From: an uncultured Phycisphaerales bacterium
GTDB lineage: Bacteria; Planctomycetota; Phycisphaerae; Tepidisphaerales; Tepidisphaeraceae
Assembly (NCBI GenBank): GCA_963755915.1
Contig: CAVWLP010000002.1
Coordinates: forward strand, 2,272,001-2,336,000
DNA length: 64,000 nucleotides
Direction: 5' to 3'
The notes under the pieces are model-generated. The model saw only the letters and a list, made by a program, of their open reading frames with translations. It was not told where the DNA came from and did not search any database. The position numbers were made by a program, and so were the translations under genes. Within the stretch, counting starts at the first letter, position 1. The number at the start of each line of letters is the position of its first letter. This document shows positions 1-64,000 of the stretch, piece after piece.

Positions 1-69
1 GCGCTGGCGGCGCGACAGCGGAAGTTTCAGGTGATCCTGATCAACCAGGGGGCGCATCGGGAAAAAGAT
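1..69 (+). repeat. Truncated diverged copy of the 5' coding region of the TrmH-family gene (matches 1663-1730)
   Basis: GCGCTGGCGGCGCGACAGCGGAAGTTTCAGGTGATCCTGATCAACCAGGGGGCGCATCGGGA vs 1663 GCGCTGGCGGCGCGGCAGCGGAAATTTCAGGTGATCCTGATCAACCAGGGGCGCATCGGGA; cut by window edge. Confidence 0.9.
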
Positions 70-191
70 CGCCGATTTACTGAAGGTTTGTTCATTACTG
101 GAAACCTACTAATCTGTTTGATATTAGTAGGTTATTGGTATATCATTTCCGCGTAGGATATAGTACCAATTGTTACAAAATTAGTAGATTT

Positions 192-1532
192 ATGAGAAAG
201 CCCGAAACACCACCGTCAACTGCCGAAATTCTCAAAAAGCCGCCGGGGGAACTGTTCGAAACGCTTCAAAGCAAAGACTTCAAAGAAGCGCTGGCAAAAA
301 GTGAGTCCGGATATCTTCATTGGGACAAATTGCGTTACATGATTCGCAATCCCAATTTTAGTCCAGCGGACGTATGGATTTTCTCCAACGTATTCAGGCA
401 GCCGCGCATGAAAACTTTACCTCTGTTTGGGCAGGGGAAAATGCCTCTTCGGTTTAACATGCCCGACCCGCTACAGCACGAGTTAATGTTGATAGACCAA
501 CAGCTTGCCGGGGGTCTTGTTTCAGACGAAGACGTTGTGCCTCCGGCCTCACAGAGAGAGCGATTCATAGTGAGTGCCCTGCAGGAAGAGGCGATAGCAT
601 CGAGCATGTTGGAAGGGGCTGTTACCACTCGCAAGGTAGCGAAGGAGATGCTGAACCTTGGGCGGAAGCCCCGTAACAGGGGAGAACGAATGGTCGCGAA
701 CAACTATCAGGCGATTCAATTTATCCGCGACAACAAGAAGGCTGACTTATCCCCACAATTTCTTTTGGAAGTTCAGAAAATCCTAACGGATGAGACGCTG
801 GACGATCCAAGTCAAGTGGGACGATTCCGGACAATCAACGACGACATTCGCATAATCGACGCAAGGGATAACGAAGTGATGCACATTCCGCCGCCGGCCC
901 CTGAACTGTCCCAGCGTTTAAAAGCCCTATGCGAATTCGCCAATTCGCCTCCACATGAAAAGCGATTCGTCCATCCGGTAATCGCAGCGTGTGTCCTTCA
1001 TTTTCAGATCGGGTTTGATCATCCATTTTGCGACGGAAATGGACGAACAGCGCGAGCGATTTTCTATTGGATGATGCTCCGTCACGGATATTGGCTATTT
1101 GAGTATTTGCCGATATCGCGGCTGATCTATCGCGCTCCCGTTAGATACGCCAGAGCGTTTCTCTATTGCGAAACAGACAATTTCGACGTCACCTATTTTC
1201 TCATGTATAAGGCCAAAATCATCGGATTGGCCCGGCGCGATTTGCGGGACTACATCATTGCCAAACAATGGGAGTTGTCTCAAGCGAGAAAAATATCCGC
1301 ATCAGATAGACGACTGAATCATCGACAGCAGGAAATCGTTCTGAATGCCGTCCGCAATCCTGATATTAATTTCACGATATCTGAACACCGCGGGAAATAT
1401 GGTTTGTCCTATGAGACGGCGAGAACCGATTTTTTGAGCTTAGTTAAATGGGGATATCTGAAGAAACTCACGATTGGAAAAAGGTACGAATTTATGACGG
1501 GACCCCGGGTGGAGAAAAAAGCCAAGCAGTAG
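192..1532 (+). CDS. Fic family protein with C-terminal winged helix
   Basis: Fic motif HPFCDGNGRTAR; EEAIASSMLEG N-terminal motif; C-terminal SYETARTDFLSLVKWGYL; lower GC than flanks. Confidence 0.92.
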   Translation: MRKPETPPSTAEILKKPPGELFETLQSKDFKEALAKSESGYLHWDKLRYMIRNPNFSPADVWIFSNVFRQPRMKTLPLFGQGKMPLRFNMPDPLQHELMLIDQQLAGGLVSDEDVVPPASQRERFIVSALQEEAIASSMLEGAVTTRKVAKEMLNLGRKPRNRGERMVANNYQAIQFIRDNKKADLSPQFLLEVQKILTDETLDDPSQVGRFRTINDDIRIIDARDNEVMHIPPPAPELSQRLKALCEFANSPPHEKRFVHPVIAACVLHFQIGFDHPFCDGNGRTARAIFYWMMLRHGYWLFEYLPISRLIYRAPVRYARAFLYCETDNFDVTYFLMYKAKIIGLARRDLRDYIIAKQWELSQARKISASDRRLNHRQQEIVLNAVRNPDINFTISEHRGKYGLSYETARTDFLSLVKWGYLKKLTIGKRYEFMTGPRVEKKAKQ

Positions 1533-1626
1533 GCGGCAATTAGAAATCGCATTGTGGATCAGCGGGCGGCTCTTCCAGTTGAGCGATGTATGGTTCGCTT
1601 GACGGGAGAAGCTAAAGTTTAAACCC

Positions 1627-2363
1627 ATGGAGCACCTGGAAGGGCGACAATCGGTTCTGGCGGCGCTGGCGGCGCGGCAGCGGAAATTTCAGGTGATCCT
1701 GATCAACCAGGGGCGCATCGGGAGAAGATTCAGGATGTGCTCGAGGCGGCGGAGGCGCTGGGGGTGCCGGTGAAGCGCGTGGCCGGCGATGAGCTGGATG
1801 CGATGGCGCATGGGGCGACGCATGGGGGGATTCTGGCGGTATGCTCGCCTAAGCCGCGGACGACGGAGAGCGAGCTGTTGGAGATCATCGAGCGGGCGGT
1901 CCAGCCGCCGATGCTTTTGCTGATTGAGGGGGCGGATGATGCGCGGAATCTGGGGTTTACTCTGCGCACGGCGGATGCGCTGGGGGCGGCGGCCGTTCTG
2001 ATCAAAAAACATGTTTGGGATTTTGATGCGGTGGAAGTCGCGAGGCCGGCGTCAGGGGCGTATGAGCGGCTGCCGCTGGTTCGGATCGACAATACTGAAC
2101 TGCTGGAAAAGCTTCAGTCTCGCGGTATGCGTTTGTTTGGGTGTATCGCGGGGGCGAAGCGGACGATTTTTCAGGCGGATTTAACAGGCGGAATCGTGCT
2201 GGCGATTGGGGGCGAAAAACGCGGGCTTTCGGGCGCGGTGCGGGGGATTTGCGACCGGCTCGTGTCGATTCCTACGCTGGAGGGGGCGTCTTTGCCGCTG
2301 TCCCATGCGGCGGCGATTGTTCTGGCGGAAGCGGCACGGCAGAGGAGAGGAGCCGACGAGTGA
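1627..2363 (+). CDS. TrmH/SpoU family RNA 2'-O-methyltransferase (RlmB-like), one-base frameshift near 1711
   Basis: MEHLEGRQSVLAAL start; DDARNLGFTLRTADALG, GGEKRGLS, SLPLSHAAAIVL SPOUT motifs; the copy at 1-69 has the extra G that restores the frame. Confidence 0.88.
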
Positions 2364-2382
2364 ACTGGTACAATTGGCCTTC

Positions 2383-2949
2383 GTGAAGCATCCCCGTCGA
2401 TGGCGGCTCTATTCGCTGGCGGCCTTGTCGCTTTTTCTCGCGATGGCGACTGTGGTCTGCTGGGTCTTGAGCTATGCGATCTCAACTCAGGTTGGCTGTC
2501 ATCGACTCATAGATCCATTTCATCATCCCCCAGAGAAGCAGGAAGCCGAGTTTTACGACTTGGATTCAACTCAGGGAGTTTTGGGATTTGGATACACCGA
2601 TGAGAAGGGGGAAATGATTCCCGTGAGTGGGTGGAAATTCGATATTTCTCATGATGCGACCGGGGGGGGTTACTACGACCCTGCGCGGACGGTGCTCACG
2701 CGGCTCGGCTTTCACGCCTGGAGTCAAAGTTGGAATGGCGGTCGATTCGACACCCGTGTGGTGGCCGTCCATTATTGGTTTCTACTCGTTTTGTTCGTGA
2801 TCGTTTTCGGGGTCGTGGTCAAGAAGATTCGATCTCTCGATCCCATTGCGGGCTTTTGCGCTGACTGCGGATACGATCTTCGAGCCACACCGGGGCGTTG
2901 TCCTGAATGTGGAACCATTGCCAAAATAAATGAAATGAAACGGGTCTGA
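2383..2949 (+). CDS. Membrane protein with C-terminal zinc ribbon
   Basis: Two hydrophobic segments and CADCGYDLRATPGRCPECG; start uncertain. Confidence 0.7.
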   Translation: MKHPRRWRLYSLAALSLFLAMATVVCWVLSYAISTQVGCHRLIDPFHHPPEKQEAEFYDLDSTQGVLGFGYTDEKGEMIPVSGWKFDISHDATGGGYYDPARTVLTRLGFHAWSQSWNGGRFDTRVVAVHYWFLLVLFVIVFGVVVKKIRSLDPIAGFCADCGYDLRATPGRCPECGTIAKINEMKRV

Positions 2950-2984
2950 CTGACGAGAGGCGATTTTTTCGTCAGTTCCAGAAA

Positions 2985-3025
2985 ACCCCCTCCCCAGCCC
3001 TCCCCCGGGGTACCGGGGGCGGGGG
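2985..3025. repeat. REP-like GC-rich palindrome
   Basis: CCCCCTCCCCAGCCCTCCCCCGGGGTACCGGGGGCGGGGG, intergenic. Confidence 0.55.
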
Positions 3026-3118
3026 AATTACATGGTTGGCCATCTCAAGTAAATGGGTGACTTCCATGGGGTCGGGCGGGTACAATTATGAGGCTAAAGT
3101 ACACGGAGAAAACAAACT

Positions 3119-3391
3119 ATGGCAAAGGCACATGTAGACCCCGCGGAATTGCGTCGTTTTGCTCAGGATCTGAAGCGGTTTAACGATGAACTGGCGGGGC
3201 TCATGAGTTCCGTTAATGCCAAGCTTCATGCCTTGGAAGCCTCCTGGCGCGACCAGGAGCAGCGGAAGTTCGTCGAGGCGTTCGATCAGACGTTCAAGGC
3301 GATCGGGGTTTTCCTGGAAAATTCTTACGAGCATGTGAAGTTTCTGTCCAAGAAAGCCGGCGCCGTTGAGGAATATCTCAAGCAGCGCTAG
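3119..3391 (+). CDS. WXG100/ESAT-6 family type VII secretion target
   Basis: 90 aa helical hairpin, VDPAELRRFA N-terminus, central W-R-D, C-terminal EEYL; GGAG RBS. Confidence 0.85.
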   Translation: MAKAHVDPAELRRFAQDLKRFNDELAGLMSSVNAKLHALEASWRDQEQRKFVEAFDQTFKAIGVFLENSYEHVKFLSKKAGAVEEYLKQR

Positions 3392-3410
3392 CAGGATAGC
3401 GGAGTAGTGA

Positions 3411-4442
3411 ATGTCGACATCGGCACGCGTAAGTGATATCGACCCGATCCGGGACTTTCGGGTTTACCTGACGAAGTTCCAGGAGATGGCGGGGCGCGCG
3501 CTGGGGGATGCGGATTCGGAGATTCATTCGCTCACGCGCTCACTGGAAGGGGAGTGGATAACGTACTGGAGTTCGCAAGTTCGCAGCAGGCAGGAAAAGT
3601 TGGCCAAGGCGGAGGAGGCGTTTCGCTTCAAGCGGCTTTATAAGGACGCCAGCGGTTCGACTCCTTCGGCGGTGGAAGAGCAGAAGCAAGTGCAGATCTG
3701 CAAAAAACGGCTTGAAGAGGCGCAGACGAAAGTTGCCAATATCAAGCGGGCGACCAAGGGTCTGTTGAAAGCGACGACGGAATATCGGGGCGGGGTGGGG
3801 CGGTTCAACACCTCGGTGATGTCGGGCGTGCCGGCGGCGATCGCGCATCTCGGCGTGCTCCTGCAGCAGCTTGAGACGTACATGGGGATTCAAGCGGAAA
3901 CCGTCGGCGAAGAGGCGCTGGCCGCGGCCGGAGTGGGGAGCGGCGCGGAAACGGGCGGAGCGTCGATGGCCCGCGCGTCGGATCAGGCGCCCAAGGCTTG
4001 GGAAGAAAATGTCGATCCGGCCGAGCTGCGCGGGGCGGTGCCATCCGAGCAGGCGCTCTTTGCGGCCAAGCCTGCCGCGGCGGGTGAATTGCACCTGAGC
4101 TGCGCGGGGGTCACCGGAAAACAGGCGGAGTCCATCGCGAAGATTGCCACGGGCAATGCCGCGATCAATGACGAACGGATCGTGATTTCGCCCGGAATTG
4201 GAAGCTCATCGACGGTTTTTCTGGTTCGGCTCGGTACGACCGGAATTTCCTGGTATTTGGGCCCGGTCGATGGGCTAGATACGGGCGTGTACAATACGGT
4301 GTCGGTCGGCGATCTGCGGAGCCTCCGGCCTGACTTTGAGCCGCTGCTCAAGATGCCCGCGGGATCGCTGGCCGTGGTCGGTCCGAACGGCGCGTCGGCG
4401 ATTTATAACGCCCAGAACGCGAACCTATTAGCAGAGGGATAA
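3411..4442 (+). CDS. WXG100-like helical N-terminus plus C-terminal alpha/beta domain
   Basis: Coiled/helical first ~160 aa with central W; operonic between two WXG100-like genes. Confidence 0.65.
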   Translation: MSTSARVSDIDPIRDFRVYLTKFQEMAGRALGDADSEIHSLTRSLEGEWITYWSSQVRSRQEKLAKAEEAFRFKRLYKDASGSTPSAVEEQKQVQICKKRLEEAQTKVANIKRATKGLLKATTEYRGGVGRFNTSVMSGVPAAIAHLGVLLQQLETYMGIQAETVGEEALAAAGVGSGAETGGASMARASDQAPKAWEENVDPAELRGAVPSEQALFAAKPAAAGELHLSCAGVTGKQAESIAKIATGNAAINDERIVISPGIGSSSTVFLVRLGTTGISWYLGPVDGLDTGVYNTVSVGDLRSLRPDFEPLLKMPAGSLAVVGPNGASAIYNAQNANLLAEG

Positions 4443-4445
4443 GTC

Positions 4446-4664
4446 ATGGGAATGGTTGAAGGCCGTGCGACGCTGCGCAAATCGATGAAAGAGATGATGA
4501 TGCACTGGAGCGAGACCAAGTCGCATTGGAATGACGGGAACGCGCACGCGTTTGAGAGCAAGTATCTTACGCCGCTGGAAGCGGACGCAAAGCAGGCGAT
4601 CAATGCCATGGATCAGATGTCGCAAATCCTGCAAAGGATCAGGCAGGAATGTTCGCCGGACTAG
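4446..4664 (+). CDS. Small WXG100-like protein
   Basis: 72 aa, HWNDGNAHAFESKYL (W-x-D turn), operonic. Confidence 0.7.
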   Translation: MGMVEGRATLRKSMKEMMMHWSETKSHWNDGNAHAFESKYLTPLEADAKQAINAMDQMSQILQRIRQECSPD

Positions 4665-4679
4665 AAAGGTGTTTTCGCG

Positions 4680-4874
4680 ATGTTCCCACATTTCGACGAT
4701 AATGATCGGCTGATTTTTCTCCGAGACGTCGCGGCATTTGAACCGCAAATCGGGAAGGCATCCGTGTCTCAGGACAAAGCTTTTGACCCGTTGGAGGCGG
4801 AGCAGACGATTAAACTTCTGAAACAGGTGTCGCAAATCCTGCAGGGGATCAGGGAGAAATCTGCGCAGGATTAG
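4680..4874 (+). CDS. 64 aa chimeric ORF produced by tandem duplication of the gene junction
   Basis: N-terminus resembles the FtsK gene start, C-terminus resembles the end of 4446-4664; own AAAGGTG RBS. Confidence 0.55.
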   Translation: MFPHFDDNDRLIFLRDVAAFEPQIGKASVSQDKAFDPLEAEQTIKLLKQVSQILQGIREKSAQD

Positions 4875-4893
4875 TTAGAAAGGTGTTTTGTTG

Positions 4894-7800
4894 ATGGACC
4901 CGATTTTCGACGATAACGATCCGCTGAGTTTTCTGGGAAAAGACGATGCGCCGGAGCCGGAAGCAGCTCCGCCTCCGCCGGTTGCGGCGGAAGGGGAGGG
5001 GGAGGGGGAAGAGGCGTCCAACGAGCCGCAGACGCATCGCGATCTTCAGCGCGGGGCATTGCAGGAGCTCGTCGATCTTGTCGCGGAATGCTCGGCACAC
5101 GAAGCGCAGGTGGAGCAGGAGCTTAGTTCCTCGCTGTCCGAAACGCAGGGGTCCGGACAACGCAAGCTCACGGATACGGAGCGGAAATACAAAGCGGTCC
5201 AGGAGCAGATCGCGAGCAAGTTTGAGGAGAAGCGGACGGAAATCGAGGGGCGTTACGAGCAGGCGGCCGCGAAGCTGAAATCGCACGATCAGAACCAGCG
5301 GCACCGCATCAAGACGGAATTCGACCTTGCCCAGCAGCAGATCAAGAAGGATTACGACCAGGCGATCTGGCTGGCCGAGAGCGTCATGGAAGCCGAGGAG
5401 GGGAAGGCTTCGGAGGAGCTGAAGAAGGCGACCGAGCTGAACACGACACAGACGGAATATTTGAACGAAAAAGAGGGGCAGGCCGAGGCGCTGATGCAGC
5501 GCTACAACGCCAAGCCACCGCCGGGGGAATCGATCGCGGTATTGAAGGAAGCGGAGTCGAAGACCGATCCGGCGACGTCGTTCAACGAGCACAAAGCGGT
5601 GATGGAGAAGCAGGTGGGGGAGTTGGCGGCGCTTTCGGTGCCGCGCTTATTCATCGGGGTGACGCCCTATCTCATCGGCGCGGTGGTGCTGGTGATCGCG
5701 GCGGGGATTCCGCTGTTCATGTCGCAACTCCGGCCGACGATCGCCCTTGCCTACTGGGTGGGTGGGGCGTAGTGGGGCTCATCGTGTTTTTGGTGGCGCT
5801 GAAATCGATGGCCAAGAAGCAGATCGCAGCGGCTTACCTGCCGCTGCGGCGGGCGATGGATGCCGGGCGAATCGCCAACGACAATCTGATCAGCCAGGCG
5901 ACGATGGAGCACGACACCAACCTTGCCCAGGCCCGCAAGCGGAACAAGGGGGAGCTCCAGGCCGCCCGCGATCGCGCCGCGCCGATTCTTGATAAGGCCA
6001 CGAAGAAGCGCGACGCCGGCGCCCAGGCATTGCAGGCTGAATTAAAGCTGAAATCGGGGCAGAACGAGCTTCAGCGCAAGAGCGCGCTGGCCGAGCTGGA
6101 AGCGTGGCGGACGCGGAAGCTGGAAGAGGTTAAGACGCAGTTTGACGCCGAGACGGTGCGGCTTGGCGAGCGCTCCACCGCGCAGGAAGCGGAGGTCCGC
6201 CAGCGGCACGCCGCCCAGCGCGCGGTGCTGGAAAAACGCTGGACCGAGGGACTGCACACGATCCAGGAGCCGATCCGCGAAGGGGGCAGCCTCTATCCCG
6301 CCTGGAACGACCCGATCTGGGACAACTGGAAAAGCCCCAAAACATTCCCCGCGACGATTCAGTTTGGAAATCTCCAGGTAGACCTCAAGACGATGGTCGC
6401 CGAGGCCACCAGGGGCGGGCCGTTGACGTTGCCGCTGCCCGATAGCTTCGCCGTCCCGGCGCTGATCGCCTATCCCAAGCAGGCGTCGATCATGATCCAC
6501 ACCGACCGCCAGGGCCGGATGGATTCGATCCGCGCGATGCAGACGATCATGACCCGCCTGCTGACGACGATTCCGCCCGGGCGCGTGCGTTTCACGATGA
6601 TCGATCCGGTCGGTTTGGGGCAGAATTTTGCCGGTTTCATGCACCTGGCGGAATTTCGACGAAGCCCTGGTGGGCGGGCGCATCTGGACGGATGCCGACC
6701 AGATCGACCAGCGGCTGGCCAACCTAACCGAGCACATGGAGACGGTCATCCAGAAATATCTGCGCAATGAATTCGCGACGATCGACGATTACAACGCCCA
6801 GGCCGGCGAATTGGCCGAGCCCTATCGCTACCTGGTGATCTCGGATTTTCCGGTGAATTTCAGCGACGAAGCGATGCGCCGGCTCAGCAGCATCGCCACC
6901 ACCGGGGCGCGATGCGGCGTGTACACGCTGGTGATGCGCGACACGCGCGTGAGCACCGCCGGCGGATCAATGCACGTCGACGATCTCGAAGCGCACAGCG
7001 TCAACCTCGTCCGCGAGGGCGAACGCTTCGTCTGGCGCGATCCGGTCTTCAACAAGTTCCCCCTGACGCTCGACACCCCGCCCACCGACGAAGAGCTGAC
7101 CAAAATCCTCCATCACGTCGGCAAAGGTGCTCGCGAGGCCAAGCGCGTGGAAGTGGCGTTCGATCTTATCGCCCCCAAGCCCTCGCAGTTCTGGACGCTC
7201 AAGAGCGACGGCGACGTCGGCGTCGCAATCGGCCGCTCCGGCGCCACCCGCGTGCAGACCTTTCGCCTCGGCAGGGGCGTCGCGCAGCACGCGCTGGTCG
7301 CCGGCAAGACCGGTTCGGGTAAATCGACGCTGCTGCACGCGCTGATCAGCAATCTGGCGATGTGGTATTCGCCGGATGAGATTGAGCTTTATCTCATCGA
7401 CTTCAAGAAGGGCGTTGAATTCAAGACCTACGCGATGCACCATCTTCCGCATGCGCGGGCGATCGCCGTCGAAAGCGACCGCGAATTCGGCCTGAGCGTG
7501 CTGCAGCGCATCGACGAGGAGATGACCCGCCGTGCCGAGCTTTTCCGCCCCTTCAAGGCGCAGAACCTTCAGATGTATCGCGAGGCCTCGGGCCAGAAGA
7601 TGCCGCGGACGCTGCTGATCATCGACGAATTCCAGGAATTTTTCACCGAAGACGACAAGCTGGCGCCAGGACGCGAGCCTGCTGCTGGAACGCATCGTCC
7701 GCCAGGGCCGTGCGTTCGGCGTCCACCTGCTGCTGGGTTCGCAGACCATCGGTGGATCGTCCGGCCTTTCCCGCGCCACCATCGGCCAGATCGGCGTGCG

Positions 7801-9039
7801 CATCGCGCTGCAAACGAGCGAAGCCGATTCGCAGATGATTCTTGGCGACGGCAACTCCGCCGCGCGCTTGCTCTCCCGCCCCGGCGAAGCGATCTACAAC
7901 GATGCCGGCGGACTCGTCGAGGGCAACAGCCCCTTCCAGGTCGCCTGGCTTCCCGATGAGCAGCGCGATCAATATCTCGACCTGGTCAGCAAAAAAGCCC
8001 GCGACAATTCGCTGGACAACGGCGGCCAGATCGTCTTTGAAGGCAATGAACCCGCCGACTTCAAGCAAAACCAGGCTCTCATCGAGCAGATGACCGCGCC
8101 GAAATACGTCGCGACGAATTCGCCGCCCCGCTGATCTGGCTGGGCGACCCCGTCGCCATCAAGGCGCCGACGTCAATTGTTTTCCGGCGACAGAGCGGCG
8201 GCAACGTCATCATCATCGGCCAGGCTGAGGAGAGCGCGCTGGCGATCTCGGCCCTTTCCATGGTCGATCTCGCCGCCCAGCTCGCCCCCAACATCGCCAG
8301 CTTCTATCTGCTCGATGGAACTCCGGCCGATGGCCAGAACTTTGGCTACCTGCCCAGCGTGGCCGCGGCGTTGCCGCATCGCACCAAAATCGTCGATTAC
8401 CGCGCCGTCCCGCAGGCCATGCACGAAATCGCCAAAGAGCTGGAGCGCCGCCAGGCGACTGAAGCCCAGAATCCCCCGCCGATTTTCGTCTTCGTCTTCG
8501 GCCTTCAGCGTTATCGCACGCTGCGAAAATCGGAAGACAGCTTCAGCTTTGGCTCGGGCGACGCCGGGAAAGCCGCCGATCCCGGCAAGGAATTTGCCGA
8601 CATTTTGCGCGAAGGCCCGCCCAACGGGATCCACGTCATCACCTGGATCGACACGGCGACCGCGCTCGACCGCTCGATCGACCGCGGCTCGATGCGCGAG
8701 CTCGATCACCGCGTCCTCTTCCAGATGAGCGCCACCGACAGCAGCAACATCATCGACTCCCCCGCGGCCAACAAGCTCGGCGCCAACCGCGCCCTCTCCT
8801 ACAGCGAAGAGCAGGGCTCGATGGAAAAGTTCCGCCCCTACGCGGTGCCGGATGCGAAATGGCTCGCCGACGTGAAGGAAAAGCTCGCCGCCAAGCTGGC
8901 CGCCAGCGGCATCAAGCCGGGCGAATTTCCGCCCGATCCGGCGGTCGCGCTGGCCGGTGAAGAGGCCCAGGAGCCGGATGATTCCGCCGACAATGCAGAA
9001 CCCGGCGAAGACGACGCTGACGACAAGGACGCCGCGTAA
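4894..9039 (+). CDS. FtsK/SpoIIIE-domain EssC/EccC-like ATPase (split by ~4 probable sequencing frameshifts)
   Basis: Coiled coil, two TM helices, then tandem ATPase-like domains: FTMIDPVGLG, HALVAGKTGSGKS, LIDFKKGVEF, LIIDEFQE, REGPPNGIHVI. Confidence 0.88.
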
Positions 9040-9047
9040 AGGTTGCG

Positions 9048-9870
9048 TTAACCGCAGACCCCGAATTTCAGAAGCGCCGCGTGAACCCCGTGGTCGTTGT
9101 TCGACGGCGCGATCCAGTCGGCCGCCTCCTTCACGATCTCGCTGGCGTTGTCCATTGCCACGCCGATCCCCGATGACCGCAAAATTCCCACGTCGTTGGG
9201 CGCATCTCCGATGGCCATGACGCTGGTCATCGGCACGCCGTAATGCTCGGCCACCAGCGCCAGCGCCGCCGCCTTGCTTACCGAGCGGTCCATGATCTGC
9301 AGCAGCTCCGGATCGGTCCGGACGATCGTCACGTTCTGCCCCGCCGGCAAAAGCGCCGCTTCAAGCCCGTCGATCATTCCCTTATCCCCCAGCAGCAGCA
9401 GCTTGGTGATCGGCTGATTGCAGATTTCATCCAGCCCGGTGATCACGTCCGGCCGGAACATCCGCCCGGTCTCGGTGGTGTAGGTCTGGTCGAATTTGTC
9501 GGTAAACCAGCGGTCCAGAATCTCGCATGAAACCAGCACCTCGGGCGACTTCCGGCGGGCGTCGGCAATCAGCCCGCGACACGACTTCGCCGGCAATGGG
9601 CAGATGAAACACCACGTGCTTCTGCGGCTCGTCCCAGATCAGGGCCCCGTTGTAATTGATCTGCCAGGTGTCGAGCCGAAGCTGGTTGTAAATATGCCGC
9701 ACGCTGCGCGGCGGCCGCGCCGAGGCGATGACGATTTTCACGCCTCGCTCGACGGCACACGTCAGCCCATCCATCGTCGGCCGGCTCACCTGCTTCGAGT
9801 CGTTCAGCAGCGTGCCGTCCAGATCGATCGCCACCAGTCGAATATCGTGTTGCTGCTGCTCGCGCACCAT
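9048..9870 (-). CDS. Cof-type HAD-IIB hydrolase (frameshift ~9590)
   Basis: IRLVAIDLDGTLLN, VSKAAAL, AIGDAPNDVGIL, NNDHGV. Confidence 0.9.
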
Positions 9871-9968
9871 CGGCGGTATCCTGCGGCGGGAGACGGTCTG
9901 GCGGTTCATTCAACATATTCTACCCGTGCGCATATCCCCGGTCATCTGGGCGGTTAATCCCCGCGCGC

Positions 9969-10021
9969 CTTCCCCTCTTTCCCCCTCTCTCGATACCCCG
10001 GGAGAGGGCCGGGGTGAGGGC
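9969..10021. repeat. REP-like element
   Basis: CCCTCTCTCG..CCCCGGGAGAGGGCCGGGGTGAGGG, a widespread intergenic palindrome type. Confidence 0.6.
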
Positions 10022-10137
10022 CTGAACAAAATCTGATAATCACGACCAACTGCCGCTTCAACTCCACTGCGTCCCCTCATTGGCATCGCCCCCGCCTCGA
10101 TTGTAACCTACTATCTCTCACACAACGGAGCACCAAA

Positions 10138-11802
10138 ATGGACCGCCCTCGCAGCAGCATCGTCACCGAAGGAAATCAGCGCGCCCCGCAGCGGGCCTTC
10201 TTCCGCGCCATGGGCCTCACCGATGAAGAGATCCACCGTCCCTGGGTCGGCGTCGCGAGCACCTGGAACGAGGCCACGCCCTGCAACATCACCCTCGACC
10301 GCCAGGCCAGGGCCGCCGTGCAGGGCGTGAAATCCGCCGGCGGAACGCCGCGCGAATTCGTCACCATCGCCGTCTCGGATGGCATCGCCATGGGCCACGA
10401 GGGAATGAAAGCCTCGCTGGTCTCGCGGGAAATCATCGCCGACTCGGTCGAGCTGATGATGCACGCCCACGGCTACGACGCCCTGGTCGGCCTCGCCGGC
10501 TGCGACAAAAGCCTGCCCGGCATGCTCATGGCCATGGGCCGGCTCAACGTCCCCAGCATCTTCCTTTACGGCGGCACGATCATGCCCGGAAAATTCAAGG
10601 GGCGCGACGTGACCATCCAGGACGTCTACGAAGCCGTCGGCGCCAACTCGGCGGGAAAAATGAGCGACGCCGACCTGTATGAAATGGAATGCGGCGCCTG
10701 CCCCACCGCGGGAAGCTGCGGCGGCCAATTCACCGCCAATACCATGGCCTGCGCCGCCGAGGCGATGGGCATGGCCCTGCCCGGCAGCGGCTCGCCGCCG
10801 GCGATCGAAACCGAGCGCGACGCCTTCGCCGTCTCCTGCGGAAAACAGGTCATGGCCCTGATGGAAAAGAATATCCGCGCCCGCGACGTCATGACCCGCG
10901 AGGCGTTCGAAAACGCCGTCACCATCGCCGCCGCCACCGGTGGCTCCACCAACAGCGCCCTGCACCTCCCGGCCATCGCCCACGAGTGCGGCGTCACGCT
11001 CTCCCTCGAAGACATCGACCGCATCAGCCGCCGAACGCCCGTCATCGCCGATCTCAAACCCTTCGGCAGATATACCGCGTTCGACGTCTATAAGGCCGGC
11101 GGAATCCCGGCGATCTTGCGCGTCCTTCTCGACGAAAAACTCATCCACGGCGATTGCCTCACCTGCACCGGCAGAACCATGGCCGAAAATCTCGCCGGCG
11201 TGCGCCTCAAGTCCGACCAGACCGTGATCCTCCCCGCATCCAAAGCCCTGGAGCGCACCGGCGGCCTGCACATCCTCCGCGGCAATGTCGCCCCCGAAGG
11301 GTGTGTCATCAAAACCGCCGGCGTGAAAAAATTGCAGCATCGCGGCCCTGCCCGCGTTTACGACAGCGAGGAAGCCTGTATGGCCGCCGTCCAGGCCCAG
11401 GAAATCAAGAAGGGCGACAGCGTCATCATCCGCTACGAAGGCCCGCGCGGCGGACCCGGCATGCGCGAAATGCTCGGCGTCACCGCCGCCATCGTCGGCC
11501 AGGGCCTCGGCTACGACGTCTGCCTCATGACCGACGGCCGCTTCAGCGGCGCCACCCGCGGCCTCATGGTCGGACACATCGGCCCCGAAGCCTTCAACGG
11601 CGGCCCCCTCGCCCTCATCCAGAACGGCGACATGATCTCCGTCGACGCCGAAAAAGGGACCATCAACGTCGAGCTGAGCGAAGAAGAACTCGCCAAACGC
11701 AATTCCCGCTGGAAACAGCCGGAGCTGAAATATCCCCGCGGAGCGCTGGCGAAATATGTGAAGCTGGTGGGGCCGGCGTGCTATGGGGCGGTGACGAGCT
11801 GA
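10138..11802 (+). CDS. ilvD: Dihydroxy-acid dehydratase
   Basis: SDGIAMGHEGMKASLVSRE, GCDKSLPG, CGGQFTANTM, GPRGGPGMREM, TDGRFSG. Confidence 0.97.
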   Translation: MDRPRSSIVTEGNQRAPQRAFFRAMGLTDEEIHRPWVGVASTWNEATPCNITLDRQARAAVQGVKSAGGTPREFVTIAVSDGIAMGHEGMKASLVSREIIADSVELMMHAHGYDALVGLAGCDKSLPGMLMAMGRLNVPSIFLYGGTIMPGKFKGRDVTIQDVYEAVGANSAGKMSDADLYEMECGACPTAGSCGGQFTANTMACAAEAMGMALPGSGSPPAIETERDAFAVSCGKQVMALMEKNIRARDVMTREAFENAVTIAAATGGSTNSALHLPAIAHECGVTLSLEDIDRISRRTPVIADLKPFGRYTAFDVYKAGGIPAILRVLLDEKLIHGDCLTCTGRTMAENLAGVRLKSDQTVILPASKALERTGGLHILRGNVAPEGCVIKTAGVKKLQHRGPARVYDSEEACMAAVQAQEIKKGDSVIIRYEGPRGGPGMREMLGVTAAIVGQGLGYDVCLMTDGRFSGATRGLMVGHIGPEAFNGGPLALIQNGDMISVDAEKGTINVELSEEELAKRNSRWKQPELKYPRGALAKYVKLVGPACYGAVTS

Positions 11803-11967
11803 GTAATGTCGACGTGCCACGGACCTTTTCGCAATTGGATGATAAGCCATTGAAATCACACAAGTTGTGGCCTATTTCCGACTAGGATAAAATCTATTTG
11901 GTTGATTTTTTGCATCAGTGTTGTAATAATCATACAACAGTTTGTCGATGGTTTTGCGGAGACTCCC

Positions 11968-12333
11968 ATGACTTTTGGTGAATTCATCAAGGATAAGCGT
12001 ATCGGGCAAAAGGTCTCCCTTCGGTCATTCTGCGAGTCCAACGGCTATGATCCGGGCAATCATTCCAAGCTTGAACGTGGCATCCTAAATCCGCCCGACG
12101 ATGAATCCTTTATGGATAAGCTGGCAGCTGCGCTACGCCTCGAAAAAGAGACGAGTGACTGGTTTGACTTTCATAACTTCGCAGCCGTCGCACGCAAGCA
12201 AATCCCGAAAGATTTGCTCGACGATAGGGAAGTAGCGGAGAAATTGCCCGTCCTGTTTAGGACACTTCAGGGCGAGCCTTTGCCCGCGGAAAAGATGGAC
12301 GAACTGATCGACTTCATTCGTCGTCGCCGCTAG
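11968..12333 (+). CDS. XRE-family HTH regulator
   Basis: MTFGEFIKDKR..SLRSFC..DPGNHSKLERGILNPP. Confidence 0.85.
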   Translation: MTFGEFIKDKRIGQKVSLRSFCESNGYDPGNHSKLERGILNPPDDESFMDKLAAALRLEKETSDWFDFHNFAAVARKQIPKDLLDDREVAEKLPVLFRTLQGEPLPAEKMDELIDFIRRRR

Positions 12334-12343
12334 ACTCCGCCTG

Positions 12344-12943
12344 ATGCCAATTGAGATTCCGGATCTCAGCTTCCGGGCTATAGCCGTGGCCTCTGAAAAG
12401 TGCCTGTACGATCACCACCCCACAAAAGAAGTTCCGGTGCCCATTGAGGACATTGTGGATGTGGGATATCGAATCGACCTTGTGGAAGAGCCCGAACTTT
12501 AAGCGAGGTTTTCAACCCTTGCATTCATTACACATGACCTGAAGGAGATTCGGGTCGATAAGACTGTGTACAGCAAACAGCCATATCGTCTGCGGTTTAG
12601 CCTTACGCACGAGTTGGGACATTTAATATTGCACGAAAGCGTTTATAGAAACTTGGCGTTTAGGAGTTCCCAGCAATGGCGTCAGTGCATGACGGATCTT
12701 GGAAAGGCTGATTACGACAAGCTGGAGTGGCAGGCCGATACTTTTGGTAGGCTGCTCCTTGTTCCATCCGAAAAAATTCAAGAGGAATTTGCCAGGATTC
12801 GGTCGGCGCTTTCCAGCGCCAGGACCACGTTTAAACAATTGAATCCAAGCAGCTAGGATTATGCGGTTAAAGCCTTGGCGAAAAGCTTCGGTGTCTCAAC
12901 GGGCACAATTTGGTACCGAATGCGGGACGAAGGGTTGATCTGA
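12344..12943 (+). pseudogene. ImmA/IrrE family metallopeptidase with two in-frame stops (TAA 12500, TAG 12854)
   Basis: PVPIEDIV, RLRFSLTHELGHLILH, EWQADTFG, LAKSFGVS all in one frame across both stops. Confidence 0.85.
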
Positions 12944-12964
12944 ATCCACGACAGGAGCCCACCT

Positions 12965-13994
12965 ATGGCCCAGCAGCAGTCCTCCAATGACCAGCCCCCA
13001 AATCCCCAGCGCATCTTCCAACTGGCATTCGGCTATTCCGCACCCCTGATTCTAGAAACCGCAATCGAGCACAAAATCTTCGATGTTCTCGACATAGGCC
13101 CCAAGACCCCCGAAGAAGTCGCTAAAGCCACAAAAATTTCTTCGCGCAGGCGCGAATCCTCCTCAACGGCCTGCTCGCCATCGAAATGGTCACGAAGGAC
13201 AAGAGCAACAAATACGCCCTCACGCCCGAAAGCTCGCAATTTCTCGTCAGCGGCAAGGAGAGCTATTTCGGCGGAATGCTCCGCCACACCGGCAAACAGC
13301 TTCTCCCCAAGTGGATGCAACTCACCCAGATCGTCAAGACCGGCAAGCCCGCGCAGGCCGTTAACCAGGAGGGCGACGGCTCCGCATTCTTCGCCGAATT
13401 TGTCGAATCGATTTTCCCCAACAGCTATCCCGCCGCCTCGGCTCTCGCAGAGCACCTCAATGTTGCCGCGGCGAAAAAGCCCGTGAAGGTCCTCGACCTC
13501 GCCGCCGGCTCCGGCGTGTGGGGCATCGCCCTGGCCCAGAAATCCCCCAAGGTTCAGGTCACCGCCGTCGACTGGCCCGGCGTTCTGCCCGTCACCAAAA
13601 AAGTCGCGACCCGCTTCAAGGTCGCCGATCGTTTCACCTTCTCCCCCGGCGATCTGACTTCTGCCGATTTCGGCTCGGGCCATAACATCGCCACCCTCGG
13701 CCACATCCTTCACAGCGAAGGCGAAAAACGCAGCCGCGCCTGCTCAAAAAAACTTTCTCCGCCCTCGCGTCCGGGGGCACCATCGCCATCGCCGAAATGG
13801 TCCCCGACGACGACCGCACCGGCCCGGCACACGCCCTGATCTTTTCGGTCAACATGCTTGTGAACACCGATGAGGGAGACACCTTCACCTTCCCCGAAAT
13901 CTCCGCCTGGCTGAAAGAAGCCGGATTCACCTCGCCGCGGAAGCTGGAATCGCCCGGTCCCTCGCCGCTGATTTTGGCGACGAAGCCCGGATAA
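12965..13994 (+). CDS. SAM-dependent O-methyltransferase with dimerisation domain (two frameshifts)
   Basis: VLDLAAGSGVWG, VDWP, GHILH, NMLVNTDEGDTFT. Confidence 0.85.
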
Positions 13995-14003
13995 TCATTT
14001 ATT

Positions 14004-14124
14004 GCCACAGATATAAATCAGATGCACACAGATGAGCCGACTTTGTTTCTTATCTGTGTCCATCTGATTGAAATCTGTGGCCAAAATTGAATTTCTTATC
14101 CGTGCCCATCCGCGAAATCCGTGG
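14004..14124. repeat. Imperfect inverted repeat built of ~9-bp CACAGAT/ATCTGTG units
   Basis: GCCACAGATATAAATCAGATGCACACAGAT...ATCTGTGTCCATCTGATTGAAATCTGTGGC between convergent genes. Confidence 0.75.
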
Positions 14125-14154
14125 TCTCTCCCGCTTTGTTTCGGACCGAGCAGG

Positions 14155-14672
14155 TCACTTCCGATTCCGATGCCGAGCCGTTCGCCCCGTTGCAAAAAAA
14201 TAAGCAGTCACCGGCCCGTCTCCGCACTTCATGGCTTTGGTCTCAAATCGCCCGGGGGTATACCGCCTGATCACCTTTCGCCAGAAAACCGCGGCCGGCT
14301 GATTGTCTTTCAGAAGATCCACCTGCCATCGCCCCGGGAAGCGATCGAAAAATTGCCGGGCAATGCGCTCCCCCACGCCGCGATGGCGGAATTTCCTGAG
14401 CACAAAAAAATCCGTGAAGGAATAATCGACGGACGGCCCATGGCCGCCTTCCAGGAGCAGCACAAACCCCGCCGGCTCGCGCCGGCGCGGAGAATGAACG
14501 CCTGTTTATCCGCATCCGACCAGTACTTTTCCATTCCGTCGCACCCGTCGTGACGCCCGTCCGGCTTCGTCGCCCAGCCCATAAATTCGGACATATCGTA
14601 GATGTAGTACGGGACGAGATTTTTCACGATCGGGAGATCGGAGGGTTTGGCTTTGTGAAGGGTTACTTTCAT
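14155..14672 (-). CDS. GNAT N-acetyltransferase (frameshift ~14480)
   Basis: NLVPYYIYDMSEF, DFFVLRKFRHRGVG, NQPAAVFWRKVI. Confidence 0.85.
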
Positions 14673-14900
14673 CCAACGAGCAAGGATACGCCGGACCAAT
14701 ATCAGAGGCGAGGAAATGCCCGAGCCCCGTTCGCCTTCGGTCAATTCGTCTGCATTTGATTTAAATATATGTCAAAACCTGTATTTCTTCGCGCTCTTCG
14801 CGGTTATCATCTTAATCAGATTGCCCATCCCGCCCAGTTTGTTGCGGAGTGTTACCTTTTGTACCGCATGCCCCAAACCAAAAATCGCACGGCACGCCAA

Positions 14901-15509
14901 CTAAAAATATTCTCCCACGCTTTCGCGCAACCGTCGCCTTCCCTGAAACACATGCCACTTCACCGCTTCAACACTGCATTGCATCGTGTGCGCAACCTGC
15001 TTCTGCGGAATCTCATCGATCGAGAAGAGCCGCAGCGCTGTCTGCTGTTTCGACGGCAGCCGCTCCATCGCGCAGCCGAGAATCTGCCCCATCTCGACGC
15101 TCTCCAGAACATGCAGCGGATCACCCGAAGGATCGGACGATGGCAAAAGATCATCCAGCGGCATTGGCCCAGGCGACTTGCGCGATCGGCGGAAATTCAG
15201 CGAAAGATTCGACACAATCCGCATCAGCCATCCGCCAAAGGCTTCCGCATGATTCAGCGTGTGTAGATTGGAAAAGGCCTTCAGGAACGCATCCTGCGTA
15301 ACGTCCATTGCATCGTGAAGATTGCCCAGGAGCCGATAAGCGACGGCCATCGCCTGCCGCTGGTAGCGGAGAATCAGCTCATCAAACGCCGACCGGAAGC
15401 CGTCCAACGTCTTGTGGACAAGGTGTCCGTCAGTAGGGAGCGTCTGGCGTGAAATTGAATCCAATGCTGCCACGATAAGGGACGCGATCAAATGGAGATA
15501 TGGCCGCAA
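14901..15509 (-). CDS. ECF RNA polymerase sigma factor
   Basis: DAMDVTQDAFLKAF, FGGWLMRIVSN, region 4 VKWHVFQGRRRLR; start uncertain. Confidence 0.88.
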   Translation of the reverse strand: MRPYLHLIASLIVAALDSISRQTLPTDGHLVHKTLDGFRSAFDELILRYQRQAMAVAYRLLGNLHDAMDVTQDAFLKAFSNLHTLNHAEAFGGWLMRIVSNLSLNFRRSRKSPGPMPLDDLLPSSDPSGDPLHVLESVEMGQILGCAMERLPSKQQTALRLFSIDEIPQKQVAHTMQCSVEAVKWHVFQGRRRLRESVGEYF

Positions 15510-15538
15510 CGGTTATGGAATACAGGCGGGTTTTATAA

Positions 15539-16348
15539 TCAGGCGGGCGATATCAGGATCTGGCAATATTCCGCGATCGATTTAGCGATCGCCTCCGGCG
15601 AAGCCGAAGCATTTTCCCCCATGCGCTTGACGATCGCGCTCCCGACAATCGCCCCATCGGCTACGCCGCTCAGCGCCTTCATGTGCGCTGGCTTCGATAT
15701 CCCAAACCCCACGCAGATCGGCCGTTTTGTAAAGCCCTTAAGCTGCCGCACATTGTCGGCCAGATCGGACGGAAGCTGATCCCGCGCCCCGGTGATTCCG
15801 CTAACTGAGAGATAATAAACAAACCCCGAGCAAAGCTCGGCGATTTCCGCACGTCGCTGCGGCGTGGTGGTCGGCGCGATCAGAAGAATCGTGTCCAAAC
15901 CCGCGGCGCGAATCTGTCCGCAAATTTTGTTCGCCTCCGGCGGCGGCAGATCAGGAATGATGAGTCCCGCAAACCCCGCCGACTTCGCCTCGGCGAAAAA
16001 TTTCTCCGGCCCGTGCCGAAAAACGATGCTAAAACTGAGCATCGCCACCAGCGGCGTCGAAATCACCGTCGCGAGCTTCCGCGTCATCGCAAAGACGTCC
16101 GCGACCTTGATCTTATGCGCCAGCGCCTCGGTAAACGCCTGCTGGATCACCGGCCCATCTGCAATCGGATCCGAAAACGGAAAACCAATTTCAATCGCCG
16201 CCGGTCGAACCGCATCGAGTGCCTTCAACGTCGCGGCGGTCGTTTCGATGTTTGGATACCCCGCGGGAACAAACGGCACCAGCCCGATCCGGCCGTGCAG
16301 GTCGGCGAAGGATTGGGCGATTGTTGCGGGCGCTTTTGGCATTGGCAT
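15539..16348 (-). CDS. trpA: Tryptophan synthase alpha subunit
   Basis: IEIGFPFSDPIADGPVIQ, IIPDLP, VSGITG, VGFGIS, DGAIVGSA. Confidence 0.97.
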   Translation of the reverse strand: MPMPKAPATIAQSFADLHGRIGLVPFVPAGYPNIETTAATLKALDAVRPAAIEIGFPFSDPIADGPVIQQAFTEALAHKIKVADVFAMTRKLATVISTPLVAMLSFSIVFRHGPEKFFAEAKSAGFAGLIIPDLPPPEANKICGQIRAAGLDTILLIAPTTTPQRRAEIAELCSGFVYYLSVSGITGARDQLPSDLADNVRQLKGFTKRPICVGFGISKPAHMKALSGVADGAIVGSAIVKRMGENASASPEAIAKSIAEYCQILISPA

Positions 16349-16581
16349 CCGGGGACGAGTGAGGGGATGATAAGCGTCGAGGATGAGTCGTCAAGCGATG
16401 GAAAAATCGGCGATCCGATTGCCGGCCGCGCTGGCAGTGGCGCTGGTTTGCACGGGATTGATTGTTGAAGCGATCGTCACAGCCGTCGAAGCGCGGGCCA
16501 ATGGGGATTTGATGGTAGATGCGGCGCCGATTCTCGGTGCGGTTTTTCTGTCGGTGCCGACGGGGCAGGCGTGGTGGTTTG

Positions 16582-17782
16582 TCATTTCCCGATCAATCGG
16601 GCGACTTCCTGGCAATCCTTATCGCCGCGGCCGCTAAGGTTGACGATGACGATCTTGTCTTTGCCGAGGCGCGGGGCGAGCTCGTTGAGATAGGCGAAGG
16701 CGTGGGCGGATTCGAGGGCGGGGAGAATTCCTTCGAGCTGGGCGACCAATTGGAAAGCCTCAAGGGCCTGCGCGTCGGTGATGGTGACGTATTTCACCCG
16801 GCCGGAATCTTTCCAGAAGGCGTGTTCGGGACCGACGCCCGGATAATCGAGGCCGGCGGAGACGCTGTGGACGTCGGCGGTTTGGCCGTCGTCGTCCTGG
16901 AGGACGTAGGAGAGGGAGCCGTGGAGGACGCCGGGCCGGCCGGCGGTGAGAGAGGCGGCGTGCTGGCCGAGCGCGGAGCCGCGGCCGCCGGCTTCGATGC
17001 CGATGAGCTGAACTTCGCTATCGGCGGCGAAGGGGGCGAAGATACCGGCGGCGTTGGAGCCGCCGCCGACGCAGGCGAGGACGTAATCGGGGAGGCGGTG
17101 TTCGATTTCGAGGCACTGGGCGCGGGTCTCGCGTCCGATGATGGATTGGAAATCGCGGACCATCATGGGGAAGGGGTGCGGGCCGACGACGCTGCCGATG
17201 ATGTAGTGCGTGTCGGTCGACGGAGCCCATCCAGTCGCGCATGGCTTCGTTGGTCGCGTCCTTAAGTGTTTTGCTGCCGCTGGTGACTTCGATGACGTTT
17301 GCGCCGATGAGGCGCATGCGGAAGACGTTGAGGGATTGGCGGCGGATGTCCTCGGAGCCCATAAAGACGTCGCATTTCAGGCCGAAGAGGGCGGCTGCCG
17401 TGGCGGTGGCGACGCCGTGCTGGCCGGCGCCGGTTTCGGCGATGACGCGCTTTTTGCCCATGCGGAGGGTGAGCAGGGCCTGGCCGATGGTGTTGTTGAT
17501 CTTGTGGGCGCCGGTGTGGTTGAGGTCTTCGCGTTTGAGGTAGATTGCGGGGCCTTTGAAGTGCTCGGTGAGGCGGCGGGCGAAATAGAGTCGCGTGGGG
17601 CGGCCGACGAAATCGCGGAGGTAGTAGTCGAGATCTTTTTGGAATTCGGGGTCGGATTTGGCGCGGGCGTATTCGGATTCGAGCTGTCCGAGCGCGGCGA
17701 TGAGGGTTTCGGGGACGAAGACGCCGCCGTAGGGGCCGAAATGGCCAGTGGGGTCGGGGAGGGTGGTGGCAGTCGGGATCAT
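16582..17782 (-). CDS. trpB: Tryptophan synthase beta subunit (frameshift ~17210)
   Basis: [56 protein letters not shown]. Confidence 0.97.
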
Positions 17783-17853
17783 CGCTGGTAATGGTAAGGG
17801 TATCGCCGCTAGGCGGCAATTGGCTTATTATTGGATGCAAAGGAGAAACAGGC

Positions 17854-18879
17854 ATGGCTCGTGCGGTTACTTTGTTTACAGGTCAATGGGCGGATTTGTC
17901 GTTTGAGGCGGTTTGCGAGAAGGCGAAGAAGTTTGGGTATGACGGGATTGAGTTGGCGTGCTGGGGGGATCATTTTGATGTGAAGGCGGCGCTGGAGGAC
18001 AAGAATTATTGCAAGGGGAGATGGGAGATTTTGCGGCGGCATGGGCTGAAGGCGTTTGCGATCAGCGCGCATCTCGTCGGGCAGGCGGTATGCGATCTGA
18101 TTGACGAGCGGCACAAGTCGATTTTGCCGCCGGAGGTTTGGGGGGATGGGGAACCGGAGGGAGTGCGGAAGCGTGCGGCGAAGCGGATGATCGAGACGGC
18201 CAAGGCGTGCCGGAAGTTTATCGATGCGGCGCCGGAGCCGACGGGGTTTCCGGCAGTGGTCAACGGGTTTACGGGGTCGAGCATCTGGCACAGCATTTAT
18301 GCGTTTCCGCCGACGGATCAGAAGTATTGGAACAAGGGGTTTGAGGATTTTGGGAAACGATGGACGCCGATTCTGGATGCGTTTGACAAGGCGGATGTGA
18401 ATTTCGGACTGGAGGTGCATCCAACGGAGATCGCGTTTGATATTGCCAGCGCGGCCCGGGCCATCGATGCGGTGAAGGGGCACAAGCGGTTTGGGTTTAA
18501 TTTCGATCCGTCGCACCTGGGATATCAGGGGGTGGATTATGTGAAATTCATCCGGACGTTTGGCCTGCGGATTTATCATGTGCACATGAAGGATGCGTGG
18601 TGGGGGCATGGGGATGGGACGGTTGGGGTGTTCGGCGGGCATACTTCGTTTGCAGATGCGCGGCGGTACTGGGATTTCCGGAGCCTGGGGCATGGGGATG
18701 TGAATTTTGAGGAGATCATCGTGGCGCTGAATGATGTGAGGTATCGCGGGCCGCTGAGCGTGGAATGGGAGGATAGCCGGATGGACCGGGAGCACGGGGC
18801 GACGGAGGCGGCGGCGTTTGTGAAGCGGGTCGATTTTGCGCCGTCGGCGATTGCATTTGATGCACAGTTTGACCGGTGA
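17854..18879 (+). CDS. Sugar phosphate isomerase/epimerase (xylose-isomerase-like TIM barrel)
   Basis: [40 protein letters not shown]. Confidence 0.9.
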
Positions 18880-18885
18880 AGATCG

Positions 18886-19131
18886 ATGAAGATTCGGCTG
18901 AAAATGTTTGCGATATTGCGGGAGAGGAGCGGGGTATCGGAGACGGAACTGGAGCTGGAGGAAGGGGCGACGGTCGCCGATGCGGTGAGGGCGGTGGGGA
19001 AGAGATTTTCGGAGGTTGCGAGTTTGTTGCCGCGCACGGCGGCGGCGGTGAATCTGGATTATGCGAAGGCGAGCGACCAGTTGCATGAGGGGGATGAATT
19101 GGCGCTGGTGCCGCCGGTGAGCGGGGGGTGA
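18886..19131 (+). CDS. moaD: MoaD/ThiS sulfur carrier
   Basis: 81 aa ubiquitin-like fold ending GDELALVPPVSGG. Confidence 0.92.
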   Translation: MKIRLKMFAILRERSGVSETELELEEGATVADAVRAVGKRFSEVASLLPRTAAAVNLDYAKASDQLHEGDELALVPPVSGG

Positions 19132-19135
19132 ACCA

Positions 19136-20071
19136 ATGACGATTCGGGAATTGGAAGAGCGGGATACGGGGGCGTGGCTGGAGATGCGGCGTGCGCTGTG
19201 GCCGGAGGCGCCTGCGGAGGAGCTGGAAGAGGATGTGAAGCCGTATTGGTCGCAGAGGGTGATTCAGGGGTTGCCGACAGTGGTGCTTCTCGCGGAGAAG
19301 GAGGGGAAGCCGGTGGGGTTTGCGGAGGTTACGTTGCGGCCAATGGCGGCGGGGTGCGTGACGAGTCCGGTGGGATATCTGGAAGCGTGGTATGTCGCGG
19401 CGGAATTTCGCCGGCAGGGAATTGGTGGGGCGCTCGTGAAGGTGGGGGAGCAGTGGGCGCGGTCGAAGGGGTGCCAGGAGTTTGCGTCAGATTGCTATGT
19501 GAGCAACGATGCGAGTCGTGCGGGGCATGGGCGTTTGGGGTTCTTGACGAATGAGCGGGTGCTTACATTTCGAAAGCAGCTCGAGGAGCGGCCGCGCGGG
19601 GCGATCGATTTTATTGGCGTTGTGGCGTTTGAGATTTCAACCGCGGTTGCGGTGGAACTGGTGAGCGATGGGGCGGCGGGGGGAATCGCGGTGTTTTTGG
19701 GGACGACGCGGGAGGATCGGAATTCTGAGGGGCGGGCGCTGAAGGCGCTGGATTATGAGGCATACCCGGAGATGGCGGAGCGGCAGTTGCGGGATTTGGC
19801 GCGGCAGGCGCGGGAGAAATGGCCGATCGTCAAGCTGGTGATTCTGCATCGGGTGGGGCGGGTGGGATTGGGGCAGCCTTCGGTGCTGATTGCGGTTTCG
19901 ACGCCACATCGTGCGGAGGCGTTTGAGGCGTGCGAATTTTTGATCGATCGGCTGAAAGCGGACGTGGCGATTTGGAAGAAAGAAGTGTGGGAGGATGGGA
20001 GTGTGAGCTGGGGAGCGGGGATGAGCGGCGAGCAAGCTCGCCGGCTACACGGGGAGAATGGCGGCGATTGA
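19136..20071 (+). CDS. moaE: AAC(6')-like GNAT fused to molybdopterin synthase catalytic subunit MoaE
   Basis: N-half W..MR.ALWP, PVGYLEAWYV, EFASD; C-half FLGTTR, LDYEAYPEMA, HRVG, PHRAEAFEAC, IWKKE. Confidence 0.88.
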   Translation: MTIRELEERDTGAWLEMRRALWPEAPAEELEEDVKPYWSQRVIQGLPTVVLLAEKEGKPVGFAEVTLRPMAAGCVTSPVGYLEAWYVAAEFRRQGIGGALVKVGEQWARSKGCQEFASDCYVSNDASRAGHGRLGFLTNERVLTFRKQLEERPRGAIDFIGVVAFEISTAVAVELVSDGAAGGIAVFLGTTREDRNSEGRALKALDYEAYPEMAERQLRDLARQAREKWPIVKLVILHRVGRVGLGQPSVLIAVSTPHRAEAFEACEFLIDRLKADVAIWKKEVWEDGSVSWGAGMSGEQARRLHGENGGD

Positions 20072-20681
20072 CTTTATTTTTGGGGCACCTACCCTTCGGA
20101 GCATGTTATTTCAGCTCGTACAGACGGTGTATTGGCTTGCACTGTCGACGTGGTTTGGCGGGGCGATGTTTATCGGGGTGGCGGCAGGGGCGATTCATCG
20201 GACGGTGCGGGAGAATAAGCCGGTGCTGCCGCATGTGCTGAGCGTGAATCTTGAGGATCAGCATTCGACGTTATTGGCGGGATCCATCGTAGGAAATCTG
20301 ATTTCGCTGCTGACCAGGATTGAGATTGTCTGCGCGGGAGTTTTGCTTATTGCGATTGCGGCGCAGTGGTTTCAGATCGACCTCTCGGACAACTGGGTGA
20401 AGATGTCGGCGTTTTTGCGGACGGCGCTTTACCTGGCGGCGACCGGAGTGGTGATTTATGACGGATGGATCTTGTGGCCAAAGATCATGAAAGCGCGGCA
20501 GGCGTTTATCGCCGACGCAGATGACCCGGACAAGGCTAACCCGATCAACGAACAATTGGAGCGGCTTCAGCGGGAAAGCGAAACGCTGCTGATGATCCTG
20601 GTGTTTTTGCTGCTGGGGATCATCCTGTTCAGCGGCGATATAAGTCAGCGGATTTCGATCACAATCCGCAGCGGGGGGTAG
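20058..20681 (+). CDS. DUF4149-like membrane protein
   Basis: Four hydrophobic helices, LSTWFGG motif. Confidence 0.6.
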   Translation: MAAIDFIFGAPTLRSMLFQLVQTVYWLALSTWFGGAMFIGVAAGAIHRTVRENKPVLPHVLSVNLEDQHSTLLAGSIVGNLISLLTRIEIVCAGVLLIAIAAQWFQIDLSDNWVKMSAFLRTALYLAATGVVIYDGWILWPKIMKARQAFIADADDPDKANPINEQLERLQRESETLLMILVFLLLGIILFSGDISQRISITIRSGG

Positions 20682-20690
20682 ACGATCGGC

Positions 20691-21380
20691 ATGGCGAAGA
20701 AAGGTAAGAAGATCGAGGAACGGCGCGAGCGGGTGGAGAAGATTCTGCCGATCCTGAAGTCCACGTATCCGAATGCGAAGTGCAGTTTGAATTATCACAC
20801 GCCGCTGCAATTGCTGGTGGCGACGATTCTTTCAGCACAGTGCACGGACGAGCGGGTGAATATCGTTACCAAGACGCTATTTAAGAAATATAAGACGGCG
20901 AAGGATTATACGGAGGCGCCCGAGGGGGAACTGGAGAAGGAGATTCAATCGACCGGGTTTTTCAGGGCCAAGGCGAAGAGTTTGCGCGGGATGGCCAGGA
21001 GGCTGATTGAGGAGCATGGGGGGAAGGTTCCGCAGACGATGGAGGAGCTGACGGCGCTGCCGGGGGTGGGGAGGAAGACGGCGAACGTCGTGCTGGGGAA
21101 TGCGTTTGGGCAGAACGTGGGGGTCGTGGTTGATACGCATGTGGCGCGGCTGAGTGAGCGGCTGGGACTGACTGACGAAACTTCACCGGAGAAGATCGAG
21201 CGGGATTTGATGGAGCTGGTGCCGCAGGAGGATTGGACGCTCTGGTCGCATCTGCTGATTCATCATGGGAGATCGATCTGTATGGCGAGGAAGCCGATGT
21301 GTGAGAGGTGTCCGATTCTGAGGTATTGTCCGACGGGGCCGGGAGTAATTGCGGAACGTGAGAAGAGTCTGAAAGTTTAG
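20691..21380 (+). CDS. nth: Endonuclease III
   Basis: LLVATILSAQCTDERVN, LPGVGRKTANVVL, VDTHV, C-x6-C-x2-C-x5-C. Confidence 0.97.
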   Translation: MAKKGKKIEERRERVEKILPILKSTYPNAKCSLNYHTPLQLLVATILSAQCTDERVNIVTKTLFKKYKTAKDYTEAPEGELEKEIQSTGFFRAKAKSLRGMARRLIEEHGGKVPQTMEELTALPGVGRKTANVVLGNAFGQNVGVVVDTHVARLSERLGLTDETSPEKIERDLMELVPQEDWTLWSHLLIHHGRSICMARKPMCERCPILRYCPTGPGVIAEREKSLKV

Positions 21381-21850
21381 CGGGGGACGAATTTTTCTTT
21401 TGCGATTTTGAAGAGGTGGGTGAGAGGGTCGGGGAGCCAGGTGCGGGTGAGGGTCCAGTCGATGCCATCGCGAAGTTCGGTGTCGCTTAGCTGGCTGATG
21501 GCCTGCTTGCAGCGCAGACGGGCGGCGATGAGGGTTGCGTAATAGATGACCGTGGCCACGTCGGTGGGGAGGCCGATGTCGGGGTCTTTTCTCGCGGCTT
21601 TGGCAAATTCCTTGACGGTTCGCAAGTGATCGAGTGAGGGCTTGCGGGAGGCGAGGAGCTGGCCGAAGGTTTGGCGATGGGCGGGCTGACCGGTCTGGGC
21701 AGAGATGGGGGTTTCCAGGAGATGGCGCAGGATGGCGGCGAGGTCGGCCTCGGACCAGAGAGATTGCTGCGCGTCGAGGCCCATCAGGGCCGAGAGTCGC
21801 GAGGGATGGGTTTGAGTGAGGTCGCGGGTGGTGTGGTGCTTGTTATCCAT
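21377..21850 (-). CDS. Hypothetical helical protein coupled to ECF sigma
   Basis: Directly downstream of the ECF gene on the same strand. Confidence 0.6.
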   Translation of the reverse strand: MDNKHHTTRDLTQTHPSRLSALMGLDAQQSLWSEADLAAILRHLLETPISAQTGQPAHRQTFGQLLASRKPSLDHLRTVKEFAKAARKDPDIGLPTDVATVIYYATLIAARLRCKQAISQLSDTELRDGIDWTLTRTWLPDPLTHLFKIAKEKFVPR

Positions 21851-21861
21851 AGGTTGATAGA

Positions 21862-22595
21862 TCAGGCGCTGGCGCAGGCGAGAATGTGGCGCAAGTCGGC
21901 GATTTCGGTTTCGATTTCGTCCTCATCGGCATATTCGGAGATAATGACACGAAGCGTGCGCTCGAAGAGCGCTTCGCGCTCACGAGCAGGTTGGAGGCCT
22001 GCATGGGGGACTGAAGCTTGTGCCGGATGATGAGCTGTTCGTATTCGATGGGAGGCGCGCCTTCGAGAGCGGGGGCGACGATACGTGCTTCGAAGATGTC
22101 CCACATATCGAGGCGGCCGTTCTGGCGGCACTCTGCCTGCATGCGGCGGAGGGATTCCTGAAGGACCTGGCGTGCCCAGGGGACATCGAAAGAATCGCCG
22201 GGGGCGGGATCGTTGTTGCAGATTTCGCTGTCCTCGGCGAGGGAGACGATCTGCCGGCGGCCGGTCCATTGATTTCGGGCGAAATTGTCGAGGGAAGTTA
22301 ACAGAAGCGTGCGGAATCGGCCGCGCTCGCGGTTGGCGCGGGCGGGCAGATTGTATTGAAGGATTTTCTTGACGATGAATTCCTGGAGGAGATCCTCGGC
22401 GAGCGCCGGCTGCATGCGATGGCGGCGCGTGAGGTGGAGAACTAATACGGGGCGATAGGAATGGAGCAATTGCTCGAGGGCCTGTTCGTGGGACGGATGG
22501 GCGGGATCGCCGGCCTCGGCGACAAGGGTCCAGCGCGTGGGCTGAAATTCATAAGCCTGAGGTTGGGAGGAAATGTTTTCCATGATAGTGTTCAC
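21862..22595 (-). CDS. ECF-type sigma factor (planctomycete/verrucomicrobial type), frameshift ~21970
   Basis: FQPTRWTLV, AEDLLQEF, RGRFRTLLL, FDVPWA, IETEIADL. Confidence 0.8.
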
Positions 22596-22690
22596 TTACA
22601 TCGCCCAGACCCGCGGATTGGATGGAGGTTAGTTTACAGTATGATTTGCAGAGGTGAAATTGAAAATGTAACCGTTGAAGGGCACGAAGG

Positions 22691-23380
22691 ATGCGGATAG
22701 CCGAGATTTTTTATTCGATTCAGGGGGAGGGGAAGCTGATGGGGGTGCCCTCGGTGTTTGTGCGCGTCAGCGGGTGCAATTTGCGGTGCGTGTGGTGCGA
22801 TACGCCTTATGCGAGCTGGGAGCCGGAGGGGGTGGAGGAATCAGTAGAGGCGATTGTGAAGCGGGTGGAGGGGTTTGGGGGGAGGCATGTGGTGATTACC
22901 GGAGGGGAGCCGGCGATTATGGCGGAGTTGCCGGCGCTCTGCGGGGAACTGAAGGGGCGGGGGCAGCACATCACGATCGAGACTGCGGCGACGGTTTTTA
23001 CATCGGCGGCGGTGGATTTGATCAGCATGTCGCCGAAATTGTCGAACTCAACACCCTGGCAGCGTGAAAATGGGAGGTTTGCGGCGGCGCATGAGAGGAA
23101 TCGGCTTAATGTCGAGGTGATTCAGGCGTTTATTGATACCGGGAGTGAGTTTCAGTTGAAGTTTGTGGTTTGTGAGCCGGGGGATATGGTGGAAATTCGG
23201 GAGTTGCTGGGGCGGATTCGGGGGTGGAAGGCGGACGATGTGTTACTGATGCCGGAGGGGGTGGAGCGGGAGGTTCTGGAATCGCGGGCGGGGTGGATTG
23301 GGGAGGTGTGTAAGAAGGAAGGGTTTCGGTTTTGCCCGAGGTTGCATGTGATGTTGTATGGGAATCGGAGGGGGACGTGA
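22691..23380 (+). CDS. queE: 7-carboxy-7-deazaguanine synthase (radical SAM)
   Basis: EIFYSIQGEG, GCNLRCVWCDT, ITGGEP, SPKL, PRLH. Confidence 0.93.
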   Translation: MRIAEIFYSIQGEGKLMGVPSVFVRVSGCNLRCVWCDTPYASWEPEGVEESVEAIVKRVEGFGGRHVVITGGEPAIMAELPALCGELKGRGQHITIETAATVFTSAAVDLISMSPKLSNSTPWQRENGRFAAAHERNRLNVEVIQAFIDTGSEFQLKFVVCEPGDMVEIRELLGRIRGWKADDVLLMPEGVEREVLESRAGWIGEVCKKEGFRFCPRLHVMLYGNRRGT

Positions 23381-23458
23381 AAACGGGAACGGGCCGGCTC
23401 ATGCCTGGAACGAGGGTGCGGTGACGTTCGAGAGGGCGGTTGACGGAAGAAGGGGGCG

Positions 23459-23890
23459 TTATTCTTCTTCGTGGAGCTGCGAGATCGGTTGGCGGCCTGC
23501 GAATCCGGTTTGGATTTCGTGCCAGAATTCGATGGCGTCTTCGCCTAGCTTCCAGCAGAGGCAGACGTCGTGACCGCGGTGACGGCCAAGGAAATCGACC
23601 AGGCCCATCTGGTAATCTTTCAAATCGCAGCCAATATCACGCAATTCTTCGACGTAATTCTGCAAATGCTCGACGGCGAGGTCGATTTTGGTCTGGATGG
23701 CCGGCTGATCCTTGTGCTTGGCGGCTTCGAGATCGGCCTGCATATTGGTGATCTGGTCGTGCGTCTTGACGATGTCGGTGACGACGCGGCGGACCAGAGG
23801 GAGCGAGCGGTTGGCCTCGGCGAGCTTAAATCGCTTGGCGGTGCGGGAAGGGGAAACGGATTTTGGGGTGGTGAAACGCGGACCAGCCAT
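23459..23890 (-). CDS. DUF2203 family protein
   Basis: F..AEAN..LP, LKD...GLVDF, LCWKLGE..I.FWH...GFAGRQP. Confidence 0.88.
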   Translation of the reverse strand: MAGPRFTTPKSVSPSRTAKRFKLAEANRSLPLVRRVVTDIVKTHDQITNMQADLEAAKHKDQPAIQTKIDLAVEHLQNYVEELRDIGCDLKDYQMGLVDFLGRHRGHDVCLCWKLGEDAIEFWHEIQTGFAGRQPISQLHEEE

Positions 23891-24292
23891 CGAAAACGAC
23901 CGCCTTTCTGTCGGGCGACGGAGCCTTCTGCGGAGGGTGCTCAAGAGTCGCCGTTATCGCGTTGGTGGTTCGCGGGAAACTCGCGAAGCCCGTGAAGCGT
24001 CGCCCAGGTTCGAAGGCGTGCGCTTCACCGCGATTATGATCGCTCCCCGGCCAGTGTCAACCTGCCAAAGCATCGGCATTTCGGAATGATTGGAATCAGT
24101 TGAGTAAATGGGGAAACTCTGAGGGGCCGTGCGGTAAAAGGTTGGGTTTGGTTGGTCGAACTGAGGCGGGATTGTTTGGACGGAAGGATGATCGACCAGT
24201 GGATTCGGGTCAGCGCCGGGTCCGATAGCCCCGGGCAGGCGGTGAGGGGACTTTTCCGGGCCGATTGAAATATTTTTTAAGAAAAATTCTCA

Positions 24293-24346
24293 GATTTTTC
24301 AAAAATAGGTACAAAACGTACACCTTTTGGACCTGTATATAGATGC
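24293..24346 (+). promoter_or_regulatory. Bipartite motif copy A, upstream of phage-like operon
   Basis: CAAAAATAGGTACAAAACGT-N9-GGACCTGTATATAGA; same blocks on minus strand at 61603-61656. Confidence 0.75.
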
Positions 24347-24395
24347 ACAGTATTAAACGCACGCAAGTGCGGCTGAAGTGATATCCACTCGCATC

Positions 24396-24456
24396 CGGCG
24401 GTGGGGCGGGAAGTCGCGGGCAGCCTCCTTCCCGCGATGCTCCGCCGCCGTTTTTT
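24396..24456 (+). terminator. Leader hairpin with U-tract (attenuator-like or small RNA)
   Basis: CGGCGGTGGGGC/GCTCCGCCGCCG outer stem, TCGCGGG/CCCGCGA inner stem, loop CAGCCTCCTT, T6. Confidence 0.6.
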
Positions 24457-24485
24457 GGGGTTTCAAATATTGAGAGGATTGGATT

Positions 24486-24863
24486 ATGTGCGCTCGATTT
24501 TTGAGGCTGGGCAGTGTTGCCGCCGCATTCGCGGTTGTGTCCCTGGTCGCGGCTTGCGCGGCGATGCAGGTTCCGAATAATCCGACGACCCAGGCGTTTG
24601 GGGAAGCAAGCGCGGTGACGGGGGCGATGGCTTCGACGGTGGCCCTGGCGGCTCCGGTTCCCTGGGGGCAGGTTGTGGCCAGTGCGCTGGGGGCGATCAG
24701 CGTGATCGCGGGGATCATTGCCCACAGCACGGTCTCGAAGAATAGCGCTCAGGAAGTGACCAGCGCCGTGGCGACGGGGATTCAGGCGGCGTCGCAGACG
24801 CTGGGAATTGGCGCGGGGCCCGCGGCGCCGTCGAACGCGGCAAACGCTCTGGCGGTGAAATAG
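24486..24863 (+). CDS. Small membrane/lipoprotein-like protein (holin/spanin-like position)
   Basis: Hydrophobic leader with VAAC lipobox-like motif, second hydrophobic helix; GAGAGGA RBS. Confidence 0.55.
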   Translation: MCARFLRLGSVAAAFAVVSLVAACAAMQVPNNPTTQAFGEASAVTGAMASTVALAAPVPWGQVVASALGAISVIAGIIAHSTVSKNSAQEVTSAVATGIQAASQTLGIGAGPAAPSNAANALAVK

Positions 24864-24903
24864 AACGTGCATGCTTTTGGGAAATAGCCGGAGAAAATAA
24901 TCC

Positions 24904-25169
24904 ATGCCGCCGCCCACCTTTCGATCTGGACACGGAATGGCTACGCCGATGGTTCGTGGGACGAATATCGGTTGCACGTCATTCAAAGCCTCAAGCGGAT
25001 TGACGACGGGCTGGAAAAACTGTGGCAGGCGATCTCGGATGTTAAGCGGGATGTGACGGCACTTAAGATCAAGGTGGCCGTATGGATCGCGGCGTTTGGA
25101 TTTGCGGGGGCGTCGATTCCCATTATTGTGGATGCGCTACTGCGATGGAAAGAAATCACGGCACAATAA
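24904..25169 (+). CDS. Coiled-coil + single TM protein (holin-like), probable frameshift near start
   Basis: WDEYRLHVIQSLKRIDDGLEKL..LKIKVAVWIAAFG. Confidence 0.5.
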
Positions 25170-25176
25170 TCAGGCG

Positions 25177-27165
25177 ATGGGGAAAACTATGAGGCATAGA
25201 CATCGGGGATTGAAAATTACGTTTGCCGCGCTCGTCGCGGTTGGTTTGCTGGCGACTGCGATTGCGCAGGTTTATCAGATTCAGACGAACGTAATGGATT
25301 CGAGTGGCCGGGTTATCGCGACGGCGACGACGCAGTTGAGCCTGGGGGCGCCGGCGACGAATCCGAGCGCGACCACGCAGGCGACGGGCGATGCCCAGCC
25401 GGCTGGAGCGACGGTCGCAGCGACGGCCGCTGGGCCGGGTTATCCGGCGATGGCTGGGAAGGTCTATCCTTCGGATGCATGGCTGAAGACGTTTTCATAT
25501 TTCAATGCGACGGCGGCGGATCCGGCCGGGTGGATCGACCTGGCGCCGCTGATTCCAGCCAATGCGTCCATCGTTTGCGCGAGGAGCAGCCCGCTTTATC
25601 AGGCAGGCTATTACACGGACGGCGCCAGCGCCTGGCAGGCGGCGATTGCCAATGGATCGAAAACCGTGCTGTTCCTCTACGGCGGGGGCGATACGTCCGT
25701 GACGATTAAGGATTCGCTGCATCCTAATGGCGTGACGCTGAACGCTTTTTCGCCGGCGATGGTGGACTTCAGCGTGCAGAGCACGACGGGAACCGCGGCG
25801 CGGCCGATTATCATCAGCAGCATCGATACCAGTGGAGTGTGGGATCAGTACAACGAATCGGAACGGCCGATCCTGGAAAACAATATTCCAATCGCCGGCA
25901 ACGCGACGCCGGGAGGGCCGGCGTGGGATTCGCCGATTCAGTATGTGATCTATGACCGGCTGCGGTTCTACAATCCCACGCGCGATCCCAGCAGCTCGCA
26001 ATTCAGCGGCAACTCGACAGCGCTCGGGGCGGGCAACACGGCGATTGGGATCGCGATAACTTCGTCCTGGGCGGAGGGAGTCAGCGGGTATTTCCTATTC
26101 GAAGACGTGAGGTCGAGCTTCTTCCATTCGATGTTCGATCTGGAGAATGACCAGCAGGGATCGCAGCTTAACACGATCATCATTCGGCGGTGTGTTTGCG
26201 ACAATAACTATGCGGGGCAAGTCGATTACGGCTCCTTTGATTCGGACATTCAGGACTTGCTCGTCGCCGATTCGACGTTCGATCTGAATGGGTGGAATCC
26301 GACGGTCACGGGAAAGACGGATGCCCAGGGGCGGGAGCATGATTGGTATGACGCGATCTGGCCGTCGTGGGACAGTCGCGATCCGCTGCACCGGTTCGTG
26401 AACGATATTTTCGCGCGACCGATGGCGGATGGGATCGAAGGCAATGCGCCCGACACGCTGATCGATCACCCGGTATTTGTCGCGTGCCCCATAGCCGGGT
26501 ACTGCGGTGCGGGAGGCGTGGGGGTGATTCAGAATTATCTGGTTGATGGCGGCAGCGGGGCGTTTGATGTGCTGGGGCCTGGCAGCGGTCTGTCGCTGAC
26601 CTGGCCGACGGTCAACGGGAATGGGCGTGGGTGGGGCGTCTATCTGGATTGTGCGATGACGGGGTCGCTGATCAATGGGATCACGCTTGGCAAGGCAGAC
26701 GCGAATGATGCGGCCATCAATCCGGGACAGGCAACCGGCGTGCATTGCGAAGATGCGCAGAAGGGATTGCCGAGCGAGGCCACGGCGGCAACTTTGACGA
26801 ATGTGCGCGTACATGATTGGTATGAGTGGAATGGCGGCGCGTCAAATCCTTCGGCAGCGAATGTCGTGAACCTGAGCAATGCGGGGCCTCCGCAGCCGAC
26901 GATTACGTATGGCAATTGCGTGTTGCCGGGCGTGAACGGGGTTACCGGCGTCAGCGCGGTCGAGCCGAATTACGTCGACGACACGCGCTGCGTGGCGACG
27001 TATGCAGCCGGGCTCGGTATCGGTGGTGTTGTAGATGCGCCGAGTTTTCTGACGGCGGCGGACGATAACTGGTCGGCCCCCAATGAGACGGCGTCTGGCT
27101 ACAACGTGAACCTGGCGGCGACGGCGGTGTTCAATTGGGTGAACGCGGGATTTCAAACGAGATGA
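25177..27165 (+). CDS. Secreted beta-helix-like protein
   Basis: Sec-type signal (RHRHRGLK-hydrophobic-AIA), Thr/Ala linker, beta-rich N/D/G body. Confidence 0.65.
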   Translation: MGKTMRHRHRGLKITFAALVAVGLLATAIAQVYQIQTNVMDSSGRVIATATTQLSLGAPATNPSATTQATGDAQPAGATVAATAAGPGYPAMAGKVYPSDAWLKTFSYFNATAADPAGWIDLAPLIPANASIVCARSSPLYQAGYYTDGASAWQAAIANGSKTVLFLYGGGDTSVTIKDSLHPNGVTLNAFSPAMVDFSVQSTTGTAARPIIISSIDTSGVWDQYNESERPILENNIPIAGNATPGGPAWDSPIQYVIYDRLRFYNPTRDPSSSQFSGNSTALGAGNTAIGIAITSSWAEGVSGYFLFEDVRSSFFHSMFDLENDQQGSQLNTIIIRRCVCDNNYAGQVDYGSFDSDIQDLLVADSTFDLNGWNPTVTGKTDAQGREHDWYDAIWPSWDSRDPLHRFVNDIFARPMADGIEGNAPDTLIDHPVFVACPIAGYCGAGGVGVIQNYLVDGGSGAFDVLGPGSGLSLTWPTVNGNGRGWGVYLDCAMTGSLINGITLGKADANDAAINPGQATGVHCEDAQKGLPSEATAATLTNVRVHDWYEWNGGASNPSAANVVNLSNAGPPQPTITYGNCVLPGVNGVTGVSAVEPNYVDDTRCVATYAAGLGIGGVVDAPSFLTAADDNWSAPNETASGYNVNLAATAVFNWVNAGFQTR

Positions 27166-27171
27166 ATATCC

Positions 27172-28878
27172 ATGCAGGGACGATATATCGGACAATTTCT
27201 CCCGGCCTCGGGTGGGACGATGACGGGAACGCTCTCCATGGGCGGCAATGCCTTCAACGGCGTCACCACGATCGCCGACACGGGCGGCAATCAGCAGATC
27301 ACCCTCGATCCAGTTAACGGATCCGTGAATTTTCTGCTCGGGGATGGCTTGTGCACCGACTCATCCGAGGAGGGCGGGCTCTATGCGAAGACGGCTGGCG
27401 ATCCCATTTTGTACGGAAACTCGATCCAGCTCGATGCGACGAGTACGAGCATCCAGCTCAGCGCTGGCGGCACGATGTCGCTCACGGGGAAGACACTGAC
27501 TGCAACGGCGACGGTCGGCAACCTTCAATTAAGCGCGTCGTCAACGCTCAGCCTGTCGTGCGGCGGGGGATCGCTGGTCCTTTCAACGACGAACGCACTG
27601 TCTGGGGCGACCACGTTCAACAACAAGCTGGTGCACTCCACCTGGACGGCAACGCAGCTCATTTGCGTCGATGGGACAAATGGCGATGACACCAACGGCG
27701 ACGGGACGGCGCAGAATCCGTTGAAGACGCTCACGCAGGCGGTGAGCGTCGCCACCTCGGGCATGTGCATCTTCCTGGGGCCGGGGACCTACGCGGGCGG
27801 GGAAACGATTGCCTCGGGAGTGAGTCTAGTCGGATCGGGGCGCGGTGTTACCACGGTATATAAGAACTCGGCGGCGGTGCTTGCGCTCTCCAACTCGGCA
27901 TACCTGGCGAACCTGACGGTCTCCGGCGCGACACAGTCGGACAGCACGTTTGGTGTTCCGATATCGGTTGCCGGTGGGACGACCGGGTCGCTTTCGTGGG
28001 TGTTGGATAATGTCTCGCTGTACTGCCCCGCGGACGGCGTTCTGCTGAACGGCACCGGGGTTACGGGAGGCGCACTTACATTCTTCAACTGCCAGTTTTT
28101 CACCGGGTGCTGGTCGATTTTGGATTCGATCGGGCTTTCGATCGACGCGTACGATTGCGGCTGGACGTATTTTAATTTCACCAATCGCACGACGCCGCAG
28201 ATCGCGGCCGTCGTTTGCAACGCGAACAACTCGATCTTTCGGGCGTTCGGCGGAAATGTGACGGTGAATTATTCCGGAACCGCAACAAATTTCACCGCCA
28301 ACGCGGTGGTCATGGGGCCGGGATCAACGAATAGCAATGCGCAGTTTTATGGAACCAGCATTTACTTTAATTGTCCGAACATTCCCTCCACCGCGCTGTG
28401 CACGCCATTCAACCAGGATGGGACGGGGACATCGACGGTGATCGTGGGAAGGGGGTCGGCGTTCAACGGGACGTATCAAAACTCGACAACCAACGGGCTG
28501 TTGAGCGGTTACTTCCCGGCGATTGTGGTGCCGGATTCAAATTACGCACTTGGCGTTTCATCGATCGCGGTGACGCCGCCCTATTTCATGGATGATGTGC
28601 AGAATGAAGTCGCGGTCGATGCGGGAACGCTTGCGTCCAATACCCTGACGATCAATGCGCCTTCGCCCGGCGTGGCGAGCGACCGCGGCAAGGTGTCATT
28701 TCGCGTCAAGAATACCAACAGCGGATCGACGGCGATGACGCTGTCGCTCAATGCCGTCTATAACGTGGGCTCGACGACGGTGGGCACCATCGCGGCGGGA
28801 AAGCGGGCGTATCTGTCGTTTGTTTACGACACGGACAATTCGAAGTGGGACCTGACGGGCTACAGCAACGGATTATGA
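27172..28878 (+). CDS. Tail fibre/spike-like beta-helix protein
   Basis: FLPASGGTMTGTLSM fibre-type repeat; VDGTNGDDTNGDGTAQNPLKTLTQAV..IFLGPGTY pectin-lyase-like start; T/S/G/N rich. Confidence 0.65.
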   Translation: MQGRYIGQFLPASGGTMTGTLSMGGNAFNGVTTIADTGGNQQITLDPVNGSVNFLLGDGLCTDSSEEGGLYAKTAGDPILYGNSIQLDATSTSIQLSAGGTMSLTGKTLTATATVGNLQLSASSTLSLSCGGGSLVLSTTNALSGATTFNNKLVHSTWTATQLICVDGTNGDDTNGDGTAQNPLKTLTQAVSVATSGMCIFLGPGTYAGGETIASGVSLVGSGRGVTTVYKNSAAVLALSNSAYLANLTVSGATQSDSTFGVPISVAGGTTGSLSWVLDNVSLYCPADGVLLNGTGVTGGALTFFNCQFFTGCWSILDSIGLSIDAYDCGWTYFNFTNRTTPQIAAVVCNANNSIFRAFGGNVTVNYSGTATNFTANAVVMGPGSTNSNAQFYGTSIYFNCPNIPSTALCTPFNQDGTGTSTVIVGRGSAFNGTYQNSTTNGLLSGYFPAIVVPDSNYALGVSSIAVTPPYFMDDVQNEVAVDAGTLASNTLTINAPSPGVASDRGKVSFRVKNTNSGSTAMTLSLNAVYNVGSTTVGTIAAGKRAYLSFVYDTDNSKWDLTGYSNGL

Positions 28879-28881
28879 GCC

Positions 28882-29879
28882 ATGGCCAACGAAATCCAAC
28901 AGCAATACATTACGGGCAAGACCGTCTACGCAACGGTGACGCGGGCCGATGGCGAAGTCTGGCGGACCGACACCAGCGTGTTCGAAGCGCGAACTTCGTC
29001 GGACTGGGCCCACTACGCGATCACGACGAGCGAGGCGGGTGCGACCGGGTATTACGTCGGCAGCTTTCCGACCGGGATCACGGCGGCCGGAAGTTACAAC
29101 GTGCAGTTCTGGCGCAAGCGGGAAGCAGCCCGAGCGTGACGGATTTGAATAATGGGATGTTGGGAGGCGTGATTTACTGGACGGGGAGTGCCGAGGCGTT
29201 TGCGCTGGCGTCTTCGGCGGCGAATGCGGCCAACGCGGCGATGAACGGGCAGAATCTTGCCGCGAACATCGTGCAGGTTGCCGGGCAGAGCGCCAGCGCG
29301 GCGGGGGCGGTGACGTTTCCCGCGTCGATCGGCACGAGCACCTTCGCGGCGGGGGGGAACGTGAATGTGACACAGATCGCCGGGCAGACGGCAAGCGCGT
29401 CAAGTCCGGTGACATTTCCGGGCTCAATCGGCACGAGCACGCTGACGCAAACGCAGGTGACGGGGGGATCGTATGCATTGAGCACGAATTCGTCGGGGCA
29501 GGTAAATATCGTGCCGAACCAGGCGGTGAATGTGGCCCAGTGGAACGGCTCGGCGGTTTCGCTGAGCGGGGGATTGCCGAATGTCAGCGGCGGTGGCGGC
29601 GGAATCGATTCCGGGCCGATTCCGATCAACCAGGATACGGGCGGGACGGATAATCTCCGGTACGTGGACGAATCGGGAAACGGCGTGGGGGATGCGAATA
29701 TTTTGGTCTACCTGGCGACGGATTGGCCGGCCAATCCCAGCGCAGTCCAGGCGACGGCGATGACCGGGCCGGACGGAAGATGGCTGGCGCCGGCGTTTGT
29801 GCAGAGCGGGACGTATGTGGCGGTCTTCACGAAACTGGGGGTGGATGGGCCGGATGTTTCGGCGGCGTTTACGGTGTGA
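28882..29879 (+). CDS. Putative virion structural protein (frameshift ~29115) with internal repeat
   Basis: NIVQVAGQSASAAGAVTFPASIGTST / NVTQIAGQTASASSPVTFPGSIGTST. Confidence 0.6.
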
Positions 29880-29925
29880 ATCGCGACATTCGTCGTGATA
29901 CGCGGAGTTTTTTCGAGGAACCAAT

Positions 29926-30372
29926 ATGCCAGTGACGGCAACGCCAATTAATGACGGCTCGGCCGCGGGGCAGTATGCCGCGCAGAGCGATGTCGAGTCG
30001 CAGTTCGGGATCGACAACGTGCGGGTGTGGTCGCAGCTCGACAACACGGTTTGCACGGCAGACGTGGCGCGAATTCAGCAGGCGCTGAATTACGCGGATG
30101 GGATGATCATCTCGACGTTCGCGAATTTCGGGAATTACGTGACTCCGCTGGCGCCGGTTGGAACGGACGCGGTGCTGGTGACGCGATGGGCGGCGGTGAT
30201 CGCGGGGGCGTGGCTTTATCAGTCGCGCGGGTTTCGGGATGAGGATGTTGAGGGGGATCACCTGGCGAAGCTGCTGAAGGAAGTGGAGGGGGAGATGCTG
30301 CGGTACCGGGCGGGCGAGAAGCTGAACGCGGCGCGAAGATGGCCGGCAGCGACGGCGCCGGTGGGATATTGA
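29926..30372 (+). CDS. Mu gp36/DUF1320-like head-tail connector
   Basis: YAAQSDVESQFG, IQQALNYADGMI, YVTPL, WLYQSR. Confidence 0.7.
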   Translation: MPVTATPINDGSAAGQYAAQSDVESQFGIDNVRVWSQLDNTVCTADVARIQQALNYADGMIISTFANFGNYVTPLAPVGTDAVLVTRWAAVIAGAWLYQSRGFRDEDVEGDHLAKLLKEVEGEMLRYRAGEKLNAARRWPAATAPVGY

Positions 30373-30382
30373 GGGGGGTCGT

Positions 30383-30899
30383 ATGACGGTTGAAACGGTG
30401 GCAATCGAGAGCGTCAGCCCCGATCCGGCGAATGCGCAAGCACGGGCCGAGGAACCTCGACGCGATTGTGGCAAGCCTGCGGCGGTTTGGGCAGCAGAAG
30501 CCGATCGTTGTCGATTCCAAGGGCGTCGTGCGGGCGGGAAACGGGCAGCTCGAGGCGGCGAAGATGCTGGGTTGGACGCATATTCGCGTCGTGAAGTCGG
30601 ATTTGCCGGCGACGGAATTGACGGCGTTCGCCATCGCGGACAATCGGACGGCGGAACTTGCCGAATGGGATGACGACGTGCTGGCGGGCACGCTGGCGGA
30701 TCCGGAGATTGGAGATGTGGGATTCAACGGCGAGGAGATCAAGGGATTTTCTGCCGAAGACGAGCCTGACTTGAGTGCGGGCAGTGAGATTCAGGCGATG
30801 TTTGAGGTCGTGGTGGAATGCCGGGATGAGCAGGAGCAGAAGGTGCTTTACCAGCGGCTGACGTCCGAGGGATATTCATGCAGATTGTTCACGCTGTAG
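30383..30899 (+). CDS. ParB/Srx N-terminal domain protein (frameshift ~30436)
   Basis: PDPANA(R)KH, SLRRFGQQKPIVVD, AGNG, IADNRTAELAEWD. Confidence 0.85.
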
Positions 30900-32107
30900 T
30901 CGAGTGTCCCGTGCAGGAGAGCTTCCGGGCGAGGCAGGTCGCCGGGATGTTTGATCTGCCGGTGGATTCCGGAATGCGGTCCTCGTTTTGCGTGAAGGTG
31001 CCGACGCTGGATGAGCATTGAAGCATCGGAGCGATCGTGGGGCCGAGCGGGTCTGGAAAGACAACGATCGCGAAGCGGGCGTTCGGGGCGTGGATGCCGG
31101 AAGAGTGGGATTGGCCGGGAAATCAGAGCATTCTTGAGGGTTTCCCCGCGGAGATGGAAATTCGCCGGATTACGCAGTTACTCGGCAGCGTAGGGTTCAG
31201 CTCGCCGCCGGCGTGGATGCGGCCGTTTCATCTGTTGAGCAATGGGGAACAGTTTCGCGTGACGCTCGCGCGCACGCTGGCGGAGTTGCCTGAGCTGGCG
31301 GTTGTGGATGAGTTCACCAGCGTGGTGGACCGGACGGTGGCGAAGATCGGATCGGCGGCGGTGAGCCGGGCGGTGCGCCGAAGCGGCAGAAGATTCGTCG
31401 CGGTGAGCTGTCATTACGACATTCTTCCCTGGCTGGAGCCGGACTGGGTCGTGGACATGGGAAATGCCGAACCGCAGCCGGAGGCGAGGAGCGGTACGCC
31501 GCATCGATCGGACGCCGTTCGCCCGGAGGGCGGACCACCGTTGCCAGATCCCGAATCAAATGAAGAAGCACGGGGGTGGCTTCGGCGACCGGACATTCGG
31601 TTGGAGATCGTGCGGTGCGATACGTCGGCGTGGAGAATATTCAGCCGTCATCACTATTTGAGCGGCAGGTTGCATTCATCGGCGTTTTGTTTTTTAGCGT
31701 TGATTGAAGATCAGCCGGCGGCGTTTGTGGCGGCGCTGCCGTTTCCGCATGCGACGCATCCTGGCTGGCGGGAGCATCGCTGTGTCTGCCTGCCAGATTA
31801 CCAGGGAGTGGGGATAGGCAATGCCGTCAGCGAATTTGTCGCGTCGCTGTTCGTCGCGACGGGGCGGCCATACACAAGCGTGACCAGCCATCCGGCGATG
31901 ATGCATCATCGTTCGCGCTCGCCGCTGTGGCGCGTGCGGCGGGGGCCGTCGCGGGTGGTGCGAAATAAGAATCGCGGCGGTGTCGCGACTGGAATGGACA
32001 GATCGATCAGCAGCCGGCGGATGACCGCGAGCTTTAAATTTGTGGGATGCGCCAGGTTTGAGGCGGCGCAGGCCTTTGACCTGCTGCGAAACGTGGAGGT
32101 TTTATGA
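30878..32107 (+). CDS. ABC-type ATPase fused to GNAT/Mom-like acetyltransferase; in-frame TGA at 31019
   Basis: GPSGSGKTT, LSNGEQFR, VVDEFTSVVDR; W..FSRHHYL, VCLPDYQGVGIG. Confidence 0.8.
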
Positions 32108-32406
32108 GATCGGAGCTTTCCGACGAACTCGTGCGGGGTCTGGCGGTTGAGGGGGCTACGGATGAGGACATCTGCGAAATCTACGGCCTGACGCGTGCTC
32201 AGCTTCTGAGCAGCTTTGGGCATGTATTGAAGGAGGCACGGGCGCACAGGAGGGTGTTGTTGCGGAAACTGCAGAATAAGGAGGCACAGAAGGGAAATAC
32301 GACGATTTTGGCTCTACTGGGGAAAAATGAGCTGGGGCAAGACCGACGAGAAAGAGCCGGCGACGATCATTGGCCCGAACCACAACTGGGCGAGAAGGTG
32401 GGTTGA
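32104..32406 (+). CDS. Terminase small subunit-like
   Basis: N-terminal HTH (GATDEDICEIYG), GNTTILALLGKNELGQ; precedes large terminase. Confidence 0.7.
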   Translation: MRSELSDELVRGLAVEGATDEDICEIYGLTRAQLLSSFGHVLKEARAHRRVLLRKLQNKEAQKGNTTILALLGKNELGQDRRERAGDDHWPEPQLGEKVG

Positions 32407-33657
32407 GCTTCGGCCGCACGATGAGCAGCTTCGGCTGTGGAACGACGGCACGCGCTTCAAGCTGGTTCCCGCTGGGCGGCGCAGTGGGAAGACCGAGCTG
32501 GCGAAACGCCGGCTGGTGGAGCACCTGTTCCGTAAGACGTTTCACGGGTTGCCGGGATGTTATTTCGCTGCCGCGCCGACGCGTGCTCAGGCGAAGCGGA
32601 TTTTCTGGAGAGACCTCAAGTCGCTGATCCATCGCGGGTGGATCGAGAAGATCAACGAGACCGATCTCCAGATCATCACGACGGTGGGATCGGAATTGTG
32701 GGTACATGGGCTGGACGTTCCCGAGCGCGTGGAAGGCAGCCCCTGGGACGGTTGTGTGATCGACGAGATTGCCAACTGCAAGCCGGGGATCTGGGATGCG
32801 CACATTCGCCCGGCACTGGCGGATCGGCGCGGGTGGGCATGGCTCATTGGTGTGCCGGACATGTTTGGGCCGGCGCAGATAGATTATGAGCGGCTTGCCT
32901 TGTGGCGCAAAGCAAGACCGATCCGGATTGGGCCTATTTCAGTTGGCCTTCGACGGAAATTCTGACGGCCGAGGAAATCGAATCGGCAAGCAGGCGCATG
33001 GATCCGCTGATCTTTCAGCAGGAATATCTCGGCAAGTTTGTGACTGGCCGCGGGCGGGCGTTTGCGGGATTCGATCCGGCGGTTCACGTGAAACCAACGC
33101 CGTACGATCCGTCGCTGCGGATTTGCTGGTCGCTGGATTTCAATATCGATCCCATGTGCAGCGGCGTGATTCAACACCATCGCGGAATGGTGCGGGTGAT
33201 TCACGAGTTTTCCCTTCCGGACACGGACACCAACAGCGCGTGCGACGCGCTGCTGGAGATGGCAACGGCTCGAGGCTGGGACCTGCACGACTTGACGATT
33301 TATGGCGACGCCAGCGGCAGCGCCCGCGATAGCACGAGCGGCATTTCCGATTGGAACATCGTGCTGCGCCGGCTGCACAATTTGTCTCCGCACTTGAAGG
33401 TGCCCAGGGCAAATCCGCACGTAAAGGACACGGTGAATGCGGTTCGGGCGATCCTTCGGACCGACGGTAATGCCCGGCGTTTGTCGATCGATCCGCAGTG
33501 CGGGCGGTTGATCGAAGATATGCGGACGGCCGTGTGGCCGGGGAATCTCGATCTTCATCACGCGCTGGCCTGGCTGCGTTATTTCGTCGCCTGCGAGTAT
33601 CCGCTGGAAGCGCCGCGGATTGTTACGCCCGGAGTGGTCGCATTTTCGAAATGGTGA
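32327..33657 (+). CDS. Terminase large subunit (frameshift ~32900)
   Basis: AGRRSGKT, AAPTRAQAK, VIDE; nuclease SLDFNIDPM, YGDASG, NPHVKDTVN. Confidence 0.9.
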
Positions 33658-33662
33658 TCGAT

Positions 33663-34980
33663 ATGAGCTTGAATGAAATGTCCATCATCACGCTGGACCC
33701 GCGGTCCGAGCTGGTGGGTTTGGCTAACATCCCCGCGAAAGTTCCGGCGGTGGGAGAAAAAACGCCGGCGCAGACGATTTCCCCGCCGGGCGGAATTCCC
33801 TCAGCGAGCGCGATGGGACTGGCGGGGTTTTTCCAGGCGCCGTCGGGAACGTATCAGACGTATCGGCAGATTTCTGCCCATCCGACGTGCGCGCTGGTGC
33901 GCGGAATCGTGACGGCGCCGATTGTGGGAAACTCTTGGCAGTGGAAGAAGAGCCGGGAAAATGTTCCGGATGAATGGGTGAATTTCGCGCGGGAGGTGAT
34001 GACGCCGCTGCGGCAGTCATTGGTGCGCGATGTTCTGCGAGCGCTGGAATTTGGGTGGGCGGGGTTTGAGAAGATCTGGACGGTTGAGGCCGGCCGGCGG
34101 GTTCTTTCCCGGCTAAAGCCGCTCCAGTGGGATTTCACGGAGATTCTACTGGACGAGCATGGAAATCCGGCTGGACTGCGCAATCGGCCGCCGGAGGGTC
34201 CGCCGGTGCTGCTGGGGAAGGGGAAATATTTTCTCTACAGCTTCGACGGTGAGGCGGCGAATCCATATGGGCGGTCGCGGCATGAAAACGTCCGCCAGGC
34301 CTGGTCGGAAAGCGAGCAGATTCGCGAGCGGCTGGCGCAGTATATGAAGAAGGTTTCGGGGATCGTCGTTCAACTCCATTACCCGGAGGGAACCAGCCGC
34401 GATGTGGCGGGCGCGGATCGGCCGAATCAGTGGCTTGGGCAGCAGGTGCTCGATTCCGTGTCGGCCGGCAAAAGCGTGATGTTTCCCAACGGTTTCGCGG
34501 CCACGGGCGATTTGAAGACGGCGTACGAGCTGGCCGGCAAGAGCTCCTGGCAGCTCTCGACGCTGGAAGTGCAGGGAACCGATCATGCGCCGGGAATGAA
34601 GCTGGTGATGGAGTATTACGACGCGCTGATTTTCCGCGGCTGGCTGCGGCCGGAACGCGTGGGGCTGGAATCGCGGCTATGCCAGCCGGGCCGATGCGAA
34701 GATTCATACGGATACCGGCACGCTCGACTGCGAATTGATCGACCGCGACATTGCCGATGCGGTGACGCGGGACGTTGTTGACGAATTGCTGGTGCTGAAC
34801 TTTGGAAAGCGTGCCGCGGGCGCGGTCGCGATCGAGCCGCCGCCCATCGAGAACGATGCATTGGGCGTTCTGCGCGACGCTTTGAATCTGCTGATTAACA
34901 AGGACAGCGCGGCGGTTTCGGCGAAGATCGATCTGCCGGCGCTTTTGGATCAACTTTCGGTTCCGCGAACGGCGTCCTAA
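33663..34980 (+). CDS. Portal protein, DUF935/Mu gp29-like (frameshift ~34680)
   Basis: ALEFGWAGFEKIW, NPYGRS, LLVLNFG; follows terminase. Confidence 0.8.
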
Positions 34981-35018
34981 GGCGCGTGTTTGCAAACGGG
35001 CATTTAACACCAAAAAAC

Positions 35019-36111
35019 ATGACTCAACCATCAACAACCTACAAGCTCCGCGCGCGCGATTTGTCGCCCGATTTTCCGGTAACTACGGCGGGAGAACTCC
35101 CGGCCGAAGTCGCCGGCCAGCCGGCAGGCTATTTCTGGAAGGACATGATCCACCGCGGCGAATATGTGCATCCGTCGCGGGGATATTCGCTGGCGGTGAA
35201 TGACAAGCGGCTCGCGAAATGGGCCGAAACGGGCGCGAAGATGCTCGAAGCGGGGCTGGCGATTCCAATTAACGTCGATCATTCCGACGCAGCGCGGGAC
35301 GTCGTCGGGTACGTGAAGCAATTCAAGCTCGAAGGGGATCGGCTGCTGGGGCTGTGCCAGTTCATCGGCGAAGAGTCGGCCCTAACGGCCGCGCGGAACC
35401 TGGCGTCGGTCGGTATCGATCCGGACTTTGTCGATGGCGAGGGGCGGCAATGGGGTGAGGCGATTGTGCATCTGGCACTAACGCCCGTGCCGGTGGTGCC
35501 GGATCAGGATCAATTTGTGATGGCGGATGAAATCGAACCGCCTGATGCGAATGCGGCTGGGATCTCATCGCTGCCTTGCACTCCGGAACAGTTTGCGACG
35601 CTTTGCGAATTGATCGGCGAGGGGCTCAGCGAAGCAGATTCGGTAGACCGGATCATCGGGCAATTGCGAACGGCTCGGGGAGCGAACCCAGCGGAATTGG
35701 AAGCGGAACTGGCCGCGGCGCGACAGCAGATGTTTCAGCTTTCTGCGCGATTGCCGCCGGCGATCTCGCCGGATGCCCAGGACGCTATGGCGGAGCTGGC
35801 GACGGCGAAGCTCGATTCGGCCGTCGAACGCGGGGCGCTTTCGCCGGTGGCGCGGAATCGGCTTGTCGCGGCGCTGGTGAAGGGAGAGGACGGGCGGGCC
35901 AACGTGATGACGCTTTCCCGGGCCGGCAGCGGCGGCGGGGACCGCTGCCTGGCGGTGGCCGTCGCGGAAATACTTCTGGACAACCAGCCGATCCAGGTCG
36001 GCGAATCGACGCGGTTGCAGGCGATGTCGCGAGCGATTCCTGGTGAAGAATCTTCGCCGATCGACGCAGCTGCGGAGATACATGACGAAAATCGCCAGCG
36101 TATCGGGATAG
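35019..36111 (+). CDS. Prohead protease/scaffold, Mu-like (frameshift ~36065)
   Basis: GEYVHP, IPINVDH, HLALTPVPVV; helical C-terminal scaffold. Confidence 0.75.
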
Positions 36112-36173
36112 CGAAGCGATCGCGATCGCGGGGAACAGTTCAATCACAATCATATTCAATTGAAAGGATCACA

Positions 36174-36882
36174 ATGTTTTCGAATCCACAGGGTAAACCG
36201 GGCGTGGTGGGCAATTACGATTCTCAGCCGCGCGAAGTGTTTTATTCAGGGCGGGAATTTGCCCAGTTCTGGGCGCCGCCGGTGACGATCGACGGGACGA
36301 ATTCCAGCAATCCGCTCAATGCGCCATACGTATGGCTGCTCTGGGCGGGAACGCTGATGGGGCAGATCACCGCGACGTGGAAATATGCCAACAGCGTGCT
36401 CGGCCTGACCAGCGCGGCCGCGGCCAGCGGGGCGACTTCAGTGTACGACCGATGTAAACACGGCGGCGGAAATCGTACGGCGGATCGGCGCCTCGGGCAC
36501 ATTCAAGCTGACAGGCCCGCCCGCGACAGGCGGAACCGTGGCGACCCAGGTCGTCACCTATTCCGCGGTGAACACCACGACGGGCGTGATCACTTGCACA
36601 GCGATTTCGGCCGCGGCCGTCAGCGGATCGTTCATCCAGCCGACCGATGGCAGCGAAAGCATCGTGACGCTGCTGTGTGAAGTCGATGGTTTGCAGATCG
36701 TCGACCAGACCTACACCAATCGCGTCGACGTTTTCTGCGGCACCCTTCTGGCCGGCGGGGGAACGATCAATACGGGGATGATCGTCAATTATCCATCCGA
36801 CCCGAGTTTGCAGGAGTACGTGAAAACGGCGCTGCGGACGCGGAGTCCCGGCGTGACGTTCCTGGATGATATCATTGGGTAA
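36174..36882 (+). CDS. Head decoration-like protein (frameshift ~36445)
   Basis: LWAGTLMGQITAT; lies between protease and capsid; AAAGGA RBS. Confidence 0.6.
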
Positions 36883-36996
36883 ACCAGAAACCCGAAATCA
36901 GAATGACGAATCAAATCCGAATGACAAAAGCCGAAGTTGCCCTCATTCGGTCATTCGGGCTTCGGGTTTGATTCTGGTTTCGGAATTCGGATTTCA
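36881..36996. repeat. Imperfect inverted repeat of ~7-bp units (MITE/REP-like) inside the head operon
   Basis: CCGAAATCAGAATGACGAATCAAATCCGAATGAC...GTCATTCGGGCTTCGGGTTTGATTCTGGTTTCGG. Confidence 0.7.
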
Positions 36997-37030
36997 CCTC
37001 AACAGGCAAATTATTTTCAAGGATCTCAAC

Positions 37031-38151
37031 ATGGCATACGTATCGATCAACGACATTCTGGCGCGCCCAATCTTTGCGGGATCATCCAGAGCACGGTCAG
37101 CGGCATTCCCAATCCGTTTCCACCGGCGTTTTTCCAGGTCGATCAGACCGTGGACGGCGACACCGGGGAATATAAAGTGTTCAGCGGCTCGCGATCCAAC
37201 GCGACGATCTCCGCCTACGGAGCGCCGTCGAAAAATCGCCAGCTTCGCGACGATCGGCGTGAAGGCCGTCAAGCTGCTCCACAGCGTCGAGAACATCGTC
37301 CTGCCGGTGAAGGACTACGTGAACCTGCTGAATTACACCGATCTGTCCAAGCAGAAGCTGGGGATCGATGAAGTCAGCCGGCAGATTCGCGAAGCGCGGT
37401 GGTCGCAGGACAACCTGCGCATCAGTGCGCTGACGTCGATGCTTTTCCAGACCGAAATCTGGTACGACGGGCTGGGAAATCTGTTGCCCAGTTCCACCGG
37501 GGCGCAGACGACGGTGAATTACGGGGTGCCAACGGGCAACCAGAACCAGCTCGACGTCTTTGGAACGGGAAGCCCGATCATCAGCGCCACCTGGGCGACG
37601 AACACGACGCCGATCGACAAGCAGATTCAGTCGCTGCACCAGGCGGCGGTGCAATTGACGGGATATGAACTGAAGCACGCCTTCTATGGCAAGAATGTTC
37701 CCAGTTATCTGACGAGCAATACCAACCTGGGCAACTATTTCTTCCGCGACGCCTATGGCCCGGACGCCTTCGGCCCGACGTATGTCGCCACGGCGGACAT
37801 TCCGAATCCTCTGCTCGGATTGACCTGGCACAAGGCGTATCAGAGTTTTTTCTACGATCAGAATGGAAATCGCCAGACCCTGGTGGGTGACGACCAGGTC
37901 GTCTTCACGCCCGAGCCCAGCACGGCGTGGATCGGATTCCTGGAAGGGACATATCCGGTTCCAACGCAAGGCGGGAATCGTCACGCCGGCCGATCCGGCA
38001 GTTGTCTCCGGAATGGAAACACGCGCGGGGTTGTTCGCATTATGGCATGGCCAGTGCGGATCCGCCTTCGGCCAAGATCGTTTATGGCGACACGTTCCTG
38101 CCCGTGCTGAAGGTTCCCAGTGCGATTTTCGTGGCCGACGTCAACCCCTAA
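37031..38151 (+). CDS. Major capsid protein (gpE-like; several frameshifts)
   Basis: ~370 aa after decoration gene; VNYGVPTGN, WATNTTPIDKQI, FLPVLKVPSAIFVADV C-terminus. Confidence 0.75.
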
Positions 38152-38167
38152 CTCGCGTGCTCTTCCC

Positions 38168-38658
38168 ATGATCGATCCATTCACGCAATGTTCGCGGGCG
38201 ATTTTGTCGGCGCTTCAGGACGATCCCGGCTGGGCCGCGATGGTCAAGCCGGGAAACGTCGTCGATATGACGGCTCATTCGTTTGAGCAGTTCAAGTCAC
38301 GGCTCAGCCGGCGGATGTGCCGGAGGCGATCCTGCTTCAGGGCGAATTCCGGCTGAAGCCGTTCGGGTCCAGCAGCAGGATCGCTGAGATGGAGCAGAGC
38401 TTTCAGTTGATCGTCACCCACGATTCCCTGCGCGTGTGCCCGGTGAATCGATTGAAATATCAGACCCTCGTCGCTCTGGCGAAATCCGGGCCATCTCTAG
38501 GTTTCGACGGGTTGGTGCGCGGATGGGAGATCACCCAGGGAGACGACGACGCCCTGGGGCAGAAACACTGGCGGCGGGGAACGCAGCGATGGGTCAGCGT
38601 GCTGACGATTCGCGTGGGCCTCTACGTGCCGCGGGAGAAGCTCGTTTCCGCGTGTTAG
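38168..38658 (+). CDS. Tail completion/terminator-like protein (frameshift ~38300)
   Basis: Size and position after capsid; positional call only. Confidence 0.45.
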
Positions 38659-38686
38659 GCAGATTTGAAATTGAGGAGCTTTAGTC

Positions 38687-39181
38687 ATGTCAACGACACT
38701 TTCCAATCCGATCGCGACGGTGCAGTTGAAATGCCAGCTCAACGGCGGGGCGGTGCCCGCGCCGGTGACGTCGCAGGTAAATCACCAGCCGAACGTGGTG
38801 CTCGGCGCCGGGAACAGCGGCGGAAACGTGGACGGATGTTTTTCCGAACCGTTCACGGTCAGCGCGGGAACGCCGCTGACGATCTCCATGACGGCGCTGA
38901 ACGACCCGCTGGGGAATCCGATCACTTTCGTGCACGTTACTTCCGTGCTGGTGGAAAACGATAGCACGACGGCCGGCCAGAATTTCACGGTGGGAGGGGG
39001 AACGCATCCGGTGCTGGGAACCGACCAAGGATCTGCCCAGGCCAACGGCGGGGCGTTTCTGGTCTTCAATCCCAATCCGGGCTATTCGGTCGTGTCGGGG
39101 ACGAGCGACACGCTGCAGATTTCCGTCGCCTCCGGCACCAGCGTGCCGGGCAAGCTCACCATCCTCGGCCGCTCGGCGTAG
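38687..39181 (+). CDS. Beta-rich structural protein
   Basis: Intact ORF, GAGGAG RBS, T/S/G rich. Confidence 0.6.
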   Translation: MSTTLSNPIATVQLKCQLNGGAVPAPVTSQVNHQPNVVLGAGNSGGNVDGCFSEPFTVSAGTPLTISMTALNDPLGNPITFVHVTSVLVENDSTTAGQNFTVGGGTHPVLGTDQGSAQANGGAFLVFNPNPGYSVVSGTSDTLQISVASGTSVPGKLTILGRSA

Positions 39182-39217
39182 TTCACAATTCGGCGTAATT
39201 CATTTTCAGGAGAAACC

Positions 39218-39634
39218 ATGGCCGCCTCGGTATTTCATTCCGGTTCATTCGGCACCGCGACGCTCGGATCAAACGAGTTGTCGGTCACCGGCTGGCAGGT
39301 CCAGCCGACCGCGCAGCTTGTGGAATTCAAGAACAGCAAGAGCGGTGGTTACGTTCTTCGCGAAGCCACGTTCAAGGATTGCAGCGTGGCGATCGACGTC
39401 GATTTCGACTTTGGCAACAACCCGTTTCAAACGCCTTTTTCAATTCAGCCGGGCACGACGCTGAGCAACGTGATCCTCTGCCTGCACCAGACCGCCTCGG
39501 GCGCGCTGGATGGATTGCAGTGGACGTTTTCGTCGCTGGTGGTCGATTCAACGCCGCAGAAATTGCAGGTTGACGGGCGGATCACCACGCGATTCACCGC
39601 CAAGGGGAACGGCAGCTACACACCTGCATCGTAG
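39218..39634 (+). CDS. Tail tube protein-like
   Basis: FHSGSFG N-terminus, TRFTAKGNG C-terminus, 138 aa, CAGGAG RBS. Confidence 0.65.
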   Translation: MAASVFHSGSFGTATLGSNELSVTGWQVQPTAQLVEFKNSKSGGYVLREATFKDCSVAIDVDFDFGNNPFQTPFSIQPGTTLSNVILCLHQTASGALDGLQWTFSSLVVDSTPQKLQVDGRITTRFTAKGNGSYTPAS

Positions 39635-39657
39635 TGGAACGATTGGGAGGCTGAACC

Positions 39658-40179
39658 ATGAGCGATCTGAAAGACCTGGTTGGTCTGGGCGACAACGCCA
39701 CATTTCCCGGGCACACGCTTTCGCCGCCGCGGCTGATTGAGTTCGCCGAGGCGGAAGAGGAAGCGGCAGCGCAATACCTTCGGGGTATCGCGAAGGCGTC
39801 GGCGGGACTGCCGCCAGTGGCCCGCGACCTGCTTCATCAGCGGGCGGTGGACAACCTGCGGTCGCATCCGTTCAGCTACGGCTCGGCGGCGTTTGATCAG
39901 TGGGCGCTATCAATGTCGGCGGCGCCGTTCCTCGCTTGGCTGCTTCTTCGCATCAAACATCCGAAGATGTCGCTCAGCGAGGCGTCGCAGCTTCTGTGCG
40001 AAGGTGAATACGCGGCCAAGGTGGGAGCGGTCTGGTCGATGTGGGGCTACAAGCCCGCAAAAAAAGCCGCGCCGGCGGTGGAAGCCGCGCCTCCGCCGGC
40101 GAAGGCAGAGGCCGGGCAATCGACTGGCGGGGAATCTTCGCGCGGCTCACGTCCGCCAGGCCAGGGGGATGCGGTTTGA
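39658..40179 (+). CDS. Tail assembly chaperone (G-like)
   Basis: Follows tail tube; contains A AAA AAA at 40059-40065. Confidence 0.6.
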   Translation: MSDLKDLVGLGDNATFPGHTLSPPRLIEFAEAEEEAAAQYLRGIAKASAGLPPVARDLLHQRAVDNLRSHPFSYGSAAFDQWALSMSAAPFLAWLLLRIKHPKMSLSEASQLLCEGEYAAKVGAVWSMWGYKPAKKAAPAVEAAPPPAKAEAGQSTGGESSRGSRPPGQGDAV

Positions 40180-40469
40180 GCTATCAGCAGGCGGCGGAGC
40201 TGACGTGGGCGCAGTTGATGCATGCAATGGGGGTTTCGCCGAATGTGGTGAGTGACGAAGAGATTGGAGCGAAGATTCGAGCGGGGCAGGACGAAATATT
40301 TCGGCTATCCGACGGCGGACCTCACGCCGCTCCTGGACTAGCTGAGCCGCCGGAAATACACCAAACTCGCCCAACGCTAGGACCAGATACTAGACGCAGC
40401 TGCCACAAATTGCCCGGTTTGCCGGCATCCAGACTGAGACCCAGCACAGGAAGTTGCAAAATCGGATAA
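40059..40469 (+). CDS. -1 frame extension of tail chaperone (T-like)
   Basis: Open -1 frame: IDWRGIFARLT..GLSYQQAAELTWAQL; 3' part probably disrupted. Confidence 0.5.
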   Translation, partial: KKSRAGGGSRASAGEGRGRAIDWRGIFARLTSARPGGCGLSYQQAAELTWAQLMHAMGVSPNVVSDEEIGAKIRAGQDEIFRLSDGGPHAAPGLAEPPEIHQTRPTLGPDTRRSCHKLPGLPASRLRPSTGSCKIG

Positions 40470-40526
40470 ATCTCGACAGATTTGGTTACCGATCAGTATA
40501 GTTGGGCGACCATTCGCCATGAGCAA

Positions 40527-41303
40527 ATGAGCGTAACGAAGCCAAAGTTAGTCCAGACGGTTTGTGAAATCCGGTACGAACGAGGATACCGTTACCTCGA
40601 TCGGTGCGGGGAGGCTATGCTTATTTTGCAGGAACTTTTGCCTTCTGAGACGCAAAAGACCTGGATGCCTGACGAGATAGCACCATCTGGAGCCCGACTA
40701 AAATGCCCAGATCTTGACACGATGGTTTACTTCGATAGTGCCCGGCTCGTTGTAGACCAAAATCCGGCGAGCGGAACCGACGAGTTTCCAAGGATATGCC
40801 AGTATGTGTGGTCTACCATCAAGGGCCGATTTGATCTGCGTGACATTGTGCGTGTCGGATACAGAAGTTTTTATATGGTTGCAACCGATTCAATTGATGA
40901 AGCCGAAGCCCTTTCCGTGAAGATGTCCCCGTTTGGCGAATGGGTAAGGAGTTTGAACGAGGAAGCGACCGCGTGCGAAGCAACGTGCGTTTATGAGAAT
41001 GCGGAACGATCGGCCGGATATCGGCTGTCATTGCGGCCGTCGTTTAGAGTTGAGGCTCCGTTGCAAATCGACCCAAGATTGCAAACGCCGCCCCGTCTTC
41101 TCGCGCAGGGACAACGTGAGGCCTTACAGTCGCAAAGACAGCGACGTGCTCAGCGCGAGAAGGAACCGCTTGCCGGCCTACTAATCGACATCGATCACTA
41201 CACAATTCGACCAGAAACATTGGATGCCGACGGATTCATCGATGCCTCCCGTAAAAGATCAGAAGAGATTGTATCCGAGCTGACTAAACCAGGTGCCAAA
41301 TGA
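40527..41303 (+). CDS. TIGR04255-like protein
   Basis: PKLVQTVCEIRY, VRVGYR, LLIDIDHY; lower GC. Confidence 0.65.
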   Translation: MSVTKPKLVQTVCEIRYERGYRYLDRCGEAMLILQELLPSETQKTWMPDEIAPSGARLKCPDLDTMVYFDSARLVVDQNPASGTDEFPRICQYVWSTIKGRFDLRDIVRVGYRSFYMVATDSIDEAEALSVKMSPFGEWVRSLNEEATACEATCVYENAERSAGYRLSLRPSFRVEAPLQIDPRLQTPPRLLAQGQREALQSQRQRRAQREKEPLAGLLIDIDHYTIRPETLDADGFIDASRKRSEEIVSELTKPGAK

Positions 41304-41887
41304 GCAGGATAGCTAATGTGCAACCGTTTGTGTCCGGTTCTTCCGACCAATTTCAGGCTGGAGGCGTTAGTACCTCCGAGTTAAGGCCCCCCCCAACGAA
41401 GCCAGGATCGGCTTCAAGGACAGGAAAACTGGAATCCGGCACTGGTGAGGGCATTGGAAGCATCCACTTTGAACCCACCGTAAATCGCATACGTGGCGCG
41501 GAGAAGTTGGACCCGCGGCTGCTGGAGAAATCGGTGCAAACGCTCGATGGAATTGAGCGTCTTCCAGCGGAGGACATGAGCTTGGCGATCGAGTCGCTCC
41601 GGTATGTCGTGTGTGAGTTGTGGCTGAGCGCAGCCCGGGCTAGCCAGTCCCACAGATCAGTTCTCGCGATTGTTGAATCCCTAGTTTCGTCCGTAGAAAC
41701 TGTAACATCGAGTCAGGCGGCGGCGCTTCGTGGCGCCTTTAACGATCTGCGACAACCTGTGATTACCGAGCAGCACCTTGACGTGATCCGTTCCCAATTC
41801 ATTGACGAAGGCTATAATCCGATGGCGATTCTTAGTGGCTTGGAGAGTGATCCCGATGGAGACGGAAACGAAGCCGGAGGTAGCTAA
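41300..41887 (+). CDS. Hypothetical protein (disordered N-terminus, helical C-terminus)
   Basis: ATGA overlap with upstream gene, overlaps downstream gene. Confidence 0.6.
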   Translation: MSRIANVQPFVSGSSDQFQAGGVSTSELRPPPTKPGSASRTGKLESGTGEGIGSIHFEPTVNRIRGAEKLDPRLLEKSVQTLDGIERLPAEDMSLAIESLRYVVCELWLSAARASQSHRSVLAIVESLVSSVETVTSSQAAALRGAFNDLRQPVITEQHLDVIRSQFIDEGYNPMAILSGLESDPDGDGNEAGGS

Positions 41888-42722
41888 AAGCAGCCCTGCC
41901 GAATTGCCCCTCACCGTTCATATTGACACATCGCTGCAAATTGAACAGCAAAAGGCTGAAGTCAAGGCTGGGCCGGTTCGTAGAGCCCTTTCGCAATACA
42001 AGTTTACATCGACTTCCTCCTACGCGAGGAAAGAGTTTAAGCGAGCATGGCTCAAGGATTTGGGGCTATGCTACAAGGCGACTCGAGATGCAAAACAAAT
42101 CGGGGACGTTTTCGAAAATATCCGGAAGAGCACCTATCACGCAGCGGCGAAACGGCGGCTCGACCGTTGCATCAGCGCGGCTAATGCATTTCTTTCTGCG
42201 AACCCGAGCCTTCCGAGCGACGTCGCCGTAATTCGACTAAGAAGCCATCTCGGCGAGTCCATTCTCGGCGGCTTTACAAAATGGGGCAGAAGTGTAACTC
42301 ACGAATATGATGGTACCCGGTGTTTCAGGGCGACGGAGCGACCCACAAGGGCGTCCGACGGATCTATTGATGTCAGCGTCCGGCAATGTAAGCCATCCAG
42401 AATTCAGTGCTCGGTGCACGAATTCTTCAGACAGCACGAAGCGGTTTTTTCGCGAATAAAAGCGGAAATTCAATCGGCAGAGTCGAGCGCTTCGGAGGAG
42501 CTCAAAGGCACTGCAATGATGATCGACAAAGCAATTCGCGATTCGGAAATTCTCTGTGACGACAAAAACTGCAGCTCAATGAGCGACGCCATCATTGCGG
42601 TGGACGGCCTCAATTCGAGTCACTTTGCGGCCAACAACGACAAAGAATGGCGTACGCTTGCGAGGGTTTTGGGAAAGACATTGGTGAATCCTGTGTCGGG
42701 GGAGACTTTCGAGACGGGTTGA
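41856..42722 (+). CDS. PIN-like domain protein, Cys-rich
   Basis: VHIDTS, EFKR, SDAIIA, NNDKEW acidic pattern. Confidence 0.55.
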   Translation: METETKPEVAKSSPAELPLTVHIDTSLQIEQQKAEVKAGPVRRALSQYKFTSTSSYARKEFKRAWLKDLGLCYKATRDAKQIGDVFENIRKSTYHAAAKRRLDRCISAANAFLSANPSLPSDVAVIRLRSHLGESILGGFTKWGRSVTHEYDGTRCFRATERPTRASDGSIDVSVRQCKPSRIQCSVHEFFRQHEAVFSRIKAEIQSAESSASEELKGTAMMIDKAIRDSEILCDDKNCSSMSDAIIAVDGLNSSHFAANNDKEWRTLARVLGKTLVNPVSGETFETG

Positions 42723-42807
42723 TCTCGGCCGAAGGGGGCGAATCCGATTACTGCAGGTCTCAAGGAAGTGCTTCTAAGCTTTCTCATTTTAGATATTCGA
42801 GGAAAAT

Positions 42808-43830
42808 GTGCAGCCCTATCCCCGAGCCAACATCAGCGAAGGCGATTCCGTCGCTATCTCCGTCGATCTTTACAACCGGATCGTCTCCGACATCGAGCGC
42901 CTCGATCGCCTGGCGGTCATGCCGCCGCTCTATCTCACCAACGGCGCCAGCGGGACGACGATCGGATTCCAATCAAGCCCCGGCGAGCTCGTCCTGGTGG
43001 CGATCATCGGCGCGGAGACGGGCGGAGGGCGCTATCAAGGCTCGATCCTTTATGGAAACAGCACAGGCAGCACGACCACCAACTTTCAGCTCCAGCCCCA
43101 AGTCAACCAATCGGCGACGGATGGTCCCATACCGATTTCGCAGTCGAACGGATCCCTCGTCAACAATGCGCTGGTTATCAACCTCAATGAGCCATACGTG
43201 AACGACACGCATTTGCTCTGGGGAAACGTCTCAGAAATGTATTACGCCATCGGGCGGGTTATGGGGTTTACGTCTGGAAGCAATCCGCGAACGATCGTTT
43301 ACATTGAGAATTGGCCGCTTTACCCGGTCATTGCAAAGATAACCGGCGTATATGAAGCGAGTTACGGCGGCGTCTACTACGGGCGAATCGTTCAGGGCCA
43401 ATTCGCCAGCGGGAGCAGTTTTGGATATGGATCGCTGCTTAGCAATTTAAATTCCGCATTTTTGCCGAGCGTGGACAACTGCTGGATAACTAACAACTGG
43501 GAACAGACTTACAGTGCAAATCAGCGGAACAGTTTGCCCATAGATTCGTACGTTTGGGGCCTGATGGCCGGTTTTCCGCAGTATTCGGCGATTACCAGCG
43601 GAAATAGCAGTGCAACAAATGTTTGGTTTCAGGTCTATACGTGGTTTCCGCCACAGAGCGCGACCCTGGTTCACCAGGTGCAGAATATCGTCACAACTCA
43701 GAGTGCCGATTCGACTTACAGCATAAATGAACAGACCATGCTCAACAATCTGAAGACCGATGTCACCAATCTGGAGGCGGCACTGAGCAATCTTTACGCG
43801 AATCTGAAAACCGCGGGGTACTCGTTATAG
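42808..43830 (+). CDS. Putative distal tail/receptor-binding protein
   Basis: Beta-rich Y/W/N/S body, C-terminal coiled coil; resumes phage-like operon. Confidence 0.5.
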   Translation: MQPYPRANISEGDSVAISVDLYNRIVSDIERLDRLAVMPPLYLTNGASGTTIGFQSSPGELVLVAIIGAETGGGRYQGSILYGNSTGSTTTNFQLQPQVNQSATDGPIPISQSNGSLVNNALVINLNEPYVNDTHLLWGNVSEMYYAIGRVMGFTSGSNPRTIVYIENWPLYPVIAKITGVYEASYGGVYYGRIVQGQFASGSSFGYGSLLSNLNSAFLPSVDNCWITNNWEQTYSANQRNSLPIDSYVWGLMAGFPQYSAITSGNSSATNVWFQVYTWFPPQSATLVHQVQNIVTTQSADSTYSINEQTMLNNLKTDVTNLEAALSNLYANLKTAGYSL

Positions 43831-43942
43831 GCTGTTACGTGTCAGATTGGAGCTTGACCGTGCTTTGCGAATTGTGGTACTGACTGTTTCGATCGTCCAA
43901 GGATTGACGATTGTTTTACCAAGTTGTTAGGGAGGTAAACAT

Positions 43943-44671
43943 ATGCGTAGTGGATTCAGAAAGGTAGCCCTGTTTGCCGCGTGTGCGGCTATCTCGGGCT
44001 TGGGTGTGTTGCGGGCCTCATCGGCCGCGACGATTGTTATTGATGGTGGAACCTCGGCCGTTGTCGATGGGTGGAACATCACCCCTCAAACGGGCGTGAC
44101 GTTGTTCGTCACACCGAGTTCTTCCAACACTCCTCTTGCCATCGAAAAGGCGGCGTTTTTCACGGCGCCAAACCAGGGACTTTTAATCTCGTTTCAACCG
44201 GAGTCGGACTCAACCGCAGCCAGCGTCATCGACTTTGACTCGGAGACTATCCAAAATAGCTCCGGGACAGGCTGGAGCGGATTCCAGTTCCTGTTGAGCA
44301 GTGGAGCGACGTTTCCGTCCGTGAGCAGCACGTTTGTGCCGCCCAGCGGATTCTTCACCACTGTGAACCTCAACCCCGCGGGCAACACGTTGACGTATGC
44401 CGGCGGATCGCAGGCTTCGGGCACCACGTCGTCTTGGGGCAGCGGGATTGTCGATTATGACAATACCGGCTCCCCGATCGACAGCAGCCCGGATAACCTG
44501 ATCATCGACGCCTCGGGCGGCGGTTTCGATCTCAAGGAAATCGCCTCGCCGGGCGGTGGAAGCGTTGTTCCGCTTCCCAGCGCGGCGTGGCAGAGCATGG
44601 CCGGCCTCGCCGGTCTCGCTTTATTCGGAGTCGCCCGAAAGCTGAGCAAGCGCTCGAGTTCGATCGCCTGA
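43943..44671 (+). CDS. PEP-CTERM/VPLPA-CTERM sorting-domain surface protein
   Basis: Signal peptide; VVPLPSAAW-hydrophobic-RKLSKR; GGGAGG RBS. Confidence 0.85.
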   Translation: MRSGFRKVALFAACAAISGLGVLRASSAATIVIDGGTSAVVDGWNITPQTGVTLFVTPSSSNTPLAIEKAAFFTAPNQGLLISFQPESDSTAASVIDFDSETIQNSSGTGWSGFQFLLSSGATFPSVSSTFVPPSGFFTTVNLNPAGNTLTYAGGSQASGTTSSWGSGIVDYDNTGSPIDSSPDNLIIDASGGGFDLKEIASPGGGSVVPLPSAAWQSMAGLAGLALFGVARKLSKRSSSIA

Positions 44672-44705
44672 TAATAAAGGCGAATTAAATTGCAAAGCAC
44701 CGGCG

Positions 44706-44760
44706 GCGGGCGCACGATGAGCTGATCCAAATCAGCAAATCGTGCGGCCCGCCCCCTTTT
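44706..44760. terminator. Hairpin terminator between convergent genes
   Basis: GCGGGCGCACGAT..GCTGAT/ATCAGC..ATCGTGCGGCCCGC then T-run. Confidence 0.65.
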
Positions 44761-45485
44761 TACTGCTCTTCCTCCTCCACAAGGATCTGCTTAGAAACCG
44801 CCCGGGCTATCCGCACCACTTCGTTGCTGTGTACGCGGCGATCCTCCGGATATTTCCTGCGATTCCAGCATCTGAGGATATAGAAGTCGGGGTCTGACTC
44901 ATCCCGGAACACCCGTTTGAATGTCGTGCTTCCGTCGGCGAACGCCAGGTAATAAGATTTGCCGGGCAAAATTCCTTCCCGCTCGACCGCATCGAAACTG
45001 AACACAACGATTTCGCCGTTTTTCCACTTGGGATGCTGGCAGTCTCCATCCACCGGCGCGGCAAAGGCGCGGCGATCGGAAGAGGCCGCCAGGCGATTCG
45101 CGTCAGGATATTCGGAAAACTTGTCGACGCGTTTATTCGCGGCCACGCCAATGTGAAATTCGGGCAGAATCCGCGCGGGCCGAACCCGGCGAAGGTCAAG
45201 TCCGAAGGGAAACGCGGCCGGCCGCGAAACAGTTTCGACTTCGCTGATTGGGGAATTTTGGGAAACGCAAAAGCGCTCTTTGAACTCCTCCAGGTTCAAT
45301 CCCAGCGCGGAAGCGAGCTTGGGCAGACGCTTGGCCAAAATGCCGGCGACTTCGTGGCGCTCTATTCGGCTGATGGTTTCGTCTGACACTCCGCCAATTG
45401 CTTCGCCAAGCTGTTTCTGGGTTATGGCGAGCTGGTCCCTGGCGACAGCCAGGCGTTTCCCGAAGATGTGAGCCACTCTTGCCAC
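44760..45485 (-). CDS. CI/LexA-like repressor (XRE HTH + S24-like domain)
   Basis: FGKRL..ITQKQLG..TISRIER; VDGDCQHP..NGEIV; TFKRV; AAGGAGG RBS. Confidence 0.85.
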   Translation of the reverse strand: MARVAHIFGKRLAVARDQLAITQKQLGEAIGGVSDETISRIERHEVAGILAKRLPKLASALGLNLEEFKERFCVSQNSPISEVETVSRPAAFPFGLDLRRVRPARILPEFHIGVAANKRVDKFSEYPDANRLAASSDRRAFAAPVDGDCQHPKWKNGEIVVFSFDAVEREGILPGKSYYLAFADGSTTFKRVFRDESDPDFYILRCWNRRKYPEDRRVHSNEVVRIARAVSKQILVEEEEQ

Positions 45486-45542
45486 CCGGACCTCCTTATA
45501 TCCGAACCAAACCGGACACCAAACATTTTACGAACTTTTCGC

Positions 45543-45570
45543 TTGCGTACTCCAAAGTTTGGAGTATAAT
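45543..45570 (+). promoter_or_regulatory. Sigma70 promoter with a palindromic operator filling the spacer
   Basis: TTGCGT-16nt-TATAAT; TACTCCAAA-G-TTTGGAGTA at 45548-45566. Confidence 0.8.
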
Positions 45571-45594
45571 TGGAAGAAAGTCAAGGCGAATTAG

Positions 45595-45981
45595 GTGGAA
45601 AACGGAATTTCAATTCGACGCGTGGCATTGGGCGGCTTGGCCCTGGCGTCGCCGCCGGGCCTCCCTCCGGGAGTGAGGCAGAGCGACTGCGACGGGCCCG
45701 CGGACGCTCTCGACAGCCTCAGCGGCGCACAGCTTTGGAACCGGTGCAATTTCGCCCAGCAGGAGGCAATTTGCTCGCGGTTTGTCAGCGAGCGCAGCGA
45801 CGTGCTCCGCGACGCCCTGCTGGACGATCGGATTTCGCTTGCAGCGGGCGGCGCCGGACGGCTGGGAGCGGCGGTCTGGCCCCAATGGATTGTCTTTCGC
45901 GACGACCGCCTGCGCGAAATGGTTTGCCGCGGCGAATTCGGTCGTGCGGGTGAATCCCGAATTCGGTCTACAGGAGAATAG
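45595..45981 (+). CDS. Hypothetical protein, first gene after the repressed promoter
   Basis: Directly downstream of promoter, abuts next ORF; frame uncertain. Confidence 0.4.
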   Translation: MENGISIRRVALGGLALASPPGLPPGVRQSDCDGPADALDSLSGAQLWNRCNFAQQEAICSRFVSERSDVLRDALLDDRISLAAGGAGRLGAAVWPQWIVFRDDRLREMVCRGEFGRAGESRIRSTGE

Positions 45982-45983
45982 AA

Positions 45984-46719
45984 ATGCCAAAAGTGATTGT
46001 AAATAATCCAAATATAGTTTTAGAATCTTCATCGGGAGAAACCGGGTTTGCCGGGGCGGCGCTCCGGTCGGCAGCGATCGACGAAGGCGATATGGCGGCG
46101 GTTCGTCTGCTGCGGCAATTCAGGCAGGAAATCGAGGAACTCGCCTGTAGCGCGACCTGGGCGGACGACTGTCTTTTCCGCGGCGCCCGCTACGCGCCGG
46201 ATTTCCGATGTGCCTGCGCGAACTGCCGCAAATTTTTCCCCACCCGGCTGCATCCCAGGCCGTTCCGGGAATCGAAATACTCGACCGATTGCCAGGTTGA
46301 GACCGACGAAGACCCGGAATTCGCCGAGGAATTTGCCCGGCTGCGCAACGATCGCCCGCGGTTTGGCAGCGTTTTCGCCCGCCACCCGCGCATCTCAATG
46401 GAAAAGAACCAGATTCACGCGGGAGATTGACGACGCGGGAGGAAGATTATATCGATCCTTTCGGTGACGGAAAAGCAGCATGAGGTTCTGTGGCTGCGGT
46501 ACAACCAGCGCAAATCGACCCGTGAGATCGCCGTCCAACTCGGCATTCAACGCCGCGCTGTGATGGCCCGGCTTCGCCGTGCGCAAGCGGCTGACGACAA
46601 TGCAAAGCGATTGCAGCCGCACGGAAAAACCTTCCGCTCAGCCGGAAAAACCGCGGATGGTCAGCGCCTCGCAGACCCTAGTAAAAGGCCAGAGCGGTTG
46701 GAGCATGGAGGATCTTTGA
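45984..46719 (+). CDS. Cys-motif + sigma-70 region 4 HTH protein (in-frame TGA at 46428, probable frameshift ~46640)
   Basis: CACANC; TEKQHEVLWLRY..KSTREIAVQLGIQRRAVMARLRRA in the same frame as 45984. Confidence 0.6.
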
Positions 46720-46723
46720 ATGT

Positions 46724-48564
46724 TTACGACCCGCCGAGTCCCGGCGGCGGGCCGCCAGGCGTGAAGCCACCGGGCGGATACCCTCCGGGCGGTCCCGCGG
46801 GCCCGCCGCCGGGCGTCTGCGGACTCGGAGTGGCGCCAGATTGCTGCGTCATCCACTGATTGCTCTGCTTGTATTCGGGACTGTCGGCGTCCTTTGCCAG
46901 CACCACGGTTCCCTGCTGGTCGACCAGGTAAATGTGGGTCTTGTTGTTGCGGTCGAGCTGCCGATCCACAAACGTGTAACCTGTCGAGTAATCGACACCC
47001 CCGTCAGCGCCGCCGATCGGGTCGCCAACATCGACGTTGAACGTCTCTTTCTGCCACTTTCCGGCAGACCAGGTAAAGACATCGAAGGGATAGGTCGTTC
47101 CATGTCCCTGTGGCGTGCCGCAATAACAGTAGGTCTGCGCGGGCACTTGGATTTCCGGTGAATAGTCGCTCATTGGCGAATCAAGATCGAACTGATTGAT
47201 CCAGGCGGCATGATTAGCGGCTACGCGTTGCGGCGGTTTGTTGTAAACTGGATTGTACGCCTTATAGGAGATGCGATAGCGATAGGTTCGCCCCGGCTGT
47301 GCGCTGGTATCAATGATGTATATGAAGAGGTCCGGGGATTTTTCCGGCATGCCGATGAGGTTGTTCTGCTTCAAGGCGGAAATCGGCGTCGGAGTGATCA
47401 CCACGTTTGGATTGATATAGACCACCTTGGGATCGACGGTCCCCTCGGCGGGGGGGATCGCAGTCGCTTGCGGTTGAGGCTGCGGCTGCGGCTGTTCCTG
47501 CGGCTGCGGTACCGGCCGCCGGAATCCTCCGCCTGGAGGTCCCCCAAACCCACCCGGGCCCCCCCCCCGCCCGGCGGGCCGCCAAATTGGGCATAAAGCG
47601 TTCCGGATAGATCCGAGGCGTTCGCCGTGCGCCAGCGTTCTTTGCCGTTTCCGTTGGTCGCCCCGCTCTGATCCGGCGCGGCGCCGCCTGGCTGGTTTGA
47701 CGTGCCGGGGAGATATTGCAGCGGGTCTTTCCAGGTCGCGCCGGCGATGACCGTCGGAATCGTCGGAGCCACAACCGTATTCGGATCTTTGTTCAGCGCC
47801 AGCATATAGTCGCTGGCTTGCTGGCGGTTTCCGGGCGCGGGATAGGGGGGCAGGTCGGAGCCGTTAATCAGGTGCATCGCATCGCTGTCCTGCACCCAGT
47901 TGTCGCCAATTTTCTGCCAGCGTTCCGCGGTAACCGCCACGACCTGGAACTCCGCCGGCGAAAGCCGCGGCTGCTGGCCGGGCTTGGGGGGACCGAATGC
48001 CTGATTCCACTGGTCATACAATTGCGCCCACGGAATCGTGAATCCAACTACCACAAGCCGAACATCTTTGCCCCCGGCTGCCGCCGCGGGTTGTGCGTTG
48101 TTAGCTCCAGGAGTCGCCAACGTGTCCAGGCCAGCGGCGGTGAGAATGGGCTGCGGCGCCGGCGGCTTTGGCAACTGCTGGACTGGAATTCCCAGCGCAT
48201 GACCCTGCATGGCCGATGTATTGACGTCAAACGGAGAGAAATCGAAATCCCCGCCGGCCAGTTCCTGCGGATTTTCGGGCTCGAGACGGATCCATTTGTC
48301 GAGGTTCTGCCCAAAATCCTTAACGGAAAAGGAAGGAACATCGCCGGGCTGGGTTATTTGGCGAAGATGCTCCGCCGCGTGCGTGTCGATGAAATTATCG
48401 ACGTTGGCCGGGGTCACCTCTGTCCCGCCGAGTTCGCGCGAGACGGGGCTGTTGACTAGGTAGGTCCAGACCGTCCAGCCGAGGTAGCCGACGGCTATCA
48501 GAAGCGCAATCCATTCGACGTTCGCTTCAAGAAACCGCGTGATTTTTCGCATGAAACCGTTCAT
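46724..48564 (-). CDS. Pilus-assembly-locus membrane-anchored protein (frameshift in Pro/Gly tract)
   Basis: N-terminal TM, QPGRTYRYRI, Pro/Gly-rich; operonic with pilM. Confidence 0.6.
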
Positions 48565-48602
48565 GGGACACCACTAATAAATATTCGATGACCACCGGCT
48601 CC

Positions 48603-49991
48603 TCACGGGCCACCGGGAGGACCGCCCGGTGGACCAAATCCCGGTGGACCGCCAAACTGCGGACCACCCGGAAATCCACCCTGGCCGTTGTCCGTTGGCG
48701 AACCCAATGCCGCTTTGCCCAGCCCGTTCTTCCGCGAGGCGGGAAGAATATTGTCCGTCCACTTGTGCATCAGAAGCTCTTCGCAATCGACGCTAAGCCG
48801 AACGCACGGCTTTTGGCCAAAGCGGAATCCGCCTTGCGGGTTCATGGCGGCGCGGGCCGGGTCAACCACTTCAACCACCTGCACGTTCAGTACCGTAATG
48901 AACTGCCCGGCTTCAAGCGCCCGCAGAACTTGCGGAATCTTCGCGGCATCGACCACCAGGTGCACTTTAAACTCTAAAACGTCATAGAGTCCGTTGCAGA
49001 CCCTGCCAGTGGAAGAAACGGTCGTTATCTTGGGAATGGCGCTGGTTACACCGGCTGTCGGATCGACGGCAGTCAAAGAGTTCACCGGCTGGGGCGGATC
49101 GACGCCTTCAAGCTGTTTCACCGCCGCGTGAAGAATGTCGTGCTGGGGCGGCCCACCGGGCGCAGCCGGATCGGAATAGGCGTCGTTGGCGGCGCGAATC
49201 GCTTTGCAGACATCGTCGAGCACCCACACCACAAGCTGCGCGTCGCAAATCCTGTCAGGCGTGGGTTCGTTGCCGACTTTTATGGTGGCGTCGACCGGCA
49301 GCGAATTAGCCGTCGGGGGCGCCAGAAGATAAACCTGATACTGCTGGGCAGCCTCAAGCTCCATGCGCGGCTGAACCAGTGCGGATTCATAAGCAAACTG
49401 CGAGTCGGCGTCCGCCTGGGACGCAGCATCGACATTGCCGCTGGCGTCGTAAGTCAGACGCTCCTTGTTGATTTCCTCGTGGAGGGCGTCCTTAGCGGCT
49501 TGGACTTGGGCCGGGGTGGGGGGAGCAGTGGAATCCAGAATCTGTTGCCAGCGATGATAGCCGTCGATCTGCTGCGAATAGACGGTCGCAAATTCAAATC
49601 GCTCCTGCTCGGAGGGCGTGGGCAGCGAGTCCGGCACCAGAAGCTCGTGTGTGTTGGTGTTGGTCGCCAGCGTCAGCATATTCTGGGCTTGCGATTGGAG
49701 TTGGGTGGCGGCGGCGTTGGCGGCCTGGGTCACGGGGTCGGTGGGAAAAACGGTCAGCGGGTCGGCGCTCAATTTATCGGGATCGAGCAGCGGCATCTGG
49801 CGCGACTGGTTGGCGAGGGAATCGAGGCTGCTGCTCACCTGAACCCGGGTGTCGAGCCGGGTGGAAAGGTCGGTGTAAAGGCCGCTGATCGGCCAGTAGA
49901 TCGCGACGACCGACAGGATGGCGATCACCGCGAAGATGATGCTGAAGAGGTTCTTCTTCAGTACGTCCAGAAATCCAGTGGGCATCTTCAT
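48603..49991 (-). CDS. PilO-like membrane-anchored protein
   Basis: N-terminal TM; TGRVCNGLYDVLEFKVHLVVD ferredoxin-like C-terminus; downstream of pilM. Confidence 0.55.
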   Translation of the reverse strand: MKMPTGFLDVLKKNLFSIIFAVIAILSVVAIYWPISGLYTDLSTRLDTRVQVSSSLDSLANQSRQMPLLDPDKLSADPLTVFPTDPVTQAANAAATQLQSQAQNMLTLATNTNTHELLVPDSLPTPSEQERFEFATVYSQQIDGYHRWQQILDSTAPPTPAQVQAAKDALHEEINKERLTYDASGNVDAASQADADSQFAYESALVQPRMELEAAQQYQVYLLAPPTANSLPVDATIKVGNEPTPDRICDAQLVVWVLDDVCKAIRAANDAYSDPAAPGGPPQHDILHAAVKQLEGVDPPQPVNSLTAVDPTAGVTSAIPKITTVSSTGRVCNGLYDVLEFKVHLVVDAAKIPQVLRALEAGQFITVLNVQVVEVVDPARAAMNPQGGFRFGQKPCVRLSVDCEELLMHKWTDNILPASRKNGLGKAALGSPTDNGQGGFPGGPQFGGPPGFGPPGGPPGGP

Positions 49992-50015
49992 GTGAACACC
50001 AATCGATAAAAACCG

Positions 50016-52168
50016 TTACGAAGGACTCGGCGCAGCTCCGGGCGCCGCCGGCGCCGCCGGTGGAGGATCGATCACAACCACCAGTTCAACCTTCATTTCC
50101 CAGTCGGCGCTGCGATCTTCGTTGGTCATGCGATCAATCAACACATTCTGATCAACACTGCTCCCGGGGGCATTTGTGGGAGGCTGATTGAACTGCCCAA
50201 ATCCCGGCGGGTGTCCATATCCAAATCCCGGCGGCCCGCCGGGCGGCATGAAGCCGGGACGGAAGCCTGGTGGATATGCCGGCGCTGCCGGCGCGGCGCC
50301 GCGCCACTCTGATCCGTCGAGTTCGCCCCAGTGAGCGATTGCGCCGCCTGAAACGACGCCTGCAAATCCGACACCCGCTGCGAATCGGCGCTGATCTGCG
50401 TCTGCTGAAGCGGGCCGGACACTTTTGCAATGTAAAAGTTCCTTGGATTGTCCGGATGATCGGCGTTCCACTTGTCCAGGGCCGCTCGATCGAAACTGCG
50501 GAGATTGGGGATCAGCGAATTCAGTGCAAGCAAAAATCCCTGAGCGTGCGGCGTGGTCACGCTGAGCGTAATAATAAAACCGCGCGAACCTTGGGGAATA
50601 GCTGGATCAGTGATCGTCGGCGTCTGGCCCCCCGGCGCTGCGCTGGGGGGAGCGAGGCCAAAGTCGGCTATGTAGGTACCGCCCTGAAGCGTGGTCAGAA
50701 GATCCGGCGCATAAACAGAATCGACCTTATTGATGAAGATCAGGTTTCGGTCCACCCGGGGAGTGGATTTGAGATACGCATCGCTGGGATAACCAGCCGG
50801 TACTGGAGGCAATGCGCCGAAAATTTCCTGGATGAGATCGACCCAGATGGTTCGATAATCCACCATCGATCGAACATTCTGGATTGTCATTCGATCGGCA
50901 GCGCCGTTGTTTTCGACGTTCGACCAGTTCGTGCTGTCGGTATTGGCGATGTTCTGGATCTGGGAAATGCGATCGCGTGCATCGGCGGCGTTCTTATAGC
51001 CCAGATCCTGCATGTAATAGCCGGCCAGAGGCATCCCCGTTCCCAGGACGAAAACCGCCGCGGCGGCGCCAAACCACTTGGTCTTGTCCCGCCACATCTT
51101 CTCGCGGCGGATTTTCATAGGCAGCAGACTGCTGGTGATCTTGCTCTCCCCCATCGCCTGAATCGCCAGGCCGTAGGCGCTGACCAGGGAAAGGAGGTTC
51201 TGGTTGAATGTTGCCGCCAGCTTGGCATCCGCCGGCGCGCCGCCTGCCAGCTCGTTCAGCTTTTCCACCTCGAGCTGCAAGTTCTGCTGGAGATATTTTT
51301 GGAGTCCCGCCAGGCGGAAAGTCCCGCCCAGCGCCAGCACCTTCTTGATTCGCGAATCGCGGTGCACCGAGGAATAGAACCCGATGCTGCGCTGAATTTC
51401 CGCCACCAGGTCGGCGAAAACCGGCCGCATCGCCTGGAAAATCTGCCGGGCGTATTTGCTGGTGTTGGCGTTGCGCTTCAGGTCCTCCGCCTTGGCAAAG
51501 GGCAGCTTGAAGCTCTTCACCAGAACTTCGGTGAAATTATTTCCGCCGATCGGAATCGACCTGAGCCAGATGGTTTCCCCGTCGGCGATGATCAGATCGG
51601 TGTTCTCCGCTCCCAGGTCGATGATCATCGTCGTCCCCTGCAGGCGGTTGTCGTGATACATCGCGTTGTAAACCGCCAGCGGGTTCATCTGCACGACCTG
51701 CACGTTCAGGTCCACGTCGGTGAAGTGCTTGATGTGGGCGTTGATCAGGTCCCGGCGCATCGCGAAGATGCCGACCTCAACATCCGGCGATTCGGGCGTC
51801 TGGAAAAGCTGGTAGCTCCATTCCACGTCATCCAGCGGGAAGGGAATCTGCTGGATGGCTTCGAACCGCACGATCTCGGGAATTTTCTTTGGCTCGACCG
51901 GCGGAAGCTTGATGAACCGCGCGAAGCTGGAGACGCCGCTGACGCTGACGGAGGCGATTCCGCCCTTGGTGACGTGCCTCTGGACGAAATTCGCCAGGGC
52001 AGATTGGATCAGCGCTTCTTTGTTGTCGCCGGCGTTGGAAAGGACGTTTTCGTGCTCGATGATCTCGAAGTCGTCGATGCGAAGCCCACCATCGCCACGG
52101 ACGAGCTTGATTGCCTTCAGGGCGCGATTGCCGATGTCGATTCCCCAGGCGAAACGAGCGCTGGCCAT
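50016..52168 (-). CDS. pilM: Type IV pilus assembly protein PilM with fused PilN-like region (frameshift ~50290)
   Basis: WGIDIG, RFIKLPPV, FEAIQQIPF, IDLGA, IGGNNFT, EIQRSIG, then SLLP + TM. Confidence 0.9.
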
Positions 52169-52458
52169 AGAAGCTCCTCTGGGCTGACTTCCTTAATAAC
52201 AATCGGTTGCGGAAAAGCGGCAAGTCGCTTGCTGAACTCCGCCGCGAGGCCAAAACCTTCTGTCGCGCCCCTCAGCGAACTCGCTGCTGAGGGGTAGAAC
52301 CGTAGGTGTAACCGCTTTGCTGGTAGAGTTCAACAGTCGCAAGCATCACCAACAAATCGCACACATTTATTAGACGTTCGAAGGGTTGTAAAAGTTCCCC
52401 AAATTGACCGTCGCACCCCTTAAAACTCACATTTGCCGCTATACTCCGCACCCGGCAA

Positions 52459-53796
52459 ATGGCGACGTTTTCTATCCAAACCCTCGGTTGCAAGGTCAAC
52501 CAATATGAAAGCGAACAGGTGGCGGCATTGCTCCGCTCGCAGGGGTTGGTGGAAACCGAATCGGACGCGGCCGATTTGAGGATCGTCAATACCTGTAGCG
52601 TCACCATGGAGGCGGCGAGCAAGAGCCGGCAGGCGATTCGAAGAGCCGCCGGCAGGTCCGATTCCAAAGTAGTGGCCATGGGGTGTTGGACAACGAGCGA
52701 CAAAGAATCCGCCACGCGCATGAATGGGGTCAACATGGTGCTGACGCACCATGACGATCTGAATTCTCGCCTCTCGCAGTTTCTTGCCGAGGGCAGTCTT
52801 GCTCAAAAGCGCTCGCTGCCGGTCCTTGAGACGCGGCAGCGTCACCATCAACGGGCATTCCTCAAGATTCAGGACGGCTGCGACGCGCACTGTACCTACT
52901 GCATCATTCCTAAACTCCGGCCGCTTTTGTGGAGCAAGCCGATCGATGAGCTGGTTGATGAGGCCAGCCGTCTGGTTGTCGCGGGGCATGTGGAGATTGT
53001 GCTAACCGGGATTTTCCTGGGTGCTTATGGCAAGGAGACCGCTCTTCGCCGAAGACGGCCGGGCAGTTCGGCGCGGCCACTTGCGCAGGCCGTTGAAGCA
53101 TTATGCACCCACGTACCGGGATTGCGGCGGGTTCGCCTTTCCAGCCTCGAGCCGGGCGATCTGGACGACGAGTTACTCGCGGTCTTGCGATCTCATTCCC
53201 AGGTTGTGCCGCATTTTCATCTGCCGCTTCAAAGTGGATCGAGTGCAATACTGCGGAAGATGAATCGCCAGTACTCCCGCGACGATTTTTTGAGGCTCAT
53301 CGATCGCCTTTATAACGCCTTTGACCGGCCCGCGCTGACGACCGACATCATCGTTGGATTTCCGGGCGAAACAGACGATGCGTTTGCAGAGACTCTTGAA
53401 ATCGTGGAGCGGGCGAGATTCATTCACATCCACGCGTTTCCGTTTTCGCCCAGGCCGGGCACGGCAGCGGCGCGATGGAAGCGGGATTTTGTTCGTGGCC
53501 CCATCGTCGGCGAGCGGATTGACCTGCTTCGAACCCGCGCGGGCGAATTCAGCCTGGCGATGCGATCGACTTTCGTAAATCAAAATGTTCAGTTGCTCGT
53601 CGAAGAGCAGAGCCTTCACACGACGTGTGCGACCCGCCACGGACGATGCGAGCGCTACTTTGACGTGCATTTCGAGGGGGAAAACGTCTCGACGGGGGAT
53701 CTGGTAAACGTGCGGATCGATCGCGTTACCCCGACGCGCACGTTTGGGACGCTTGAGTCAATTGAGCTGAAACGGCCGGAGTTGGTTTCGCGATGA
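52459..53796 (+). CDS. mtaB: tRNA methylthiotransferase MtaB
   Basis: TLGCKVNQYES, NTCSVT, KIQDGCDAHCTYC, HLPLQSG, DIIVGFPGET. Confidence 0.9.
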   Translation: MATFSIQTLGCKVNQYESEQVAALLRSQGLVETESDAADLRIVNTCSVTMEAASKSRQAIRRAAGRSDSKVVAMGCWTTSDKESATRMNGVNMVLTHHDDLNSRLSQFLAEGSLAQKRSLPVLETRQRHHQRAFLKIQDGCDAHCTYCIIPKLRPLLWSKPIDELVDEASRLVVAGHVEIVLTGIFLGAYGKETALRRRRPGSSARPLAQAVEALCTHVPGLRRVRLSSLEPGDLDDELLAVLRSHSQVVPHFHLPLQSGSSAILRKMNRQYSRDDFLRLIDRLYNAFDRPALTTDIIVGFPGETDDAFAETLEIVERARFIHIHAFPFSPRPGTAAARWKRDFVRGPIVGERIDLLRTRAGEFSLAMRSTFVNQNVQLLVEEQSLHTTCATRHGRCERYFDVHFEGENVSTGDLVNVRIDRVTPTRTFGTLESIELKRPELVSR

Positions 53797-54239
53797 TCAG
53801 CGTTGTTCAACGCGTCAAAAGCGCCGACGTCGCCGTTGGCGGGGAAACGGTCGCCCGGATCGGCGACGGAATGCTGGTTCTGGTGGCGATCCATGCAACC
53901 GATCAGGATTCAGACGTGACTTGGATGGCCAGAAAGCTCGCCGGCCTGCGGATTTTTGCGGCGGGGGAGCGGAATTTCGATCGAGACGTGACCGAGATCG
54001 ACGGCAGCATTCTGCTGGTAAGCAACTTCACGGTGGCCGCGGAAACGGCCAAGGGCCGCCGGCCTTCTCTCAGCGCCGCGGCAAGCCCGGAAGCGGGCCG
54101 GCAGAAATTCGACGCGCTTGTGGCGGCTTTAAAAACCCTAAGCGTCAAGACCGAAACCGGCCAGTTCGGGGCTCACATGCAGGTGAGTCTTGTCAACGAT
54201 GGGCCCGTGACCTTCCTGCTTGATTCGCGCCAGCAGTAG
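53793..54239 (+). CDS. dtd: D-aminoacyl-tRNA deacylase
   Basis: VVQRV, VSNFT, KGRRPS, FGAHMQVSLVNDGPVT. Confidence 0.95.
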   Translation: MISVVQRVKSADVAVGGETVARIGDGMLVLVAIHATDQDSDVTWMARKLAGLRIFAAGERNFDRDVTEIDGSILLVSNFTVAAETAKGRRPSLSAAASPEAGRQKFDALVAALKTLSVKTETGQFGAHMQVSLVNDGPVTFLLDSRQQ

Positions 54240-54301
54240 CCGGCGATATGCGCGGTCTTCTCATTGCACGTCCGCCCATTTCCGTTACCGTAGCGCCGCA
54301 A

Positions 54302-55398
54302 ATGCCCGGCATTTTGCACATTCATCCGGCTCGCTGCGATTTTCAAACCCAGCGCTGCCTGGAGACAATCACCAACAACCTCGGGCCCGAATGGCCCATG
54401 AACTTCACCAGCATTGGCCGCGGTGGGGATTTGGGCAATCTCGCCTATGCGGTGTACCGACTTCGCCGCGACGGATTGGCGGAGAATCATATTGCCCACA
54501 CCTGGTGTCCAGGAGGCTTGGTCGCGGCGGCAGCCGCAGGATTTTCGCGGATCATTTTTCTCCTCAGGGGCCGATCGCGCCGGTTTGGACGCCCTGGATG
54601 CGAGCGATCATCGCTCGCGCGAATCCTCACATCGTTTGCCCCACTTCTCACGCAAGAGATTTTTTCGTCGCCATAGGTGCGATGCCTGGGCGATGCCAGG
54701 TGATTCCTCCGCCGGTCGATTTAGATCGATTGAGCGGACGCGACAGCCGGTTGCGCCAGCGGCTTGGACTTTCCGACTCGGATTGGGTGGTCCTTGCCCC
54801 CGGCGAATCGACGCGCGAAGCGTCGCACAAGCTCTCGCTCTGGGCGATTGCCATCTTGAATGTTTTAGAGACAAGATGGCGCCTGCTGATCTGGGGACGC
54901 GGGGCGATGGTCGATCCGCTTCGGAGGTTTGTGGATTCGACGATGCTGGACAACTTGTTCGTAAACGCAGAGCAACGGCTTGGCGAGCCCATTGCGTTCG
55001 AATCGCTCACCTCGGCCGCGGACGCCGCGCTTGAATTTGGGCAAGGGATGTCGCCGGTGCTACCTGTTGAAATCTGCATGGCGGCGGGGGTTCCGGTTGT
55101 GGCGGCAGCGGCACCCGGTTTGCGGGGCCTTTTTCGCAACGGGGTAAATGCGGTTCTCGAGGAAGGAGCGACTCCCCGAAGGCTTGCCCAACGGTTGCTT
55201 GCGCTTCGAAAGGACCGGGACTTACAGCAAATGATCGCGACGGCAGCGGCCGCCCAGGCGAGGGACCTGTTTTCACCCGCCCGCAACCTGGAGCAATGGC
55301 GAACCGCCTACGCCAAGGCAGGCGAATCCCGATCGCAGACGGTAGGATTTTTTCGCAAACATCCGCTTGTCGAAACTGGGGCGATGCATTATATATGA
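54302..55398 (+). CDS. GT-B (GT4-like) glycosyltransferase, degenerate motif (frameshift ~54560)
   Basis: VIPPPVD, ICMAAGVPVVA, LAQRLLAL. Confidence 0.65.
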
Positions 55399-55402
55399 TA
55401 CT

Positions 55403-55463
55403 CGTCCGCGGGATTCCCCGGCAGAGTTCCCCCCCTCTCTGCCACCCCGCGGACGTTTTTTTT
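55403..55463 (+). terminator. Hairpin with C-rich loop and T8 (terminator or small RNA)
   Basis: CGTCCGCGGG/CCCGCGGACG, GGCAGAG/CTCTGCC, loop TTCCCCCCCT. Confidence 0.7.
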
Positions 55464-55596
55464 GCGCTGTGCCTCTCTGGTTTGCGTCGAGAGGTCGGCT
55501 CGGCAATGTCCAATTCTTCTCTCGACGAATCCTTCTTAACCGCGATGGGCTGCCTAAAGTATCCACAAATAGCGGTGCAATTGAAGGAGAGCAAAA

Positions 55597-56004
55597 ATGG
55601 AAATCAAACGAGTCGGCACGCAGCCCTCGGGCAAAGGACCGGCGGATTGGTTCACGGGAACCGTCAGGATCGATCCGCTGTTTGACAGGCCTGAGCCCGC
55701 GCGGGTGACGGGCGCGAGTGTCACCTTCGAGCCGGGCGCACGCACGGCGTGGCACACGCATCCGCTCGGCCAGACGCTGATTGTGACGGCCGGGTATGGC
55801 TGGGCGCAGCGGTGGGGCGGCAGCGTCGAGGAAATCCGCCCCGGTGATATCGTCTGGTTTCCCCCCGGCGAGAAACATTGGCATGGCGCCGCTGCCACGA
55901 CCGCGATGACGCATATCGCGATTGCGGAAAAGCTCGACGGCAAAGTGGTGGAATGGATGGAAAAGGTCAGTGATGCTCAGTATCAGGCCTCGAAGGCCGT
56001 TTAA
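55597..56004 (+). CDS. Cupin domain protein
   Basis: [29 protein letters not shown]. Confidence 0.92.
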
Positions 56005-56018
56005 CAGGAGATAAGATT

Positions 56019-57077
56019 ATGTTGTCAACGAAAGCTTATTCCGCCGCGAGTGCGACGTCGCGACTGGCATCGACCAAGATCAAGCGCCGCGAACCAACCG
56101 AACACGACGTGCAGATCGAGATCCTGTTCTGCGGCATCTGTCACTCCGATCTTCACCAGGTGCGCAACGAATGGAGCGGGGTCATGCCGACGGTTTATCC
56201 CTGCGTTCCCGGCCACGAAATCGTCGGGCGGGTGACGAAAGTTGGATCGGCGGTGAAAAAATTCAAGGCGGGGGATCTCGCCGCCGTCGGGTGCATGGTG
56301 GACTCGGACGGAACCTGCCCGGCGTGCCGGGAGGGGGAGGAGCAGTTTTGCCCGAACCTGACGCTTACCTACAACTTCCCGGACAAGCAAATGGGAGGCG
56401 TGACCTACGGAGGCTATTCGGAAAATATCGTCGTCAGCGAGCGATTTGTGCTTCGCGTGCCGTCGAATCTCAATCTTGCAGGGGCAGCGCCGCTTCTGTG
56501 CGCGGGGATTACGACCTATTCGCCGATGCGGCGGTGGGGCGTTGCCAAGGGTCATAAGGTCGGCGTCGTTGGGCTCGGCGGGCTGGGACATATGGGGGTG
56601 AAATTCGCCCATGCCTTCGGTGCGCACGTCGTGGTCTTCACGACGTCGCCCGGCAAGAAAGAGGACGCACTGCGCCTCGGCGCCGATGAAGTCGTTATCT
56701 CCCGTGATGCCAACGAGATGAAGCGGCACGCTGGAAGTTTCGACTTTATTCTCGACGCGGTTTCGGCCGAGCATGACATCAACGCCTATATCTTGATGCT
56801 TCGCCGCGACGGCAACCTGACGCTGGTCGGCGCGCCGGAGAAGCCGCTGTCCGTTTCCGCCTTCGGTCTCCTGATGGGCCGGCGATCTCTGTCCGGCTCA
56901 CCGATCGGCGGAATTTCCCAGACGCAGGAGATGCTCGACTTCTGCGGGAAACACAACATCACCTCCGATGTCGAGGTGATTCCGATTCAGAAAGTCAACG
57001 AGGCCTATGAACGGCTTCTGAAATCGGATGTGAAGTATCGATTCTCGATCGATATGGCATCGCTCAAATCGGAATGA
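56019..57077 (+). CDS. NAD(P)-dependent zinc alcohol dehydrogenase (YahK/CAD-like)
   Basis: CGICHSDLH, GHEIVG, APLLCAGITTYSP, GLGGLGH, DVKYRF. Confidence 0.95.
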   Translation: MLSTKAYSAASATSRLASTKIKRREPTEHDVQIEILFCGICHSDLHQVRNEWSGVMPTVYPCVPGHEIVGRVTKVGSAVKKFKAGDLAAVGCMVDSDGTCPACREGEEQFCPNLTLTYNFPDKQMGGVTYGGYSENIVVSERFVLRVPSNLNLAGAAPLLCAGITTYSPMRRWGVAKGHKVGVVGLGGLGHMGVKFAHAFGAHVVVFTTSPGKKEDALRLGADEVVISRDANEMKRHAGSFDFILDAVSAEHDINAYILMLRRDGNLTLVGAPEKPLSVSAFGLLMGRRSLSGSPIGGISQTQEMLDFCGKHNITSDVEVIPIQKVNEAYERLLKSDVKYRFSIDMASLKSE

Positions 57078-57122
57078 GCGGCCAATCGCCAAATTATTGT
57101 TGGTAGCGTATCATTCGCGCCC

Positions 57123-57803
57123 ATGGTCGCGCTCGCCGATTCGGCAAGTTTGCTGCTGCTTTCGTGGCAGAATTTCTACGTGATGATCGGATCGTCGGCG
57201 GGAGCATTGATCGGGCTGCAATTTGTCGTGATTACGCTTGTCGCCGGCACTCGCCAGCGTGCGAGCATGGAAACGGTCAACGCCTTCGGCTCGCCGATCG
57301 TCGTGCAATTTGGCGCGGCATTGGCCATTTCAGGGATGATGGTTGCACCCTGGGGTTCAGTGCATTCGATCTCAATTGCGCTGGCGCTCTGCGGCGTTGC
57401 GGGCCTTATGTATTCCATCATCGTAGTTCGCCGGGCCCGCCATCAAGCGGGATACAAACCGGTCCTGGAAGATTGGGTTTGGTACGTGACAGCGCCATTG
57501 GTTACCTATGCGACCCTTGCGATCGCTGCTGCCCTCGTTTGGGTGGATACAGGAATCGGACTGTTTATTGCCGCGGGAGCAATCTTATCTTTGTTGCTTA
57601 TCGGAAGCCGCAATGCCTGGGATACGGTAACGCACCTCGCCTCGATTGGGTCGGCGCGCCGGAAGAAACCAGGGAATCGGCATCCGGCGAAACAAAGCGC
57701 GAAGTTCATTAATTCGGCGCGGCTCTGCGCCGCCGGCCGCTCATCAGGTAGACGGACGCCCGCAATTCGAGCAACGGATCGGCCGATGATTCGATTCCCG
57801 TGA
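57123..57803 (+). CDS. Multi-pass membrane protein
   Basis: WQNFYVMIGSSAGALIGLQFV, RNAWDTV; 3' end overlaps catalase so true end is probably earlier. Confidence 0.75.
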   Translation: MVALADSASLLLLSWQNFYVMIGSSAGALIGLQFVVITLVAGTRQRASMETVNAFGSPIVVQFGAALAISGMMVAPWGSVHSISIALALCGVAGLMYSIIVVRRARHQAGYKPVLEDWVWYVTAPLVTYATLAIAAALVWVDTGIGLFIAAGAILSLLLIGSRNAWDTVTHLASIGSARRKKPGNRHPAKQSAKFINSARLCAAGRSSGRRTPAIRATDRPMIRFP

Positions 57804-58668
57804 CCCGGGGAATTGGATCGAAGATGATCTGCTTCTGCTCGGCGGCATCGTTGGTTACCAGTTTGTCCAGCACGATTTTTCCGAGCTCCATCACCTTGCG
57901 GTCCTGCGGCCAATGCACGGTCGCATCGTTGGTGATGTCGCCGTCGTTGGCCAGTTGGACCATGACGCGAAATTCGATTGGTCCGCGTGCGATGCGCTGC
58001 TTCAGTTCGTCGAAAAGATAATTCGCGCCCTTGGTTTGCGCGGTTGCTTCGTCGAGGGTTTCGTTGCCCTCGGCGGGGACGATTCGATACTTTCCAAACC
58101 GGCTTATTCCTTTGCTGTTAATAAACTTATAAGCAATGATGGCGAAAAATGTTGTGCGGGCGAAACTTGAAGGGGCGGCCTTGGGCGCCTGAATAAAGGC
58201 CAGGGCCGCCGGGTGGGTTCCCAGGAATTTCTCGATCGGCTTGGGGTTCTTCGGGTCGGAGGGGGTGGACATATCGCTGGTGGCGAGGGCCTTGAGCAAT
58301 TCCAGGAATTCCTCGCCGGTGCGGGCTGGGAATGCATCGACGGAATGGCTGACGATATCCGTATGACTGTGCTCCGCGAGCTGAAAACGGATCGCCATCC
58401 CGCGCGGAGCGGCATGCGGATCGTTGTCGGGAATGTCCGGCACTCCAGGCGAATCGGAAAACCGGACTATCACCGGCGTCGACGGCCGTTGAATGTGCGG
58501 CGCCATCGTCAACGAAACGGCCTCGCTCGAAGGCGTGAATGTTCCGCTGAGCAGCGTCCCCTTGGCGTGGGCCGGACGAAATCCGGGATGGTATCCAAAG
58601 ATCGCGTCAAATTGTTCGAGGATTTTTTGACTTAATGCGAGAAGCTTTTCGTCGGTGGGCAGGGGCAT
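57709..58668 (-). CDS. Catalase-related peroxidase (SrpA-like)
   Basis: HPGFRPAHAKG, VRFS, RGMAIRF, FDP, DPLLELRASVY. Confidence 0.92.
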   Translation of the reverse strand: MPLPTDEKLLALSQKILEQFDAIFGYHPGFRPAHAKGTLLSGTFTPSSEAVSLTMAPHIQRPSTPVIVRFSDSPGVPDIPDNDPHAAPRGMAIRFQLAEHSHTDIVSHSVDAFPARTGEEFLELLKALATSDMSTPSDPKNPKPIEKFLGTHPAALAFIQAPKAAPSSFARTTFFAIIAYKFINSKGISRFGKYRIVPAEGNETLDEATAQTKGANYLFDELKQRIARGPIEFRVMVQLANDGDITNDATVHWPQDRKVMELGKIVLDKLVTNDAAEQKQIIFDPIPRVTGIESSADPLLELRASVYLMSGRRRRAAPN

Positions 58669-58824
58669 GATGCATCTCCCGTTCAAGAGCGGCAGAATCG
58701 GTCGTAAGCCAAGACCATAACGATCGCTACGGTAGGCACAACCTTGGCGAGTTTCCACATCAATCTGTTAGAATTCTGAGCTGGCCCAGCGCGACGATTC
58801 GTTTTACCGAGTCGGGATTCGATC

Positions 58825-60330
58825 ATGATTAAAAATGTCATCGTACTTGGCGCAGGCACCGCCGGTCTGATGGCCGCCCTGGCGCTTAGACGCAAAATTC
58901 CGCAGCTTCAGGTGCAGGTTATTCGAAGCCCCGATATTGGGGTCATCGGCGTCGGCGAGAGCACGACGCCGCAGTTCGTTCAATTCCTCTTCGAATATCT
59001 TGGGATCAAACGCAAACCGTTCTATGAATCGGCCAGGCCAACCTGGAAGACCGGCATTCATTTTCTCTGGGGCCCGCGGGAGTCTTTCAACTTCGCATTC
59101 GATTTGCAGCTTGATGGGCAGTACAAGGGTCTTTCACGGCCCAACGGATTCTACTGCGGCGAAGAATTCGACAGCGTCAACCTCAACGCCGCGCTGATGT
59201 CCCAGGCTAAGGCATTTGCCGCCCAGCCCAACGGCGGTGGGCCTGAGATCGGGTCTTGCGCCGCATTTCATCTCTTCAACCCTCTGTTGGTCAAAACTCT
59301 TGAACGCATTGCCGTTGATCGCGGCATTACGTTCATCGACGTGCGTGTCTCTGGGGCGACCCTGGATGAGCAAGGTGTCCGATCCATCGTGCTCGAAGAC
59401 GGGCGTCACATTGAGGCAGACTTTTTCATAGACGCGAGCGGTTTTCGCTCCGAACTTCTCAAAGGGGCACTCAAGACGCCATTTGTATCTTACGACAATT
59501 CGCTTTTTACGGATCGCGCGATTGTGGGCAGTTGGGACCGGACTGATGACTTCATCTATCCCTACACCATCGCGGAAACGATGGATGCAGGCTGGTGCTG
59601 GCGAATCGACCATGAGTGGACCGTCAATCGCGGCTACGTCTATTCGTCCCGCTTCCTAACGGACGACGTCGCCAGGGACGAATTTCTCAAGAAAAACCCC
59701 AAGGCCAACACGTGGGATCACGTCGTGAAGTTCCGGTCCGGGCGTTATCGCGAAGGATGGGTGGGCAATGTTTTTGCGATCGGAAACTCCTGCGGGTTCG
59801 TGGAGCCTTTGGAAGCCACGGCACTGATGGTCGCTTCATCGCAAATACAGACGATGGTTACCCTCCTAATCGATTCCCAGCTCGATCCCGGGCCGCGGAT
59901 GAAATCGCTCTACAACACGACTTTTGCGGAACTGTGGGACAATATCCGCGATTTTCTGGCAATCCATTACCGCTTCAACAATCGGTTGAAAACGGATTTC
60001 TGGACGACCTGCTGCAATGAGGTTGATGTTTCAGCCATCCAACCGCTGCTCGAGTTTTACGAAGAAAATGGTCCAACTACGCTGGCGAGGCACTTGCTGA
60101 ACACCACCATTGGCGGAAAGACGCAGTTTGGGATTGAAGGGTTTCTCGTGCTTCTCGTGGGGCAGAAGGTTCCTTATCGGGCAGGCCAGCCTCTCAGCGA
60201 AAGTGAGCGAGGCATATTCCGGCGGTATTGCGAGGAGAATCGCGCGCGGGCGAAGTCGGGGCTTAGCGTCGCCGAGGCGCTGAAATATGTTAAGCATCCG
60301 CAGTGGACTTGGTTTGGTGACAATGGTTGA
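58825..60330 (+). CDS. Flavin-dependent tryptophan-halogenase family protein
   Basis: GAGTAG, IGVGEST, WKTGI, FIDASG, GWCWRI, GFVEPLEAT. Confidence 0.92.
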   Translation: MIKNVIVLGAGTAGLMAALALRRKIPQLQVQVIRSPDIGVIGVGESTTPQFVQFLFEYLGIKRKPFYESARPTWKTGIHFLWGPRESFNFAFDLQLDGQYKGLSRPNGFYCGEEFDSVNLNAALMSQAKAFAAQPNGGGPEIGSCAAFHLFNPLLVKTLERIAVDRGITFIDVRVSGATLDEQGVRSIVLEDGRHIEADFFIDASGFRSELLKGALKTPFVSYDNSLFTDRAIVGSWDRTDDFIYPYTIAETMDAGWCWRIDHEWTVNRGYVYSSRFLTDDVARDEFLKKNPKANTWDHVVKFRSGRYREGWVGNVFAIGNSCGFVEPLEATALMVASSQIQTMVTLLIDSQLDPGPRMKSLYNTTFAELWDNIRDFLAIHYRFNNRLKTDFWTTCCNEVDVSAIQPLLEFYEENGPTTLARHLLNTTIGGKTQFGIEGFLVLLVGQKVPYRAGQPLSESERGIFRRYCEENRARAKSGLSVAEALKYVKHPQWTWFGDNG

Positions 60331-60370
60331 AGGGGTTCCAGGCAGGGGCGGTCACCGGGTTTCGTTCTTA

Positions 60371-60733
60371 TCACACTTTGCGATTATCCAGGCTGTTGAT
60401 GAGGCCGGAAAGCATTTTGGAGATTTCCTCAAGATCGTTCTTCAATGCATCGTGCTGAGCTGGCTGAATGAACCCGCGCCGCCGGGCCAATTCCAATAGC
60501 GGCACACATTCCTGGACCGATCCGCGCGCGATGCCAAAGAAATTCGTCTTGTCAGGCGTGGTGAAGCGGCCATTGCCTTCGGCAATATTGGTCGATATGG
60601 ACAACGCCGCGCGATTGATCTGATCTGCCAGGAAGTAAAATCCGCGAGGGAATTTGCTTCCTAACTCGCAGATGCGATCTGAAAAATCAACGGTTTTTTG
60701 GTAGACGAGAAGTTTCTCGAATGCGAAGGCCAT
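60371..60733 (-). CDS. Four helix bundle (23S rRNA IVP-like) protein
   Basis: FEKLLVYQK, DQINRAALSISTNIAEG, IARGS.QEC. Confidence 0.92.
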   Translation of the reverse strand: MAFAFEKLLVYQKTVDFSDRICELGSKFPRGFYFLADQINRAALSISTNIAEGNGRFTTPDKTNFFGIARGSVQECVPLLELARRRGFIQPAQHDALKNDLEEISKMLSGLINSLDNRKV

Positions 60734-60750
60734 TTGCGCAAACCAAAAGA

Positions 60751-60858
60751 AAGTAGAGAGTAGAAAGTAGACCGGGGAGAGAGCCCAAATCGGCTGGGCG
60801 GCGTTATTCCACGCCGTCCGCTTTCTTGCCTTCTCTACTTTCCACTCTCTCCCCTCTA
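60751..60858. repeat. Heptamer-unit inverted repeat upstream of the four helix bundle gene
   Basis: AAGTAGA GAGTAGA AAGTAGA ... TCTACTT TCCACTC. Confidence 0.6.
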
Positions 60859-60879
60859 ATTTTCGCCTGCGGCGAGAAT

Positions 60880-61262
60880 TGGAGGCGTGGGGATTTGAAC
60901 CCCAGTCCCGTGACAACATCAGAGGCGGCCACTACATGCTTATTCGGTGTTTTGATCTCGATCCCGGCAACGAACATCGACATCCTTCGCCGGGGTCCAG
61001 CCGTCTAAAGTCTCGCCCTCCGACCAACGGCCGAATCGGAGAGCCAGGATCGCGTTTTTGCGGCCGATGTGATGCGATCCCTCACACCGTGCCGAGGTTG
61101 CCTTAATTAGGCAGCCATACGAACCGGGGCGGCCGTGAAGCCGACTCGGCCTGCAACATCGCTGTTGGCAGTTAAGGTTTGCTCGAATGATTATCCAGGC
61201 CAATCGAGCGTCCTGGGCATGCCACCGCCACCGCGGCTATCCGGTCGAAACCAGTCGCCCCC
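60880..61262 (-). ncRNA. ssrA: tmRNA
   Basis: 5' GGGGGCGACTGGTTTCGAC; 3' GGGGTTCAAATCCCCACGCCTCCA with G3-U pair; tag ORF ANSDVAGRVGFTAAPVRMAA* at 61169-61107. Confidence 0.96.
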
Positions 61263-61602
61263 GGTGGGTCAGAATTTCAAAGAACTGGCCGATTATATGT
61301 CGGATGGATTGGTAAGGGAATTCTGGGCTAAAATCGAGTAGGGAAGGGGTCTGGGCAATGGTGGCCCGGAGTTTCCCATTTTGGACTTCCCAGATTTTCT
61401 CACTTTTTCACACTTTTTAGAGAATTGGAGACAGCGGGGACTGCGCTGTGCAAGAGAGTAGAGCAGTGGATAGTAGAGGGATCGCTCTGGTCGATTTCCC
61501 AAAATTTCCCATTTTTCAGGCAACGGGGAGATGGGGATTTGAGATTTGAGGTTTCAGATTTTAGGTGAGTGGACATGGACACTCCGGCTCGAAAAGCATT
61601 AC

Positions 61603-61656
61603 GCCTCTATATACAGGTCCGGAAACGCACGTTTTGTACCTATTTTTGCAAAAATC
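61603..61656 (-). promoter_or_regulatory. Bipartite motif copy B
   Basis: Reverse complement CAAAAATAGGTACAAAACGT-N8-GGACCTGTATATAGA. Confidence 0.75.
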
Positions 61657-62181
61657 CGGGGATTTTTTTTATTCGATTGCTCCGAATGCAAAGAATCTGA
61701 CAGGAGCAGTGGATAGCAATGTTTGGGGGATTTAACTTGACGAAGGATCGGCATTTAACTGGTGTTTCGGATTGAATGGCGGAGCATACCGACCGATGGG
61801 TCGGGAAAAAGGGTTTGGTATGTAAGCGACGTGAGTATAGGATTTAGCGCAAACCGCGTGCTCACGTATATTTAAATTGACAAATCCCGTCGCAAAGTTA
61901 CGATGACCGCGGTACACTAAACTCGATTCGAATTCGAATGGCTGGGGCTGACGATTCCCGCCGAAAATTGGGCTGAATTTCAGCCGAACAATCGGTATTC
62001 AACCCACGGGTGTAGACGTCGGTAATCCGCCGAATTCAGGCAGTTTCAAGGATGAAACAAGTCCAGGGGCAAGGAAGCCGCGTGTCGTCACATATCGCGA
62101 CAGATCGACGCACGACAATTGGATTAACGGCGCGGGCTGCGCTGTTTGGGTGGAGAGAATGCTCCGGGAGCACGTGGGAAA

Positions 62182-62738
62182 ATGTTGATCAGGGAAAGAA
62201 CCATTCAGGGTGGTGCCACGGATGAACTTGAAATCCTGCAATCCGACGCGTCCGCATCGTGGTTTGTGCTGCACACGCTGAGCCGGCAGGAAAAACAGCT
62301 CTGCGAGGATTTAGATGACCGCTTTATCCGTCATTTCTTACCGCTGGTAACCAAGACACATTACTACGGGCGGCGCAAGGTTGTGGCTGAGCTGCCGCTG
62401 TTTCCCGGGTATCTGTTCATGCTGGGTTCGATTGAGCAGGCATACAGCGCCGATCGCACCGGTCGTGTCGCCCGCATTCTGCCTGTCTCCGATCAGGATC
62501 AACTGAACTGGGAGATGCGCAATCTTCAAATTGCGCTTCATCGCAAGGCGGTTTTGGACATCTATCCAAACCTTCGGGCGGCGCGCGGGTCGAAGTGCGG
62601 TCGGGGCCATTTCGGCGGTTGCAGGGGGTAATCGACGAACGTCCCGGTAAACGAAATCAGCTTTTTCTCCAGGTGACGACTTTGGGAAAGGGAGTGAGCC
62701 TGGAGATTGACGGCAGTTTGTTGGAATTGCTGGAGTAG
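62182..62738 (+). CDS. NusG paralogue (UpxY/RfaH-like antiterminator), frameshift ~62580
   Basis: WFVLHT.SRQEK, PLFPGYLF, KOW V..GPF.GLQG in shifted frame. Confidence 0.88.
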
Positions 62739-62922
62739 CCGTGATTGGCGCTCCAGACTGAGTCTAAGTTGTTCATTCTGTTGTAGTAAGGGCTAACGCA
62801 TCGCGAAAAATGCGCATGCGACGGGGGCGGAGTCTTGCCTGATGGTTGGTTCAAGCCTCAGCTTTCAACGGGAAGGTTGGGTTGCAAAAGAGTTGGAGTA
62901 ACGACCCTTGGGAGGAAGTGCA

Positions 62923-63708
62923 ATGTTGGACAGCGACAACGCGGTATCCGTGGTCTCGGCACAAAATCGGGATATCCTTCCGATATCCCTCACCCACGCG
63001 CATCAGCACCGAAGAATCAAATGGTATCCGGAAATAAAAATGTTCGTGGAATGGTTTTGCGCATTGGGATTAATGATCCTTTTAGCCCCGCTCGTGGTGT
63101 TCCTGGCGCTGATCGTGAAACTGAGTTCGAAAGGTCCGGCGGTCTACAAACAGGCGAGAGTCGGTTATCGCGGTAAGGTTTTTCAGATCTACAAGATTCG
63201 AACGATGGTGCACAACGCCGAATCAGAGACTGGGCCGGTCTGGGCGACGAGGGACGATACTCGGATCACCTCCTTCGGCGCGTTTCTGAGAGCTACCCAT
63301 CTTGACGAGCTTCCCCAGCTTTTCAACGTGCTGAAGATGGAAATGAGTTTGATTGGACCCAGGCCGGAGCGGCCGGAAATCGAATCACAAATCGCCGAGA
63401 AGTTTTCGGTATTTCGCAACCGGCTCGCCGTCAGGCCCGGAATCACCGGGCTGTCGCAGATGCTGCTTCCGGCGGACGACCCGGCTGATCGGGTTCTGGA
63501 ATGCGTTCGCCGAAAATTGGAGTATGATCTCTACTACGTCCGCCACGTTAGTCTGCTCTTGGATTTGAGAATCTACATCGGCACGGTCTGCCGGCAGATT
63601 GCGCTGACGATGGAATCGGTTTGCCGGGTTCTGACCAACTCCTGCCGCACGGCGATCGAGGCGGATCGGGACATGCAGGTTTCGTTTGATATTGAACAGG
63701 AGCAATGA
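62923..63708 (+). CDS. Bacterial sugar transferase (priming glycosyltransferase)
   Basis: YKIRTM, FLRATHLDELPQLFNV, MSLIGPRPERP, VRPGITGLSQ, KLEYDLYY. Confidence 0.93.
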   Translation: MLDSDNAVSVVSAQNRDILPISLTHAHQHRRIKWYPEIKMFVEWFCALGLMILLAPLVVFLALIVKLSSKGPAVYKQARVGYRGKVFQIYKIRTMVHNAESETGPVWATRDDTRITSFGAFLRATHLDELPQLFNVLKMEMSLIGPRPERPEIESQIAEKFSVFRNRLAVRPGITGLSQMLLPADDPADRVLECVRRKLEYDLYYVRHVSLLLDLRIYIGTVCRQIALTMESVCRVLTNSCRTAIEADRDMQVSFDIEQEQ

Positions 63709-63717
63709 AGTAACATT

Positions 63718-64000
63718 ATGACTTCCGGATGGCCAGGCGCCCCCAAAGTTGAAGCTGCACACGGCGAAGACTCTGTCTCCAGACGTTCCGACCTTGCGCT
63801 GGGCGGCTACCATTCGCAACCGTCGGAATTCGCCGCCCCTGCCACCGTCGAAATCCCGGTCTCAAAATCTTCCGAACTGGGGCTGCGGGCACTTGTCGCT
63901 TTGCGACGGGCGTGGGCGTGGCTGGTTGTGAGCGGGTTGATCATCGGTGGCGGCGTCGCCTTCGTGAGTTGGAAGTATTCGCACGCAATGTATCGCAGCG
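63718..64000 (+). CDS. Partial Wzz/Wzc-like chain-length regulator (runs off window, frameshifted)
   Basis: ALRRAWAWLVVSGLIIGGGVAF TM after sugar transferase. Confidence 0.35.
   Translation, partial: MTSGWPGAPKVEAAHGEDSVSRRSDLALGGYHSQPSEFAAPATVEIPVSKSSELGLRALVALRRAWAWLVVSGLIIGGGVAFVSWKYSHAMYRS

Follow-up and report, generated by a model that had tools for sequence, protein, structure and literature searches.

A putative endogenised, siphovirus-derived particle locus in Tepidisphaeraceae, a candidate for a gene transfer agent-like system in Planctomycetota

Introduction

PBSX of Bacillus is a chromosomal locus for a non-propagating phage-like particle, is conserved among related species and is controlled by an Xre-type repressor together with a small sigma-like positive factor. 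Capsid-forming satellites of the cf-PICI type carry integrase and replication genes, move from site to site and borrow the tails of their helpers, and tailocins lose their heads. Gene transfer agents (GTAs) are defined by the packaging and delivery of random host DNA. In the GTA RcGTA, capsid and portal belong to HK97-type families. Six features that define GTAs are set out in the Introduction of PMC9662315, and a passage of PMC6363796 describes the C-terminus of GafA, from the RcGTA system, as resembling sigma factors. A full-text literature search returned no paper that reports, by title or abstract, a GTA in Planctomycetota.

Here, we analysed 64,000 nucleotides (the window) of contig CAVWLP010000002.1 (assembly GCA_963755915.1) of an uncultured Phycisphaerales bacterium, where a phage-derived head-and-tail cluster of ~22 kb was confirmed at about 24.3–46.9 kb on the + strand. 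The carrier is a soil or peat planctomycete, and the relatives of the cluster are found in Tepidisphaeraceae (Phycisphaerae). We reject an ordinary prophage and consider the locus to be probably an endogenised, vertically inherited, siphovirus-derived viriform of the GTA/PBSX kind in this family.

Comparison with described particle loci

Like RcGTA (Rhodogtaviriformidae; Alphaproteobacteria), the locus combines a head with a siphovirus-type tail in roughly 15–22 kb without integration or replication genes, appears to be endogenised and to descend vertically with its host, some lineages having lost parts of it, and includes a candidate sigma-factor-like activator. Unlike RcGTA, it encodes a lambda-E-type capsid protein (PF03864) and a Mu-type portal (PF06074), pointing to an independent origin; it also adjoins its own phage CI/LexA-like repressor. 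With PBSX it shares an Xre-type HTH repressor (here HTH_3), a small sigma-like factor (here Sigma70_r4) and conservation among related species, whereas PBSX has a contractile tail and the present locus has a tube protein, no sheath and no sequence relationship to PBSX. Its compact set of head, packaging and connector genes, accompanied by a repressor, also recalls cf-PICI satellites, from which the locus differs by the absence of integrase and replication genes, its single site and its own tail genes.

Gene content of the cluster

The co-directional array of fibre, gp36-like, ParB, TerL, Mu-like portal, protease, capsid, tube and chaperone genes that a preliminary description had recognised by eye was recovered by family and model matches and, for the chaperone, by its slippery site, all on the + strand (Table 1). 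The locus is predicted to encode a complete DNA-packaging head (small terminase candidate, TerL, Mu-type portal, protease and lambda-E-type capsid protein), together with connectors, a non-contractile tail (tube and G/GT-type chaperone) and beta-helix spikes; in relatives, the tail set is extended by a tape-measure-like protein, helical and of variable length, and by a Dit-like protein. In the first 16 kb, GC content is about 0.58–0.63, as in the flanks, in line with the host-like composition described earlier.

Table 1. Features of the particle locus, in window coordinates.
Feature	Position	Strand	Basis or remark
AT-rich promoter-like module, dispersed host-type element	24276..24355	+	About 140 nt 5' of first cluster ORF
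125-aa protein, lipoprotein-type signal and hydrophobic segments (holin/spanin-like by eye)	24486..24863	+	Translation
65-aa coiled-coil protein, hydrophobic C-terminal segment (small membrane protein by eye)	24972..25169	+	Translation
689-aa spike/fibre-like protein, N-terminal signal/anchor	25096..27165	+	Likeness to G020 protein
568-aa beta-helix tail-spike-like protein	27172..28878	+	DUF1565 E 4.8e-7; phrog_4577 'tail protein' E 7e-4
344-aa fibre-like protein, conserved C-terminal domain	28845..29879	+	G020 likeness
Head-tail adaptor, Mu gp36-like	29926..30372	+	PF07030 E 3.4e-5; phrog_195 E 5.5e-8
ParB-N-like protein	30390..30899	+	phrog_620 E 6e-28
ABC-type ATPase fused to GNAT acetyltransferase	30887..32107	+	phrog_11143 (phage family of unknown function) E 2.4e-87 (G020: 5.6e-104)
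Small terminase candidate, 100 aa	32104..32406	+	Position only: directly 5' of TerL, overlapping TerL
Large terminase TerL	32327..33657	+	phrog_2 E 1e-18, phrog_10250 E 6e-15 on two pieces
Portal, Mu type	33651..34980	+	PF06074 E 8.7e-8; G020 1e-14
Prohead protease, helical C-terminal half scaffold-like	34986..36110	+	phrog_976 E 1.2e-5; intact G020 orthologue 1.5e-8
235-aa head-module protein (decoration or scaffold candidate)	36173..36882	+	Position, conservation
Dispersed palindromic ~115-nt host repeat	36881..36995	.	Inserted between 235-aa gene and capsid gene
Major capsid protein, lambda gpE type	37029..38145	+	G020 orthologue PF03864 E 3e-11
~170-aa head-completion/neck candidate	38120..38658	+	Position
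164-aa neck/tail candidate	38687..39181	+	phrog_22694 (unknown function) E 2e-11
Tail tube protein, siphovirus type	39218..39634	+	Orthologue structure model
Tail assembly chaperone pair (G/GT-like)	39658..40469	+	ORF 39658-40179 and -1 frame open over 40008-40469
Foreign low-GC cassette, 2.5 kb	40292..42799	+	ORFs 40482-41303, 41300-41887, 41802-42722
340-aa tail-tip/fibre-like protein, C-terminal coiled coil	42808..43830	+	G020 likeness
Secreted host-type protein, VPLP PEP-CTERM-like tail and signal peptide	43943..44671	+	Translation
CI/LexA-like repressor, HTH_3 and S24-like C-terminal domain	44760..45485	-	HTH_3 E 2e-8; phrog_4 E 6e-15
148-aa Cys-rich small protein, conserved partner of sigma-like gene	45984..46430	+	Orthology
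Small sigma-70 region-4-like protein, candidate activator	46440..46859	+	Sigma70_r4_2 E 2e-8

At the left end, the promoter-like module matches at least 56 places in the genome (blastn-short) and has a second, partial copy at window 61629–61653 (-), which bears out the earlier remark that the upstream motif recurs at another locus. Among the matches listed, copies are 90–100% identical over 42–69 nt, each 20–150 nt upstream of a different ORF; Rfam gave no match within 23900–25200. The neighbouring 125-aa protein has no family match and is 50–56% identical to its orthologues in G007, G006, G012 and G004 (96% in G001, the nearest relative), and the 65-aa coiled-coil protein has no significant family match. 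The 689-aa spike/fibre-like protein evolves fast (28–43% identity among relatives) and shares 29% identity over 563 aa with a 560-aa protein of G020, a member of another genus, which itself gives a weak Beta_helix match (E 2.7e-4). The 344-aa fibre-like protein shares 72% identity with G020 over its C-terminal ~90 aa, and its gene contains an internal 99-nt tandem duplication at 29274–29440.

Within the packaging and head module, the PF07030 match of the adaptor (dN/dS 0.11–0.18) reaches 24.4 bits, just below the 24.7 cut-off, and the ATPase/GNAT gene contains an in-frame TGA, a candidate stop, at 31019–31021 of the window assembly where G001 has TGG. The small terminase candidate has no family match; its orthologues are 39–52% identical in more distant relatives and 94% in G001. 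TerL is single-copy in the genome and intact in G020 (444 aa). The 235-aa head-module protein, which matches no family and no PDB entry, is 80–86% identical across genera (dN/dS 0.10–0.15), and the capsid protein 86–90% across four genera; orthologues of the ~170-aa neck candidate are 50–75% identical, and the 164-aa candidate has a dN/dS of 0.14–0.24. A host-type repeat had been reported inside the locus, and the one beside the capsid gene has 85 blastn matches in the genome in both orientations; one X2 contig shows a different join from 36825 to 37060.

For the tail tube, with 88% mean column identity over 11 orthologues, the Atlas model of an orthologue falls with the Phage_tail_2 / TP901-1-type tube clusters (TM 0.77–0.87, feature score 0.97), suggesting a siphovirus-type tube. 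The chaperone gene carries the slippery heptamer A AAA AAG in frame at 40060; eight of nine genomes have a heptamer A AAA AAG/T (G or T last) with an open -1 frame, and the peptide read in that frame is conserved. The 340-aa tail-tip protein is 49–54% identical to G020 across relatives, matches phrog_4366 'head fibre' over its C-terminal 30 aa (E 9e-4) and yields only weak Gp5_OB leads in Atlas models.

Between chaperone and tail tip lies a segment of low GC (0.53–0.55) that shows zero DNA homology to G001 over exactly its own length, both sides being 91–93% identical. Relatives carry at this position tape-measure-like genes (homologues of 225–502 aa) and a Dit-like gene with a recognised Dit-like N-domain. 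No cassette ORF matched Pfam, PHROG, NCBIfam or PADLOC; the first falls in a family of hypothetical proteins of ~258 aa, with 111 matches beyond its own cluster, and the Dit-like profile matched nothing anywhere in the window genome. The reported absence of a tape measure thus holds for the window, where the position is occupied by the foreign cassette, and does not extend to the relatives. As the cassette replaces the tape-measure-like and Dit-like genes, the window copy may produce tail-defective particles.

At the right end, the secreted VPLP PEP-CTERM-like protein noted in the preliminary description does lie within the locus; it is 45–52% identical in G007, G012, G003 and G006, 90% over 123 aa in G001, and was not found in G020. 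Distant orthologues of the repressor (dN/dS 0.12–0.19) match Peptidase_S24, and its nucleophile motif reads GDC or GNC in all eight clade sequences, with Cys in place of the Ser of GDSM and the Lys kept. The 148-aa Cys-rich protein has no family match; its identity is 51–64% in more distant relatives and reaches 96% over 78 aa in G001. The adjacent sigma-like gene also adjoins the distant G052 cluster; its 100-aa G020 orthologue matches Sigma70_r4 (E 5e-10), and the window protein gives a weak NCBIfam match to 'positive control sigma-like factor' (E 0.0034). For the earlier proposal of host control, the one supporting feature is a host-type promoter-like module, which at this place is common only to G001; the locus has kept its own phage-type repressor and sigma-like regulator.

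No tyrosine integrase (PF00589) occurs within the window, the nearest being 58 kb upstream, and family searches of the Pfam and PHROG type found no replication, primase, transposase or endolysin family in the ORFs scanned. Of the 25 repeat families found, 20 were listed, and none of these brackets the cluster with a copy on each side, as att repeats would. The absences of integrase, replication gene, endolysin and att repeats described earlier were thus recovered.

Integrity of the reading frames

In the window assembly, TerL reads as two pieces and nine frame breaks occur in all: 32903 (TerL), 34675 (portal), 36067 (protease), 36445 (235-aa gene), 37059, 37253, 37968 and 38042 (capsid), and 38306 (~170-aa gene). 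Short-read contigs (95–100% identical to the window; 42 of 64 at 99% or more) show a one-base difference at every one of these sites and restore every frame, giving a TerL of 443 aa, a protease of 374 aa, and full-length portal, 235-aa protein, capsid and following gene; the corrected capsid protein is 85% identical to G020 over 370 aa. TerL, portal and capsid are intact in the short-read genomes, except the G005 portal, recovered only in part. Pseudogenisation of TerL, portal, capsid and their neighbours was accordingly rejected, the breaks being assembly errors. Between G000 and G001, indels that change the frame occur ~2.3 times as densely in the cluster (32 in 18.3 kb) as in host genes (13 in 17.5 kb), with reads compared for the head part only, and this excess counts against the favoured reading.

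Synteny, selection and distribution

In all seven relatives first compared, the cluster lies next to the same host genes wherever the contig extends to them (trpA, endonuclease III, radical-SAM and DUF2203 on the left; PilM operon, MiaB and Dtd on the right), and G005, G008 and G153 have the same flanks too, so that the site is conserved across the genus and at least two further genera. Relative to G020, dS is 0.66–3.7 in the cluster and 0.98–2.6 in the host flanks, with several further comparisons saturated; dN/dS is 0.06–0.13 for capsid, 0.11–0.18 for portal and 0.16–0.29 for TerL, against 0.11–0.47 for host flanks, and the head genes (0.06–0.29) are the most constrained of the locus. Relative to G001, DNA identity is 90.8–92.9% inside and outside the cluster; for G000–G001, pooled dS comes to 0.34 for the head, 0.28 for the remainder of the cluster and 0.28 for host genes, and pooled dN/dS to 0.08, 0.11 and 0.12, respectively. 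These estimates indicate that the locus diverged in step with its host, and that purifying selection on it is no weaker than on neighbouring host genes. Cluster and host-flank trees (nine taxa) both recover ((G000,G001),(G003,G008)), a group of G005, G007, G012 and G006, and G020 outside; they disagree on G006 and G012 (AU p 3e-5 and 0.044), both error-prone assemblies. The expected congruence with the host tree is therefore found for the main splits and not for these two genomes.

The capsid protein occurs in 30 of 141 family genomes (15 of 76 genera) and, in a class-wide sample, in 17/63, 2/60, 1/45 and 1/16 genomes of four families. A patchy distribution with host-incongruent trees had been named as evidence against a captured locus; the distribution is patchy, but the main splits are congruent. 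Two congeners have large deletions, G009 lacking the adaptor-to-neck block and G011 the portal-to-repressor block. Taken with the cassette and the candidate TGA of the window, these deletions indicate that the locus is dispensable and repeatedly being lost. Related clusters in G050, G052, G059 and G142 occupy other chromosomal sites, and those of G050 and G052 have no recognisable tube genes beside the head module.

IMG/VR contigs with capsid proteins 86–90% identical are fragments of this same cluster, labelled viral by IMG/VR tools. Other contigs (11–72 kb) share only 35–41% capsid identity, and INPHARED gave one match, 26% identical over 36% of the query; the complete phages are thus only distant relatives, with capsid identity of 41% or less. 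These uncultured phages, such as the 44.3-kb record behind L087, which has terminal repeats and is rated complete, share with the locus a block of TerL, portal, protease, 235-aa, capsid and gp36 genes, often with ParB, but have gp36 after the capsid gene, whereas every chromosomal Tepidisphaeraceae copy examined has it upstream of ParB. Given the 44-kb genome of the related phage, the ~22-kb locus would fit inside its own head if head size has been kept, unlike the loci of accepted GTAs.

Discussion

The earlier contrast between a captured packaging machine and an ordinary prophage is upheld by synteny, trees, dN/dS, intact frames and the distance of known phages, and is tempered by patchy distribution and partial losses. 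The tree conflict on G006 and G012, the retained phage-type repressor, the failure to find an endolysin and a head that might hold the whole locus also weigh against it. Domestication is well supported by these comparisons, and we consider it very likely that the locus is both domesticated and selectively maintained.

In the mechanism we propose, a signal would inactivate the repressor, likely DNA damage if the S24-like domain still self-cleaves, and the sigma-like protein would switch on the long rightward operon. Terminase would then fill heads mostly with DNA other than the locus, tails would join, and particles would be released through the small membrane proteins and a lysin; the fast-evolving spikes would bind glycans on the surface of related cells, into which the DNA would be injected.

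All evidence for domestication fits equally well with a PBSX-like particle kept for killing competing relatives, or for another tail-mediated function, with packaged DNA as a by-product that is not productively delivered. The PBSX-like regulatory layout (HTH_3 repressor, Sigma70_r4 factor, weak NCBIfam sigma-like match) agrees with this reading, as do the spikes and tail tip, which change fastest (28–43% identity), and the tail-tip segment swapped between closest relatives, both predicted by arms-race targeting. However, the strongest constraint falls on head and packaging genes (dN/dS 0.06–0.29), which is hard to explain if a DNA-filled head is irrelevant, and the tail is non-contractile. Sequence alone does not separate killing from gene transfer, and we regard the killing function as unlikely.

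A defective prophage remnant from a single past integration, now decaying and persisting only through chance or because it is linked to a useful passenger such as the PEP-CTERM protein within the locus, would account for the differing large deletions of G009 and G011, the cassette replacement and possible nonsense codon of the window, and the patchy family distribution. Neutral decay over such a span would nevertheless have destroyed the reading frames: between genera, dS approaches saturation while capsid, portal, TerL, tube and repressor remain intact (dN/dS 0.06–0.29), dN/dS is 0.08–0.11 even on the short G000–G001 branch, and the frameshifts suggestive of decay are assembly errors. We consider such a remnant very improbable.

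Equally improbable is a still-mobile element, be it a lineage of small temperate phages or a cf-PICI-like satellite, that merely tracks its hosts and re-enters the same site through an unrecognised or host recombinase, for although head, packaging and connector genes with a repressor (as in capsid-forming satellites), related clusters at other sites in four genomes, two of these without recognisable tube genes, and viral calls in IMG/VR would suit it, the locus brings tail genes of its own, no gene for integrase, replication or primase was recognised in the ORFs scanned and no att repeats among the repeat families listed, dS and DNA identity equal flank values in the closest pair, the main tree splits are congruent, and the G009 and G011 deletion variants stay at the same site with no clean empty site left.

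Gene transfer as the selected function of this endogenised locus is a tentative reading, to which we give slightly less than even odds. As a particle locus it is a good candidate for a GTA-like system, and it would place such a candidate in Planctomycetota, a phylum without a described GTA.

Gene content and organization of the cluster

Every credible gene at ~24.3-46.9 kb, with a single exception, lies on the + strand (see the table). Families were assigned by searching Pfam and PHROGs with the window ORFs and with the intact orthologues of G020, a short-read genome of another genus. A model of the tube orthologue reached TM 0.77-0.87 against Phage_tail_2/TP901-1-type tube clusters in the ESM Atlas (feature score 0.97), and the overlapping ORF pair behaves, in its sequence, like a G/GT tail chaperone: an in-frame A AAA AAG/T heptamer occupies an equivalent position in eight of nine genomes, and the -1 frame beyond it is open and conserved. 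In terms of the siphovirus-type tail order tube/chaperone/tape measure/Dit, the tube is supported, the chaperone pair carries the slippery site, and the last two genes are missing from the window. PDB profile searches with the tube, Dit-like, 340-aa, 235-aa, protease and capsid alignments returned no significant match, an Atlas search with the 340-aa protein gave weak leads at best, and the small membrane proteins matched nothing in Pfam, PHROGs, NCBIfam or PADLOC.

Two variations among relatives were recorded. The copy of a 164-aa protein in G005 contains a stop, and between the adaptor and the ATPase/GNAT gene, G003, G020 and G052 have in addition a DUF5131 (phage Gp37/Gp68-type) gene, a gene for a 209-aa protein and another copy of ParB (L028:735-1481; L015:8041-8790, - strand; L043:16947-17705), none of which the window has.

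Features of the cluster and of the remaining window, with position (nt, or order within the cluster), strand, family match or remark, and dN/dS against G020
Feature	Position	Strand	Match or remark	dN/dS
Host flanks				0.11-0.47
Fic-domain protein	135-1532			
WXG100-family small protein	3119-3391			
Repeat pairs, 87 nt and 82 nt	4583-4962			
FtsK/SpoIIIE-type ATPase	6628-7959			
HAD hydrolase	9048-9916	-		
Lower-GC segment	11000-16000		GC 0.55-0.57	
IrrE/M78-peptidase-like fragment	12566-12856			
ECF-type sigma factor	14901-15509			
trpB	16582-17824	-	single-base indel near 17217	
AT-rich module, ~50-70 nt	24276-24355	+	GTAC...GTAC palindrome, then TATATAG	
Spike/fibre-like proteins (n=3)	first in order	+	DUF1565, Beta_helix	0.36-0.49
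Head-tail adaptor, Mu gp36-like	after spikes	+		
ParB-N-like protein	after adaptor	+		
ABC-ATPase/GNAT fusion	after ParB-like	+	phage family phrog_11143, E 5.6e-104 in G020	
In-frame TGA in ATPase/GNAT gene	31019-31021		TGG in G001	
Small-terminase candidate, ~100 aa	after ATPase/GNAT	+	named by position only	
TerL	after TerS candidate	+	phrog_2	0.16-0.29
Mu-type portal	after TerL	+	PF06074	0.11-0.18
Prohead protease, C-terminal half helical	after portal	+	phrog_976	
235-aa head protein, very conserved	after protease	+	no family match	0.10-0.15
Major capsid protein, lambda-gpE type	after 235-aa gene	+	PF03864, E 3e-11	0.06-0.13
Palindromic dispersed repeat, ~115 nt	36881-36995		between two head genes	
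Small neck candidates (n=2)	after capsid gene	+		
Tail tube protein	after neck candidates	+	ESM Atlas model match	0.13-0.24
Overlapping ORF pair, G/GT chaperone-like	after tube gene	+		
Cassette, three ORFs	40292-42799		GC 0.53-0.55	
Sigma-70-like promoter match	40473-40502		within cassette	
CI/LexA-like repressor, HTH_3 + S24-like domain	right end, 44760-45485	-		0.12-0.19
Cys-rich small protein, then sigma-70 region-4 protein	right end	+		
23S rRNA intervening sequence protein family ORF	60371-60919			
tmRNA gene	60880-61262	-		
AT-rich module, partial copy	61629-61653	-		
NusG paralogue, then sugar transferase	62146-63708			

Frameshifts and assembly quality

The assembly from which the window comes (G000; three contigs, 6.6 Mb, 81% marker completeness) breaks the frames of TerL, portal, protease, the 235-aa gene, the capsid gene (four times) and the gene that follows it, and the PF03864 profile missed the window's own capsid gene in this raw form. 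Relative to G001, the nearest relative, 32 frame-changing indels were counted in 18.3 kb of cluster and 13 in 17.5 kb of host genes; because they are denser in the cluster, real decay was a live possibility. The window at 32300-38700 was therefore compared with contigs of four short-read soil runs (X1-X4), which may include the genome's source sample and show read content rather than an independent population. Their identity to the window is 95-100% (42 of 64 at ≥99%), and they have a single base inserted or missing at 32903, 34675, 36067, 36445, 37059, 37253, 37968, 38042 and 38306, eight of the nine differences recurring in two or three runs and that at 37059 appearing in X1 alone. Once the nine were applied, all six affected genes read as one full-length frame each, giving a TerL of 443 aa, a protease of 374 aa, a whole 235-aa protein, a portal aligned over 442 aa and a capsid protein 85% identical to that of G020 over 370 aa. 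Pseudogenisation of the head genes is rejected, since the short-read contigs contradict all nine breaks; judged by these contigs, the frameshifts at 32.3-38.7 kb are assembly errors. Frameshift 'pseudogenes' in long-read MAGs should be checked against reads before decay is concluded.

Host genes of the long-read assembly likewise bear signs of indel errors: trpB, a housekeeping gene, is split, and the HAD hydrolase aligns with its family profile over the C-terminal two thirds only. The in-frame TGA in the ATPase/GNAT gene is either a nonsense mutation or a base error. The palindromic repeat has 85 blastn matches genome-wide, in both orientations, and short-read contigs of other runs differ in sequence there.

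Vertical inheritance, selection and distribution

With the G020 capsid protein as query, full-length copies at 86-90% identity were found in 10 of the 12 genomes of the window's genus and in genera g3, g9 and g83 (for g3, represented by the unpublished genome G014, the capsid match alone was used). Cluster gene order and host flanks are common to all seven relatives first compared, as far as their contigs reach, with trpA, a sugar isomerase, MoaE, endonuclease III, a radical-SAM gene and DUF2203 on the left and the PilM operon, MiaB, Dtd and a glycosyltransferase on the right. G005, G008 and G153 have these host flanks too; the contigs of G010 and G002 hold cluster genes only, and in G136 the opposite cluster end adjoins DUF2203 and the radical-SAM gene, which implies an inversion.

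Maximum-likelihood trees of nine taxa, built from seven cluster proteins and from seven right-flank host proteins, agree on ((G000,G001),(G003,G008)), on a G005/G007/G012/G006 group and on G020 outside, the branches of the cluster tree being about half as long as those of the host tree. They conflict on G006/G012: the host data reject a G006+G012 pair (AU p 3e-5), whereas the cluster data weakly reject the host clade (AU p 0.044), which may reflect artefact or local recombination, both assemblies being error-prone long-read ones. The window and G001 share 90.8-92.9% DNA identity across all five aligned blocks, cluster and outside alike, with pooled dS of 0.34 for head genes, 0.28 for other cluster genes and 0.28 for host genes and pooled dN/dS of 0.08, 0.11 and 0.12, respectively. 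Against G020, dS spans 0.66-3.7 in the cluster and 0.98-2.6 in the host flanks, several comparisons in each being saturated; the corresponding dN/dS values are tabulated.

Of 141 genomes in the family, 30 have the capsid protein, spread over 15 of the 76 genera. In a sample of 401 genomes from across the class it was present in 17/63 members of the window's family and in 2/60, 1/45 and 1/16 of three other families, and it was found in none of the remaining twenty. The assignment of the window to a probable Phycisphaerae genome, made in the preliminary description, agrees with the loci of the capsid alignment, which are Tepidisphaeraceae, Tepidisphaerales, Phycisphaerales or Planctomycetota MAGs.

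Deletion variants of the cluster are still at the original site. G009 (92% complete) keeps a spike gene, the genes from neck to tail and the regulatory genes and lacks the adaptor-to-first-neck block; G011 keeps adaptor to TerL with the sigma-like pair and lacks the portal-to-repressor block; both remnants occupy the standard cluster site. Four further family genomes (G050, G052, G059 and G142; capsid identity 33-58%) carry the head module at other chromosomal sites. The S24-repressor arrangement recurs in G050 and G052, the sigma-like gene in G052, and these two have no recognisable tube genes and no adjacent integrase.

Probable replacement of two tail genes by a foreign cassette

Where relatives carry tape-measure-like and Dit-like genes, the window carries a segment without DNA homology to G001, whose three low-GC ORFs match nothing in Pfam, PHROGs, NCBIfam or PADLOC. 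The first of the encoded proteins is a member of a family of ~258-aa hypothetical proteins that is widespread in Planctomycetota, and the segment bears its own sigma-70-like promoter match.

At this spot relatives encode a helix-rich protein of 225-502 aa, A/E/Q/K/R/D/L making up 55-66% of residues in the seven candidates within this range and 42-50% in two short ones. Homologues show large internal length changes, as in tape-measure proteins; position, helical composition and this length polymorphism are the grounds for the designation tape-measure-like, Pfam, PHROGs, NCBIfam and PADLOC giving no match. The next gene encodes a Dit-like protein of 269-275 aa, for which a model from nine sequences was too poor (pLDDT 48.9) and one from 43 sequences was good (pLDDT 87.8). 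In VIA-align its N-domain scored Z 5.0-6.2 against baseplate-hub, Dit and tube-fold proteins, below the tool's bar of 8, the sub-threshold matches including T5 Dit, the 80alpha and Mu baseplates and the lambda tip; Foldseek gave no match at E <= 0.001, the top non-significant rows being the TP901-1 and JBD30 baseplates. A Dit-like profile search of the window's whole genome found nothing, so that the loss of two tail-assembly genes from this genome is very probable, although selection on the rest of its cluster is not visibly relaxed.

Regulatory and upstream elements

In the S24-like domain of the repressor the catalytic Lys is invariant, and Cys replaces the Ser nucleophile in all eight clade sequences (GDC, or GNC in G005); distant orthologues in G050 and G052 keep GDSM. 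The clade proteins depart from the self-cleaving LexA/CI pattern of a Ser nucleophile (GDSM) with a Lys general base, and may have either kept or lost self-cleavage.

The AT-rich module lies ~140 nt upstream of the first ORF. It has 56 matches in the genome, at 90-100% identity among the matches listed, with a different ORF 20-150 nt downstream of each, so that an upstream motif shared with a distant host locus, as first described, was confirmed, with the partial copy at 61.6 kb. The module looks like a dispersed, possibly mobile, promoter cassette. Apart from the window, only G001 has it at the cluster position, which marks it as a host-type element acquired recently and not as a conserved control site. 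Leader sequence downstream of the module is likewise common to groups of copies. An Rfam search upstream of the cluster found nothing, and neither sigma-70 promoter-like sites (7 versus 7.4 in shuffles) nor terminator-like sites (18 versus 19.0) were in excess.

Mobility genes and phage relatives

An ordinary temperate prophage would carry integration/excision and replication functions with att sites, and such functions were not found: the 64-kb window has no Phage_integrase (tyrosine integrase) match, the nearest being 58 kb upstream; recombinase, transposase, replication and endolysin families are absent from the scanned ORFs of the window, G020 and G005; no direct repeat brackets the cluster among 20 families listed of the 25 found in the window; and a tRNA scan of the window returned only the tmRNA at 60.9 kb.

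IMG/VR contigs with 86-90% capsid identity are 6-22 kb long and have the gene order of the cluster; on their sequence they are pieces of Tepidisphaeraceae chromosomes. In those with 35-41% capsid identity (11-72 kb), gp36 directly follows the capsid gene, whereas it lies upstream of ParB in all chromosomal Tepidisphaeraceae copies examined. A single origin of the chromosomal form would fit this common rearrangement, although a phage lineage with that gene order may also exist. Among the distant relatives is a 44.3-kb record that has direct terminal repeats and a completeness rating of 100%; in an isolate-phage collection the only match was 26% identity over 36% of the query.

Other features of the window

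The WXG100-family protein near the FtsK/SpoIIIE-type ATPase recalls a type VII secretion pairing, and a Fic-domain protein and two repeat pairs lie in the same end of the window. The lower-GC segment, which contains an ECF-type sigma factor gene and an IrrE/M78-peptidase-like fragment, may likewise be a foreign insertion. On the - strand, the tmRNA gene overlaps the end of the '23S rRNA intervening sequence protein' family ORF. Beyond it a NusG paralogue precedes a sugar transferase; in G052 a NusG-like gene (L044:10472-11032) lies between the related cluster's sigma-like gene, which it follows directly, and polysaccharide genes.

A gene transfer agent or another particle

Kogay et al. (PMC9662315) define gene transfer agents (GTAs) by six features: caudoviricete-derived particle proteins, an endogenised genome, mostly vertical co-diversification, packaging of mostly random host DNA, a head that cannot hold the whole locus, and transfer of the packaged DNA to other cells. 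Three of these are seen here as far as sequence allows. TerL, portal, protease, capsid, adaptor and tube are caudoviricete-derived proteins for caudovirion-like particles; the genome is fully endogenised, having neither mobility genes nor att repeats and a site common to related species and genera; and inheritance is mostly vertical within the clade of g1, g3, g9 and g83, sites differing more widely in the family. Collectively, this fits an endogenised particle-forming locus under selective maintenance, known here from its genes. If its head retained the capacity of the 44.3-kb relative, it would exceed the ~22-kb locus, which would count against GTA membership.

Terminase, portal and capsid are under strong constraint, an argument that DNA-filled heads matter and one that favours a transfer role over a tailocin-like one. 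The terminase may, instead of filling heads at random, start at a pac site and package neighbouring DNA in situ. A PBSX-like killing role may also apply.

On balance we regard it as a tentative possibility, somewhat short of even, that the locus is a sixth independently domesticated GTA lineage and the first of Planctomycetota, with a LexA-like-repressor/sigma switch, an exchangeable tail-tip cassette and in-situ packaging. Production would be switched on through the repressor, with Cys for the catalytic Ser, and the sigma-like activator; the tail-tip cassette would be exchangeable; and the terminase would package chromosomal DNA in situ, either at random or from a pac site within the locus into adjoining host genes, as in lateral transduction. 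Among the papers listed by full-text search, none reported a GTA in Planctomycetes or Phycisphaerae in its title or abstract, and those listed for Tepidisphaeraceae and prophage were on other subjects.

Only a handful of independently domesticated GTAs have been established so far, from alphaproteobacteria, a deltaproteobacterium, a spirochaete and a methanogen (PMC9662315). A head-and-tail locus maintained by selection in Phycisphaerae of soil and peat would bring the phenomenon to a phylum whose routes of gene exchange are poorly known. Such a locus would also add an unrelated structural lineage, with a lambda-E capsid and a Mu portal, for comparing transitions from phage to host organelle, and would account for the repeated viral calls that virus-prediction tools make on these chromosomal fragments.

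Follow-up and report, generated by a model that had tools for sequence, protein, structure and literature searches.

The two identical bipartite motifs found in the window (the whole 64-kb stretch of DNA that was analysed), copy A on the forward strand and copy B on the reverse strand, are two of about 57 scattered copies of a promoter-like module of about 110 bases, which occurs in one group of soil planctomycetes. The explanation that we consider probable is that the copies represent a portable unit of promoter and leader, some 110 bp long, which belongs to one Phycisphaerales genus and, in the present sampling, to one neighbouring genus, and which spread from small-terminase-like genes. Since about 57 copies are scattered over the genome, the motif pair does not represent a private two-site regulon of the phage-like genes and the tmRNA.

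The pattern CAAAAATAGGTACAAAACGT-N(6-11)-GGACCTGTATATAGA matched the window exactly twice, at 24300-24343 (+) and 61606-61648 (-), and two or more matches were obtained in 0 of 100 dinucleotide-preserving shuffles of the window (mean 0.00). The exact boxes of 20 and 15 bp at both copies, each preceded by an inverted A-run/T-run tract (palindrome P1), as noticed in an earlier reading of the letters alone (the sequence-only reading), are therefore real. The spacers, which that reading took to be free and unrelated, fall genome-wide into two classes, one ACACCYTTT-like (9 nt, as in copy A) and the other GCACYTYY-like (8 nt, as in copy B). Among the copies of the upstream class of copy B, mutual similarity begins sharply at …CAGATTCTTT…, and the coordinates of all the features are collected in Table 1.

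Table 1. Features at the two module copies in the window and around them
Feature	Position	Strand	Remarks
DUF2203 gene	23459..23890	-	Pfam PF09969, 9.5e-34; divergent upstream neighbour of copy A, synteny anchor
Copy A, palindrome P1	24282..24299	+	AAAAATTCTCAGATTTTT; A-run/T-run tract
Copy A, box 1	24300..24319	+	CAAAAATAGGTACAAAACGT; lineage-specific form of the genus block AAAAcACGTCCAAAACyTT
Copy A, 9-nt spacer	24320..24328	+	ACACCTTTT; includes conserved CACC
Copy A, box 2	24329..24343	+	GGACCTGTATATAGA; 3' end is TAGA, invariant genus-wide
Leader after copy A	24344..24456	+	ends in a long GC-rich hairpin and T-run (24397-24456) with anti-SD-like CCTCCTT
First gene after copy A	24486..24863	+	125-aa protein with lipoprotein-type signal (…LVAAC…)
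tmRNA gene	60877..61262	-	Rfam, 137.8 bits; ARAGORN
Sigma-70-like promoter of the tmRNA	61292..61320	-	TTCCCT-N17-TATAAT; begins and ends 58 and 30 nt before the mature 5' end
Copy B body, decayed 5' remnant of a gene of the small-terminase-like kind	61371..61585	-	by comparison with intact genes; SD+ATG 61571-61585, AAATCTSA repeat 61536-61561, phased GGGAAA repeats 61491-61514 and 61371-61416
Copy B core	61606..61648	-	box 1 61629-61648; 8-nt spacer GCGTTTCC 61621-61628; box 2 61606-61620
Copy B, palindrome P1	61650..61668	-	AAAAAATCCCCGGATTTTT; A-run/T-run tract
Copy B, left module boundary	61682..61702	-	TGTCAGATTCTTTGCATTCGG

A total of 53 full copies were recovered from this genome with nhmmer, together with four that are split by a 1490-bp IS, so that the motifs of the window are no isolated pair. 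All of the copies are intergenic, lying between genes called with a custom codon-bias caller, a non-standard tool, and the length that they have in common is about 75-110 nt. The model of the module (R1) gave 64 matches in this genome, 57 in the sister species, 13 to 45 in each of the other 11 genomes of the genus, and 20 in one genome of a second genus, with diverged copies present in all 12 of the other genus genomes searched. No R1 match was found in 13 genomes of other genera, and of the 60 genera of the family, two contained matches and the remaining 58 none.

Two blocks, AAAAcACGTCCAAAACyTTCACC and TAGAGGG, are conserved throughout the genus, and the stretch between them is fixed in length and variable in sequence. 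The columns AAAA, AA, C, G and TAGA are invariant in an alignment of 16 sequences from 10 species, and two blocks at a fixed distance are also seen at the 13 orthologous copy A loci. In another member of the genus (G006), from which 40 copies were fetched, block 1 and TAGAGG are kept whereas the stretch between them has diverged in sequence at the same length, which points to selection on both blocks. A comparison of 29 orthologous pairs between this genome and the sister species revealed identities of 556/580 in box 1, 231/261 in the 9-nt spacer and 423/435 in box 2, with 0.60-0.64 in the flanks. RNAalifold predicted 0 pairs on the 16-sequence alignment, and hence no consensus RNA structure, suggesting that the module is conserved at the level of sequence; Rfam identified only the tmRNA within the window and nothing on the module or the bodies at 20 loci at E up to 0.1. 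Conservation by itself does not establish a function for the majority of copies; their near-identity in any one genome and the lineage-wide change of variant can be explained by copy-and-paste or gene conversion as readily as by selection.

Two blocks at a fixed distance with a variable stretch between them correspond to the general layout of a bacterial promoter for any sigma factor, though orientation towards the neighbouring genes agrees only in part. The next gene is co-directional with the module at 33 of the 53 copies in this genome and at 26 of the 40 in G006, and it is convergent or missing at the other 20 and 14, respectively, so that such copies would drive at most a short non-coding stretch. 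A scan for sigma-70 consensus sites (TTGACA/TATAAT-like, 16-18 bp apart) returned 0 sites at 61200-61800 and 0 at 24150-24550, and the -35 position, 17 bp upstream of the AT-rich stretch, reads CAAAAC. The module probably binds RNA polymerase, assisted by either an activator or a sigma factor other than the housekeeping one, and its transcript is predicted to start just 3' of TAGAG and to run rightward. The promoter proposed in the sequence-only reading is thereby retained in outline (two blocks, fixed spacing, always intergenic, upstream of SD+ATG, and a copy A fixed throughout the genus), without the shared regulon and the protein that had been named as its factor. The genome-wide scan that had been proposed did uncover a multicopy family. 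The 31 downstream genes scanned are functionally unrelated: 26 of their proteins match Pfam families, which have nothing in common with each other.

The recurrent companion of the module is a gene for a small-terminase-like helix-turn-helix (HTH) protein. Recognisable 5' pieces of this gene lie downstream on the same strand at 36 of the 53 copies, with none in antisense, and where the gene is intact the module lies 45-100 nt upstream of its SD+ATG. Of the eight intact loci in this genome and the sister species, six have the module, as do 9 of the 22 loci of other genomes. All four paralogues tested match PHROG small-terminase (terS) families (E 1.9e-8 to 2.2e-6), the Pfam Sf6_terminase score of 26.5 bits falls short of the cut-off (27), and HTH_23 lies just over its own. 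The AF2 model (pLDDT 74.5) consists of a three-helix HTH followed by a long helix; the best Foldseek match is 2ao9 ('Phage protein', E 3.5e-3), the NV1 small terminase 7joq reaching E 0.6, and no PDB match by sequence and no NCBIfam family were found for the protein. Every motif-bearing genome encodes it (12 of 12 other genus genomes, and the one of the second genus), and one paralogue adjoins a gene for a sigma-70 protein with regions 2 and 4.

This companionship raises the possibility, which we regard as unlikely, that the module is a pac-type recognition site like that of SPP1, in which it and the phased GGGRAW repeats in the first codons serve the solitary small-terminase-like proteins, either in packaging initiation or in autoregulation and regulation by the protein, and not primarily RNA polymerase. 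According to the passages of PMC4737164 that deal with it, the SPP1/SF6 pac region covers a promoter and the start of the gene for the small terminase, with sets of direct repeats; the dispersed unit described here likewise joins a promoter region to the start of a terS-like gene with three repeats about 10 bp apart, an architectural resemblance only. One locus (L043) keeps the triple DNA repeat although its amino acids (SGEFWGNLGN) depart from the consensus G-SE-IWDI, which, like the presence of the protein in all motif-bearing genomes, favours this possibility. However, the pac of SPP1, in that source, is a single site beside the packaging genes of a phage genome, whereas the module exists in dozens of chromosomal copies; the terS-like genes are solitary, with no large terminase, portal or capsid gene adjoining them and ordinary housekeeping genes as neighbours. 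The protein family also occurs in six further genera without an R1 match, one paralogue in this genome has an ordinary TTGACT-N17-TATAAG promoter in place of the module, copy A is without any terS-like fragment, and the same passages report no preference of the SF6 DNA-binding domain for the box repeats.

An improbable alternative is that of a selfish, MITE-like miniature repeat, functionless at most sites, whose conserved appearance would reflect recent copying and gene conversion, with a few copies, such as copy A, co-opted. The turnover of the copy sets is in keeping with it, as clear synteny with a copy of this genome is seen for only one of the 40 G006 copies, that at the locus of copy A, and the sister species differs from it by clean presence/absence at two loci (L087, +470 bp; L113, +757 bp). 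The partial co-orientation with the next gene and the lineage-specific spacer sequence common to the copies of one genome also favour it. Against it, no terminal inverted repeats flank four intact cassettes and no clear target duplication was observed at the two clean indels, where the alignments are ambiguous, while G006 keeps block 1 and TAGAGG around diverged spacers and copy A is retained throughout the genus. The Correia elements (CREE) of Neisseria, like other promoter-bearing miniature repeats, are dispersed between genes, measure about 100-150 bp and can provide adjacent genes with promoters. The module resembles them in its size, its dispersal between genes and its promoter potential, and in being multicopy with presence/absence differences between close relatives, but differs in that no terminal inverted repeats and no clear target duplication were found, and in being polar: its 5' end is constant, its 3' end varies, and it carries a gene fragment. 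Another parallel is provided by the putative mobile promoters, defined as sequences that share 80% identity or more across 50 nt or more and lie upstream of genes whose coding sequences are not homologous; they have no link to a known mobile element, a role in rewiring transcription has been proposed for them, and most families are pairs (PMC3575422, Nijveen et al. 2012, summarising Matus-Garcia, Nijveen and van Passel 2012). Both are highly similar non-coding sequences before unrelated genes of one genome, and the module copies lie far above the threshold; unlike those mostly paired sequences, the module family counts 13-64 members per genome across the genus and has a home gene family, an attached 5' gene fragment and one positionally fixed ancient copy.

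That ancient copy is copy A. In 13 of 13 genomes of the genus it occupies the orthologous place, fixed between the DUF2203 and lipoprotein genes and followed by a conserved leader, SD and ATG, and all 13 match the DUF2203 anchor. The sequence-only reading held that a multicopy element in varied context would speak against it; this largely describes the family as a whole. At this locus P1 is conserved across the genus as aaaaATyCnCGGATTTTT. The hairpin of the leader, with its internal CCACCTCCTT, can be aligned together with the SD+ATG that follows in the majority of the 13 genomes, G010 and G011 being exceptions, and BLAST detected no close paralogue of the leader in this genome. The 125-aa protein matches no Pfam, PHROG or NCBIfam family, and its gene has BLAST matches in 8 of the 13 genomes.

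Copy B, by comparison, occurs in this species and its sister only. It does lie upstream of the tmRNA, as had been noted, but not directly at it, with 343 nt between its end and the mature 5' end, and metatranscriptome contigs in this region cover only
60881-61262, the mature tmRNA. 

The body of copy B contains no HTH domain after the decayed 5' piece. A …TTGCCg…N…TATAnT block precedes the tmRNA in nine of the nine genus genomes examined, and the module is missing there in seven of them. It is very unlikely, then, that a single dedicated activator or alternative sigma factor, for which the 45984-46719 protein came into question, unites the phage-like structural operon and the tmRNA in one regulon, as the sequence-only reading had suggested. 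The bipartite conservation does fit a sigma-type site (AAC-N16-AT-rich-TAGAG), and the paralogue beside the sigma-70 gene is in line with such a factor. However, the tmRNA is served by a promoter of its own, 5.6 kb separate copy A from the first Mu-like gene detected downstream (29926-30372, Mu gp36), which lies behind the terminator-like leader and three other ORFs, and the 45984-46719 protein has only a region-4-like HTH, plus an in-frame stop. With the copy number, the partial co-orientation, the unrelated downstream functions and the restriction of copy B to two species, the joint regulon is not supported, and neither is this protein as its factor.

A site for recombination by inversion or cassette exchange, the other reading offered at first, is extremely improbable: imperfect inverted arms of 10-12 bp (ATAGGTaCAAAA / TTTTGGACCTgT) do surround an 8-bp centre in the manner of a tyrosine-recombinase core (lox/dif-like) in this genome and its sister (for example at L068), and their orthologous copies often disagree in the sequence that immediately follows the core on the 3' side. 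However, the symmetry is lineage-specific, as the right arm is not conserved elsewhere in the genus, and the 24 Phage_integrase matches of the genome are not systematically beside copies. In the sister species the 37 kb from copy A to copy B, flanks included, are collinear (L108, L109) without inversion, and the 3' differences can be traced to separate insertions or deletions downstream of a core that is itself unchanged.

Under the portable-module explanation, the unit would read, from 5' to 3', a CAGATTCTTTGCATTC… head (in many copies), the P1 palindrome, the A-tract-phased first block ending in CACC, 14-15 bp of variable sequence with an AT-rich end, the invariant TAGA(GGG) and a short TTTTyC. 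Its home context would be the region upstream of the solitary small-terminase-like HTH genes, from which copies may have spread into other intergenic regions along with the first codons of the gene. In this genome and the sister lineage, one variant, that of the boxes seen in the window, would have replaced the older form at all copies, the ancient one included. Copy A would then head a conserved, terminator-containing leader, and copy B, specific to the lineage and carrying a decayed fragment of the gene, would have landed upstream of a tmRNA which keeps its own promoter. Spread copies would in this manner decay to a promoter with a 5' fragment, and may end up before unrelated genes.

The two bipartite motifs picked out by the sequence-only reading form a real pair: a 20-bp box, a spacer of 6 to 11 nt and a 15-bp box occur in the window only at copy A and copy B, and none of 100 shuffles contained two such matches. 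An A-run/T-run inverted tract stands before each copy. The pair is nevertheless no private two-site set, since a profile built from the copies and searched against the genome studied, G000 (6.63 Mb, three contigs, 59% G+C), in which the window occupies C2:2272001-2336000, recovered 53 members over their full length, all of them on C2 or C3. The same search revealed four members that an insertion divides, a single partial one, and two that are diverged and mutually identical. Common to the copies are the A-run, the P1 palindrome, both boxes with their spacer, and a TTTTyC stretch some 15 nt beyond box 2; in about half of them the similarity starts abruptly farther upstream, at …CAGATTCTTTGCATTC… or …CAGATTCTTTCGAACTTC…. 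Two spacer classes were observed, ACACCYTTT-like and GCACYTYY-like, with the spacer of copy B, GCGTTTCC, being an outlier within the latter. The diverged, older-looking form (CAAAAACACGCCCAAAACTTTCACCTGCTGGACCCAATTATAGTGAGA), whose two identical copies lie within a larger duplication, is closer to the form of other genus members than to the G000 variant. A match to a group II intron (RF00029, 53.6 bits, E 1.1e-7) stops some 50–100 nt short of the C2:1299561 copy of the module, on its upstream side.

Table. Coordinates of the features in the window and elsewhere in G000 (positions marked C2 or C3 are those of the contig)
Feature	Position	Strand	Remark
Inverted tract before copy A	24282-24299		A-run/T-run
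Copy A	24300-24343	+	box 1, spacer, box 2
Leader of copy A	24344-24456	+	terminal long hairpin and T-run; anti-Shine-Dalgarno-like CCTCCTT in loop region (CCACCTCCTTACC in relatives)
Mu gp36-like gene	29926-30372	+	weak match; first Mu-like gene detected
Fragmented-looking ORFs	31037-33657		P-loop piece, then several overlapping ORFs
Portal_Mu	33498-34781	+	weak match
ORF with region-4-like HTH	45984-46859	+	in-frame TGA at 46428-46430
23S-rRNA-intervening-sequence-type ORF	60371-60919	-	overlaps 3' end of tmRNA
tmRNA	60877-61262	-	
Own promoter of tmRNA	61292-61320	-	TTCCCT-N17-TATAAT, 30-58 nt upstream of mature 5' end
Copy B	61606-61648	-	box 1, spacer, box 2
Inverted tract before copy B	61650-61668		A-run/T-run
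Insertion sequence, reference copy	C2:1217732-1219221		L081:1033-2522, 1490 bp
RF00029 match	C2:1299374-1299457		L037:214-297
Diverged module form, first copy	C2:1476092-1476147		
Diverged module form, second copy	C2:2155949-2156004		
Fifth terS-like paralogue, locus	C2:3393857-3395937		L080/L187
Copies with non-coding body	C2:1247086, 1657663, 2495819, 3062446, 4409438, 4656568, 678359; C3:890997, 1031288		

The distribution across the genus was assessed with R1, a sequence-only model built from 16 regions upstream of genes for small-terminase-like (terS-like) proteins, in whose alignment the columns AAAA, AA, C, G and TAGA are invariant and CAAAA, T and ACC nearly so. R1 matched 64 times in G000, 57 times in the sister species G001, and 26, 20, 26, 29, 43, 45, 21, 39, 43, 20 and 13 times in the other genus genomes G002 to G012, respectively, with 20 matches in G014, from a second genus, and none in 13 genomes of other genera; these counts include half-copies and vary with assembly quality (genome completeness 59 to 93%), and the genomes compared are kin, not independent. 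What is said of the second genus rests wholly on G014, a genome flagged as unpublished, for which the depositors' permission is needed for publication. In 40 copies of the 43 matches in G006, AAAACACGTCCAAAACyTTCACC and TAGAGG(G) are kept, and the interval between these blocks (yCCnGGnCC, then an AT-rich run) keeps its length of 14–15 bp while its sequence varies. The right arm of the G000 palindrome is not kept in other species, and RNAalifold predicted no pairs on the module alignment, so the constraint lies on the DNA sequence, as two blocks at a fixed distance, which looks like the conservation of a promoter.

We favour, as the rather more probable reading, a portable promoter/leader module. 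In the arrangement predicted from the alignment, an AT-rich hexamer whose last base is the invariant T of TAGA would serve as a -10-like element, AGAGGG as discriminator with the transcript starting at the next A or G, and CAAAAC would occupy the -35 position, with helically phased A-tracts and the P1 palindrome farther upstream. Several known promoter types were considered and not adopted. Copies A and B fail a scan for the sigma-70 consensus, and recognition of the predicted promoter would call for a different sigma factor or for an activator. By inspection, GG-N10-GC of sigma-54 is missing (TA/AG at -12), as is TTGG in the copies with 8-nt spacers. An ECF-type AAC-N16-TGTATA fits G000, but conservation of its -10-like part does not extend to the rest of the genus. 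An upstream sigma-70-like TTGCAT-N17/18-AAAAAT, which would place the core within the 5' UTR, is found in some upstream classes only and is absent at copy A, and the module shows no conserved RNA structure. The TATAGA of the module resembles T7/SP6 promoters; a promoter for a phage-type single-subunit RNA polymerase was dropped, as the genome gave no PF00940 match (control genomes were equally silent) and nothing further supported it. The protein of 45984-46719, which had been put forward as the dedicated factor, is a poor candidate: its ORF is interrupted by an in-frame TGA and no region 2 was found. A region-4-like HTH (Pfam Sigma70_r4_2, 2e-8) appears only after the TGA, and by its sequence the ORF is to be taken either as a gene that has been broken or as one for a small HTH protein; a complete sigma factor it is not.

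According to a simple codon-bias gene caller of our own making, all 53 G000 copies are intergenic; the next gene is co-directional behind 33 and convergent or missing behind 20. The Pfam scan took 31 of the 33 co-directional genes, leaving out L045 (an ORF past tmRNA, at 896 nt) and L069 (at the edge of its locus, 2.4 kb downstream), and matched 26, whose functions are unrelated: Ffh, IspG, Fe/Mn superoxide dismutase, topoisomerase VI B, UDP-glucose dehydrogenase, a TPP enzyme, peptidases, FdhD, DJ-1, glyoxalase, aldo-keto reductase, a CDF transporter, a small RelA/SpoT protein, a LexA-like repressor, DUF3987, four transposases and three HTH_23 proteins. The genes downstream in G006 are likewise mutually unrelated (26 of 40 co-directional). 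A stable-RNA promoter was rejected, none of the 53 copies having a tRNA downstream, and Rfam gave no match on the module or the sequence behind it at the 20 loci scanned. The transposase gene that seems to begin at the module at C2:2495819 really belongs to a separate IS inserted in the body.

The bodies behind the modules are subfamilies assembled from common pieces, namely a Shine-Dalgarno sequence with ATG followed by AAATCTSA repeats, and triple repeats such as AAGTGGGGAATTTTGGGGAAA and CCCGGGCATTTTCGGACATTTTCGGACAT. These pieces correspond to the first 60–80 codons of an HTH protein family of 170–200 aa. At least one piece lies within 450 nt on the same strand behind 36 of the 53 copies, and none is antisense; copy B carries gene pieces without the HTH domain, and copy A carries none. 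For annotation, small ORFs behind modules are to be read as gene relics, and most copies lie only incidentally 'upstream of tmRNA' or 'upstream of a phage operon'. Another body subfamily, of about 150–250 nt, is non-coding and conserved behind the module in G000 (…GTCAACGGTAACGAAACCCC…CACTAAC…) and at at least 10 G006 loci among L209–L231 (…CCAGTAACAGTAACA…GGCCCTGGCGCTATCGAAAACGCGGA…). Its reading frames are not kept, several copies lie between convergent genes, and Rfam gives no match. As a candidate family of small RNAs, it would be driven by the module.

At the copy A locus, a module was found at the same place in 13 of 13 genus genomes, downstream of a divergently transcribed DUF2203 gene, a position that marks copy A as ancient. 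In most of these genomes it is followed by ACCnCAnTAAA, a GC-rich long hairpin with internal CCACCTCCTT and a T-run, and the Shine-Dalgarno sequence and ATG of a lipoprotein-type gene, and in G010 and G011 the alignment beyond the module is poor. It is also the only one of the 40 G006 copies that is clearly syntenic with a G000 copy. Every species carries its own lineage's version there, meaning that the G000/G001 variant took the place of an older form at this locus too. The description of copy A as lying upstream of a phage-like operon is loose, because the first Mu-like gene begins 5.6 kb past it, with the terminator-like leader and three other ORFs in between. Weak matches to Mu gp36 and to the Mu portal protein show the phage-like region to be Mu-like, and the fragmented-looking ORFs within it suggest that its large terminase has decayed and that the prophage is defective.

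Between the end of copy B and the mature 5' end of tmRNA, downstream of it, lie 343 nt. A TTGCCg…TATAnT block lies 30–60 nt upstream of that end in all nine genus genomes examined, homology among genus members ends about 45 nt upstream of tmRNA, and only G000 and G001 of the nine carry a module there; by this comparison, tmRNA would not need copy B. The tmRNA promoter provides a reference for housekeeping promoters of the genus. Metatranscriptome contigs from four runs, searched over 60700-61900, cover the mature tmRNA (60881-61262), partly from relatives, and no part of the leader or module; as contigs they cannot show starts and speak neither for nor against a promoter. The ORF overlapping the tmRNA 3' end has its Pfam match from residue 68, so translation probably begins only past the tmRNA gene. 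The earlier promoter proposal gains support in outline from the two-block conservation and from the module at the copy A locus in 13 of 13 genomes, whereas a regulon joining phage-like genes and tmRNA is not supported, the downstream genes being unrelated and tmRNA having its own promoter.

Five intact paralogues of the terS-like protein were found in G000, four with a module upstream. The fifth has a canonical TTGACT-N17-TATAAG promoter instead and is directly followed by a gene for a 437-aa sigma-70 r2+r4 protein. All four proteins tested match three small-terminase families of PHROG (E 1.9e-8 to 2.2e-6), Pfam gives HTH_23 with Sf6_terminase slightly below cut-off, and the predicted structure (pLDDT 74.5), a three-helix HTH followed by a long helix, is closest to the phage protein 2ao9 (E 3.5e-3). 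Neither a PDB match by sequence nor an NCBIfam family was found, and we therefore call them small-terminase-like and not terminases. Each of the 12 other genus genomes has the gene, as does G014, and the 26 further genomes of the same search lack it; it is solitary, among ordinary housekeeping genes, with a diverged module directly upstream at 9 of 22 loci in the other genomes and 6 of 8 in G000/G001.

The closest rival, compatible with a promoter module, is that module and phased repeats may be an address for these proteins. The layout is the same as that described for the SPP1/SF6 pac site (PMC4737164), and at L043 the DNA triple repeat is kept though the amino acids depart from the family consensus. 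On the other side, packaging genes are absent nearby, one paralogue has an ordinary promoter, and copy A has no gene fragment; with one genome per genus across the family, the protein occurs in 8 of 60 genera and R1 matches in 2 of 60, so strict co-occurrence fails. We consider it improbable that terS-like proteins use the module and phased GGGRAW repeats as a DNA address, in which case the 13–64 copies in each chromosome set would be either (a) scattered pac-like entry sites, where a machine of phage or GTA-like descent packages host DNA, or (b) a regulon that spreads itself, its portable promoter being under the control of a domesticated terminase-type DNA binder and having captured small RNAs, housekeeping genes and the conserved leader-lipoprotein operon.

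The exact variant gave 34 matches in G000, 40 in G001 and none in 39 other relatives; among all species representatives it occurs, beyond G000 itself, in just one genome, an uncultured Phycisphaerales MAG, at 40 loci. No exact match was obtained in IMG/VR, and a phage origin of the module was set aside. All 40 G001 loci were compared: 29 are syntenic with a G000 copy, two match G000 copies later split by an IS, two are clean presence/absence differences (L087, +470 bp; L113, +757 bp), and seven are unclear or rearranged. Over the 29 orthologous pairs, identity is 556/580 in box 1, 231/261 in the spacer, 423/435 in box 2, 775/870 in the A-run and P1, and 0.60–0.64 in flanking intergenic DNA. 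Seeming swaps behind the core, in gapped alignments, are discrete insertions or deletions of gene-fragment pieces. A selfish repeat without function would account for the copy turnover and mixed orientation, but it does not fit the G006 conservation pattern or copy A. A recombination site, once offered as the alternative, is not supported, as the palindrome's right arm is not kept in other species and G001 shows the 37 kb that separate copies A and B in collinear order with the flanks (L108, L109).

The splitting IS has perfect 17-bp terminal inverted repeats (TAATCCCGTTCGGCACG), 9-bp target duplications and a 420-aa ORF, which in a near-identical copy matches DDE_Tnp_1. The 23 full copies in G000, none in the window, share 99.7% identity or more with the reference copy, which shows recent activity. 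Four split a module, all at the same position, and one more lies in the body behind copy C2:292497. As a vehicle of the module the IS was rejected, since it targets ACAAAACGT-like sites in general and only 4 of 23 full copies lie within a module.

Terminal repeats, a feature of Correia-type elements, were sought around the module cassettes and not found. In a narrow search, the literature on mobile promoters and planctomycete promoters gave no description of the module. Of the concepts described so far, the putative mobile promoter (PMC3575422) comes closest, and its definition covers the module, which is unusual for its scale, its spread through the genus, the gene fragment attached to it and its fixed ancient copy. 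If active, the module would represent promoter propagation on an unusual scale, with dozens of copies, turnover between species, an identifiable source gene family and one copy in place throughout the genus, and would offer a natural system for the rewiring of transcription by copied control regions. It would also be a candidate strong portable promoter for planctomycete genetics, for which few promoters are, to our knowledge, defined. If the terS-like proteins do address the module, its lineage-wide switch, which took in the ancient locus of copy A as well, would be a record of protein and site evolving together, and this tie is the part that could prove to be new biology.
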